Source: a virus
Lineage: Duplodnaviria; Caudoviricetes
IMG/VR virus record: IMGVR_UViG_3300034349_000050
Coordinates: 1-47,931 of that record
DNA length: 47,931 nucleotides
Direction: 5' to 3' (one strand)
Below the pieces are notes generated by a model, which searched no databases, was not told the DNA's origin, and saw nothing but the letters and a program-made list of their open reading frames with translations. This document shows positions 1-47,931 of this stretch, piece after piece. Each line of letters opens with the position of its first letter. The first letter of the stretch is position 1. A program made the translations under genes and the position numbers.

Positions 1-180
1 AGCCGCTGGTGCTAAGGGCGACACAGGAGCCGCTGGTGCTAAGGGCGACACAGGAGCCGCTGGTGCTAAGGGCGACACAGGAGCCGCTGGTACCGACGGA
101 GCTAAAGGAGACAAGGGAGACAAGGGAGACACAGGAGCCGCTGGTACCGACGGAGCTAAAGGAGACAAGGGAGACACAGG
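1..180 (+). repeat. 27-bp tandem repeat (GGAGCCGCTGGTGCTAAGGGCGACACA) followed by related GGAGACAAG units, encoding collagen triplets
   Basis: About three identical 27-bp units are directly visible, followed by two longer variant units. Confidence 0.9.
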
Positions 181-859
181 AACTGCTGGAGTAGATGGGG
201 ACACGGGTCCAGCCGGACCAACGGCAGTATCTTCTGACGTAGGAAATCTTGCAGTTCTCGGAACTGACAGCAAACTACTGGTCAATGCCGCCCATATTAC
301 GCCGGCCGCGATTGGAGCGGCGACGGTTGCTCAAGGCACCGATGCGCGCCCACCCGACATCAATGGTATGACTGCCGAAAACGACATCTTGGCAGATGAT
401 GATTACGTTCCGTTTTACGATGCGAGTGAGACCGCTAATCGCAAAGGAATTTTGACTAAGTTTTGGGACTATATCACTGCGAAGATTACCGTAATAGGTA
501 TTGCTCCATACATAACGGGCTACAGTCAGGCAGGGAATACCACCCTTACTGCCTCCAGCGGTACACTAACAATCCCGCTAGATGGGAAATGCTACTCTTA
601 CACAATTCCATCTGGTACAGCAATAACGTTAGCACTATCAGACACACCAACTCCTCCGCTGTGTGCGAGTGTACAGATTGAATTCACACAGCACGCCAGT
701 TCAGCAGGAACACTCGCATATCCCTCCGCTTGGTTATGGGTCGGGTCAACTGCAGTACCACTGCCAACCGCTCTAAGTGCGAAGATGCTACTGGAGGTAC
801 AGTCTATGCCTTCTGGCAGTATTCTGGCCTTTGCATCATGGGTTGGGGTGCAAGTATGA
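1..859 (+). CDS. Collagen-like (Gly-X-Y) tail fibre protein, 5'-truncated by the window edge
   Basis: The frame starting at base 2 reads AAGAKGDTGAAGAKGDTG...GPAGPTAVSSDVGNLAVLGTDSKL with no stop and runs into the 368..859 ORF. The C-terminal domain is beta-rich (YPSAWLWVG). Confidence 0.85.
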   Translation, partial: AAGAKGDTGAAGAKGDTGAAGAKGDTGAAGTDGAKGDKGDKGDTGAAGTDGAKGDKGDTGTAGVDGDTGPAGPTAVSSDVGNLAVLGTDSKLLVNAAHITPAAIGAATVAQGTDARPPDINGMTAENDILADDDYVPFYDASETANRKGILTKFWDYITAKITVIGIAPYITGYSQAGNTTLTASSGTLTIPLDGKCYSYTIPSGTAITLALSDTPTPPLCASVQIEFTQHASSAGTLAYPSAWLWVGSTAVPLPTALSAKMLLEVQSMPSGSILAFASWVGVQV

Positions 860-1785
860 TAGGCTCCAGACTGCAAGCAGGGTGGCGCCAAGGGCGTAAT
901 ATTTGGGTGCAGAAAGCACCTAAGTATGGTAGTGAGACCTCTATCTACTCCATGGCCGTATTTAACGGCAAACTCTATGGTGCAACAGGTCCCATCAATG
1001 GCCTTCTTCTAGAGTGGAATGGCACTAATGCCTGGGTGCAGAAAGCGCCTACGTATGGTAGTGAGACCTCTATCTACTCCATGGCCGTGTTTAACGGCAA
1101 ACTCTATGGCGGAACAATCCCCAACGGCCTTCTTCTAGAGTGGAATGGCACTAATGCCTGGGTGCAGAAGGCGCCTAAGTATGGTAGTGAGACCCATATC
1201 TACTCTTTGGCCGTGTTTAACGGCAAACTCTACGGCGGGACAACCCCCAGCGGCAATCTTCTAGAGTGGAACGGCACTAATGCCTGGGTGCAGAAAGCCC
1301 CTAAGTGTGGTAGTGAAACTGTTGTCTACTCCTTGGCCGTGTTTAACGGCAAACTCTATGGCGGAACAGGCCCCGGCGGCAATCTTCTAGAGTGGAACGG
1401 TACTAATGCCTGGGTGCAGAAAGCGCCTAAGTATGGTAGTGAAACTATTGTCTACTCCTTGGCCGTGTTTAACGGCAAACTCTATGGCGGGACTGGATTT
1501 GTTAGCGGTAGTCTTCTAGAGTGGAACGGTACTAATGCCTGGGTGCAGAAAGCACCTGCGTACGGCACTAACTCGCGCGCCAGAGCCCTAGTTGTGTTTA
1601 ATAACACGCTGTACGTAACGGGCTATACCTCCAATTTGTTGTTGGCGTGGAATAACATCGACGCATGGCAACTACGAGCGCCGAAATTGGGCGCAGAAAC
1701 TTATAGCGCAGCCTTGGTTATCCACAAGCAGAAACTTTACGCCGGCACCGGTATAAATGGCAATCTATTCGAGTGGAGCACATAA
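856..1785 (+). CDS. Tandem-repeat beta-propeller protein (about 7 blades), putative receptor-binding or tail accessory protein
   Basis: 42-43 aa repeats of WVQKAPKYGSET..YS.AVFNGKLYGGT...G.LLEWNGTNA. The ATG at 856 overlaps the upstream TGA (ATGA), which is more plausible than the 730 start. Confidence 0.8.
   Translation: MIGSRLQAGWRQGRNIWVQKAPKYGSETSIYSMAVFNGKLYGATGPINGLLLEWNGTNAWVQKAPTYGSETSIYSMAVFNGKLYGGTIPNGLLLEWNGTNAWVQKAPKYGSETHIYSLAVFNGKLYGGTTPSGNLLEWNGTNAWVQKAPKCGSETVVYSLAVFNGKLYGGTGPGGNLLEWNGTNAWVQKAPKYGSETIVYSLAVFNGKLYGGTGFVSGSLLEWNGTNAWVQKAPAYGTNSRARALVVFNNTLYVTGYTSNLLLAWNNIDAWQLRAPKLGAETYSAALVIHKQKLYAGTGINGNLFEWST
904..1557 (+). repeat. Five near-identical 126/129-bp coding repeats plus the start of a sixth
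   Basis: Units begin TGGGTGCAGAA at 904, 1033, 1159, 1285, 1411 and 1540. Confidence 0.95.
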
Positions 1786-2192
1786 TGAGTTACGTCTATA
1801 ATCTAGCGCCAGCAGATACTCCGGAGTGGGTGCATAGTGGTCCTAATATCGTACCGTTTACATCTTTATCCGTCGCGCAGTTGGCGTCGATTGGCTGGCT
1901 ACCATTGATCTACGATCCACCTGATTCATCACTGGGTTATGCCAACCCTGTTGCCGAAACTCGCGCTGGACAACGGGTGGCAGTTGCCTATGCTTTGGGA
2001 ACAGCAGAAGAGCGCGCGGCAGTTATACTTCGCGCGCAATGGCTTGCTACCGCCTTACTTCAATCGCAACTGGATGTTGCGGCAGCTCGTGCTATACTAG
2101 CTGTACCACTATCGGTTTCTCCGACGAGGGACGACATCCAAGCACGTATAGATGCGCTTGCTATTCTTCAACCAATTACCGCAGGAATTTAA
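1785..2192 (+). CDS. Hypothetical protein, possible tail-fibre assembly chaperone
   Basis: TAATG overlap with the upstream gene. It sits after the fibre genes and contains LASIGWLP. Confidence 0.55.
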   Translation: MSYVYNLAPADTPEWVHSGPNIVPFTSLSVAQLASIGWLPLIYDPPDSSLGYANPVAETRAGQRVAVAYALGTAEERAAVILRAQWLATALLQSQLDVAAARAILAVPLSVSPTRDDIQARIDALAILQPITAGI

Positions 2193-2194
2193 CC

Positions 2195-2473
2195 ATGGCT
2201 TTACTAGTAAATCTCAACACCACTAACGCTCGTGGTCTACGTCTGGCTAATGCTATCCAGTCTATTCAGACAGGACTTTCTGTTTTACGCGAGCTAGACG
2301 GCTTACGTGCTCAAACTGTTGGTGTCTCGGCCGCTGTATTTGGCGCAGCTTTTGGTATTGCTAACCCGGCAGAAGCGCAGGCACTAAACGACCGATGGGG
2401 CGCTATCGCAGCAAAAACCTACACAGGTTTACAGGACTTCCTGGATGCGACGTTAGCCGGACCTTCTGCTTAA
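2195..2473 (+). CDS. Hypothetical protein (92 aa, MALLVNLNTT...)
   Basis: An AGGA SD precedes the ATG at 2195, and the ORF packs tightly between its neighbours. Confidence 0.65.
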   Translation: MALLVNLNTTNARGLRLANAIQSIQTGLSVLRELDGLRAQTVGVSAAVFGAAFGIANPAEAQALNDRWGAIAAKTYTGLQDFLDATLAGPSA

Positions 2474-2492
2474 GCAACAAGACTAAAAGACC

Positions 2493-3053
2493 ATGACTGA
2501 TGATTACAGCATGGAAAATTGCCCTCTGAGCGTATCGTGCCAAGAGACTATTGCTCAACGCTGGATTCGTCAAGATGCTGTAAACAAGAGGCTTGGCGCT
2601 AAACTGGATGCTGCCGAGGGCAGAATAAGTGACATACAGGCTCATGGTTTTGGCCTACAGGATCTTATAACCAAGCAAGGAGCAGAATTTAAAGAAGAAC
2701 GTGAGCAGACGAGACAAGCCGTGCGCGCGGTTGCAACAGCCTTAGCAAATTCTGATAGGCTGCAAGCACTACGCCATGAAAAAATACTCGATGTTCAACA
2801 GCGTAACCTTTCGGCCAACGTCGAATTACTCGGAATCTTTCAGGGGCATGAACTTAATGAAGCTACCAAGCTGAAAAACCTCGATGGCAAGATACTCGTT
2901 AATCGTGTTGGCCATAAAGCATTTATTGGCCTTGGAGTTATTGCGATGCTGGGGCTTTCTGGTTTTATAGGAACTATGCTCTTTCCAGGTATCGATCTCG
3001 CATTCCACGCAGGAATTAATGCTTTCATGGCTTTAATGCCAGGGCACTTTTAA
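2493..3053 (+). CDS. Coiled-coil protein with a C-terminal transmembrane segment, possible lysis accessory
   Basis: Helical heptad-like region followed by hydrophobic FIGLGVIAMLGLSGFIGTMLF. It is adjacent to the holin. Confidence 0.6.
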   Translation: MTDDYSMENCPLSVSCQETIAQRWIRQDAVNKRLGAKLDAAEGRISDIQAHGFGLQDLITKQGAEFKEEREQTRQAVRAVATALANSDRLQALRHEKILDVQQRNLSANVELLGIFQGHELNEATKLKNLDGKILVNRVGHKAFIGLGVIAMLGLSGFIGTMLFPGIDLAFHAGINAFMALMPGHF

Positions 3054-3065
3054 AGGAAAGTTTAC

Positions 3066-3344
3066 ATGGTAACTGACGCACCCACTGAAGTACTCGGAAA
3101 TGGAACAGAAATTGTTATCCCTTCTGTATTTGTGAACGGTTGGAGACCTTTTGTTGGTTGGGTATGCGGATGGGCCTTTGCCTATCATTTCATAGTAGAA
3201 CCGTCGCTGGCCTTCGTTTTTGCCACTCTCGGATATCCTGTGGTCCTTCCGGAGTTTAATTTGGACGAATTAACAACTGTTCTCTTCGGTCTACTTGGTT
3301 TAAGTGGCCTGCGCACGTACGAAAAAGTAAAAGGTGTTGCCTAA
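3066..3344 (+). CDS. Holin, 3TM (GTA-type) family
   Basis: Characteristic WRPFVGWVCG and GLLGLSGLRTYEKVKGVA motifs, with an AAGGA SD. Confidence 0.85.
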   Translation: MVTDAPTEVLGNGTEIVIPSVFVNGWRPFVGWVCGWAFAYHFIVEPSLAFVFATLGYPVVLPEFNLDELTTVLFGLLGLSGLRTYEKVKGVA

Positions 3345-4264
3345 TGACTGACAAGACCATGAAAATGGGGCCGTGGGCTGGAATTGACAACGTTCGTAGA
3401 GACGACGAGGACGTATTTCAGCTTCCAGGCCCGAGAGAAAAGAGATTAGCTAATCTCATTTCTATTGTAAATATGGACCAAGACGAATCTGGTTGGCCGT
3501 TTACCACCAGGGACGACTGGACATTAATCGATAATGCCAGTGCGCATAGTCTATTTGAGTACTCAGGCATATCCTACGCCGTGTTGAACAACGTTCTTGT
3601 ACAGCTAAATGACACGGGTGTTACAAACCTGGCAGACGTTTCAGGCCCACTGTCGTGGACAATTTTGAACGATGAACCAGTTTTCACAGATGGCTCCATC
3701 ATACGAGTAATTCGCAACTCATCCTGTATTCCATTACCATCTAGTATCTCCGAAGCGGATGAGCAAAGAGTGCTCGATCCTCTACCTGGTGGTACCGGCA
3801 TCGCTTACTGGAATGGTCGCCTACTGGTTGTCAGAGGTACGACTCTTTTTCTTTCTGAACCACTACGCTACGGTGCATATGATACAATGCGCGGAAGAGT
3901 TCAATTTGGACAGCAGATACAGTGGATTGCGGCGATACAGTCGGGCATATATGTAGGGCTAACAGAGTCAATAAGATTCCTCGATGGGACAGATCCTCTT
4001 GCTTTTACGCATAAAAGAGCGTCCGGTCCTGGGTGGGGTGGAACTGTCGTAGATTCGGCTGAGATGTATCTTAATGAACTGCGGGCCCAGGAGAATGAGG
4101 GAACGAAGGAGATTGCCGTATGGATGGAAGAGAAAGGGTTCGTCCTTGGTCTACCATCTGGAAAGGTTGAAAGACCTCAGGCATACAACCTAAAAGATTT
4201 GGAGATTTTCCACGGTGGGAAGATCTCTCTGTACAACAGCCGGCTGACGGCTATAAGACCATAA
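3344..4264 (+). CDS. Virion structural protein (beta-rich, tail-associated)
   Basis: 306-aa ORF coupled to the holin (TAATG). GPWAGIDN N-terminus and a propeller-like strand pattern (AYWNGRLLV, LFLSEP). Confidence 0.55.
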   Translation: MTDKTMKMGPWAGIDNVRRDDEDVFQLPGPREKRLANLISIVNMDQDESGWPFTTRDDWTLIDNASAHSLFEYSGISYAVLNNVLVQLNDTGVTNLADVSGPLSWTILNDEPVFTDGSIIRVIRNSSCIPLPSSISEADEQRVLDPLPGGTGIAYWNGRLLVVRGTTLFLSEPLRYGAYDTMRGRVQFGQQIQWIAAIQSGIYVGLTESIRFLDGTDPLAFTHKRASGPGWGGTVVDSAEMYLNELRAQENEGTKEIAVWMEEKGFVLGLPSGKVERPQAYNLKDLEIFHGGKISLYNSRLTAIRP

Positions 4265-4276
4265 CCGGAGACTTAA

Positions 4277-4849
4277 ATGAAGCACATTCGAGAACTACAG
4301 ACTTTTATAATCGGAGGCGACGCGAAGCCAGAAGATGGTGGAATCCTTATTCATGATTCTGCCATGCTCCGTGGAACTTATCGTACGTGGATAAATGGAG
4401 AGGGCGAGCAGATTGATCACAATCTTCTGCCTACTCAAGGTATTGCGTACCTTCTGGGACTGCTTGGGTCTACTAACAAAGAAACGGCTTTTTATCTTGC
4501 GCCCTTCTCTGGTAATGTATCCCCAGCAGCTAACTGGACTGCCGCTAACTTCGCTTCCAATGCCACAGAGATTACGTCCTTGACTGAAGGATTCAGTAAC
4601 ACGGTAAGACCTACTTGGATTCCAGGTTCTGTTGCTGCCGGAGTCATTGGCAATACGGCGGCAGTTGCATCCTTTAACATTGTTTGTACAAGCGTTGTGA
4701 ATATCGCTGGTATGGGGCTTTTGTCTAGCAATGTACGTGGTGGAACAGGCGGACTTTTGCTGTCTGCTAGTAGATACGGCGCAGTGCGTGTTGTCAATAC
4801 TGGCGATACGTTCGAAGTCGAATACAACATTTCTCTAACTGATTCTTAA
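4277..4849 (+). CDS. Virion structural protein (tail-associated)
   Basis: GGAG SD and 190 aa. The HNLLPTQGIAYLL...V.TGDTFEVEYNIS pattern resembles phage tail/collar proteins. Confidence 0.6.
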   Translation: MKHIRELQTFIIGGDAKPEDGGILIHDSAMLRGTYRTWINGEGEQIDHNLLPTQGIAYLLGLLGSTNKETAFYLAPFSGNVSPAANWTAANFASNATEITSLTEGFSNTVRPTWIPGSVAAGVIGNTAAVASFNIVCTSVVNIAGMGLLSSNVRGGTGGLLLSASRYGAVRVVNTGDTFEVEYNISLTDS

Positions 4850-4861
4850 TAGAGGTGATTT

Positions 4862-5326
4862 ATGGCTAATGCCTTAACTGATATGGCCCGTGCCATGTTT
4901 GCACGTGGAGCGATTAACTGGGAGTCTGACACGCTAAAATGCGTCCTTGTCGACACTGCCTCTGTTAGTTTCACTACTATAAACCAGACTTCGTCTAATC
5001 CAGGCGATATTCCGGCAAATATGAGCTTAATTCCGACTACGTATCGTAACAACGGCGCATCTGGAGCTGTTGGTATGCCGCTAGCAAACAAGGCTGTTAT
5101 GCCTAATGGAGCCTGCGACGCAGATGACGTTACGTTCACCGCTGTTCAGACGCTCTCTGGAGGTGGTGCTTTGGAGGCTGTTGTTATATACAAGGACGGG
5201 GCGTCTGATGCATTACGAGCTATACTTTGTTGGTTAGACACAGCCACGGGTTTGCCTATCGTGCCGAATGGGGGCGACATAATTTGTACTTTTGACGGCG
5301 GGGTAAATCGTTTGTTCAGATTGTGA
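4862..5326 (+). CDS. Virion structural protein (tail-associated)
   Basis: GAGGTG SD. MANAL...INW.SDTLKCVLVD...DADDVTF...GLPIVPNGGDI resembles a recurrent phage tail protein. Confidence 0.65.
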   Translation: MANALTDMARAMFARGAINWESDTLKCVLVDTASVSFTTINQTSSNPGDIPANMSLIPTTYRNNGASGAVGMPLANKAVMPNGACDADDVTFTAVQTLSGGGALEAVVIYKDGASDALRAILCWLDTATGLPIVPNGGDIICTFDGGVNRLFRL

Positions 5327-5330
5327 TAAA

Positions 5331-5400
5331 AATCAACGAGTTACGAACTACAAATATTTCGTTAGCGAGGCTTGACATTTCCTGTGTAGCAGTATATACT
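5331..5400 (+). promoter_or_regulatory. Sigma70 promoter with an upstream IHF-consensus site
   Basis: TTGACA (5372-5377), a 17-bp spacer and TATACT (5395-5400). AATCAACGAGTTA (5331-5343) matches WATCAANNNNTTR. Confidence 0.8.
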
Positions 5401-5431
5401 ACTCTTTCCTTAAACCAAAAGAGTAATTATT

Positions 5432-5929
5432 ATGGCTTTCACAGCACGAATCGACAAATGCAAACAGTGTGGCGGTGAGTATCTACGAAAAGGATCGGTT
5501 GGAGTCTATTGTTCCGAAGCATGCAAGGAAGTTGCAAAGCACGGAGAAGAGAGGGAATGCTTACAGTGCAGCAAGGCGCTAGGTCGAAGGCAGAAAAAGT
5601 TTTGTTCAAGGGAATGTATAGATCAGCATGCTAGAGACAACACAGTTAGAAAAGGAACATGCGAAGAATGTGGAAAAGACTTCCTAAAAGATCGTCCTGA
5701 CACTAAATATTGTTCTATAGCATGCCGCGATAAAGCGGCTAGTTGTGTTAAAGAGTACATATGTTTGACGTGCGGAGTACACTTTTCTAGAAAAAGTGCT
5801 AATTCCAAGGACTATAAGTACTGTTCAGTATCATGCTCATCTATCACGAACAATGCTACACGAGTGTTAAAGCGTAATATTCATCCAATAGATGTCGCTG
5901 CGCCTTCAGTAGAGAAGGAGGCAGAATAA
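5432..5929 (+). CDS. Multi zinc-finger protein (CxxC...[YF]CSxxC repeats) without a nuclease domain
   Basis: Four CxxC/YCS units. The N-terminus is paralogous to the downstream HNH gene. Confidence 0.75.
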   Translation: MAFTARIDKCKQCGGEYLRKGSVGVYCSEACKEVAKHGEERECLQCSKALGRRQKKFCSRECIDQHARDNTVRKGTCEECGKDFLKDRPDTKYCSIACRDKAASCVKEYICLTCGVHFSRKSANSKDYKYCSVSCSSITNNATRVLKRNIHPIDVAAPSVEKEAE

Positions 5930-6723
5930 TGGCCTTCGAAGCTCGTATAGATAATTGTGTTCTTTGTAGCGAGGAGTTTCTTCGCACTGGTACTAGACAC
6001 TTATACTGCTCTGATAAGTGCAAAGAAGTAGCAAAATATGGAAAGCAAAGAACGTGCCTTCACTGTGGTACTATCCTTCGTTCGGAGCAGCCAAAATATT
6101 GTTCTACAAACTGTAAGTATTCGCATACGCTAAAAGATTTTGGCGAGAAAGTTCCGTGCGACGCCTGTGGAAATCCATTTCATAAGCGGCGAAAGGATCA
6201 ACGTTTTTGCTCAGTAGAGTGTAAAAACATAGGTTTAAGTGCTATACACGAATTCGTATGCGAGCAATGTGGAACCACGTTTGAGAAAAAGAACACCAAG
6301 GATAGAATATATAAATTCTGCTCAAAATCATGTTCAGGAAAGTACAACAATACGCTAAATAGCAAGTCTCCAGACCTTTGGACTAGGACAACACGCGCTG
6401 GAGATGGGTATGTCGCAATCCAAACACCAAACGGCAGTATGCTAGAACATAGATACGTTATGGAGCAGAAATTAGATCGTAAGCTGCTTGAAGGTGAGAA
6501 TGTCCACCACATCGATGGAAATAGAGGTAATAATGCTCCGGATAATCTGGAGTTGTGGGTCACGCCTCAACCTACAGGGGTTAGACCTCTACAAGTTGTA
6601 AAGAATCTTATAGCCTCTTTCAGCAAGGAAGAAAAAGCCGAACTTATTATGGACCTAGTAACTTCTATGGATGAAGAAAAACGTTCCACCTTGATCGAGC
6701 AAATCATCGACTGCTACTTCTAA
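5929..6723 (+). CDS. HNH homing endonuclease with N-terminal zinc-finger repeats
   Basis: EHRYVME..L.R.L...ENVHHIDGNRGNNAPDNLELW HNH motif and four CxxC/YCS units. Confidence 0.9.
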   Translation: MAFEARIDNCVLCSEEFLRTGTRHLYCSDKCKEVAKYGKQRTCLHCGTILRSEQPKYCSTNCKYSHTLKDFGEKVPCDACGNPFHKRRKDQRFCSVECKNIGLSAIHEFVCEQCGTTFEKKNTKDRIYKFCSKSCSGKYNNTLNSKSPDLWTRTTRAGDGYVAIQTPNGSMLEHRYVMEQKLDRKLLEGENVHHIDGNRGNNAPDNLELWVTPQPTGVRPLQVVKNLIASFSKEEKAELIMDLVTSMDEEKRSTLIEQIIDCYF

Positions 6724-6734
6724 ACCAATATCTC

Positions 6735-6743
6735 TGCTATAAT
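6735..6743 (+). promoter_or_regulatory. Extended -10 element TGCTATAAT
   Basis: TGnTATAAT in the intergenic gap, about 30 bp before the 6776 ATG. Confidence 0.55.
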
Positions 6744-6775
6744 ACTGTCTTTATCCCAGAAAGAGAGTAAAATAT

Positions 6776-9163
6776 ATGCCCGCACCAGCCACGCATTGGA
6801 GAGTCCGTTTTAATCGTTTGAATGCGACGCGCTCCTATAACATATCCACTCTCTATCCGTGTGATTCGACTCTAACCCAGATATCGAATCATACGGCTCT
6901 AACTGGTACTCCGCTTTATAACGCCGTTACGTACCCTCTAACCAATTTGTTGGACTCGAACACGGCAACCTTTACAGCTTTCAACTGGACCACTGAGACG
7001 AGTTTCTCTGTTACTTTCCAGTATGCTGCTCCGGTACTTATCGACCACTTTCTACTCAACGTTTCTGGAGCAGCGGCAGTTGGTAATCCGCTAGAATCTT
7101 TTAACCTCTCGTTTGTGGTGGAATCTTCTAGCGACGGGACTACCTTCGTGGTTCAATCCTCTCAGGACAAAGTCATAGGTTCAGTCGGCGCGGACTACCG
7201 TTTTGGCGCTACTTCAGCTTCTTCTTATTACCCCTTCCCGACGAGAGGAATAACCTCTGGTACTGGTGGAATCTATGGCATCGTATCCGAGGATTCAGTA
7301 GCTTTACCTAATCGCCCTGTTTATCTCTTTGAGAGAGACAGTTTCTTTAAGGTTGGATATACAACTACAGATAATTCTGGTGGCTATGGCTTCGATGGGC
7401 TAAACACTAACAGCGAGTTTCTTGTAATGTCAGTCGACCCCTCTGGTCCTCCATATAAGAATGCTATTGTGTGGGATCGCATAAAACCCATCAACACCCT
7501 TGGAGCGCAGACTCCAGCCGATCGTTTCTGGGCTAGGAGATTTCGTGATCCAGCCTTTGGTATAACATACGGATATCTGGCGTACTCAGATGGTATTACT
7601 TATAATCAGCTAATTTCTGCACAAGGTGGAACTCCTTTTATCGGAGTTGAGTATGGTATAAATTACCCGCCTGTATCCAGCCTAGATAATTATTCCTTTT
7701 CCACCGCAGCTGTTGCTGGAGGAGCTTTCAAGCTGCTAAGCAGTACAAGAGGGCAATTAACTGATAATACTCTGCGCTACGGTATAAATTCCGAGGCTGA
7801 CTTTGGCATTTTTGGTGTTAATGCTGCTGCACAACCAGCAAACTATAATGCGCTAACCTTTGAGTATGTGTTTGTTCCGCCAGTTACAGGAGAAAGTGAC
7901 CTTTTTATCACTTTTACTACTAACCAAGACAGCGGGGCTTCGAACGAAGTATATGGGGGTAGTTATTCATTAATTGCCGCCGGAGTCACTCTTCAAGTCA
8001 CACCAACTGTGGTTAATGTACGAATACCGCTCGCGGGCGCGAATAGATCAGTAGTTAGAGCTACGCACGCTGTAATTCAGGGCACGGTTACGCATATAAC
8101 AGTAGTCTACCTGCAAGATAACTACATTAAACTATACTATAATGGAGTTCTAACACAAACTACGGCGATAACCGGCGCTGGTAGACTATGGACATATGCC
8201 CAGTATTTACACTCTGCGGCATATGCATATGAAAATTATGATCAGGTCTACACAGGATCAGTAGCATGCCGCGCAGTCAATGGTTTTAATTTAGCCGGCT
8301 CTGGTCATAATGTCTTAGGTAATACAACTTATCCTGGAATTCCTCGTGGATGGGGCGGGCAGTTTGGTTGTGCCTCTTTCTTCGGAAGAGCTTTCTCAGA
8401 TGCCGATGTTACTAACCTGTATGATTCGTTTATAAATCCTACTACTCACGTTGTACTTCCTACAATGCCCGGCTACGCTGGAGAGGTAGAAGCTGATAAC
8501 CCTGTCTTGTATCTGCGGCTTAATGATTTAACTGCTCCCAACCCTGGATATCGGTCAGTTTGTGGTATGCGCGGGCTATATTTTAACAATATTGCAGGTA
8601 CTTTATTCGCGCAGACTCCTGCCTTCGTTGCAGGACAGACAGCAATTAAGACTAGCGCCGGAGGGCTTTACACTTGGAACACGCCCGCTTTACCTAGCCA
8701 AGTGTTCACTTTGGAGACATTTGTTAATTTCACTAGTGTAAGCGTGCTACAAATGCTTTGGGGAACTTCTCGGTACCAAGCAGTAGGCGCTATGGGATAT
8801 ATTCAACTTCTAGCCACTGGAAAAATTGCACTGACCCTTACAGATCAATCAGGTCAAGTCTTCATTCTTAGTTATTCTCATACGGCGCTTGTAGTTAATA
8901 CGAACTACCACATAGTTGTAACTTACGATCCTTGGTACACGCAACTATCTAATCTGTATATAGATGGAGTTCTTGTATCTACGCTAGCCGCAACGTCTAT
9001 GCCAGATTTCTACTACAACAGACAAATGTCTATAGGGTGCCTTACTACAACAGGACCAACTGTAGCACAACAGGTGCAAGGTTACATTGGAGAATTTGCA
9101 CTGTACAACGCAGTAGTGCCAGCTGAGCGTGTAGCGGCTCACTACGCCGCACGTAATAACTAA
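6776..9163 (+). CDS. LamG/ConA-like domain tail protein (putative adhesin)
   Basis: Two LamG-like units (HITVVY...KLYYNGVL and YHIVVTYD...LYIDGVLV...GYIGEFALYN...VAAHY). Also a prealbumin-like segment (TTTDNSGGYGFDGL) and a possible N-terminal discoidin-like domain. Confidence 0.75.
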   Translation: MPAPATHWRVRFNRLNATRSYNISTLYPCDSTLTQISNHTALTGTPLYNAVTYPLTNLLDSNTATFTAFNWTTETSFSVTFQYAAPVLIDHFLLNVSGAAAVGNPLESFNLSFVVESSSDGTTFVVQSSQDKVIGSVGADYRFGATSASSYYPFPTRGITSGTGGIYGIVSEDSVALPNRPVYLFERDSFFKVGYTTTDNSGGYGFDGLNTNSEFLVMSVDPSGPPYKNAIVWDRIKPINTLGAQTPADRFWARRFRDPAFGITYGYLAYSDGITYNQLISAQGGTPFIGVEYGINYPPVSSLDNYSFSTAAVAGGAFKLLSSTRGQLTDNTLRYGINSEADFGIFGVNAAAQPANYNALTFEYVFVPPVTGESDLFITFTTNQDSGASNEVYGGSYSLIAAGVTLQVTPTVVNVRIPLAGANRSVVRATHAVIQGTVTHITVVYLQDNYIKLYYNGVLTQTTAITGAGRLWTYAQYLHSAAYAYENYDQVYTGSVACRAVNGFNLAGSGHNVLGNTTYPGIPRGWGGQFGCASFFGRAFSDADVTNLYDSFINPTTHVVLPTMPGYAGEVEADNPVLYLRLNDLTAPNPGYRSVCGMRGLYFNNIAGTLFAQTPAFVAGQTAIKTSAGGLYTWNTPALPSQVFTLETFVNFTSVSVLQMLWGTSRYQAVGAMGYIQLLATGKIALTLTDQSGQVFILSYSHTALVVNTNYHIVVTYDPWYTQLSNLYIDGVLVSTLAATSMPDFYYNRQMSIGCLTTTGPTVAQQVQGYIGEFALYNAVVPAERVAAHYAARNN

Positions 9164-9174
9164 GGAGAACTTCG

Positions 9175-12100
9175 GTGGCATATACGCTACCGATCGCGAA
9201 CCTTAGCGTAGGTTCTACAACTGAGTTCGGGCTTGGTGGATCAATAACCTGCCGGACTCGGGCTCTGCTTATAGAATCTACTTACGAAGGACTAGTATTC
9301 GGTTCTAATCTCCGTGTTTATGATTCCGCAGTAAATGGCGGGATATGTAATTTCACGTTCGTCGACCCAAATTACTCCATAGTTCCTGCTCCACAGTTTA
9401 ATTTTGGCGGTACAGGCACGTTGTTTGCGCCCGTCGGTATAAATTCCACTGTATACGGAAACTCTTTATTTAAGAACAAGGCAGGTTCATTTCTTCCAGA
9501 AGGGATAGACGATTCTATATTTGGTAAAACCTTTCTTGGAGGAAAAAGTGTAGATTTTAACTTCGCGGATATAGTCAATCCTATTAACTATCCAGGAATG
9601 GCGCTTCGCTTTGACTTTATAGACGGGCCTTTTTTATCCAGAAGTATTCCAACAATAACCGCGTCGGAACAGACACAGTTTGGCATTTCGTGGATTACTT
9701 TAAAAGCTCAGGCAATATTACCCACTAGTTGTGGCATCATTCTAGTTCAAGCGCCGACCTTTGCCATAGCTTCCACGCCGGGAGTTCCTTTCCAGTTTAG
9801 TGCGGCATACGCGCAACCAGAATGTTATAACCTCCCGTTTGTCTTCGGAGGCGAACTTCCCCCACTTGTTTTTAAAGGTTTTACGGCCGCAGTTTTTGGT
9901 AGCGCGAAGCTACGAAACACTGCGCAAACCCTTACTCCTGTTAGTGTATATGACCATGCTCTTGGCGTAACTAGAGTAGCTTTCAAGGGTCAGTTTGCAG
10001 TCGATCTTCGTTTTGACTTCTCGTGGGACTACTTTTTAAGACCTTCAACCTCGGCAAACGTTCCATTCTATTTCTTCGCCGAAGGTAAAATTGCGTTCAA
10101 CCTACAAACTGATATGACGCAGTTTGGAGCGGCCTCTGTAAGGCGCAACGAGGTTCTTCTGGGCTTCTACGGTTTTTCTAGCCAGGCAATAGGTACTGCT
10201 AGAGTATCTCCCCCGGCTGCGCAGATAAGACCTTCGGCGCTACCTCCAATAAACGCGTATGGCACTAACAACGTAAGGAATGTAACATTCCAGCAACAAC
10301 TAAGTTTTACAAATTACAGCATATTCCAACCCGTTTTTCCCTCGAATACCGTAGTTCTTAACTGGCAGCAGTTCATAAAGCCGTATTATTCTTCATCTTT
10401 CTACTCATTTACCGAGTTTGGAACTAATGTTGTTCGCACATTTGGCCCGCAGCATGCAACAAACGTAGGAGCAGGTTGTACAACAGAGTACGGAGTTTCT
10501 TGGCTATCGAACTGGCTTCGTTTTCTACCACTCGGCGCTCTGGATAGTATCAGCTTTGGAACTTCCCATGTTAGATACGTTCGTGCATATGTTAATCCGC
10601 AATGGGAAGTATTTACGTTATACGGGAACCCGCGTGTAATTCGCTACAACGAAGTAGATTGCGTAGGTTTCTCTTACACAGCCTACGGTAATCCAGCACT
10701 AATTTTTAGTAATCTGCTTGTAGGAATCGGATTTAATTCATTCGAATCTGGCGGCACAGTGGTTAAAAATCGTGCGCAAGCAATTGTTTTCGATATAAAA
10801 GATGCAGATGTAGGAATAAGTACACCGGGATTTGGAACTTCGCTAATCTACGATTCTGATCAATATTTTACATTTGATATTCCTATAGAGAACGTTGAAA
10901 CAGCCTTCTATGGATATATGACTAATGTCCATAATAGAAACCGGGCCATGGAATTTCCGGGATTTGATAGTTTCTATTGGCGCCCATACGCTCACGCAGT
11001 TGGAATTACTGCCCGCATTATTTACACTCCGTCATTACCCACAACGGAATTTGGCGATTCATGGATTTCACGCAGAATACGTTCGTTTTCAGTATATGGG
11101 CTTGATTCTAGTACTATACAGTACGATTACTATACCGAGATACTTAACAAAGGAGAGAAAATAAGTGTAGATGGATTTACGGCATACGAGTTTGGCGAAG
11201 TACCAGAAGTTTGGAATAACCGAAGATACAGAAGTCTTGGTGGATATGATTTTTGTGATTTCCCCGATACTTCTAGAGTCAGCCATGGAATTCAATATAT
11301 AGAACTTCCTAACCTACTTCCTGGTGACTATAGTCTTACCTTTGGAACTCCTTCTGTCTCTCTGCATGACCAGTATGTTTTCCTAAATCCTATGGATGTT
11401 GATATCCGTCTTGGTACATTATCGGTTGATGGTCCGTATTTCTATGGTTTTAGCCCTTACGGCATACCACCACCGGAAAGATATGGTAATGCTGCAGAAG
11501 TAAGAAATAAGAATCGTCCAATTAAGCCTTATCAAATTACTGAACCTCTTTTACCAATATTTGCTATAGATTCTTCTTGGCATTTTATTACTAATTTAAC
11601 TATAGACAGCCTTGAGATAGGCCAATTTAAAGCCGCCGACAACAAACAATACATAGCCCCGCAAGGATTATTCGCTTCTTATATTACAGGACCTCCTGGT
11701 GCTACAGTTCGTAATATATCAGTACCAACTGTATACCCTCAATGGCTAAAAGATATTGGTGGACTACCTCATGCGTATAGTACCGAAGTCACTATGTTGG
11801 TTAGTAACTTTTCTATACGCTCAATGGGCATGTTTATTGAAGGATTTGACGCTCTGAAAATTGGAGGGGTTGATAATGTCCTAAGTACCGTCTGGCAACT
11901 TCGTAACTACTACCCATTCACAGGATATGGAGAACCGGCAGTTACGCATTTCCATCGCAGAATAACTGTCGCTACTTCTGGAGATAGTCTTGTAGTTCCA
12001 TCGAGTCTGCCGCCTGGAGGTTATGGTCAACTAGCTGTTTCCCCGTTCTATATCAACGATTTGGGCAACGCTGGTTTATACATTGACGATCGGCAGTACG

Positions 12101-12846
12101 GACAACCACCTTGGTTTGGCTATTTTAGCGCGCACGTCCCTGGACTTACTGTACAACCGTCCTTCTTTGGTAGCACGTACACAGAGTTTGGTACTGCTGA
12201 ACTTTTCCTTGGCCTGCGTTATATTAATTATAAATCTCTTTCTAGTACTAATTTTGGTATACTACTCATAAAACCTTTTAAACAACGCTTGTGGTTCTCA
12301 GGCGATGTAAGTGATACGTTTGGTTCCTGTGTGGTCAACGAGAAAGGCTTACAGCCAGTAATCGATCCGAGCACTAAAGCAATTTTGTTATCTACTCTCG
12401 GTGAGCAGACTCAATTCGGGCAAAGTGCTGTCGAGAATAAAAACCGCCCTGTACGCTTCAGCGGTGGCGACTCCTTAGTTTGTATATTCGGACAAGATTT
12501 ACCAATAGTTCCGCTGGTTTGGCATTATCCACGTGGATTTACTACAGTATCTTTTAGCTCACCAACATTTGGCACTCCTTGGATAACACCTAGTCCGCGC
12601 ATCCTGGATATGACTTATCCAGAGGACTATTCTGATGGTATGACGGAGTTTGACTGGACAATCTTTGCTATTCGTATGCGCTTACGTACAGATCATGTGC
12701 TCAAGGTTGGCGGAATGGACTATGCTATAATGGGTAATCCAACACTGACTAATAGGTATCAGTATGCTAGAATTTATCAGGTCGCTCCACCGCTCTTTCC
12801 GTGTTATTCGGTAACGATAACCCATGGCTATATCTTTCGAAGGTGA
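9175..12846 (+). CDS. Large virion structural protein (1223 aa) with recurring T[EQ]FG motifs
   Basis: AAGGAG SD and GTG start. Aromatic, beta-rich composition within the structural operon. Confidence 0.65.
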   Translation: MAYTLPIANLSVGSTTEFGLGGSITCRTRALLIESTYEGLVFGSNLRVYDSAVNGGICNFTFVDPNYSIVPAPQFNFGGTGTLFAPVGINSTVYGNSLFKNKAGSFLPEGIDDSIFGKTFLGGKSVDFNFADIVNPINYPGMALRFDFIDGPFLSRSIPTITASEQTQFGISWITLKAQAILPTSCGIILVQAPTFAIASTPGVPFQFSAAYAQPECYNLPFVFGGELPPLVFKGFTAAVFGSAKLRNTAQTLTPVSVYDHALGVTRVAFKGQFAVDLRFDFSWDYFLRPSTSANVPFYFFAEGKIAFNLQTDMTQFGAASVRRNEVLLGFYGFSSQAIGTARVSPPAAQIRPSALPPINAYGTNNVRNVTFQQQLSFTNYSIFQPVFPSNTVVLNWQQFIKPYYSSSFYSFTEFGTNVVRTFGPQHATNVGAGCTTEYGVSWLSNWLRFLPLGALDSISFGTSHVRYVRAYVNPQWEVFTLYGNPRVIRYNEVDCVGFSYTAYGNPALIFSNLLVGIGFNSFESGGTVVKNRAQAIVFDIKDADVGISTPGFGTSLIYDSDQYFTFDIPIENVETAFYGYMTNVHNRNRAMEFPGFDSFYWRPYAHAVGITARIIYTPSLPTTEFGDSWISRRIRSFSVYGLDSSTIQYDYYTEILNKGEKISVDGFTAYEFGEVPEVWNNRRYRSLGGYDFCDFPDTSRVSHGIQYIELPNLLPGDYSLTFGTPSVSLHDQYVFLNPMDVDIRLGTLSVDGPYFYGFSPYGIPPPERYGNAAEVRNKNRPIKPYQITEPLLPIFAIDSSWHFITNLTIDSLEIGQFKAADNKQYIAPQGLFASYITGPPGATVRNISVPTVYPQWLKDIGGLPHAYSTEVTMLVSNFSIRSMGMFIEGFDALKIGGVDNVLSTVWQLRNYYPFTGYGEPAVTHFHRRITVATSGDSLVVPSSLPPGGYGQLAVSPFYINDLGNAGLYIDDRQYGQPPWFGYFSAHVPGLTVQPSFFGSTYTEFGTAELFLGLRYINYKSLSSTNFGILLIKPFKQRLWFSGDVSDTFGSCVVNEKGLQPVIDPSTKAILLSTLGEQTQFGQSAVENKNRPVRFSGGDSLVCIFGQDLPIVPLVWHYPRGFTTVSFSSPTFGTPWITPSPRILDMTYPEDYSDGMTEFDWTIFAIRMRLRTDHVLKVGGMDYAIMGNPTLTNRYQYARIYQVAPPLFPCYSVTITHGYIFRR

Positions 12847-15562
12847 TGAAGCATTTGCCCTGGCCGTTTTGGATGAAGCCATTAGTCGAAGAACTGCCGT
12901 GCGGTTGATGAAAAACTCTCTGGGCATTCCGCAAATGATAAAGTCCTTCGATCTTTCGAATGGATGTCAGGTCTATGTGGTAGACCTCGAGCACACACAA
13001 AAAATGCACATTGTCGCTCCGGCAAAAAGTACAATAGTGGTCCCGGAAAAAAAGACTTTCTATTATTATGTCGAAAATGGTATCCCCGACTATGTTAGCG
13101 GAGCTGTTACGCAGCCCGTAATAGAAACTACTGCCACCGGTAAATTTGACGATAATGGACAACCTATAATGGTTGATTCAGTTCGCGAAGTAAAAATAAC
13201 AGAGCAGACCAGTGAGCGTATATCTATGTATGACGCTAAAATCAAACTGGCGACTCCTGAGACGGGCGGTTTTGCCGCAATGCAAAATCCACTGTACCCA
13301 ATAAGATACACGCAGCATAAAAACATACATCCTGGATTCTATAGCGGGTGGATGCGCACTGTAGTACAAGTTTTACTTGGTATAGGAACACAGAGCCAGG
13401 ATTCTTACGAGCGAAGAAGCGGGTTGGCTCATCAGCTACAAAGAATAGACATGAACGACACTGCGTATGTTGCGCGCAGCGCTTTTGGTCTGTATAATCC
13501 TGATCGTACTAGAACAGTGGAGGTTCTGTATGATTATAGGTTTAACAAAACCCACGGAATCACTCTCGGTGGTACTTTGCCTGGCAAGACCGAAAAACTT
13601 CCATATCTTATAGAAATAGGGCAGGCTGGGGTTATAGCCTTCCCGCTTTCGCTTGATCCCGTTTCTCTGACTGCCGACGGAGCAGCGAGATACAAAGAAT
13701 TGTACCCAGAATTATTTTCAGACTACGAAGGTGGCGCTGGAAGTTCGTCTGGCATAGGACTTTTTGATTTTCTTGGCGGCTTTCCAACTGGAGAATTCCC
13801 TTACGTTTATGAACGAGATCGTGCGTCTCTTATACGCGCCGGCGAGGCGGTAGTAATATGTTCTACCAATGCCTTTTATGCCAACAGCATGTATAGCTCA
13901 GCGATGGGTTGGGTATTCAACGAATCTGGATCAGAGGCGCATAATACCTGTTGGGGCTCTGACGCTAAAGGAGTATCGATCGGTTATTTGTACGGAATAA
14001 ATATTGAGATAGGAGATTTTACCCCCGCTATAACTGATCCCAGGGCAGGACAGCTCGCAGGCGAATTGGGTAGAGCGCAAACTCTAAGGGTGTGGGAGAA
14101 TAATAAGATAGGACGACTTTCTTCTGCGCAAGTAGAAACACTTTTATCAATACGCGACGCAAAAGCTAAGTATGAAGCTTTTGATTCTATGGAAGTTAAA
14201 GCTGAATTTAAAGCAACTGGTTCGTGCAAGATGTCAAGAAAAGGCTACCTTTATCATCCAGGAAAACTTGCCCCTACTGGTGGTTGGTGCAATGGTCCAA
14301 GCGGTCAGCCCCAAATAAAGTTCTGGGAACCCATCATGGAATCCCCTATTTCTTTCGATTTCGGGTATTATGAAGAAGTGTCGGATATGGGGTGGAGGCA
14401 GAGTAAATTGAATCCTGCGCCAAAGTGTGATACACCTATGCTTGTGCTATATGGACAAGGTGGTGAGATCGATATCGTAAATTACTTTTACAGGGATACT
14501 CCTCCAGTTCCATTCGAACAAGTAGATACAAGAGAACCTTGTCAGTTCGATGGTACGTGGACTTCGGAAAGCAACACACTGGGTACTGGACTTTTTTGTA
14601 ACTTCTATTCTTCGCAATGGGACCCACGTAAAGAGTTGTCGATCGGTGTGCACACAAAAACAACCAGCACTGGTAAGTTCTTGGGAAACACTGACTTTAT
14701 GGATTTTGGCGGCTTCTGGGAAATGTGCTGCGACATTCGGAAAGAGTTTTGGTATGCTACAAGCTACGAGACAAGTGCTACGGGGGCGCAGTCAGCAAAT
14801 GCCGCCGTAGTGTGGCCGGGGGGTGATAGAAATATCTACTATACTGTAGAGGTAGAAAGTACTACTTCTTCGAGTAGATCAAGCGGCACAAGCAAGCCGT
14901 ATGTTGCAGGATATGGTAACGTTGTCAAACATGGCAGGGTGTACCATTTTATTTTCCACTGGCTAGGTAGTGGGTGTATTAAAGAAGAAGGCGGACCCAG
15001 TCCCGGTGACGGACCGCCATGTATGCTGCGCGAAGTATACCCATCTACCGTCACCGAATCTTGTTTCAGTGGTGCGCCCTCCTTCCCATACTACAGCGTA
15101 TGCGGCGGTGATTGGACTGGATATCACGGAGCGGGTGATCTTATCCCAGGTGGTATCACGATTTGGTATTCTAAACGATTTGGTAACGAGCCACCGGGGG
15201 AGGCACACTCTTCCACAACTCCCCCAGAAGCAACGCTAAACTGGAGATCTAGGATTTTTGGGGATACGTCTTTAAATGGTAGTATAATCGACAGTGAAGC
15301 TCTGACGCAAGTAAATGATTCAGACCATCAACTTGGGTTAGATATAGAGGACTCAGCAATGTCGATGTGGTGGTGGAGAGCTAGTCCAACTGGGTGTGAG
15401 ACTCCAACGTACGCTCCTCCGTTGAACATAAACATAAATACATTTGGCGATGCTCTTACGGTTTACGAACCACAATTTGAATTTCCCTCAAGGTATGAGG
15501 GCACACCAATCGAGCTAAAAGATAATTTAGCGGGTTGTTTTATAGGATACGTAGCAAAATGA
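12824..15562 (+). CDS. Large virion structural protein (912 aa) with a Cys/Trp-rich C-terminal half
   Basis: Long ORF overlapping both neighbours in the structural operon. Confidence 0.65.
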   Translation: MAISFEGDEAFALAVLDEAISRRTAVRLMKNSLGIPQMIKSFDLSNGCQVYVVDLEHTQKMHIVAPAKSTIVVPEKKTFYYYVENGIPDYVSGAVTQPVIETTATGKFDDNGQPIMVDSVREVKITEQTSERISMYDAKIKLATPETGGFAAMQNPLYPIRYTQHKNIHPGFYSGWMRTVVQVLLGIGTQSQDSYERRSGLAHQLQRIDMNDTAYVARSAFGLYNPDRTRTVEVLYDYRFNKTHGITLGGTLPGKTEKLPYLIEIGQAGVIAFPLSLDPVSLTADGAARYKELYPELFSDYEGGAGSSSGIGLFDFLGGFPTGEFPYVYERDRASLIRAGEAVVICSTNAFYANSMYSSAMGWVFNESGSEAHNTCWGSDAKGVSIGYLYGINIEIGDFTPAITDPRAGQLAGELGRAQTLRVWENNKIGRLSSAQVETLLSIRDAKAKYEAFDSMEVKAEFKATGSCKMSRKGYLYHPGKLAPTGGWCNGPSGQPQIKFWEPIMESPISFDFGYYEEVSDMGWRQSKLNPAPKCDTPMLVLYGQGGEIDIVNYFYRDTPPVPFEQVDTREPCQFDGTWTSESNTLGTGLFCNFYSSQWDPRKELSIGVHTKTTSTGKFLGNTDFMDFGGFWEMCCDIRKEFWYATSYETSATGAQSANAAVVWPGGDRNIYYTVEVESTTSSSRSSGTSKPYVAGYGNVVKHGRVYHFIFHWLGSGCIKEEGGPSPGDGPPCMLREVYPSTVTESCFSGAPSFPYYSVCGGDWTGYHGAGDLIPGGITIWYSKRFGNEPPGEAHSSTTPPEATLNWRSRIFGDTSLNGSIIDSEALTQVNDSDHQLGLDIEDSAMSMWWWRASPTGCETPTYAPPLNININTFGDALTVYEPQFEFPSRYEGTPIELKDNLAGCFIGYVAK

Positions 15563-17601
15563 GTTTTCCAGGCGCAAAAACCCAGTGGCACACAGTTCCG
15601 GCAACTTCCCCAGGAAACTGGGAGCAGAATAATGCTGCTGCTGCGGAAGCTGAATCGATAGATGTAGCTAATAGCATAATCGAACTGCGTTCTAATGCTT
15701 CGGCCTTGGCGACTCTTGCTCTAAAATATATAAATGAATGCAGGGCGTTTTCGGCCGACATAACTTCAGTCAATTATGTTCCCCCAACTTTCGCTGGAGC
15801 GCAATTAGTAACTGTTGACACGGACTGGTCGTGGCCGGCTGTAAGTGATTTAATAATTCCAACAACAGCTACTCCTGATTTTTCTAAAGCGCGCATAGTT
15901 GGGGAATTTACTGCGAGCGAAGATATAGAGCGTCCAGCTATTACACCGACTGTACTTCCAGTAAAGCCGTTCGCTACTAGCCCACAACAAATTCCGAATG
16001 ACCCTACAATTCTTTCTATAGATGTACCAGAAACACCTGTTTATGTTTATCCTTTGATCACTTCAGTCCCTGTTCCTCCTCCATTGGGCTTAGCGCCAGT
16101 GTATAAAGAACTTCCTGACCCAATTATGCTAAAAGCGATTTCTTTTCCCGAGATAAACGACGCAGGAGTAACTAATGCTTTTTCTGCACTTGAGGCGATT
16201 ATTAAGGCGCGACCCACTATACCTATTTATTCACCTTATATCCCAAGTGTTTTCCAAGTTATAGGTGCTTTACTAGCTGGTCCACCAGAGTACGTAGTTA
16301 ATGCTACGCGAGCATATACGGCTCGAAGAGCTACGATTGAAGATAGACAGAGCAGTTTTATAAATACAGTTTATTCAAGACGTGGGCTTGTTTCGGTAGA
16401 CTCTTCTGCTTATATTTCTAAGGAAAAAGCTCGTACAATTAGCCAAGCCGAAGCATACAGGGTTGTTACTATCGCTCTAGCAGCCGATGATTCGATACGT
16501 GACGCTTACAAAGTTGGAACCGCGGCACACGCCCAAGCTGTCGAACTTCTTATTGCAATAACTGACAGTGAGTTTGATGCTCTATTTGCTAACGCTGAAG
16601 CACAGGGTGAGCTTTGGAATGCTGCCGTAGCTTCGTATCAAGGGGTTGCTGCTACGTTTGAAAACAAGGCGCAGGCTTATACTCTAGCATTTACGGAAGA
16701 AGAAGCGCGAGTTCAGAATTACACTACACAAATGGATTCCTTGAAAGTACGTGCGGGATTTGAAAGCACGACGGCACGTTATTTTGCGTCTACTGAACAA
16801 AGTAAAGCGCTTACCCTAGACATTAACAGTCTGTTAGTTGATACTGAAAAAGCCAAAGTACAGGCTTTTTCCACATCAAATCGCGCCGTCGCGGCTCGCG
16901 CCGAAGCTCTTGGAATAGAGTTTGAGCAATACCAAGCGCTTGTCGCTAAGTGGACTGGCTCACTCGCCGCTGTACAAGCTACGTGGAAAGAAGCCTCAGC
17001 CAGAGCCAAAGCTATAGCAGCTACGAACCAGGCGATAGCGCAACGAGTTGCTGCTTCTGGTGAAAGTAATCTTATCATAGCGACAGAGGCGCAAAAAGCT
17101 GCTGCATATGTTGCTGCGCAGGCTGAACGGCTTAAGGCTAATATAAGTCAGCGTTCTTCGGCCTTCGCTGTAACTGAAGCCAGTAACCAAATAGCTGGGG
17201 CGTTAGCGCAGAACATATCGACTATCTATAGCACTGGTCTAACACAACTTACGCAAAAAGTTACGGCTGAAAGTGCCAACATAGAAGGGAGAGCCGTCGA
17301 GGCCGCCGCTGCGTCGAGATTCTTTGTTCAAGCGGCTGAGGCAGCAGGACGCGCTGCCACCCTTACGCAACAAGCAAACATTCAACTAGCCGAAGCTTAT
17401 TCTATGGCGCAAGAAACCTCTGGTAAAGCTACGGCGGCTATCGAAGCTGGCCGATTTGGCGGATACAGTGCTAGAGTTTCGCTTAGTGCTAGTGCAGAAC
17501 TTGGCGCCTCAGAGCACAGCGGACGAAGGGTTGATAATTCATACGCAGTTACTACCTCTGAATCTGATAGTTACCAAGAAAGCCTTAACATGGTTAAATA
17601 A
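15559..17601 (+). CDS. Virion protein with a Pro-rich N-terminal region and a long Ala-rich coiled coil
   Basis: ATGA overlap at 15559 (MSFPGAK...), plus amino-acid composition. Confidence 0.65.
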   Translation: MSFPGAKTQWHTVPATSPGNWEQNNAAAAEAESIDVANSIIELRSNASALATLALKYINECRAFSADITSVNYVPPTFAGAQLVTVDTDWSWPAVSDLIIPTTATPDFSKARIVGEFTASEDIERPAITPTVLPVKPFATSPQQIPNDPTILSIDVPETPVYVYPLITSVPVPPPLGLAPVYKELPDPIMLKAISFPEINDAGVTNAFSALEAIIKARPTIPIYSPYIPSVFQVIGALLAGPPEYVVNATRAYTARRATIEDRQSSFINTVYSRRGLVSVDSSAYISKEKARTISQAEAYRVVTIALAADDSIRDAYKVGTAAHAQAVELLIAITDSEFDALFANAEAQGELWNAAVASYQGVAATFENKAQAYTLAFTEEEARVQNYTTQMDSLKVRAGFESTTARYFASTEQSKALTLDINSLLVDTEKAKVQAFSTSNRAVAARAEALGIEFEQYQALVAKWTGSLAAVQATWKEASARAKAIAATNQAIAQRVAASGESNLIIATEAQKAAAYVAAQAERLKANISQRSSAFAVTEASNQIAGALAQNISTIYSTGLTQLTQKVTAESANIEGRAVEAAAASRFFVQAAEAAGRAATLTQQANIQLAEAYSMAQETSGKATAAIEAGRFGGYSARVSLSASAELGASEHSGRRVDNSYAVTTSESDSYQESLNMVK

Positions 17602-17612
17602 CGGAGAAATAT

Positions 17613-19625
17613 ATGGCATATTCTGGTGGATCAGTATCGACGTCGATTAGCGGCGCCGGAGGTGGAGCTTCTCCGACTAGTATAATTTCTAGGGCGCGCT
17701 CATTAATCGCGCTTCCTACTTTTAGTGGGACTGCTACTTTTCCAGATGGTTTTGCTTCTCCTATGGCATTTGCTACAGCATTAATAAACGCTCCAGCTGG
17801 TGCCATGCTCACAATACCTAATTATGCCCCTCCTGTTATACCAGCGCCCACGACAATAGATGTTAATCCACAAGAAGCGGCGTATAGAGCCGTAGATAGT
17901 CTCCTTGCAATGCCTTTTCTTCCAGTGGCTGTAGCTCCAAAATGGGGAGTTCCAGAGCTGCCTGTTTATAGTGCGTATGAAGCTGTTTCTTCTGCTCCCG
18001 TTGACTACCCCGAGCAGGAACTTGAGATACTTCCTGACAGCGCTGGACTTACATCTAATCTTGTACTCACGCCTATAGCTATAGGAAATCGACCGGTTCC
18101 GGCGAATCTTATAGTAAATGAATTTATTCCGGAAATTTTGGCCCCATTCAATGACGGACTGCCAGAATATAAAGAGCTGGAGGCTTTTATAGCTTTATCC
18201 GCTACTGAGGTCTTGTATACTGCTGATAATGATCTTCTGCAACACATACTTGGTACTATCGATGGAAAGACTTCGCTTAGTGAAGACACGCAATTATCGA
18301 TGTTTAAATCTAAACTAGAATGGGCAGATGTCGATGAACGTGAAGCTGAGCAAAAAGCTTTTGAAAGTGCCGCTTCTAAAGGATTTTCTCTACCTTCTCC
18401 AGAACTAATGGACACTATTTTAGCAATCTCATCTAAAGATAGTAGAGAACGTGAAAAAGCTAACCGGGAAATTCTCGAGGACGTTATAAAACGAGGAAGG
18501 GAAACCCAGTTAGGAGCGATAGAAACTTCTACAACTCTTGAAAAAGTACATTTTTCATTGTTTAATAATTATGTAGAGCGTCTACTTAAAACACAACGTT
18601 TTAACGTAAAAATGTCAGTAACGCTATATGACGCTCTTGTAAAGCTGTATAATGCAAAGATTGCACTAGTTGCGATACTTATCCGGTCTTATAAAGAGTA
18701 TGCGCAGACAGTAAGAATACAAAATAGTGCGATAGAAGCGCAAGGTCAAGGTGAGTCAGCACGTTTAGAGGCTCTTCAATCTGAGACAGTTTCTTATGAA
18801 GCTCAGATCAACACAGCAAAGGCTATGGGGCAAATAGAACGACTACGCATCGATTTGGCCACATTACCAATAGCAGAATTCGAAGCTAAACTAGTTGGTA
18901 TAATGGCACATGTTAATACTGTTAAAAAAAATATCCAAGCGTATGAAACGTCTATCAAGGCTTTTTCGCAGGCTACGGAAGCTGTCAACGAGCGCTGGGG
19001 AACCTATGTCTCAGAAGTCGAATCATCGATCTCTGTTGTTTCTGTTGATTCTGCTAACGCTAAGGAAGCTGCATCTTACGCACAGACAGAAACTGGTAGG
19101 ATACAAGCCCACTCGAGTTATGTTGGCCAAGCTGTTCAAAATCTTGAAAATGAGGTCGGAGAATACTCTGCGTATTCTCAAGCGCAACGGGGCTACCTAC
19201 AAGCCCTTACAGGGAAACTAGGTGCTGAGGCGCAGTCAGTCGAAGCTTTTTCTAGAGCAGTTGGTGCAGTAACAAGCTATACTTCCGGCTGGAACAAGGC
19301 CGAAGCAGAACGCACTGGAGCAGTTAATATGTTTGATCTAACCAATGCCGAACAGAACACACGGCAGCAGGCTCTTAATACAGAGGCGCAAGCGGCACAG
19401 GCAAGAATACGTGCGGGATGGTTATCAGCGAGAGCGCAAGCTGCTGCTGGACAGGCCCAAGCTGCTTTTGGAGTAACGAGCGCTTCATTAAACTTGTCTG
19501 GTGGCGTAGGTTTAAAAAATGAATCCGTAGATAGTGGCGAAATTATTTTCTCAGATCATGCTTCTAGGGAATATTCTACGCGCAGATCAATCTCTGCATC
19601 TGCCACTAATCATTCCGGAGGTTAA
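17613..19625 (+). CDS. Virion protein with a Pro-rich N-terminal region and a long coiled coil, probable paralog of the upstream gene
   Basis: GGAG SD. Same architecture and length as the upstream gene, with a similar segment (SRRGL vs ASKGFSLP) and C-terminus. Confidence 0.65.
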   Translation: MAYSGGSVSTSISGAGGGASPTSIISRARSLIALPTFSGTATFPDGFASPMAFATALINAPAGAMLTIPNYAPPVIPAPTTIDVNPQEAAYRAVDSLLAMPFLPVAVAPKWGVPELPVYSAYEAVSSAPVDYPEQELEILPDSAGLTSNLVLTPIAIGNRPVPANLIVNEFIPEILAPFNDGLPEYKELEAFIALSATEVLYTADNDLLQHILGTIDGKTSLSEDTQLSMFKSKLEWADVDEREAEQKAFESAASKGFSLPSPELMDTILAISSKDSREREKANREILEDVIKRGRETQLGAIETSTTLEKVHFSLFNNYVERLLKTQRFNVKMSVTLYDALVKLYNAKIALVAILIRSYKEYAQTVRIQNSAIEAQGQGESARLEALQSETVSYEAQINTAKAMGQIERLRIDLATLPIAEFEAKLVGIMAHVNTVKKNIQAYETSIKAFSQATEAVNERWGTYVSEVESSISVVSVDSANAKEAASYAQTETGRIQAHSSYVGQAVQNLENEVGEYSAYSQAQRGYLQALTGKLGAEAQSVEAFSRAVGAVTSYTSGWNKAEAERTGAVNMFDLTNAEQNTRQQALNTEAQAAQARIRAGWLSARAQAAAGQAQAAFGVTSASLNLSGGVGLKNESVDSGEIIFSDHASREYSTRRSISASATNHSGG

Positions 19626-19627
19626 TT

Positions 19628-20794
19628 GTGGCCAGAGAAATAACATATGAAGTAGCTACTATTTTTGCCGAAGCGCGTAGTAGACTTATATTAGAAGGGC
19701 TAATAGAATCCGCCGTTATAACCGAGTATTCCATCGCATCTTTTTTGTATACAACACTAGACACTGGGGTAATTACAGGAGAAGTTCTTACTGAGTCAAT
19801 AAAGCACAATCTTTATGACGATGCATTTATAAGTGGATGGGCGGCTGGTGGAAATAGAGCAAAAAGAATAACAGAAGAAACGGGGAGGATATTTAGTGCA
19901 TCTATCGGGACTAGAGTTCTTTATGCCGCCACTACAGAAGAAGCCTTATTAAACAGCTTGGTACTAAGCGGTTTAGCCAAAAATATTCTGCTGGACAATG
20001 CGCAATGTAGTTCATCGTCTTTCACAAAGCGTTTAATTAAATGGAATATAACAGATGTTGCTTTACTTCACTCTGTTATTTCTTATAAGCCTAAAACAGT
20101 TATAACTGACACTGCTGTAGCCACCAGCGAAACTATTATTGTCGTAACTCAACGAGTTACGACGCTAGAGGGTGCTGCCGTTCACGGAGTTTCTACTTAT
20201 AAAATAGTTTGCAGATCGCCAATTTTAGACTCAGGAATTATAACTTCTCGCCTCGGCGCTAGAGGAATTATTGCCAAAGGTCGGATAATTGACATGGCGT
20301 ATATTACCAGTATACTTCCTATAATGGCCCCGATAGAGTTTGGTACTAGGGCGTGGGTTATCAACGTAAGAAACTGGTACATGGGTGAATATCGGGGGCT
20401 TCCGGTCAAAGAGATTGGTAGTAAGTATGGAACCAGTCCTAATGGACTATATGTAAGAACTCCTGGGTATCTCGCCGCGGAGTCCTATATCGAAACTGGT
20501 GATCTAAATCTAATCGCAGGTAGCGACTTCAATGTACATACGATATACATGATGCTACACGCCGAGCATTCAGAGCTTGACATACTTGTTACTGCCTCTC
20601 AGTATGGTAGAGAAGTAGTAATAGAGTACGACGTGCCAGTGCTTGTATCCACCAAAGAGCGCAATCGCATAGTACGCCTGAGCCGCAAGGTGGATGGTAA
20701 TGCGTGGAAATTTAGGATTGGTTCTTTAACGGGCCATTGGGGAATAACGAACATGAGCCTCGAAATCGGAAGAAATCGGGTACCGAAGAAGTAG
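19628..20794 (+). CDS. Virion structural protein (tail-associated)
   Basis: GGAGG SD and GTG start. Repetitive Thr/Ile-rich N-terminal half and a beta-sandwich-like C-terminus (YIETG.L...WKFRI). Confidence 0.6.
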   Translation: MAREITYEVATIFAEARSRLILEGLIESAVITEYSIASFLYTTLDTGVITGEVLTESIKHNLYDDAFISGWAAGGNRAKRITEETGRIFSASIGTRVLYAATTEEALLNSLVLSGLAKNILLDNAQCSSSSFTKRLIKWNITDVALLHSVISYKPKTVITDTAVATSETIIVVTQRVTTLEGAAVHGVSTYKIVCRSPILDSGIITSRLGARGIIAKGRIIDMAYITSILPIMAPIEFGTRAWVINVRNWYMGEYRGLPVKEIGSKYGTSPNGLYVRTPGYLAAESYIETGDLNLIAGSDFNVHTIYMMLHAEHSELDILVTASQYGREVVIEYDVPVLVSTKERNRIVRLSRKVDGNAWKFRIGSLTGHWGITNMSLEIGRNRVPKK

Positions 20795-20803
20795 GAGATA
20801 AAA

Positions 20804-21856
20804 ATGGCTAGATCAGATAACTATGATACTACAAATTATGGATGGGGCGGTGATAAAGGATACTTAGCACGCCCAAATGGAGGTGTAACTAGTAAACAAA
20901 GCGGTCCTGGTGCTCCGTACATGGGGAAAAACAATGTTTATGGAGACTCTGGTCCCGGATTGGCGCGATCCAAGAAATATCTACCCGGTGGATCAGGCCC
21001 AGGTGCTTCTCCTGCCCCTATGAGTAGTCGCCCGTATGGCAGTGTATCAACGACCCCAAGTTCTACGCCTCCTGGCGGCGCGGTATCTCCATACGCAGCG
21101 CCAAATCAAGGTCCTGATTTTGACCCGTATGGCAATAATCCGAAGCCAGCTGCACCAGCACCAGCACCAGCACAGCCTCCTGTCCACGCACCAATTCAGG
21201 CGAATGTATCAGCTTCAACTAGAGCAGCTATGGCGCAAGGTGCTGCGTATATAGCGAATAATGACAATACGGCCCCAGCAGCACCAGTACCAGTACCACC
21301 TCCAAATCCTACGCCCGCCGCGCAGGCAGCACCACAGGGACCGGCTAGACCAGATCAAGATTACTATAGTATCGAGAACCAGGCGGCGAGAATTGGGCAG
21401 GAAGGGTGGACTCCGCAACAAGAGCAAGCAGGAGCAGCAGCAGCCTCACGGCAAGGGAATCCGTACCAACCGCTGCAACAGGCGGCAGGACCCGCGCCAC
21501 AGGAGACGTACGGACAACCTCTTAGTGCTAATGACAGAAGCGAGCCGAGTGTTACTTATTCTGATGGACGCCTGTTGACTGGTGCTGATTGGCAAGGTGA
21601 CGCAGGTAGAGCTAGATGGCTTCAGGCTAATCCAGGTACAAGCGATCCAGCGCACGATAACCCGATTAAGTACGCCTATAATACAAATTCTGCAGGTAAT
21701 AATTGGGAACAGTCTGTAGCTGGAGCGCCCGCCAGACCCCAAGGTTATAAACCACTAGGTGCTCCTGCGACAGGGGTTCTGTCTGAGGAAGAGAAGAACA
21801 AGTATGCTAATGCATTGAATCCTTTGCCTATCCAACCAAGATTAGCAGGAAACTAA
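20804..21856 (+). CDS. Pro/Gly/Ala/Gln-rich, probably disordered protein, candidate internal virion/ejection protein
   Basis: AGGAG SD and low-complexity sequence. It lies upstream of the giant RNAP gene. Confidence 0.6.
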   Translation: MARSDNYDTTNYGWGGDKGYLARPNGGVTSKQSGPGAPYMGKNNVYGDSGPGLARSKKYLPGGSGPGASPAPMSSRPYGSVSTTPSSTPPGGAVSPYAAPNQGPDFDPYGNNPKPAAPAPAPAQPPVHAPIQANVSASTRAAMAQGAAYIANNDNTAPAAPVPVPPPNPTPAAQAAPQGPARPDQDYYSIENQAARIGQEGWTPQQEQAGAAAASRQGNPYQPLQQAAGPAPQETYGQPLSANDRSEPSVTYSDGRLLTGADWQGDAGRARWLQANPGTSDPAHDNPIKYAYNTNSAGNNWEQSVAGAPARPQGYKPLGAPATGVLSEEEKNKYANALNPLPIQPRLAGN

Positions 21857-21900
21857 GGACTTAGTACGGGCGATGTTTTCTAGTAAGACCGAAGTTTCTA

Positions 21901-21922
21901 ATTACAAACCCGTGGTATAATA
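21901..21922 (+). promoter_or_regulatory. Putative promoter ATTACAAA-N4-TGGTATAATA
   Basis: Extended -10 at 21913-21921. The same arrangement recurs at 36969-36990. Confidence 0.6.
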
Positions 21923-21944
21923 AAGGACCAACCTGGAGAAAAAT

Positions 21945-23696
21945 ATGAGTATACAAGTAACTAACACTGGCCCGATGGGGAATCCACGCAATTTGACAAC
22001 GCCTGTACAACAACCCTATGATCCTACGGTGAATCAAAACAGTTTAGTGCGCCAGCAAGTCACTAGCCAAGGACGTCAACAAAACGAAGATCTCGCCGCG
22101 CGACAAGCGGCTCAGAATAGGCAGCAGACAGATGTAAATGGATGGCAGCGGCCTTATACTACGCCGCGCCCACAGAACTGGAAAGCGTCCGATACATTAG
22201 CTCCTGGGACGAGAGTCACGGATCCTGCTCCTGTTTATGGCAATACTCCAAGGCAGTTCCCTAACATGTTCCAGCAGTCTGCGGACGATGCGCAAGCGCG
22301 CGTAGATGGTGGTCGCCCAACTGACTACTATAATCCGGAGAATCAGTGGGCTCGTCTCCAGGCGGATGCGCCATTTACTGAGTCTGTAGACTATCATAAC
22401 ATGATGAGTAGTGTCCCAGATCGCCCTTCAGAATGGCAGTATGAAACAGATAGTCGTCGCGCAGGTATGCAGGATGGTTCTGATGTTGTAAAACTCATTA
22501 GACAAGGTCGTGTTGACGACAGATATAACAACGCTTGGGATCGTCGTGAGACAGCCCTAGCTAACGTGGGTAACACAGTTTCTGGTTTCAGAGAGAAGCA
22601 GCAAGGTCGCTACTATGATCAGCAGAAAGCTATCGCTGACAGAATCGCCGAGCTACAGCAGTCGGGTATAAAAGCTTCTGGGTATGTGGCTAATACGACT
22701 GAGGCAAACAAAGGTACATTAGCTGTTGCTAACGCGCAGAATATCCCACAACTTGTTGCAGGAAGGCAAGAAGCATACTACACAGATCTTGCTTTACGGC
22801 AGAAGCGCGCCGAGAGTGTCCCAGGTATGCCGTTACCGGATATAACGCCATTTGATCCTAACTCGCCTTTCGATGTGAGGAAGGGAACATATTTCAAAGC
22901 ACCTGGAGTAGCGTCTGGCGCGGCTCCTATAGCCGGAGGACAACCAGGGGGACAGCCAGGGGGACAGCCAGGGGGACAGCCAGGGGGGCAACCTGGAGCA
23001 AGACAGAACACTCAGCAAAGGCTGAATGCGCAAATGAAGCAGCTTACTGCGCAGATGTCTGATCCCAACATCGACCCTATGGAACTAAACCGACTAAGTG
23101 CTGTTTTTAACAAGATTCGAGGAGATTCCGAACGTATAGTTAATGACGCTGCAGAAGGTGCTGCGATTGAAAAAGATCCCACGAAGCGAGCGAACGAGAT
23201 AGCGCTGATAAAGAACGGAATACGCAATCATCCAGAGATTGACGCCACTGACCCAGCTTCTTGGGGATCGCTCAGTTTCCAATTGTCCAACCGAGATGCC
23301 GTTCCAGCAACAACTTGGGGGACAGACGATGCCGTGGCTTCCTCTAAGTACTACCTCGCACCAGACTCGCAGCAGGCCGGCTTGGCGCAAAGAATGATGG
23401 GGAGTATGCCATGGGAGTGGTGGTCCGATACTCCCAAATTGTGGGATAATAAAAAACTGGTTTTCACAGAAGAAGGTCTCCCACGATACAAAGACTACGG
23501 CAGTCAGATGAGACTTGATTCGGCGGATCGTGCCAGCGGGCGAGACCTCTATACTCAAACCCTGCGGAGACTTCAAGAAGCAGAAAAAACGCAAGGTGGG
23601 AAACTTACTCCGCAGCAGCAGCTTCTAAAGGACGAACTTGATTCTAACTACGCGGGCAGTTACGGACGAAATATGTACGCGCCTTGGAACAGATAA
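21945..23696 (+). CDS. Gln-rich candidate internal virion/ejection protein (583 aa) with GGQP repeats
   Basis: GGAG SD and own promoter. It lies directly upstream of the giant protein. Confidence 0.6.
   Translation: MSIQVTNTGPMGNPRNLTTPVQQPYDPTVNQNSLVRQQVTSQGRQQNEDLAARQAAQNRQQTDVNGWQRPYTTPRPQNWKASDTLAPGTRVTDPAPVYGNTPRQFPNMFQQSADDAQARVDGGRPTDYYNPENQWARLQADAPFTESVDYHNMMSSVPDRPSEWQYETDSRRAGMQDGSDVVKLIRQGRVDDRYNNAWDRRETALANVGNTVSGFREKQQGRYYDQQKAIADRIAELQQSGIKASGYVANTTEANKGTLAVANAQNIPQLVAGRQEAYYTDLALRQKRAESVPGMPLPDITPFDPNSPFDVRKGTYFKAPGVASGAAPIAGGQPGGQPGGQPGGQPGGQPGARQNTQQRLNAQMKQLTAQMSDPNIDPMELNRLSAVFNKIRGDSERIVNDAAEGAAIEKDPTKRANEIALIKNGIRNHPEIDATDPASWGSLSFQLSNRDAVPATTWGTDDAVASSKYYLAPDSQQAGLAQRMMGSMPWEWWSDTPKLWDNKKLVFTEEGLPRYKDYGSQMRLDSADRASGRDLYTQTLRRLQEAEKTQGGKLTPQQQLLKDELDSNYAGSYGRNMYAPWNR
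22935..22997 (+). repeat. 12-bp tandem repeat x5 encoding (GGQP)5
   Basis: GGGGGACAGCCA units are directly visible. Confidence 0.9.
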
Positions 23697-23698
23697 GC

Positions 23699-23752
23699 TG
23701 CTATAATGGGGCTCAAAGCAGAACTCCGTTCGACGGTAATCGAACGGAGTTC
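23699..23752 (+). promoter_or_regulatory. Extended -10 (TGCTATAAT) followed by a perfect 13-bp stem-loop
   Basis: GAACTCCGTTCGA-CGGTAA-TCGAACGGAGTTC at 23721-23752. Confidence 0.7.
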
Positions 23753-23784
23753 CTAGACAGTAAACTAGTCAGGAGTTTAGAGCC

Positions 23785-23826
23785 ATGAAAAGAAGTATAG
23801 CACAACCGGCGCAGGTTATAGAATAA
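23785..23826 (+). CDS. 13-aa leader peptide MKRSIAQPAQVIE
   Basis: AGGAG SD at 23771-23775. Its TAA directly abuts, in frame, the ATG of the giant ORF. Confidence 0.45.
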   Translation: MKRSIAQPAQVIE

Positions 23827-26800
23827 ATGTCTAATCAAGTCCAGTACGAAAATCCGTTTAGCGACGACCAAGAACTTGCTGAAAGGTATGCTAAAGGTCG
23901 TGCTTCTACTGAAAAGGACAGCGCCTTTCTTGGCGCTCTCCGTGGTGGCGTATCGAGTCTAAAAGGCACGAGTGTATCCGCACTTTCAGCTGGAGCGCAC
24001 GCTATTGGACTCGATAGCGTAGGGTCAAAACTTGACAGGTCTGCTGCGAAAACGATGGCTCAAAGTCAAGGAGAGAGCTTTCTAACTCCCTCTTTGCAAG
24101 ACGTTAATAATGCGCAATCTCTTGGTAGGTGGGTAGCAGGGAATATCGCGAGTAACATCCCCCTGTTCGGATCATTAGCTTTAGGCGGCGCAGCTGGCGG
24201 TGTTCTTGGAGCGGCAACGCACGGAAAACGTGGACTAGCTAAGGCTATAGACAAAGCTAATACCAAAGAGCTAGAAAAAATACTTGAAAAAGACTATGGA
24301 GCGTCAGCTTCTACGGCGCGCGCAGCCGAAAACCTAATAAAACCTGCGGACGAAAAAGACTTTCTAAAAAACGCCGTTTCCGCCGGTCTTTCCCGTGTAA
24401 CTCTTCGGTCACGTATAGGCAGCGACATCGGTAGCATTTTACCTTATGCTGTCCAAACTAGTGGCGAAAACGAACAGGCGTATCAAAACGATCCGAATAG
24501 TACGGCGACTGAAAAAGAAAAAGCTCGTATGGCCCTAAAATTGGGGCTAGCAGAAAGTATTGTGGGCTCATATGTATCTCCTATGGCTGTACTACAACGC
24601 TTTACCAAGGCTGAAAAAGCGATCGACAAAGCTGCAAAATACTCTGGTCTTAGTAAGACAGAAAAAAGCAAGATGTTGGCCAAAGCTGCTGCGAAGGAGT
24701 GGCTACACGCCGGAGTCAATGAAAGCGCCACAGAGCTTTTTGAGGATAGTATTTCCCAATGGGGCGGAAGACAGCTCAATCCGGACTTAGATTATAACGT
24801 AGCTCAAGGAATAGAAAGCGGATTAGCTGGTGGCGTAGTCGGCGGCGCGATGGCCTCCCCTGCTGCGCTGTCGGCGATGCATCGCGCTCGAAAAACAGCT
24901 TTGGATGAAGAAGAACAAGCCTTCGAGAACTCCCCAGAAGGTACTCAGCAAAAGATCGACGCCCTGGACACAGAAGTCCCGGAAAGTGAGAAAGACTTCA
25001 CCTTCCACTTGGTGCGTTCGGACCTGCTTCAAACTAAAGCTGTCCGACTGCTCCACACGACGACTGCTAACCCAGCTGATATCATTCAAACCTTCAAGGA
25101 CTTGAAAGATGCCCAAGCAGTTGCGCCAACCAATATAAACGATAAGGACAAGTGGATTCACAATATAGCCAGACTGGAGAAGGCATCCCAGGACCTGCTT
25201 GCTGCTCACCCCGTTGAGCTGGCAAGTTTTGCGCATTACGCAGCTACGCCTACAACCCAACCTGGTAGTAAGCCACGCGGAACTCCCGAGGAAGAGCTTC
25301 ACATAAATGGTCAGGTTGACAAAGACCTTTTTGTTTCTCTGTTCTTAGCTCAAGGTAACCAGGAGCTTGTTGATTTAGCCCAAGGAAAGGACAACCTAGA
25401 TGTCAGTACCGCTCTCCAAGGAAATGATGAAGTAGAGATCGACACGGCTACTAGAGGGCTCGCATTGAAACTACATAGAATGTATGAAACGATGCTGCAC
25501 AACCCTGTGGACCAAGAACTGTCAACTAAGTTACTCACTGCTAGGAATGAGTTGTTCGAAAAAACAGGCGTAGTCGCGATCCCATTCTCACCAGTGGAAA
25601 AGAAGGAACAGATTGCTATTTTCACAGCTATAAAGGATACATCCAAAGATCCAAATATACGCGTAGATGCAATAGAGCGCATAGTTGCTCTTTCTCTTAA
25701 CGTCCCCGACCATATATCTGACTCGTTAAAACTTGAGGAAAGAACACGAGTGCTTCATCCTGACGTTCTACCAAACTCGTTCTTTGATACAAACCACACT
25801 GAGTCTGATTCTGCTCGCCATAATCGTATCGATAGCGCATATAACATGGCTGAAGCGGCACTTGAAAAGAATCCTGATAATCCATTACTTGCTGCGCAAG
25901 TTGAAAGACTGAACTCTACTCTCGCACAACTGGAAATTAGCGAAGGAAAAATACGGCCCTCTTCTTCTGAGGAAGTATTAAGAACTGAGAAAGTTGAGCT
26001 AGAAAGCAAGGGCAAAGAAAACTTGACACCTAGAGAACAGACGAGGCTTCTGCGCATCAACGGTGCGTTGATGCAGCGTGCGCGCCTAACAGCAAGAGGT
26101 AGTACCGTTTCTGATGAGGAAGCAGAGGAACAGCGTAAGAGCGAGACAGTTAAGAAGGTCGAGATACAGGCCAAACCACAAGGTTTACCTTCCAACCATG
26201 TTTTGAGTTCTTTTCCGGACAAAGCCGACGACAACGCAGAGTTTGGGTACGTTGGAGTTGACAGAAGTGGTTACGCCATTATAAAAGGCAAGTCTGGTCT
26301 GCGGCAATATAGTATTGTGCGCATTCCGCCGACTATAAACGAACTAATCGGTCAACCTGCCGATAGCGCAAATCCCGCCATTCCTCCAAAGCCGATATAC
26401 TTTGGCGGCACAGCTTTGGAATACGGCGAAGCAGCCGAGATGATCGTCAAGGCTCATACGGAAGGAAAGCCACTCGATTATAAGGCATTTTACCGTGAGG
26501 CTGAAAGGCAATATCATGAATCACGACCTTTGATCCCTCTAGATGGACACACTCCTACGCCTTTAATGGTGCGCAGTGATTATGAAGGAAATCTCATTCA
26601 TATACCTAGTGAGAGCGATAGAATTTCGAGAAGGGCGCCTTTTGTCGCTATCATACCTGCTGATCCTACAGGGAAAATTGTAATAAAGCACACACGTTCT
26701 GGTGTACTTGTTGAAATCCCTGTAAACCTAGAAGATCTTCTGATAATGAAGAAGAAAAAGGCTGATAATAGTTTCACAATGGCCAATGTTAGAGAAGAAC

Positions 26801-29800
26801 TTCCTAATGTTGCCAAGTACAACGATAAACCTATATCAGCAGAGAGTATAGGTGCGGCTCTTGCGGAAGCTAACAAAAATAGAACCGAAGCTATGGCCTT
26901 AGCTGAGGCTGCGGGTGAAGAGTTCGACCCTAACACTCCGGGGACGTTCGTAACTGCAGAAGAAATATTCACTCTCGCAAGACACTCGTTTGAATTCCGC
27001 GGCGAATGGCGTGAAGTTGGAACAGTCGTAGTAAAAAGCGGTGAAGGAGGGGCAGTATTCGCCGAGGAAGCGACAGTCGATAGTGATTATTATCGCGCTA
27101 ACCCTATTCTTGCCGAATACAACGCAATACCAGTTAAGATAACGTCCGAACCTGGGCCAGAACACATGCGCCTGGGTGTAGCAGAGGCGGTTAAGTATTT
27201 CTACAACCTATCAGAACGCAAAGTTCTGCTTGGGACCATGGACAACAAACTGTTCTTTGTTACTCCAGAGAAGAGGCAAGAATTTCTCGACGACTATAAA
27301 TTACGAGATACCCTTGAGGGCAATATTAACTTCCTTGAACGAATAGGCACCATCTTGAAGAAAGAGAGCGGCGATCGCAAGATGCACAAGGTAGATCACA
27401 TTAAGCATCTACTCAACCAAGATGATGGTAAAGGTGGCTTGAAGCATGAGAGCGATGGCACAGTAGGCATAATTGAGAATGCGGAGTTGACGCAGGGAGT
27501 TATGCGCAGATGGGTTACTGACACCAGTGCTCCAAACAGGCGCGGGTATTGGAAAGTAGATAAAGGAATTCTTCGTTCTCCTTTACAGTTCCGCGACTGG
27601 AAACGCGCGATAAATACTGAAACAGGAATGGTTGATCTTAAGGCCCTTGCGGCTTCTGAGACACTAACTGAAGAGCAACAGGCGCTTAATGCCGCGCTCC
27701 AGTTTGGTAAAAAACAAACAAAAACTACTGATAATGGAGATGCTGCTGAGATTGAGTGGTACCGTATGTTCCCTCCTGCATCTCAGCGTGGAGGTTCCGT
27801 AAACTACCAGCAGATAATGTTTAGTGATAATGATAGAGCCATCGCGTATGCGAAGCAAGATCGTGCGCGCTTAAGCGGGATATCGAACGCCATTGACGAA
27901 ATCTATGCTGATAACCCAGAAGTAATAAGAAAAATTGCACTTGGCATGTCTCCAGCTGATCTGATATCTCAAGAAGGACCGTTGAAACTGCTGACTCAAT
28001 TCAAGGCTGATACGTCTCGTGCATATGTATTCGCATCTGAAGAACTGCTTGATGCTCTCATACCACTGGACAAGAAAGCACTCACCAAGATAAAGGGTGA
28101 ATTTGCAATTAGATATCAGCGTAAGTATGAAGGTAGTCGATCAGAGTGTCTACTTCTTCCTGAAACATACAACGAAATGAATAAGATATGGCGCAAGAGA
28201 AACAATGATCGCAATCTGCAAGAAGGCGATATTGTTATTCTTCACCGTGATCCCGCTCTTCCTGACGCTTCCTCCATGGCACCGTTTATATTTCGCGGTA
28301 TAGCTACGTTGCAGAATGACTTTGGTTCTCATAACCGCGGCATCGTTGTTCATTCTAACGCTACAGGATGGGCTGAAGCAGCAGGCGACTTCGATGGAGA
28401 CTCCGGTGTTCTCACGTATCCTGATCCAAACTTAATACCGGCCAAGCAGCGCCAAGATACTAACGCTCCTGGAATTAGTTTCATGAAATATGGCGCGGAT
28501 AAAGAAGAGCCATACACAAAGTTCATTCCAGTTGGGGCGATAATAGCTTTCACCAAGCCTGGTGATACTGCTGTCACGAGAATAGAAATAAATGCTGATA
28601 AGTCTAATCTGATAATACCTGATGGCGTGAAGATGACGAATGTAACCATACAAGCCCCTATAATGCAGAGATCAATAGAGGATGAAACGGGCGGTGTAGC
28701 TGAACCTGAGATAATGGGGCACGAAAAAGAAATAGACCTCGTTGGACATATAGCGACTATACGTGCGACGGGCTTCAGTCAGATGATTGGCAACATAATG
28801 AGCCTGGCTCAAAAAGCCGCCGAAATCGGTCTCTTAGATAAACTTGTGTACATTGAAAAAATGGACAGACACGGTAACCCTGTTGTCAATAAAGCAACAG
28901 GGCTTACAGAAGAGACGCACGTCACTTTTGCCATACTTGCCGCCAAACTCGGGCAGGCTTCTATAAGCGCGAAGAAGAAAGCGGCTTTTGCCGAACAAGC
29001 CATGAAAGCTTATAAGAAGCTCACGGAATTCATCGACGATAATTCTCCCGTTGAACGTGACCCTCAAACTGGCCAAGTGCTTATGCGTACTATAAAGCAC
29101 GGTCCAGACAAGGGCAAGCAAGTACCAATAAAAGGTTCTTACTTCATTAAACTTTTCCGCGATATTTCTGATGCACCAATACGTAGTTCTGAAAGCGCTA
29201 AATTGCTCAAAGCTCTCGCGGTAAAAAATGACGCACTTTTCTTTAAACAGAAAGGATATACGCCTCAAGTATTCGTAAAAGACGGCGCTTCGCCAAAAGG
29301 CTACTGGGGTAAACCAGTAACTAAGGATGAGTGTCTTGAAGTAGCTTTTATGGCGGCGCTCAGAGTGCTGCGAAACTACAGAAATGACAGATTCCGTACG
29401 CTTGAGGATATTCTCAGATCGACCGATAAATCTCCGGAGGTAACGAGTCTTCAGCTGCAGGCGAGAGCTTTAACAATCGAACTACGCAAAACAATTGATC
29501 CAGTCATAGCCAAAGAACTAAAAACACCTTTCGCTGTACTACAACATACCATCAAATACTACGGCGGCGGAATCGAGGCTATTATCGACCCAGCAGGCGC
29601 TATAGGTTCCACATGGTATGCTCTTAAGCCAGAGTTAAAGAATTCACCAAACTATTTTGATAATACTCCTTCAATGCACATAGAGCTTGCTTGGCGCACC
29701 ATAGTGCTCAAGAAAATATTCACGGCAATTGATTTGTTCAGTTCAGGCGGTTTTAACGAAGCACTAAGCGCCGCGGCAGTAAAGCTATCAGAAGAATCTG

Positions 29801-32800
29801 GAAAAAATAATCCGACCGTACATGAATACCTTAGACGGACGAATGAGTACTATAGATATCTTTCCAATAAACGCCAAGACTTGGATACTATAGATGATAG
29901 ACAAGAGATAGAGAGCTATCTTAATGAACGGTCCATCCTTAATAGCCAGCTAAAATACTACTATAACCTGAACGTTTTGACGGGGTCCCAGCTCATCGCG
30001 TATGGCCCGCAGGCAATGGCAGCAAGACTAATAACGATTCCAGAACTGGAAAAGATAGCGTCCTTAGCCAAGAACGCTGGTACTTTCAGAATGTCCGTTA
30101 CAGTCGCTGATAAGGCCGGAAATAAGCTCCTAACTAGTGACATAATTCCTGGTATCTACAAAGCGGCCGACGACGGGAGTTTCACGCTTGTAAGAAATCT
30201 CGACAATACCGCTGAACCTGGTTCGATCAAACTACAACGATACCGTGAACCAGGGACAAAAAACAAGATAGCCTATGATGCAGTCGACCCACTACCTCAA
30301 ATGAGGGAGATGAGTGATATACGGCTTGGTGCTAAGGATGAAGTTATCATAATCCCACTCGACCCAACTACTGGGGCGACACGTCAGGTCCAGGTAAACA
30401 CTCTTTCAGCTACTAATGAAACCGTCGTTAAGGCACAAGCCGAAGCTAAAGCGCAAGCTGGCGATATGGAAATTGCCTTCAGCACATGGCCAGCTATGCC
30501 AGCATCTGATGTCAATACCAGACCAGGTGAACCACACCTCAGTGATGCGCAGAGATTATCGCAGGCCATAACAGATCCAGCCGTAGCTAGTGGAGCAAAA
30601 CCTTTCCCCTTAGCGCCGCGTGTGTATGAGGATAATCTAGGTAAATGGTATGCCACGTTTGTTGAAAGAAAGAGCAGGAACGAACCAGACTACAGAAAAA
30701 TACTAATCAACAAGGTCTACCACTATTTTAGAGTAGAACGCGTAGAGCAAGCTCCGAGACGTGGTGCTGATATCAAGCAGCCTTGGGTTACATACCTTGG
30801 CACAGATTACAACACAGCTTTGAATACTGCGTATGCCGGTGGATCGCTTCCAACCGTAACAAGAGCTAATTTTGATAGAGAAAAGAAGCTGAAGCAACAA
30901 GAAATTGCCAATATGCCGCTTCGCAAGGCAATTTCCGATTACGTTGCTTCCATATCCACAAAAGCAGAAAACGCGCCTACAGTTGCTGAATATAATACAC
31001 TGCTTGGCCTGCTCGACCCGAGCACTTTCACGAGAGGGGGCGAGTTTAAGGCCCTTTATGATAGAATAGTAGAATTTCTTCCTAGGGTAATCGTATCTCG
31101 CGAGACTGGTAGAGTGCTTAGCAGGGAGTCCGACAAAGAAAAAGCCAAAAAGAAGCGCCAGGAGCTTTATCCAGACCTGCTTAATCCTGCCCAAGAACTT
31201 GCGGCAGTTAAGTTTTTTGTGGCTGAAGCCGCTAGATTAGCAGCCACGATAGAACCGGTCAAGAGTGCTGATCCAAGTCTTGTAAGAAACCAGATTAAAC
31301 TCACTCTTCCAGCAATCTATGATGACTTAAGCTCTGATAGATATTCATATAACGAGGCGCGTGTAGCCAGAGATATGGAGCGTTCTAGTCGAGCTACGAC
31401 TTTTATAGGAAGCCACGATGGTACAGCGTGGGCTGCGCACTACGCTAGTCTGTGGGGCAACAAAGTAAATACTGGGCAATATACCAAGGACGACATTGTT
31501 TTCGTTGTAGTAAATAGTCCTAGACTTGATGGAACGCACTTTAATGACGACACAGCTGAAGCGCATCACATAAAGAAATGCATCGAGGAAGCTGCTAAAG
31601 CAGGCGCTAAGTTCCTGTTCCCGAATATAAAACTTCTTTTGGCAGTGTCTGAAGATCGCGCCAAGGCGAGAGTAACAGGTAAACCAGCCACCAAGCTGGA
31701 GTATGCCGGTGAGTACGACGCGGCCACATTCCTAAATAAACTTGGGCTGGGTTACGCTATACCGACTGAAAAATCTGCTGATCCAACTCTTTGGGAGAAG
31801 GCTGAAACCGGTGTAAAGGCGAGTTCGTTGTTTAGTGCTAACGCAGACGCGGCTATAAATCTTGACCCTGATCCACATGCTACCAACTCTTTGGCTCACG
31901 TTGAATTACGTACCATGAACTCTGCACAAACTACTGCGGAGTTACAGAATGCGACGGACAGTCTTGGCTTCCTTGTAGGACACGCAGGAAAAACACCAAA
32001 ACTGATAAACGCAGAACTTATGTATGATGCACTGATACGAACTGGCATTCAGAAGAATATAGACCTTGCTGGGCAAATACTCGAATACGCTAGAACACAA
32101 GGTAGAAAAACCTGGGCCGATGAGAAAGGTGTCGTCCATACTAGAAAGGGTAGATTCGGAACAGGTACTCGTGGGGTAATGCTCCCGCAGTCGGATGGTA
32201 CTGTATTTATCTATGTCGCAGGTGGAAAGCATGATACGAAAGCTGCACAACTTGGTATTTTGGCGCACGAGCTCGGTCACTGGTTGATTGATGCTGAGTG
32301 GGCCCACCTAAATGATATTGGTGGCAACAAGGTACTAGCCGCTAAGATACGCGCTGCTGCCCTTGCGCACATGAGCAAGAAGAACATACCAGTTAGTGAG
32401 GCTGCATTCCATGAATGGTGCGCCGATAATATAGCTTCTTGGATTACGACTAATCCCGTTGTTCGTTCCGGCATGGACACATGGTTCAAGAGAGTAGCCG
32501 ATAACCTAAAGCGCATGTGGTCTAAAATAAGGGAGCTATTTGCTGGAGTTGAAGGACGCCAGACTGATGGAACCAACACCTTCCCGAAAGCTGATGCCAA
32601 CGTCGAAGAGTGGATGAACAGTCTGCTTAAGCTGAAGGATCCACAAGAGGTTGTGTTGGCATATGGTCCCGACAATCCAAGCGGTTCCGCTAGCACTATA
32701 AGCATAGTAGACAGAATCGCACAGCGAAAAGTTCGTCTTAAGAGATGGGCAGATACTGGAAATATGGACATTCAGGCTGTCGATGAAATAATTCCATACA

Positions 32801-35595
32801 TTAGGGACAATCTTGAGCGTTTACTTACACCAGGTGACGCACAAACTCTGCAGCGAGTTTCTCAAGAGCCGAACATGCAGCGGCGGCTGTCACAACTTCT
32901 AAAACCTGGAAGTAAAGCAGCACAAGCTGTCGCAGCGGACTATAAGACGGCAGCGGCATACGTTTATGTACTAACTAGCACTGGGGTCCTTGTACCTTCG
33001 CAGCAAGTACGTAGTATTCTGTCGACGTTAGGCGATCTGATAATGCAGAAGAACCGTAAGTCTCTTGAAGCCACGTCGGCCGAGAACGATGCAGTTATAG
33101 AGAGCTTTGCTAAAGCTGACCTCTATATACCTGCCACTGAGTCTCTGATTGACACAGACTCGATCGCACATAGACTTATTCTGGATAGATCCAAGCGGTA
33201 TGCAAAAGGTGCACTTGGCGCAGCACAAAAGACTACGCAAACATACAACGAACTTCTTGGTGGTTACTTAAACGTCCCGTACGGGCAAGTCCTTGCAACG
33301 GGTATTCCTTCCTTGATTAAATTTGCCAACACACTTCAACCTATGGCTTGGAACTTGGCTGGTTTCAAACCGCTTGGAGCAGGAGAAAGAGGAAAGGCGC
33401 AGTCACAAAGATGGTTTGTCGAAGCTGCTGACATAGTTGTGAAGCTAACCGAGGCGGGTAAAAAAGATCTTCTAGGTTTACTGTATCCACTAAAAGGTGG
33501 CGATACGCCTGTTGTACCTCCAAACGTTACCGCTGCCCATGAAAGAATAAAGAGACTCTTGGCAAAGATATTTGAATATGAGAATGATCCTGCGCTTGTT
33601 AAGTATTTAGCAGTTCCAAATCGTAAAGATTACTGGCCGATGATTCCTAAGAATGACTATATCAGAGACAACATGGATTCTACTGTCGCTCTGTATCTCG
33701 GAGAACAATCGTTCAAAGATGGTTGGGACGATGTAAAGGTTCACTACATCGACTGGATTAACTCCAACCAAGATCCAGGGGATGAATCCAATATAACTGT
33801 GGCGGTAGCAAAAGTAAAGGCTATGACTCAACCGGAGTTCGTTAAGTTCTATCTCGAACGTGATGATGAGCACCTTCTTCCAGGGTGGAGATTGCATCAA
33901 TTGAGATCAGGAGTGACTTCTACTCCAGGCTTTAGGTTCAAGAATCCACGGGAGCTTAACTTCTTACTAGGAAGTAAGGACAAGGCGACCCATGAAAGAG
34001 TGCTTGAGACCCTTGAAACTGATCCGACGGTTGTCCTGGCTAGGTATGCGCGTAATGCAACTAAGCGCGTTGAGTTTGCTCGCCTAGTATCAACATTACC
34101 TAAGCTACGAAAGAAAGATGCCACAGGTGAAATGGTGACTGACCCGTTGGGCAGTTTTGCTGGGCTGTGGCAACAAGTGGGATTAGAGGCTGAGGATTCT
34201 AAAGCTGCTGCCAAAGCTGTAGCTCTTACGATCAATTATGTTGACGCCGTCAATGGACAACTAGGTTTGAAACAGCGTGATGCTATTGATCATTGGCTGG
34301 AAGCGATGTACCCGAACAATCCTGAAGCTTGGGTGAGAGCTAACTTCCATTCGGGTGGCGGTCAGATCATGAACGAGAACTTGAACAACATCCGTTCTGG
34401 ACTGCATGCTTATGTCGACATAGTTCATCTTTCGCTTAATGCACTCACCAGTCTGGTAGATCCACTTGGAGTCCTAGTAAAAATGGGAGACGGGAAGGCA
34501 TTCATCAAAGTCATGAATGAGACGCGCGCCAGTTTGATAAACCAGTTTAAGGGAATGCCTCCAGGAGCAGTTGACTTGATGCTCAAGCAGGCAGGTGTTG
34601 AGAGTCACTCGTTCCAGAATGAAGACTTACAAGCCACTTATAATGGTCCAGAAACTGCTATGTGGGCCCAGAAGCTACTTGGCCAGTGGTTCAAGATGAT
34701 AGGTGTCGATGCCATAGGTAGAGGAACCTCTAAACTAGCTGGGCACGGATCAAACGAAAAGCTGATCGCTTGGGCTAAGGGCGCACAGGTAGGTGCTGCG
34801 GGTACTGCTGAAGAGCTTGCACGCCACGGTTTGACATGGGAGGATGTTCGCACGTCGACAGAAGCTGAACTTCTTGGTTACGGAGTAGAAGCAGCAGAAG
34901 CGAGAGAAAAAGCAGGGGAAGTTCTGCATCTTCTGACATTCGATGAATATTGTGCTGCTGTCGATGCTGGAGATACCAAAGAAATTGAGCGCGATCTGCG
35001 CGTCCGTGGAGCTATATTCCGCTTCGTTGAAGAAAGCCAAGTACGTCCTGGGGCTACTACGCGCTCGTTACCGATGAGTAATCCATATTTTAGCTTGCTG
35101 AGTATCTGGCGATCTTACATACTGGCTTTTGACAACCAGATTGGGAAACCTGCTTGGGCTAAGCTCGGAGAAGAAGGTAATGGATACCCACTGGCTTTCT
35201 TGATACTTGCTTACATCCCAGTGTTGTTGTTCGCCGAAGTTATACGAGAAGCAATCAAAATGGCATTTAGTGATAACGAGGACGAGGACGGAAACAAGAG
35301 TTGGACCCCACCGTATAGATCAAACTGGACATTTGGCGACTACATTGGGTACGCGGCGGGTAAAGCAGGACTTTATGGCCCTTCAGAAATCCCGATAGAC
35401 GCTATTAAAGCGACCGTCAACAGTGGAATGAGCAAAGGTATTGCGTCGGCTGGTGGAGTGCTAACAAGTGATATTTGGAAGTACGATCGGTATGGCAAAC
35501 TGCCTCTGCCTTTGCAGGATGCAACCTCCAACTGGAGCACAGCGAAAAGTAAGAAAGACAGCGACGTTGAATCATCTAGTATCAGAGCAGGCTAA
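23827..35595 (+). CDS. Giant polyvalent virion protein with a single-chain two-barrel (double-psi beta-barrel) RNA polymerase and a zincin-like metallopeptidase, candidate virion RNAP
   Basis: LQEGDIVILHRDPALP (HRDP at 28243) and AGDFDGDSG (DFDGD at 28387-28401). Upstream SDGTVGI (27451) and DKGIL (KG at 27562), downstream LAAKLGQASISAKK. HELGH at 32266-32280 with a downstream Glu (HEWCAD). Confidence 0.85.
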   Translation: MSNQVQYENPFSDDQELAERYAKGRASTEKDSAFLGALRGGVSSLKGTSVSALSAGAHAIGLDSVGSKLDRSAAKTMAQSQGESFLTPSLQDVNNAQSLGRWVAGNIASNIPLFGSLALGGAAGGVLGAATHGKRGLAKAIDKANTKELEKILEKDYGASASTARAAENLIKPADEKDFLKNAVSAGLSRVTLRSRIGSDIGSILPYAVQTSGENEQAYQNDPNSTATEKEKARMALKLGLAESIVGSYVSPMAVLQRFTKAEKAIDKAAKYSGLSKTEKSKMLAKAAAKEWLHAGVNESATELFEDSISQWGGRQLNPDLDYNVAQGIESGLAGGVVGGAMASPAALSAMHRARKTALDEEEQAFENSPEGTQQKIDALDTEVPESEKDFTFHLVRSDLLQTKAVRLLHTTTANPADIIQTFKDLKDAQAVAPTNINDKDKWIHNIARLEKASQDLLAAHPVELASFAHYAATPTTQPGSKPRGTPEEELHINGQVDKDLFVSLFLAQGNQELVDLAQGKDNLDVSTALQGNDEVEIDTATRGLALKLHRMYETMLHNPVDQELSTKLLTARNELFEKTGVVAIPFSPVEKKEQIAIFTAIKDTSKDPNIRVDAIERIVALSLNVPDHISDSLKLEERTRVLHPDVLPNSFFDTNHTESDSARHNRIDSAYNMAEAALEKNPDNPLLAAQVERLNSTLAQLEISEGKIRPSSSEEVLRTEKVELESKGKENLTPREQTRLLRINGALMQRARLTARGSTVSDEEAEEQRKSETVKKVEIQAKPQGLPSNHVLSSFPDKADDNAEFGYVGVDRSGYAIIKGKSGLRQYSIVRIPPTINELIGQPADSANPAIPPKPIYFGGTALEYGEAAEMIVKAHTEGKPLDYKAFYREAERQYHESRPLIPLDGHTPTPLMVRSDYEGNLIHIPSESDRISRRAPFVAIIPADPTGKIVIKHTRSGVLVEIPVNLEDLLIMKKKKADNSFTMANVREELPNVAKYNDKPISAESIGAALAEANKNRTEAMALAEAAGEEFDPNTPGTFVTAEEIFTLARHSFEFRGEWREVGTVVVKSGEGGAVFAEEATVDSDYYRANPILAEYNAIPVKITSEPGPEHMRLGVAEAVKYFYNLSERKVLLGTMDNKLFFVTPEKRQEFLDDYKLRDTLEGNINFLERIGTILKKESGDRKMHKVDHIKHLLNQDDGKGGLKHESDGTVGIIENAELTQGVMRRWVTDTSAPNRRGYWKVDKGILRSPLQFRDWKRAINTETGMVDLKALAASETLTEEQQALNAALQFGKKQTKTTDNGDAAEIEWYRMFPPASQRGGSVNYQQIMFSDNDRAIAYAKQDRARLSGISNAIDEIYADNPEVIRKIALGMSPADLISQEGPLKLLTQFKADTSRAYVFASEELLDALIPLDKKALTKIKGEFAIRYQRKYEGSRSECLLLPETYNEMNKIWRKRNNDRNLQEGDIVILHRDPALPDASSMAPFIFRGIATLQNDFGSHNRGIVVHSNATGWAEAAGDFDGDSGVLTYPDPNLIPAKQRQDTNAPGISFMKYGADKEEPYTKFIPVGAIIAFTKPGDTAVTRIEINADKSNLIIPDGVKMTNVTIQAPIMQRSIEDETGGVAEPEIMGHEKEIDLVGHIATIRATGFSQMIGNIMSLAQKAAEIGLLDKLVYIEKMDRHGNPVVNKATGLTEETHVTFAILAAKLGQASISAKKKAAFAEQAMKAYKKLTEFIDDNSPVERDPQTGQVLMRTIKHGPDKGKQVPIKGSYFIKLFRDISDAPIRSSESAKLLKALAVKNDALFFKQKGYTPQVFVKDGASPKGYWGKPVTKDECLEVAFMAALRVLRNYRNDRFRTLEDILRSTDKSPEVTSLQLQARALTIELRKTIDPVIAKELKTPFAVLQHTIKYYGGGIEAIIDPAGAIGSTWYALKPELKNSPNYFDNTPSMHIELAWRTIVLKKIFTAIDLFSSGGFNEALSAAAVKLSEESGKNNPTVHEYLRRTNEYYRYLSNKRQDLDTIDDRQEIESYLNERSILNSQLKYYYNLNVLTGSQLIAYGPQAMAARLITIPELEKIASLAKNAGTFRMSVTVADKAGNKLLTSDIIPGIYKAADDGSFTLVRNLDNTAEPGSIKLQRYREPGTKNKIAYDAVDPLPQMREMSDIRLGAKDEVIIIPLDPTTGATRQVQVNTLSATNETVVKAQAEAKAQAGDMEIAFSTWPAMPASDVNTRPGEPHLSDAQRLSQAITDPAVASGAKPFPLAPRVYEDNLGKWYATFVERKSRNEPDYRKILINKVYHYFRVERVEQAPRRGADIKQPWVTYLGTDYNTALNTAYAGGSLPTVTRANFDREKKLKQQEIANMPLRKAISDYVASISTKAENAPTVAEYNTLLGLLDPSTFTRGGEFKALYDRIVEFLPRVIVSRETGRVLSRESDKEKAKKKRQELYPDLLNPAQELAAVKFFVAEAARLAATIEPVKSADPSLVRNQIKLTLPAIYDDLSSDRYSYNEARVARDMERSSRATTFIGSHDGTAWAAHYASLWGNKVNTGQYTKDDIVFVVVNSPRLDGTHFNDDTAEAHHIKKCIEEAAKAGAKFLFPNIKLLLAVSEDRAKARVTGKPATKLEYAGEYDAATFLNKLGLGYAIPTEKSADPTLWEKAETGVKASSLFSANADAAINLDPDPHATNSLAHVELRTMNSAQTTAELQNATDSLGFLVGHAGKTPKLINAELMYDALIRTGIQKNIDLAGQILEYARTQGRKTWADEKGVVHTRKGRFGTGTRGVMLPQSDGTVFIYVAGGKHDTKAAQLGILAHELGHWLIDAEWAHLNDIGGNKVLAAKIRAAALAHMSKKNIPVSEAAFHEWCADNIASWITTNPVVRSGMDTWFKRVADNLKRMWSKIRELFAGVEGRQTDGTNTFPKADANVEEWMNSLLKLKDPQEVVLAYGPDNPSGSASTISIVDRIAQRKVRLKRWADTGNMDIQAVDEIIPYIRDNLERLLTPGDAQTLQRVSQEPNMQRRLSQLLKPGSKAAQAVAADYKTAAAYVYVLTSTGVLVPSQQVRSILSTLGDLIMQKNRKSLEATSAENDAVIESFAKADLYIPATESLIDTDSIAHRLILDRSKRYAKGALGAAQKTTQTYNELLGGYLNVPYGQVLATGIPSLIKFANTLQPMAWNLAGFKPLGAGERGKAQSQRWFVEAADIVVKLTEAGKKDLLGLLYPLKGGDTPVVPPNVTAAHERIKRLLAKIFEYENDPALVKYLAVPNRKDYWPMIPKNDYIRDNMDSTVALYLGEQSFKDGWDDVKVHYIDWINSNQDPGDESNITVAVAKVKAMTQPEFVKFYLERDDEHLLPGWRLHQLRSGVTSTPGFRFKNPRELNFLLGSKDKATHERVLETLETDPTVVLARYARNATKRVEFARLVSTLPKLRKKDATGEMVTDPLGSFAGLWQQVGLEAEDSKAAAKAVALTINYVDAVNGQLGLKQRDAIDHWLEAMYPNNPEAWVRANFHSGGGQIMNENLNNIRSGLHAYVDIVHLSLNALTSLVDPLGVLVKMGDGKAFIKVMNETRASLINQFKGMPPGAVDLMLKQAGVESHSFQNEDLQATYNGPETAMWAQKLLGQWFKMIGVDAIGRGTSKLAGHGSNEKLIAWAKGAQVGAAGTAEELARHGLTWEDVRTSTEAELLGYGVEAAEAREKAGEVLHLLTFDEYCAAVDAGDTKEIERDLRVRGAIFRFVEESQVRPGATTRSLPMSNPYFSLLSIWRSYILAFDNQIGKPAWAKLGEEGNGYPLAFLILAYIPVLLFAEVIREAIKMAFSDNEDEDGNKSWTPPYRSNWTFGDYIGYAAGKAGLYGPSEIPIDAIKATVNSGMSKGIASAGGVLTSDIWKYDRYGKLPLPLQDATSNWSTAKSKKDSDVESSSIRAG

Positions 35596-35596
35596 T

Positions 35597-35701
35597 ATGA
35601 GTGGGACTAAAGCGTGTAATAGGTGCGGTATTGAAAAGCCATTAGCAGAGTTCACTCGCAGTAAAAGCAATAAAGGCAGCAAAATCAACGCCGTCACTTA
35701 G
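35597..35701 (+). pseudogene. Truncated remnant of an HNH/EndoVII-type endonuclease N-terminal zinc finger
   Basis: MSGTKACNRCGIEKPLAEFTRSKSNKG matches the KxCxxCxxEKPLxEF start of such genes but stops after 34 aa, before the second CxxC. Confidence 0.6.
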
Positions 35702-35713
35702 AGGATAAATAAC

Positions 35714-36811
35714 ATGGTAGACTACGACACCTACAGAGATCCACTACGTGATCTTTCGGAAGAACAACTATATGCGTATGCCATGCGTATGAAACATCTT
35801 GGCTTCAGGTCGGGGGCTCTAGACCAACTAGATGCAGACGAGCTTTCCAGGTACGGCTTCAACCCTAGCAAGCTGCACGTTGCCCCTGGAGTTCAGGATA
35901 AATATGGCGTATACGGTTTAGCGATACCACCAAAAAAGGAATTGGATGGTATTAATATGCACGACTATGTCAATGGTAGCTATAAAGGTCTTGATTCAAA
36001 CATAGCGGAAAACGAGCATCTCGTCGGTGGTGACACCATACTTCTTACTAAACCCGGAGAGTCACTTGATAACTACGGTGGTACTATGCGCCACGAGGCA
36101 GATCATCAGGCTATGTATAACACTGGACTGAAGGATAATTCTCCTACAGGGTACGATGACGAAGAGGCTCTAGTACGATACATAGATCAACGTGTCCACG
36201 GTGATAACCAACCAGGAGATGCAACGGCTTGGTACGCAGCACGGTATCCCGACATCAGAGCACGAAAAGCTAAGATGGAAGAAGCCGCCAGAGCATATGC
36301 TAGGTTTGATGATGAGCGGAAAGCACGCGAAGCACAAAACTACCAGAGAAATGAACAAGCACAGCAGACTCTACAAACACCAGTAGAGCGCATGCAGTTC
36401 CTAATGGGTTCTGACGATCCGCAACCAAGACGGCAGATGGCTAAAGTGTACAACCAATATTACCCACCTCTTCAGTCTCCAGGTAGAGCACCTGTAGAAG
36501 AGGTAGCGCAAGCTGCATATAAACCTCCTCATGATATCTATCCCACAGATGATAAAGAACTATATCGTCCAACCGGAGATCGAGCTGTACCAAATGGTCC
36601 AAAGTATGCAAACGCCGGAGCCATACCTAGTGGTTACGCTGGAGGCGGGTGGGAGAACACTTTCAAAGAGAGTGATCCAGCTCCAAGAGTGGCTAGTAGG
36701 GGGTACGAGGAAGCCAACAAGACTTGGGCGGCTGATCCTACCATGCGGGGTAGAGCCGAAGGCGGCAAAACCTTCTACTCGTACAAAAGTCCTTTAGGAT
36801 CAACGGTGTAA
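35714..36811 (+). CDS. Zincin-motif (HExxH) protein carrying YxxPL tags at both ends
   Basis: GAGGA SD. MRHEADHQAM...DEEALVR. YRDPL near the N-terminus and YKSPL near the C-terminus. Confidence 0.7.
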   Translation: MVDYDTYRDPLRDLSEEQLYAYAMRMKHLGFRSGALDQLDADELSRYGFNPSKLHVAPGVQDKYGVYGLAIPPKKELDGINMHDYVNGSYKGLDSNIAENEHLVGGDTILLTKPGESLDNYGGTMRHEADHQAMYNTGLKDNSPTGYDDEEALVRYIDQRVHGDNQPGDATAWYAARYPDIRARKAKMEEAARAYARFDDERKAREAQNYQRNEQAQQTLQTPVERMQFLMGSDDPQPRRQMAKVYNQYYPPLQSPGRAPVEEVAQAAYKPPHDIYPTDDKELYRPTGDRAVPNGPKYANAGAIPSGYAGGGWENTFKESDPAPRVASRGYEEANKTWAADPTMRGRAEGGKTFYSYKSPLGSTV

Positions 36812-36977
36812 GCGTGTAAGCAAGATGTAATCTTGGAAAGTGTCGTAAGTCATTGATTTGCGCGCTCTTAGTAGAGAAAAGAAGTTGTAAGTAGTTTTCT
36901 AACAAAAGTTAAAGTTTTTTTTCTAAAAAACAATAACAAGCTACGGTTCTAGTTTAGTTGGTTTTTACATTACAAAT
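36806..36977. repeat. Non-coding ~170-bp element, copy 1 (TGTAA/TTACA repeats, IHF consensus, A/T tracts)
   Basis: Collinear with 43613-43787. GTGTAAGC x2, GATGTAATC, TAAGTCATTGATT (36846-36858) and TTACATTACAAAT. Confidence 0.9.
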
Positions 36978-36990
36978 CTCTGGTATAATA
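36969..36990 (+). promoter_or_regulatory. Putative promoter ATTACAAA-N4-TGGTATAATA
   Basis: Extended -10 at 36981-36989, matching 21901-21922. Confidence 0.6.
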
Positions 36991-37053
36991 TCTTCTAAAA
37001 TCAAGGCCGCAATAGTCGGCGACAACAGCCAAGCTGGCTAAAAAGAGGCAAAA

Positions 37054-37662
37054 ATGGCAATCGTGGTTAATGAAACAACAAAGAAATTACGCGCACTTGG
37101 CGGCCACTGGGCAGGAGCAAAGACTGAGTTCCTCGCCGGTGGCAAAGTTCACGTTACTGGTCTCACACATCCTGACTATGCGGAAAAGGGCCTGCACACT
37201 ACCGCTGACAAGCTCAAAGCTAGGTTAGCTAAGGACGCGCCGGCTAAAAAGAAGGCCCCATCTAAGTCCGGGAATGCTATTGATCAGTATACCGAATACG
37301 CTAACACACGTAAGGGCGAGGCTTATGAACCGCCGAAAGAAGGAACAAGAACCTCCAGGAAAACCGACCGCGCGCAATACGCAGAATACGCTGCATTGAG
37401 ACAGGGAGAAAAATTCAAGCCGCCTGCTACAGGCGACGTGCACGTACGTACGAAGCCACAAGAGCGCCCTGGGCCTCACCACGAAGGAGCCGAAGATGAG
37501 TATGACCGCGCGATGAAGGGAGAGCTCTCGGCTACGAAGCCCATTAGAGAAGCGAAGACGCCGCCAACAGTCGCAGAGGCGAATGCCCAAGCAAAAGCCA
37601 AGCCATCTCAACCAGGCGAGGTTAAAAAACCCCGGGCAAGAAAACCTAAGGCCGCTAGCTAA
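37054..37662 (+). CDS. Basic Lys/Ala/Pro-rich protein, possible DNA-condensing core protein
   Basis: GAGG SD. C-terminal KKPRARKPKAAS and an internal duplication QY.EYA..R.GE...PP. Confidence 0.65.
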   Translation: MAIVVNETTKKLRALGGHWAGAKTEFLAGGKVHVTGLTHPDYAEKGLHTTADKLKARLAKDAPAKKKAPSKSGNAIDQYTEYANTRKGEAYEPPKEGTRTSRKTDRAQYAEYAALRQGEKFKPPATGDVHVRTKPQERPGPHHEGAEDEYDRAMKGELSATKPIREAKTPPTVAEANAQAKAKPSQPGEVKKPRARKPKAAS

Positions 37663-37676
37663 ACTGGAATTAAGTA

Positions 37677-38426
37677 ATGAGCGATACTTACTTAGAGCGG
37701 TACCAAAACCCACTTGGAACTCAACCAGCGGGTAGACAGCCTATAAGATTAGACCCCACTGTTCAGCACAATGATAGTTACAGTGGTCCTAATACTCAAA
37801 GTATTATGTATACCCAACACCCACAGCCTGTTCAGTACAAAACTCTGATAAACGGAGAAGCTAGGGGTTTTAACTACGACATTCCTGAAATTGATAGACC
37901 AAGAGAAACCAGGCCGAATGCTTTTCAGCGCATAGGAGACAAACTGCGAGCTAACCCAGGATTAACCTCTCTTGGAGCAATGAAGGCAACAGGTATAACT
38001 CCTGAGGGGTATAATGCTATGATGGCTGCGAGGCGCTACAAAGCTTCTCAATACCCTGCCGAGGGCTTGCTGGAGCATGCGGCTGACTTCATAGGTAATC
38101 TAGGAGGAGACACATCTGATCCAATCGGCTGGTATTCAGCCGGAAAAACGATGACTCCTGGAGGTGCTGGAGGTGCTGGAGCAGCATACTCTTCGGTTAA
38201 ATCGGCTCTATCTGATACCCTGGAAGGGAAGTCACCTAACTTCGCCAGGGCCGCGCTAGCGGGAGTTGCCGGATATAGCGGGGCCAGAATTGGCGACAAG
38301 AGCCTTAATAGAGCCCTGGGCCGAAGCTCAGGCAGTATAGGAGAGATAGCAGGAAGATCAATGGCCGGGAACTGGCTTGAGAGTGTGCTGGGTGATGCTT
38401 CAGCAAGCGTTATACCAAGGCAATAA
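37677..38426 (+). CDS. Gly/Ala-rich protein with an N-terminal YQNPLG tag
   Basis: 249-aa ORF with a glycine-zipper-like C-terminal half. Confidence 0.7.
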   Translation: MSDTYLERYQNPLGTQPAGRQPIRLDPTVQHNDSYSGPNTQSIMYTQHPQPVQYKTLINGEARGFNYDIPEIDRPRETRPNAFQRIGDKLRANPGLTSLGAMKATGITPEGYNAMMAARRYKASQYPAEGLLEHAADFIGNLGGDTSDPIGWYSAGKTMTPGGAGGAGAAYSSVKSALSDTLEGKSPNFARAALAGVAGYSGARIGDKSLNRALGRSSGSIGEIAGRSMAGNWLESVLGDASASVIPRQ

Positions 38427-38470
38427 ATAACGAGGCTTAGCCTCACAACACCAACCAAGAGGATAAGACC

Positions 38471-38539
38471 GTGGCATGTGGAAAACCGATGAAGAAGAAA
38501 GCGCCGGCTAAACCCGGCAAAAAGCCCCCCGTTTATTAA
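38471..38539 (+). CDS. 22-aa basic micro-protein MACGKPMKKKAPAKPGKKPPVY
   Basis: GAGGA SD before a GTG start. It is below the ORF-track size cutoff. Confidence 0.55.
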   Translation: MACGKPMKKKAPAKPGKKPPVY

Positions 38540-38556
38540 TAGAGGAGATAAGTAAA

Positions 38557-38694
38557 ATGGCAAGTTCAGGCAGAAGCTCGGGTGCTCCGAAGGCACCAGT
38601 AAAAAATACCCAAGGTAAGAGCAAGCCGCCAATTAAGGGTGGCGGAAAGACAAATCCCTTTGGGAAGTCACCTACCAAACGGCCGGGCGATTGA
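38557..38694 (+). CDS. 45-aa basic Lys/Pro/Gly/Ser-rich micro-protein
   Basis: Strong GAGGAG SD. MASSGRSSGAPKAPVKNTQGKSKPPIKGGGKTNPFGKSPTKRPGD. Confidence 0.65.
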   Translation: MASSGRSSGAPKAPVKNTQGKSKPPIKGGGKTNPFGKSPTKRPGD

Positions 38695-38700
38695 AGGCAT

Positions 38701-38722
38701 AAGGCGCTATTCGTAGCGCCTT
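38701..38722. terminator. Perfect stem-loop with TTCG loop (terminator or mRNA-stabilising hairpin)
   Basis: AAGGCGCTA-TTCG-TAGCGCCTT just after a stop codon. The U-tract is weak. Confidence 0.55.
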
Positions 38723-38740
38723 GAACCTAGGACATAGAAT

Positions 38741-39196
38741 ATGAGTAAGAAACCTGTGTATACTGACGAAGAGGTAGATGCCGCTGTAAAAGCAGGCTTC
38801 TTATCAAAGCAGGATGCTGCGTACCTTAAACAAGGGCTAGATACTCGTGGTAAGGCCATCGTCGATCCTTATGGTAAAGTCATGCAGGTAGATCGAGATG
38901 CAGCATTACAAATACTAGCATCTCCAGATATAGCAACGAAAGATAAAAAGAAAGCCTATGAAAGTCTTATTGCCTTTGATAAGGCAAATCCTCCATCCAA
39001 GAAGAAGTATGGACAAGGACATCCATGGGGTGGTATTGCAGGAGGGACTGTAGGTGGGTTAGCTGGAGCAGCGATCGGAAGCAGTCCGCTGGTAAAAGCA
39101 GCACTTGGAACAGGTGGAGCAATTGGTGGCGCCGCTCTTGGCTCAATGATCGCACCACGTAGACCAAGTCCCTACGAAGATCCACTAGGCGCCTAG
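38741..39196 (+). CDS. Glycine-zipper protein with C-terminal YEDPLGA
   Basis: PWGGIAGGTVGGLAGAAIG...GTGGAIGGAALG. Confidence 0.75.
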   Translation: MSKKPVYTDEEVDAAVKAGFLSKQDAAYLKQGLDTRGKAIVDPYGKVMQVDRDAALQILASPDIATKDKKKAYESLIAFDKANPPSKKKYGQGHPWGGIAGGTVGGLAGAAIGSSPLVKAALGTGGAIGGAALGSMIAPRRPSPYEDPLGA

Positions 39197-39199
39197 ATC

Positions 39200-39511
39200 A
39201 TGGACCAAGAAGAAGAAAATAAGATCTTCACCACCCCAACTGCTCTCGGGTCTATATTCTTGGGCGCTGGTGCTGGTACAGCTGTAGGCGCTGGTATGCG
39301 TAGGCTATACAGAGGTAAAGGAACCGTAGCGTTCCAAAATATGGCAAAGCTTAAACCTATTGGAACGCTTATGTCAGCCGAGTCTTGGCAGGACTATTTA
39401 AACAATATAGTCGGTGGAACCGTAGGTTTAGGAGCAGGGTACGGCTATAATAAGCTGCAAGAGAAGGAAAGAAAGAGACTTCGCGCTTACAAAGACCCAT
39501 TAGGAGCTTAG
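39200..39511 (+). CDS. Glycine-zipper protein with C-terminal YKDPLGA
   Basis: Two GxxxG-rich hydrophobic segments. Confidence 0.75.
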   Translation: MDQEEENKIFTTPTALGSIFLGAGAGTAVGAGMRRLYRGKGTVAFQNMAKLKPIGTLMSAESWQDYLNNIVGGTVGLGAGYGYNKLQEKERKRLRAYKDPLGA

Positions 39512-39514
39512 AAC

Positions 39515-39940
39515 ATGGGAATTTGGACAAACCACAAGCAAGGTGATCTATTAAACGAAGCGCAAGGTGAAGCCTTGACAGCTGCTCGTGACAAAGAAAG
39601 AGCGATAAATGGTGGAAGGCCAGATAAGGCTCTTATAGAAGAACTGAAGAAGAAAGAAACCAAGAAGAAGGCTAAGGACGTTGCACCAACAAAGCCCAAG
39701 GAAAAAGTGGGGCCAAGACCGAAGGCAGAAGTTAAGGCGGAAACCAAGAGGGAACCACCTCCAGTACAAGGTGTGTCGAAAAAGAGTAACACGGCGCTGC
39801 TCAACTTCATGGGTGAACCAAGAAAGATACCTAAACCTCAGTGGAAAAGGAAAGCTTGGCTGGCGGGTGGTGGTACGCTAGCAGCAGGGATAGGATATAA
39901 AACATACGAGCACTATAAAGACCCACTGGAGAAAGATTAA
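39515..39940 (+). CDS. Lys-rich protein with a C-terminal Gly-rich hydrophobic segment and YKDPL
   Basis: AGGAG SD and WLAGGGTLAAGIGY...YKDPLEKD. Confidence 0.75.
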   Translation: MGIWTNHKQGDLLNEAQGEALTAARDKERAINGGRPDKALIEELKKKETKKKAKDVAPTKPKEKVGPRPKAEVKAETKREPPPVQGVSKKSNTALLNFMGEPRKIPKPQWKRKAWLAGGGTLAAGIGYKTYEHYKDPLEKD

Positions 39941-40167
39941 TGGCTAAGCTAACGAAAGACCAGCGCGATGCATTAAAAGACGATGATTTCGTCTTTAAAA
40001 AAGAACGTAGATACCCGTACAATGACCCGTCTCACGCCGTTGCGGCCCTTGCAAGAAGTTCTCAGCATGGTACGCCGGAAGAAAAAAAACAGGTTAAGAG
40101 TGCAGTATGCACTCGCTACCCAGGGCTTAACGCCTGTAAAACTGACTCTTACAAGAGCCCGCTATAA
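39940..40167 (+). CDS. Small DUF6582-like protein with C-terminal YKSPL
   Basis: LT...RD.L.D.DF.F.KERRYP..D..HA..ALAR resembles DUF6582 from memory (not searched). TAATG coupling to the upstream gene. Confidence 0.65.
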   Translation: MAKLTKDQRDALKDDDFVFKKERRYPYNDPSHAVAALARSSQHGTPEEKKQVKSAVCTRYPGLNACKTDSYKSPL

Positions 40168-40249
40168 TGGACTACACTAATCTATTCAAACTCGCTCTGG
40201 TCAGAGTATAATCTGCGCAAGGGCTCCAAAACACCAGAGGACATATAAA

Positions 40250-41068
40250 ATGGCACAACAACAGTTTTCACCAGAACAAATTCAATCCGCCGTCGAAAGT
40301 GGTTTAATTACCCAGGAGGACGCCGACTCACTCCTTCAACAAATGGAAGGTGATATGCCGTGGGGTGCCGCCGCAGGCGCTACGGTCGGAGGTCTAGCCG
40401 GGGCTGGAATTGGTGCGCTGGTCGGTGGCCCGATGGGTAAGAAACTAAGTGGCGCAATGTCCAATCTAGCCGGCTCCAACGCTGTATCTAAAGGGCTAAA
40501 AACCGCAGGCGAGTATGGCGAAGGCGCTTTCAAAGGAGGCACTCGCAGCCAGCTTGGTGGTGACATCGCTGGCGCAGCTACTGGTCTTGGTGCTGGCGGA
40601 ATGGCCGGATCAGCCGCAGGTGGAATGATGGACAGTGAACCACAAGGTTTGAGCGACGAGCAGCAACAGCTTATTCAAGCCCTTATGTCGCCAGAAACTA
40701 GTCCTGAGGACAAGAAACAAATATTAGCAATGCTTCAACAGATGGAACAAGGTGGTGGAGAAGGTGATCCAAACGAGCAAGAGCCTGACCAAGACGTAGA
40801 CGATGGTTCTGGCTTCCCATGGTCTCAGGCAGCGGGGGGTGCTGCGGGCGCCGCAATTGGAGCTTCACTAGGAGCTGGCGCAGGCCACATGGCGACAAGA
40901 GGAGCAGCGGGTATGATGGGTAAACCGCGCCTAGGCGGATTTAATGCCGCGCAGATGGGTGGAGCAGGAGCAGGACTTGGATTGGGTGGAGCCGGGGGGA
41001 TCGGAGCTATGGGGATGATGATGGATCCTCGTAAGCAACAGTACGCTGATCCACTAGGACAAGGTTAA
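40250..41068 (+). CDS. Glycine-zipper protein with an acidic linker and C-terminal YADPLGQG
   Basis: GAGGA SD and TATAAT at 40207-40212. Four Gly-zipper segments. Confidence 0.75.
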   Translation: MAQQQFSPEQIQSAVESGLITQEDADSLLQQMEGDMPWGAAAGATVGGLAGAGIGALVGGPMGKKLSGAMSNLAGSNAVSKGLKTAGEYGEGAFKGGTRSQLGGDIAGAATGLGAGGMAGSAAGGMMDSEPQGLSDEQQQLIQALMSPETSPEDKKQILAMLQQMEQGGGEGDPNEQEPDQDVDDGSGFPWSQAAGGAAGAAIGASLGAGAGHMATRGAAGMMGKPRLGGFNAAQMGGAGAGLGLGGAGGIGAMGMMMDPRKQQYADPLGQG

Positions 41069-41077
41069 TAGGAGGCT

Positions 41078-41746
41078 ATGATGTCATCTGAAGAAAATGC
41101 GTTTCGTGGAGAACTTTTTGATCTTGCTAAATCTAGAGGAATGTCCCAAGCGCAACTAAAACAAGCTGCGCAACCGCGTAATGCTTTGAAAGTTATTCCT
41201 CCTCGACGCAGCGCTCTGAAGATGATACCACAGTCATGGAATCCAGCCGTAAGCGTCGGGAAACAAGCAGGACAACCAAGCTGGATAAACGCTATGCTGG
41301 AGCACGCGGATAGGGGTAGTCTCGGTGTACCTGAAGAGACGCTAAGAGCCGCAGCGGAGAAGGAAGCGGCGAGTGCTAAGTTAGCGCGGGCACTAGGACT
41401 ACGCCACCAAGAACAAGGTGCGTGGAGAGAGGCGCTAGAAGGGGCAGAAGCAAGTGCTACTGCGCCTACGGCTAGTGTTAGAAAACCTTTAGCGTCAAGT
41501 CGACCAAGGCTCTCGGAAGAAGAGGTCGCAGCTAGAATAGCGGCCATTGAGCGAGAGAAACTAGCCGCAAGTAAAGTAGCTGATCTGGCTACCTCCCAAG
41601 CGGCCATGGGGACGAAGAAAATACCAAAAGGAAAGATAAGCCAAATCAAGAAACTTGGGCTTGGTCTAGGTGCCTTAGCTGCTGCCTATGGCGTAGGTAG
41701 ATACAACAGCCCTCTAGCACCTGCCGTAGTTGACACATCATGGTAA
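41078..41746 (+). CDS. Ala/Lys-rich protein with a C-terminal hydrophobic segment and YNSPL
   Basis: AGGAGG SD and LGLGLGALAAAYGVGRYNSPLA. Confidence 0.75.
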   Translation: MMSSEENAFRGELFDLAKSRGMSQAQLKQAAQPRNALKVIPPRRSALKMIPQSWNPAVSVGKQAGQPSWINAMLEHADRGSLGVPEETLRAAAEKEAASAKLARALGLRHQEQGAWREALEGAEASATAPTASVRKPLASSRPRLSEEEVAARIAAIEREKLAASKVADLATSQAAMGTKKIPKGKISQIKKLGLGLGALAAAYGVGRYNSPLAPAVVDTSW

Positions 41747-41871
41747 GCAAAGAGACTTGTGGAAAATGTGTGTATCTACTCGTCTACGGGTGCCCGTGCC
41801 AGCCTGCTAAGTGCAGGTACAACCTAGAACCTGATTCTGAGAAGTGCTTAGAGAGGAAAAAAGATGGATAG
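41740..41871 (+). CDS. 43-aa Cys-rich micro-protein
   Basis: MVSKETCGKCVYLLVYGCPCQPAKCRYNLEPDSEKCLERKKDG fills the gap and overlaps both neighbours. Confidence 0.45.
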   Translation: MVSKETCGKCVYLLVYGCPCQPAKCRYNLEPDSEKCLERKKDG

Positions 41872-42703
41872 GCAAGAGAAAAAGAGCTCTGTACCCTACG
41901 GCGCCATTTTAGGTGCATTACTAGGTGGCGCGGGTAAGGGCTACGTCGGCCACCTTCTTGGAAAGGAACTCGGTCTACAGGGTGGAGTAGCTAAAGGGGT
42001 TACTGGCTTAGTGGGTGCAATAGGCGCTGGCGTCGGAGGTTGGGCAGGAAATAAAGCTCAGCAAGGAGACTACGAGGGCGCCATGGGTATAGGAGCAGGA
42101 TTATCTGCGCTAATCGCAGCTGAGGGTATTCGCCATAAGTGGTTACCAACCAGTAAGATTATGGAAATAGCAGAAACGTCACCTAAGTTAGCGCAAGCCC
42201 TTGGAATTGGAGTCCCGCTTGGGGGCTACATCGTAGCTCCTATGATAGCCGAACAACTAGGTAGTGCCGCAGGCCGCCATTTAACTTCTCCCGAGAAACG
42301 TAGAGCCAAGGAAGCAGAACAAGCCGCACTACTAGCCCAGTACGCTGAAGCCAGCCGTGGAAAACCTAACCCTCTTGGTACAATGGCGGCTACTGCCGCA
42401 GGGGGACTTGGTGCTGGGTGGGGAGCTGGTAAGCTCCTTGGACCAAGAGTGGGGAGAATGCTTAAGGGAGATGAAAAAGCAAGAAAGATAAGAGATGCAG
42501 TTGAAAGACTAACAGATGCTAGAAAGAAGGAGCCGAAGGTAAAAGCAGCTGAAAGCAAAGCGTGGGATACAATAGCTGAGCACAAGCGGATTGGCATCGG
42601 CCTTGCCGAAGCTGGTGGCGCGCTACTTGGAGGAACTGGCGCTGGTGTTGGATGGTATAATGCAATGGACGATTCAGATAAATACAAGAGCCCATTAGCA
42701 TGA
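41864..42703 (+). CDS. Glycine-zipper protein with C-terminal YKSPLA
   Basis: GAGG SD, PYGAILGALLGGAG and multiple zippers. Confidence 0.75.
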   Translation: MDRQEKKSSVPYGAILGALLGGAGKGYVGHLLGKELGLQGGVAKGVTGLVGAIGAGVGGWAGNKAQQGDYEGAMGIGAGLSALIAAEGIRHKWLPTSKIMEIAETSPKLAQALGIGVPLGGYIVAPMIAEQLGSAAGRHLTSPEKRRAKEAEQAALLAQYAEASRGKPNPLGTMAATAAGGLGAGWGAGKLLGPRVGRMLKGDEKARKIRDAVERLTDARKKEPKVKAAESKAWDTIAEHKRIGIGLAEAGGALLGGTGAGVGWYNAMDDSDKYKSPLA

Positions 42704-43626
42704 GTAGATACTACGAAGAACCTGATAATAGCCTTCCCTACGGAGCCGTAATAGGCGCTGGGATTGGAGGTGCTGGTCAAGGTTACTTCGGATATAGAGC
42801 TACGAAAGCTCTGCCTGATCCGGTGTTTAACATCGCGCATCTTGGAGTCCTGGAAGGAGCCAAGAAAATGTGGAAAAACGCACCAGAAGGAAGGGTGCGG
42901 AAAGTACTAAACATAGGGCATGGAGTTGGGCACGGAATACATGGAGCATTAGCAGGAGCAATAGCTGGCCATGGTATGCAGAATGGGCAATATGAAGGAA
43001 TGGGGGAGATGGCGGGAGGTGTTGGTTTAGGCGTCCTTGGCTTGAAAGCTGCTGAACACTTATCTCCCACAGGCAAGTTTCTGGAACGCATGGAGAAAAG
43101 CAGGATAGGAAAGAAGATCGTTGATGATCTCTTCAACAAAGCAGCAGGGATAGCGCCGGTTATAAAGAACTCCCACGAAACATGGAAGAAAATGATAGAC
43201 GCAGCACCACTTGTTGCAGGTTCTGGAGGTGCAGGTCTTGCGGGAGCAGTTGGTTTTGGGGAACTTGGTGAGTACCTGACGAGCGACAAGAACAAGAAGA
43301 AAGCTCTTATGAAGGAGAACAAGGCCAAGTTGGAGAAGGCAAAAGAAGGCTATGTTCCTATGTCGCACAAAGCCCTAGCAGCTATGATAGGAGCAACTAT
43401 AGCTGGAGGAACGGGGGGTGCGCTGCTGGGGAAAAGACTTGGAGGGCACTTGCCAGCGAGAAAGTTTGCTGTGCTAGCAGGAAAGGACAACACCCGACTA
43501 GGGCGTATCTACGCTGGTGGAGTCAGCGGTACGATAGGGGCAGTAGGTGGTGGGATGGCGGAAAACAGGTTCGGAGACCGTAGGAAGTACGAAAATCCCT
43601 TGGATAACAAGCGTGTAAGCGTGTAA
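42700..43626 (+). CDS. Glycine-zipper protein, paralog of the upstream gene, with C-terminal YENPL
   Basis: ATGA overlap. PYGAVIGAGIGGAGQGY, Q.GQYEG and LG..LTS blocks are shared with 41864..42703. Confidence 0.75.
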   Translation: MSRYYEEPDNSLPYGAVIGAGIGGAGQGYFGYRATKALPDPVFNIAHLGVLEGAKKMWKNAPEGRVRKVLNIGHGVGHGIHGALAGAIAGHGMQNGQYEGMGEMAGGVGLGVLGLKAAEHLSPTGKFLERMEKSRIGKKIVDDLFNKAAGIAPVIKNSHETWKKMIDAAPLVAGSGGAGLAGAVGFGELGEYLTSDKNKKKALMKENKAKLEKAKEGYVPMSHKALAAMIGATIAGGTGGALLGKRLGGHLPARKFAVLAGKDNTRLGRIYAGGVSGTIGAVGGGMAENRFGDRRKYENPLDNKRVSV

Positions 43627-43787
43627 GCAAGATGTAATCTGGAAAAGTCTCGTAAGTCCTTGATTTCTACGCTCTAAGTACTAAAAGAAGTTGTAATGTG
43701 TTTTTGAAAAAAGTTAAAGTTTTTTTGAAAAAACAAACAAAAAACATTCAGTTCTAACTTAGCGAGATTTTACATTACAAATTACAC
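43613..43787. repeat. Non-coding ~170-bp element, copy 2
   Basis: GTGTAAGC x2, GATGTAATC, TAAGTCCTTGATT (43653-43665) and TTACATTACAAATTACAC. Confidence 0.9.
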
Positions 43788-43800
43788 TTTGGGGAACAAA

Positions 43801-44109
43801 ATGAACGAAGATGAATTACTAGCCCTCCTGTCGGACCCCAACATTCCGGGTGACCAGAAGAAGCGGGCACTTGCCGCTAAGGACAGGCATAAGACTGACT
43901 GGCCGGGGACAATTGCCGCGCTGGGAATGGACGCTGGCGCTGGCGCGCTAGGTATAACAGCATTAGATAAATGGGATCCGCAAAATATTCCCAAAGGATG
44001 GAAACGTAACACGGCAGGAGGAGTTATAGGTGGTGGCGCCGGACTGGCAGCGGCATATGGAATCAACGCTCTTCGTAACTACTACAGTAATCCACTAGGA
44101 CAAGATTAA
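43801..44109 (+). CDS. Glycine-zipper protein with C-terminal YSNPLGQD
   Basis: GGGGA SD before the ATG at 43801, and two zipper segments. Confidence 0.75.
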   Translation: MNEDELLALLSDPNIPGDQKKRALAAKDRHKTDWPGTIAALGMDAGAGALGITALDKWDPQNIPKGWKRNTAGGVIGGGAGLAAAYGINALRNYYSNPLGQD

Positions 44110-45113
44110 TGGCTACATACACCTCTTGGCAAGTAGAAGACGAACTGGTTAATTCTGGCGTAGATCCGGACATGGCCAAAAGCATAGCCTATCAGCTTGG
44201 AGATGATCGTCTAGATAGCGACCAGGTAATGCAGGCGAATAAGTACGCTGAAGTCAGGAACCCACGTCTACCACGAGGAAGTGAGGGAAAACAGGAGTCG
44301 AACTTTGTCCAGAATGCGGCAGGTGAAGGCGGATGGGCAGCAGGCGCATTGGCTAGTGCCAAATTGTTAGGCGGAAAAGGAAGCTTCGTCCTTCCATTCT
44401 TAGGCTCGACCGCAGGAAACTTAGGGACGATGAATGCCTCTAATTTCTACGACAGAGCCACAGTCCCACAGATGATTGGAGACGCCGCCGGAAGCTGGGG
44501 AGGTGGTGCTATAGGTCGGGTAGGTGGCGCGGCCTTAGGAAGAGCTTTAGGAGGCGCAGCAGGGGCCGCCGTAGGAACTGCAGCGGGAGCCGCCACGGGA
44601 GCCGCTACAGGCGCTTGGGGAGGCCCTCTGGGCATGCTTGCGGGTGGCGTACTAGGCGGATGGTTACTGCCTAAACTAATGCCTAACGGATCAAAACCTG
44701 TTGATGAGGACGACGGAAAGAAACCTAGAGGATGGGGAGTAGCTGCGCCATTACTGGCGGCTGGAGCACTCGCAGTACCAAGTAGCCGTAGGTTACTTAA
44801 GAGTGGAATTCCGGACACGGTGCAAAAATATCTAAATCCTCTAGCAGGACATGTTGACAGCTTCTTAACCAAGAATGGTGGTGGACTATATGGAAATATG
44901 CGCAAGGCTTACCAGGATGTGAGAAAACCCGGCATCGAAGCATATGAAGGAAGACAGAAGAGAAATATTTATGGATTTGGCGGCGGCTTCCGGGATTCGG
45001 CAAATAGTATGTCTGCGACAGGCGCCGCGATGGACTCAGTTGGAGAGTCGTTAACAGATTTTATCAAACGAAAAATGGCCGCAAGAGCAGCTAAAGCAGG
45101 AGTTACAACATGA
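44109..45113 (+). CDS. Long glycine-zipper protein with internal YLNPL
   Basis: GAALGRALGGAAGAAVGTAAGAATGAATGAWGGPLGMLAGGVLGG, with TAATG coupling. Confidence 0.75.
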   Translation: MATYTSWQVEDELVNSGVDPDMAKSIAYQLGDDRLDSDQVMQANKYAEVRNPRLPRGSEGKQESNFVQNAAGEGGWAAGALASAKLLGGKGSFVLPFLGSTAGNLGTMNASNFYDRATVPQMIGDAAGSWGGGAIGRVGGAALGRALGGAAGAAVGTAAGAATGAATGAWGGPLGMLAGGVLGGWLLPKLMPNGSKPVDEDDGKKPRGWGVAAPLLAAGALAVPSSRRLLKSGIPDTVQKYLNPLAGHVDSFLTKNGGGLYGNMRKAYQDVRKPGIEAYEGRQKRNIYGFGGGFRDSANSMSATGAAMDSVGESLTDFIKRKMAARAAKAGVTT

Positions 45114-45709
45114 CAAGACAATACGATGATGACAGTGGTGGCTCCATGCTTGGCACAATCGCAAAAGGAACAGGACTACTAGGCGCAGGATTGACTATGA
45201 CACCAGTTGGTAGACCGCTGCGAAAGTCAATAAGAAAGTTCGCGAGTCCTTTTGAGAGGCAGATCAGCGCTGTAGAAACTGCTTTAGGTAAGACGAAAGC
45301 GCCTATACAGGAAGGCCTAAACATAGCAACAGGCGGTGCTTTTGGGTTAGGAAAACTCGCACAGAAAGACGCAAGATTAGAGAGAGAACTACTACAAAAT
45401 AGGAAAGACCCAAACTTGTGGAGTTCAACAGGACAAAATTTTCGGGATCTAGGATCAGGTATTGTAAATGCTGGACGCGGAATTAAAGAAACCCTAGCTA
45501 CTTTACCAACTGCTGCTACCGTAGCTCTTCGTAAAAAGGGCACCGAAGCAGAGCCAATGGGATCAGAAATGTGGAGGACTTGGTTAGCTTCTCCAAGATC
45601 AAAACATTTTTCTCCTGATGAACTAGAACTGATATTACGCCATCCTGGAACTACTCCTGATGAAAAGGCGCTTGCCTATATGCGAGGAATAGCTAATGCT
45701 AAACTATGA
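45110..45709 (+). CDS. Hypothetical protein related to the array family
   Basis: AGGAG SD and ATGA overlap. C-terminal ILRHPGTTPDEKALA module is shared with array members. Confidence 0.7.
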   Translation: MTRQYDDDSGGSMLGTIAKGTGLLGAGLTMTPVGRPLRKSIRKFASPFERQISAVETALGKTKAPIQEGLNIATGGAFGLGKLAQKDARLERELLQNRKDPNLWSSTGQNFRDLGSGIVNAGRGIKETLATLPTAATVALRKKGTEAEPMGSEMWRTWLASPRSKHFSPDELELILRHPGTTPDEKALAYMRGIANAKL

Positions 45710-46184
45710 AAAAGACGGCCGTATGGCCGTTCTCCTTTTCCTTGGGAAGTACGTCGTTAAGACCTACCCCACAGTAGCCGAATCACTTGGTCTTACTAAC
45801 AAGCAGCATCTAGCAAAATTACTAAAAGATCGGTTAGAAAAAGACAAGCTAAAAGCCCGTATTGCAATAGACTGGAGAAAACAACTCGCTGCTAAATTGA
45901 TGTTGGCAGATGACGAAATAGTACGAGCTACAAACACGATACTGGAAGTGATCGAAGATACCCTTGCTAAGGGAGAGCCAGTAAGAATCAAACACTTCGG
46001 TGATTTTCTCTTAACAGAAAGAGATTTTGAGGGAACTAAAATCAATACAGTGAGATTTAAGATTTCTCCATCTTGGTTAAGAGATCTAAATCCACCGCAT
46101 AGCGATGCAGACCTTGGTTTGAAAAGAAAGTATGGGAAGCGTCTTGAACGAAAGGCTCCTTCTAAAACTATTCAGTCCCCCTAA
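45696..46184 (+). CDS. HU/IHF-like DNA-binding protein with an N-terminal extension
   Basis: ILEVIEDTLAKGEPVRIKHFGDFLLTER...VRFKIS..L matches the HU/IHF signature, with a shortened arm. Confidence 0.75.
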   Translation: MLNYEKDGRMAVLLFLGKYVVKTYPTVAESLGLTNKQHLAKLLKDRLEKDKLKARIAIDWRKQLAAKLMLADDEIVRATNTILEVIEDTLAKGEPVRIKHFGDFLLTERDFEGTKINTVRFKISPSWLRDLNPPHSDADLGLKRKYGKRLERKAPSKTIQSP

Positions 46185-46284
46185 GAATTTTTTCAAGGCG
46201 CTCCATGGCTAATTTATTGTTCGCATGCTGACTGCACTCGCTGTCGCAGAAAATAATAATTCGCCTATCCTACTTCTGGCTTTA

Positions 46285-47679
46285 TTAGACATTAGTTTTT
46301 CCTTCGAAGAGATTATTCAAAGCTTCCATATAGTTCCTTTTTCCTGTAAAAACTTCGTAAGCGTTAAAATCGTGAGTATCTCTAGCCAGAATTATTATGG
46401 ACTCCGTAGGTTTATCTTGGAGTCCTCTTCTTATTCTAGCTGTACCTTGTAGGTACAAATCAGCTTGGTACGTAGGAGATGCAAAAATAACTGTAGTGCA
46501 TCTAGTAAGCGTAATTCCATGTGCCGAACTCTTGGGGTGAAGCAATAGAACTCTAAGCTTTCCGGCTTGCATGTTTTTTATTATTTCATTACGCTTTTCT
46601 GTAGAAGAGACATCTCCATCGATTACATCGTATGACAATCCCCGAGCTATACATTGTTTAATAAGTTCTGCTCTTTGGTGTTTCCATAAAAAGAAACATA
46701 TGGTATGTTCTCGACCTTCAAATAAATCACCAATGAGATTATATCGTCCATTATCTACAGTAGACCAAGTTCTATCACGACCATCTGGATCATTATACAT
46801 TGCGCCTGAAGCACATTGCAAAAGTTTGCCGGCAAGAGCCGCTTTGTTTACTGCCGAAATATTTTTTCCTTCATATTGTAGAAAAGCATTACGACAAAGT
46901 TCATCGTATATTTTTCTGTGCTTGTCAGATAAATCATAGTATATTATTCTATGATCCATTTTTGGAACATTCTTCATACATTCTTCAAAAGAATGCTGAA
47001 TTAATATATCGCCCAAAAGACCGTGAACAATTTCAGCAGAATCAGGCCGATCTATCCACTGAGTAAATGGGCCTTTTTTTGTAGGGAATTGCATGAGATT
47101 TCGGAACGCTGTAAATCGTTTTCCTAATCGTTGCCCATCATCTACTATTCGACACTGTGACCAAAGCTCAGTGACAGAGTTTGGAGCAAAAGTTCCACTC
47201 ATACAATGCCGTTTGACAAAATATGGAGCTAGTTTAAAACTCGCTTTTGTTCTTTGGGCTTCAGGATTCTTATACGCGTGACTTTCATCATTAATTAATA
47301 AAGCATTTTTACCAAGACGATTTCTTAGCCACTTATCACTTTGTTTGGCTAACCAAGTCATTCCATCTTGATTAAGAATGAGTATATCTGAAGAATCTTC
47401 AAAAGCTTTTTTCCTATTCTCTTCAGGAGCTTCTGCCAAAGAAACCGATAAATCAGGGAAAAATCTTGAAAGATCTTCGAGCCAAGCCGCCCGAACTAAA
47501 GTCTTAGGACAAGTTATTAGAACTCTAGAACCACCATTCTCTAAAAAGTATTCAGCAATCGCTGCGTGGCTATTTGTTTTCCCTGTGCCACTCGAAGATC
47601 CATCTAAAACAGATGGTTTATTTTTACCAAACTCATAAGTTTGAAGCTGGTGAGGCCAAAGTTGTGATAAATCAATCAT
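46285..47679 (-). CDS. SNF2-family (SF2) helicase
   Basis: LWPHQ, GTGKT, DESH, MSGT, AHGITL and QGTARIRR motifs. Confidence 0.9.
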   Translation of the reverse strand: MIDLSQLWPHQLQTYEFGKNKPSVLDGSSSGTGKTNSHAAIAEYFLENGGSRVLITCPKTLVRAAWLEDLSRFFPDLSVSLAEAPEENRKKAFEDSSDILILNQDGMTWLAKQSDKWLRNRLGKNALLINDESHAYKNPEAQRTKASFKLAPYFVKRHCMSGTFAPNSVTELWSQCRIVDDGQRLGKRFTAFRNLMQFPTKKGPFTQWIDRPDSAEIVHGLLGDILIQHSFEECMKNVPKMDHRIIYYDLSDKHRKIYDELCRNAFLQYEGKNISAVNKAALAGKLLQCASGAMYNDPDGRDRTWSTVDNGRYNLIGDLFEGREHTICFFLWKHQRAELIKQCIARGLSYDVIDGDVSSTEKRNEIIKNMQAGKLRVLLLHPKSSAHGITLTRCTTVIFASPTYQADLYLQGTARIRRGLQDKPTESIIILARDTHDFNAYEVFTGKRNYMEALNNLFEGKTNV

Positions 47680-47687
47680 ATATTTTC

Positions 47688-47927
47688 CTAACTTTTTATT
47701 CGATCTTCCAGTGTTTTAGTAGCGACAATATCTTTATCTTCTTCTCCTTGCATACGGGGCCATCCTTCAAATAACACAGTGATCGCATCAACTAATCCAA
47801 TTCGATCAAGAGCATGAAGCATGTCTTCATTTTCTTCAAGTTCGAACCGAAAGATCTTGGTTATAGAATGCCAATGACTACCTGACATCCACCTATCATT
47901 CCATACAGCAGTATATTTTTCACCCAT
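47688..47927 (-). CDS. Hypothetical protein (79 aa)
   Basis: Co-oriented immediately upstream of the helicase. The start lies at the window edge. Confidence 0.6.
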   Translation of the reverse strand: MGEKYTAVWNDRWMSGSHWHSITKIFRFELEENEDMLHALDRIGLVDAITVLFEGWPRMQGEEDKDIVATKTLEDRIKS

Positions 47928-47931
47928 GGCG

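Follow-up and report, generated by a model that had tools for sequence, protein, structure and literature searches.

A shared five-residue motif at the ends of podophage proteins, a candidate tag for procapsid loading

How podophages choose the proteins that they carry in the head is largely open, and the ejection proteins of P22 are each thought to have a site of their own. In encapsulins, short cargo-loading peptides at either end of unrelated proteins dock these in an HK97-fold shell without cleavage. In the myovirus T4, as far as the accessible text of two sources goes, the capsid targeting sequence (CTS) is an N-terminal propeptide of 10-19 residues that is removed by gp21; the proposal there is that it binds to the scaffolding core and would let the phage swap its cargo (PMC9026906, PMC3012670). 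The scaffold of P22 is needed for the loading of ejection proteins and leaves uncut, according to the available part of the report (PMC8402733). Finally, virion RNA polymerases are described, in the accessible portions of the respective papers, for N4 (PMC13434306), crAss-like phages (PMC10172136; 10.1101/2020.03.07.982082) and the Thermus phage P23-45 (10.1101/2022.12.01.518664).

The locus described here comes from an uncultured short-tailed phage. The window, that is the whole 47,931-nucleotide stretch analysed, represents about one third of a KPP25/F116-like podophage genome of about 132 kb. A sequence-only reading had listed 14 copies of Y-x-[DNS]-P-[LF] on 13 proteins; all were found, in frame and at the genes it named, within one gene block (3 N-terminal, 10 C-terminal and 1 internal), and 13 of the 14 lie at most 10-15 residues from a protein terminus. 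Tagged genes make up 13 of the 15 genes of at least 75 aa between 23827 and 45709, genes 37054 and 45110 being the exceptions; with two tiny ORFs (38471 and 38557), also untagged, the proportion becomes 13 of 17 block genes. The same reading had seen no tag in the tail, HNH, HU and helicase genes, which was borne out: none of the remaining 22 proteins of the window, with 8,537 aa in all, contains a copy, and these include the tail and lysis proteins, the helicase, HNH and the HU-like protein. It had also proposed counting the motif and looking for enrichment at termini. Within the window, 3,000 per-protein shuffles gave on average 0.61 matches (maximum 5) against 14 observed, and 0.03 terminal matches (maximum 2) against 13 observed, which rules out a chance origin. 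As a look-elsewhere control, all X..XX patterns were scanned over the terminal 20-mers, and Y..PL occurred in 11 proteins, while 2,000 shuffles gave at most 6. A position weight matrix built from 19 copies scored the 14 sites at 15.0-19.4 bits and the next-best site at 10.9. Recent paralogy of the tagged bodies is likewise ruled out, as an all-against-all BLASTP of 20 proteins with low-complexity masking gave zero pairs at E<=0.05. The description of the bodies as otherwise unrelated thus stands at the level of sequence matches, but several of them are alike in glycine-zipper composition.

All features of the block are on the + strand. The first gene (23827..35595) encodes a giant ejection-type protein of 3,922 aa, identified by gene order and by homology, among others to proteins of the complete phage G001, with the tag YENPF at residues 7-11 (23845..23859). 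It is followed by a 365-aa HExxH zincin-like protein (35714..36811) tagged at both ends (YRDPL, 35732-35746; YKSPL, 36782-36796), for which the only Atlas leads, with scores of 0.89-0.90, are LPD23/zincin folds. An untagged Lys-rich protein of 202 aa (37054..37662) precedes a 249-aa protein (37677..38426) with an N-terminal YQNPL (37701-37715). C-terminal copies are then carried by two basic glycine-zipper proteins of 151 aa (38741..39196; YEDPL, 39173-39187) and 103 aa (39200..39511; YKDPL, 39488-39502), by a Lys-rich protein of 141 aa (39515..39940; YKDPL, 39914-39928) and by a 75-aa DUF6582-like protein (39940..40167) that ends exactly in YKSPL (40150-40164), directly at the stop codon. Next come a 272-aa acidic glycine-zipper protein (40250..41068; YADPL, 41042-41056), whose Atlas matches of 0.82 or less are at chance level, a 222-aa basic protein (41078..41746; YNSPL, 41702-41716), two basic glycine-zipper proteins of 279 aa (41864..42703; YKSPL, 42683-42697, a single residue before the stop) and 308 aa (42700..43626; YENPL, 43588-43602), and a 102-aa glycine-zipper protein (43801..44109; YSNPL, 44083-44097). 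The internal copy, YLNPL (44829-44843), stands 89 residues from the end of a 334-aa glycine-zipper protein (44109..45113), and an untagged basic protein of 199 aa (45110..45709) closes the block. Upstream of the giant gene, two untagged genes (20804 and 21945; 20804..23696, + strand) encode proteins of 350 and 583 aa, putatively the small and middle ejection proteins according to F116/KPP25-like gene order. No Rfam family or tRNA was found in the window. Contigs of three DNA runs over 35500-46300 show no difference in any copy of the tag, but the third covers 17 of 30 bins and two are possibly the source, so that the comparison carries no weight; no RNA run was listed as containing the locus.

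A link of the tagged set to the interior of the virion is supported by three lines, namely the giant, the DUF6582-like domain and a promoter-like motif. The giant is the last and largest gene of the structural block, as expected of a large podophage ejection protein, and in KPP25, Phriendly and G001 the last and largest of the structural proteins is homologous to it at both ends. Its N-terminus matches a virion structural protein family (phrog_6958, E 6e-7), and its C-terminus matches a 'virion structural protein' of KPP25/R18 (E 8e-9) and the giant of G001 (E 1e-50). By gene order and homology, it is the large ejection-type protein of this phage. Residues 35-257 and 2860-3903 correspond to the 2,211-aa G001 giant, and residues about 1124-1538, with DFDGD at 1521-1525, are homologous to a stand-alone G001 protein. 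The DxDxD catalytic motif and the upstream R-x-P motif of two-barrel polymerases are both present, and D421, D423, G424, D425, R374 and P376 (alignment numbering) are invariant in 31 sequences. Sequence and profile searches of the PDB returned no match to a polymerase, and the RNA_pol_Rpb1_2 Pfam matches are weak (E 0.009-0.018); motifs and Pfam matches together suggest that the giant likely carries an inserted two-barrel (DxDGD) RNA polymerase. There is also an HExxH motif around residue 2814. Among six other full-length giant homologues, four keep the motif within the first 10 residues, three of these at about 30% identity, and a quick tree has a branch (SH-aLRT 90) that separates the five tagged giants from the rest.

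The second line is the DUF6582-like protein. Its closest homologue (P0050) retains the tag across an 11-residue linker insertion, and the tag was seen in none of 5 more distant homologues and in none of 80 DUF6582-like proteins of other viral contigs; for comparison, 4 terminal matches occur among 1,323 background ORFs. In 23 of 34 loci of other phages the domain is fused to, or lies beside, portal, terminase, head-protease or capsid genes, a count made without a random-gene control on viral fragments that are enriched for hallmark genes; in one locus it is fused to a DUF2213 protein (L008). The third line is an extended −10-like site, TG[CG]TATAAT, at 36981..36989 (+ strand), which also precedes genes 6776, 12824, 21945, 23827 and 42700 and occurs a seventh time inside gene 17613. 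All seven matches are on the + strand, against 1.03 expected, and six of them lie at most 130 nt from the start of a tail, ejection or tagged-block gene, a cut-off picked after inspection of the data. Since this motif is common to the block and to the tail and ejection genes, it ties the tagged set to the virion interior.

According to these results, we lean towards reading Y-x-[DNS]-P-[LF] as a docking motif that stays uncut and brings cargo to the procapsid, probably by way of the scaffold or coat. The block would be transcribed along with the genes for tail and ejection. From a flexible terminus, Tyr and Pro-Leu/Phe would contact the scaffold or the inner side of the coat protein with their side chains, much as scaffold recruits the ejection proteins of P22, and one repeated pocket inside the assembling head could serve all tagged proteins. 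The cargo would be freed when the scaffold exits or the shell expands, and the polymerase-bearing giant, probably with part of the small cargo, would be ejected at infection; basic members would then likely associate with the DNA, and those with glycine zippers likely with the membrane. A gene could enter the cargo set by gaining five codons at either end. More tentatively, we suggest a polarity-free and protease-independent code of five residues, in which one procapsid pocket may load a virion RNA polymerase of 430 kDa and a dozen swappable cargo proteins, and which may have arisen once, in the lineage of ejection proteins with an inserted polymerase, genes joining the payload via five codons at either end.

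Several observations count against loading. The tag is missing from two of the six full-length homologues of the giant and from the one in G001, all of them presumably packaged nonetheless. It is also missing from the two smaller putative ejection proteins (20804 and 21945), and would therefore not be the general ejection signal. Homologues were examined for two of the 13 tagged proteins, the giant and the DUF6582-like protein. The absence of the motif from six putative scaffolds of distant, untagged relatives, labelled as scaffolds by gene position, is not counted here, the comparison being an unfair one. Searches for relatives that have both the cargo block and head genes, from which this genome and close kin may be excluded, so that a blank is not absence, added little: INPHARED gave no match to the polymerase core, the giant N-terminus or the zincin; viral, metagenome and genome data scanned with the giant and its alignments yielded nothing beyond two phages whose polymerase stands alone; queries with helicase and tail genes led to no usable locus; and there was no match to DNA patterns representing the intergenic repeat or the tag followed by a stop. 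Ten tagged proteins form clusters of one or two members, without diverged variants. No report on the motif or on a comparable podophage tag was found in the literature covered, most subscription journals and supplements being outside its scope.

Alternatively, what the tagged proteins have in common could be a partner and not a place in the head: within the infected cell, the motif could bind a host protein, or a non-virion protein of the phage, such as a chaperone, a protease adaptor or a membrane factor. Short motifs anchored by an aromatic residue and a Pro-hydrophobic pair, free in position, are typical of peptide-binding pockets, and the tag would suit such pockets in general; moreover, most tagged proteins are without a family, and host-type promoter motifs alone do not mark late genes. 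We nevertheless regard such a partner as unlikely, as one of the tagged proteins belongs by homology in the interior of the virion and another has a head-associated domain, and as the tag is missing from the helicase and tail proteins, among others, of the window.

A role at ejection, in which the motif would engage the portal/tail channel or the ejected giant and order the exit of cargo, appears unlikelier still. Short segments of ejection proteins are bound in the portal/tail lumen of N4 and crAss001, as far as the accessible text of these reports shows (PMC13434306, PMC10172136), and the tag of the giant is at its extreme N-terminus. However, threading implies polarity, whereas three proteins have the tag at the N-terminus and ten at the C-terminus, and the sites on a 12-fold portal are few for 13 proteins. 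Moreover, the two smaller putative ejection proteins are untagged.

We consider it improbable that a head-maturation protease recognises the motif and trims the cargo there, in the manner of T4 and phiKZ. Gly or Ala follows the motif in 14 of 19 copies, the protease gene could sit in the part of the genome outside the window, and T4 Alt is trimmed at both ends, according to the available part of the source (PMC9026906). Cleavage after Leu is nevertheless disfavoured, as it would take no residue off the 39940 protein and one off the 41864 protein, while cleavage before Tyr would strip the motif from the C-terminally tagged proteins and leave it on the N-terminally tagged ones. In addition, no head protease is annotated in the head modules of F116, 8P, Dartukuta and KPP25.

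The DNA of the tag copies is itself under some constraint. TAC (12/14) and YTA (10/13) are used above local usage (p about 0.03 each), and four C-terminal copies lie 26-27 nt upstream of the next ATG, three of them with an AGGA/GGAG spelled by the Leu codon plus the next one or two; the YKDPL at 39488-39502 overlaps the AGGAG of the next gene, and at 40150 the tag copy shares sequence with a −10-like hexamer. The 20 nt downstream of the tag are 65-75% shared in three pairs. Neither the ribosome-binding sites within some copies nor the missing tag on the two smaller putative ejection proteins had been remarked on in the sequence-only reading. This codon bias and these overlaps with ribosome-binding and −10 sites show DNA-level constraint, which counts against the loading reading and qualifies the earlier claim of conservation at the protein level; the claim holds in that the Pro codons vary (CCA 8, CCT 3, CCG 2, CCC 1) and homologues at 30% identity keep the residues. 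A purely DNA-level repeat is ruled out by this synonymous variation and by the frame of the DNA-level matches (15, only 1 out of frame). That the peptide is a by-product of a gene-end cassette, spread by recombination and carrying the ribosome-binding site or promoter of the next gene, is therefore most improbable and, where the Y, D/N/S and P positions are concerned, largely refuted, as the 30 nt upstream are on average only 27% alike and the three N-terminal copies and the internal one cannot be ribosome-binding sites.

A shared motif of five residues working at either end would be a directly testable answer to the question of cargo choice. If the docking reading is true, cargo could be read from a genome by pattern search and the tag could be useful for loading proteins into phage particles; it would be, to our knowledge, the shortest portable capsid-loading tag. 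The data also suggest that virion RNA polymerases arose independently once more, here through a stand-alone two-barrel enzyme that became inserted in an ejection protein.

Encapsulins are cellular compartments and not virions, and there is no encapsulin here. Among phages, Kochitakasuvirus (KPP25, R18, A1002) and Hollowayvirus (F116) have homologous tail and head-closure genes and the same gene order, closed by a giant as the last structural gene; A1002 is a podophage by cryo-EM, according to the accessible text (PMC13730344). Their genomes are of 60-67 kb, with no cargo block after the giant gene in the stretches examined, where the motif has 0 copies (12 loci, ORFs of at least 60 aa). The giant resembles the virion RNA polymerases of N4, crAss-like phages and P23-45 in being a giant, here predictedly packaged, polymerase-bearing protein, and a shared cargo tag is not described in the accessible parts of the reports on these three. 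Its DFDGD fits the two-barrel class of crAss and P23-45, the N4 enzyme being T7-like, again from partial texts, and it has no detectable sequence match to solved polymerases. The N4 enzyme holds a zincin-like MPTase domain, in the part of the paper available (PMC5512222), and the giant has its HExxH. The polymerase is seemingly inserted in a KPP25-like ejection protein here, and stands alone in the relative G001.

The sequence-only reading had invoked the T4 internal proteins in proposing a docking motif for capsid, scaffold or portal that loads proteins for co-injection. The docking part is strengthened by the protein-level conservation and the links to the virion interior, but the likeness to T4 is only functional. 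As with the CTS of IPI-III, described in part in the sources cited above, a short peptide is common to small, mostly basic and otherwise divergent proteins. Unlike that CTS, it has five residues, may be N-terminal, C-terminal or internal, shows no consistent cut and is on the polymerase-bearing giant of a podophage; with 10 C-terminal copies and 1 internal copy against 3 N-terminal ones among the 14, membership of the classical T4 class is rejected. As for a T4-like head module, the tail and ejection genes of the window are F116/KPP25-like, and the head genes lie outside it. The closer likeness that we propose is to gp7, gp16 and gp20 of P22, with a podophage, scaffold-bound cargo and release at scaffold exit, as far as the available text describes that system (PMC8402733). 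In that text the three ejection proteins have each their own binding site and a shared tag is not described; here, 13 proteins share one.

The tag Y-x-[DNS]-P-[LF] is a genuine feature of this phage. As the sequence-only reading had claimed, it occurs on 13 proteins, including the 3,922-aa giant encoded by gene 23827 (+ strand; YENPF at residues 7-11). All 14 copies are in frame; ten are C-terminal (at most 9 residues from the end), three N-terminal (within the first 13 residues) and one internal. Tagged genes account for 13 of the 15 between 23827 and 45709, or 13 of 17 with two tiny ORFs included, and the reported absence elsewhere was borne out, with none of the 22 other window proteins carrying the motif. 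Shuffled sequences gave an expectation of 0.61 hits, and of 0.03 terminal hits against the 13 terminal copies in the window, confirming terminal enrichment. In a look-elsewhere test, 11 proteins were observed against a maximum of 6, and PWM scores were 15.0-19.4 bits for the 14 sites and at most 10.9 for all others. Masked all-against-all BLASTP of 20 proteins from the region found no related pairs. The majority of the small tagged proteins are basic and rich in glycine; their helices are only weakly hydrophobic, the best 19-residue hydropathy being 1.25-1.58 in the glycine-zipper ones. Two untagged, very basic ORFs within the block (38471-38539, 22 aa; 38557-38694, 45 aa; pI 10-11) possibly encode DNA-condensing peptides. 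An untagged HU/IHF-like gene (45696-46184) closes the + strand block, and a SNF2-type helicase gene converges on it.

In KPP25 and R18, the 'virion structural protein' matches the C-terminus of the giant; in Vibrio phage Phriendly, the last structural gene does. G001, a complete 67-kb relative whose portal (39%) and coat (49%) are KPP25-like, encodes a giant of 2,211 aa that is homologous to the window giant over residues 35-257 and 2860-3903; residues 1124-1538 have their homologue in a separate protein of 792 aa. From these flanks and this separate protein, we infer that the window giant is an ejection-type protein into which a domain has been inserted. The insertion is likely a two-barrel RNA polymerase, because its DxDGD and R-x-P motifs are invariant across 31 sequences and it weakly matches RNA_pol_Rpb1_2; PDB profile searches with it returned no polymerase. 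The polymerase-like gene of G001 is distant from the structural block, which suggests an independent origin of a virion RNA polymerase via insertion into an ejection protein. Stand-alone DFDGD proteins of 620-820 aa (for example at viral loci L009:9248-11626 and L010:9314-11737) form a family with the putative polymerase domain (27196-28440); they gave no Pfam match in two members scanned and no PDB match.

Homologues could be examined for two of the 13 tagged proteins, the giant and a DUF6582-like protein. Among six other full-length giants (metagenome records), four begin with the motif (YENPF, YSDPF, YDNPF, YNDPL) and two lack it. Three tagged homologues are 54%, 31% and 30% identical overall to the window giant, and the fourth 28% over the polymerase region; in the most distant N-termini, P0002 and P0007, little besides the motif is common to the first 20 residues. 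The proposed count in related phages found the tag on four of six giants but nowhere in the 21,567 aa of called ORFs of G001. A quick tree was built from the C-terminal part (10 rows, without a completed careful search); in it the five tagged giants lie on one side of a branch with SH-aLRT 90, or 100 when P0004, whose N-terminus is missing, is included, which is consistent with one gain of the tag. The untagged homologue P0020 opens with a stretch rich in Tyr, Asp and Pro, which may be a diverged tag.

The 75-aa DUF6582-like protein (gene 39940, YKSPL) has as its closest homologue P0050 (64%), in which an 11-residue linker insertion precedes the terminal YESPL-G. The tag is absent from the five other homologues. 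The domain occurs at 362 viral loci, and none of the best 80 carries the tag; the background there is 4 terminal copies in 1,323 ORFs. Because P0050 is tagged but domain relatives elsewhere are not, the tag was appended to a widespread domain in the phage's lineage and later retained. In 23 of 34 loci the gene either is fused to a portal, terminase, head-protease or capsid gene or has one within 3 kb, a count lacking a random-gene control and excluding one truncated ORF; overlap filtering and duplicate removal had reduced the 80 loci to 39, and 34 of these showed a fusion or a neighbour of 250-800 aa. Fusions of the domain into larger head-module ORFs are frequent, with DUF2213 in L008:154-1641, with a head protease in L072, and also in L033, L044 and L090; they suggest that DUF6582 is a capsid-interior domain.

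The 47,931-base record has an estimated completeness of 36%, and a 131,589-bp contig holds the same proteins. Sequencing runs containing this DNA carry the label peat metagenome, and two of the three may be the source of the record. Head-closure, tail, tail-fibre and holin genes lie on the + strand; the window yielded no gene for a capsid, scaffold, portal, terminase or protease. Gene 12824 has matches in 40 phage records, 37 from Pseudomonas phages, F116 among them. A CxxC-repeat-rich gene pair (5432-6723), the second gene ending in an HNH domain, is inserted among the tail genes. The sequence TG[CG]TATAAT occurs seven times, always on the + strand, against 1.03 expected (seven reached in 0 of 100 shuffles); six copies lie within 130 nt, a cut-off picked after the fact, of a gene start (genes 6776, 12824, 21945, 23827, 37054 and 42700). 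This suggests that tail, ejection and tagged genes form one transcription class. A near-perfect 13-bp hairpin (23722-23753; z -5.7 as DNA) between an extended -10 site and the giant gene start is a candidate terminator or regulatory hairpin. An AT-rich intergenic element of about 180 bp is present twice (36799-36978 and 43592-43782; 74-81% alike), and its folding is unremarkable (z -0.95 to -1.7). Further diverged copies occur on other contigs of similar depth from the same runs, and one contig has a copy at each end, in opposite orientations. The element is therefore likely a dispersed repeat of this phage, with some six copies or more, and may serve as an early promoter or as an origin for the putative virion polymerase.

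On balance we favour the motif as an uncut docking motif, with putative binding and packaging functions: cargo would dock into one repeated procapsid pocket, on either scaffold or coat, in a P22-like mode with one shared site. Homology of the giant, head-gene neighbours of DUF6582 and the common promoter motif suggest that the tagged set belongs to the virion interior. Against docking, the tag is missing from both smaller putative ejection proteins (genes 20804 and 21945), from block members 37054 and 45110, from two giants and from that of G001. A signal for a host or cytoplasmic partner is unlikely, and one acting at ejection slightly more so. A head-protease site is improbable: two proteins would lose 0 or 1 residue if the cut fell after Leu, cleavage before Tyr would have opposite outcomes for N-tagged and C-tagged proteins, and no head protease is annotated in four named relatives. 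Least credible is a by-product of a DNA signal, for which speak mild enrichment of TAC and YTA codons (p about 0.03 each), an ATG 26-27 nt after four C-terminal copies, three of which supply an RBS-like AGGA/GGAG, and a -10-like hexamer overlapping the copy at 40150; yet the degenerate DNA pattern has 15 matches, 14 of which are the in-frame copies, Pro is encoded by all four of its codons and the similarity of the 30 nt upstream averages 27%, so that the claimed conservation at the protein level stands. Such an overlay can account for the Gly that often follows Leu; it leaves Tyr, Asp/Asn/Ser, Pro and the N-terminal copies unexplained.

Virion polymerases are documented in N4, crAss-like phages and P23-45 (PMC13434306, PMC10172136, 10.1101/2022.12.01.518664), as are zincin-bearing 'polyvalent' virion proteins (PMC5512222); the accessible portions of these sources describe no shared cargo tag. 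A literature search, incomplete in coverage and excluding supplements, found no report of the motif. In T4, divergent proteins are sent to the core by an N-terminal propeptide of 10-19 residues, which gp21 then cleaves (PMC9026906). The suggested T4 precedent survives as a likeness in function to this capsid targeting sequence; classification as one was dropped, since the motif is not confined to an N-terminal propeptide. In P22, scaffold is needed for loading ejection proteins and its exit frees them (PMC8402733). The likeness would lie in scaffold-type recruitment without cleavage, with the difference that here one site would be common to the cargo.
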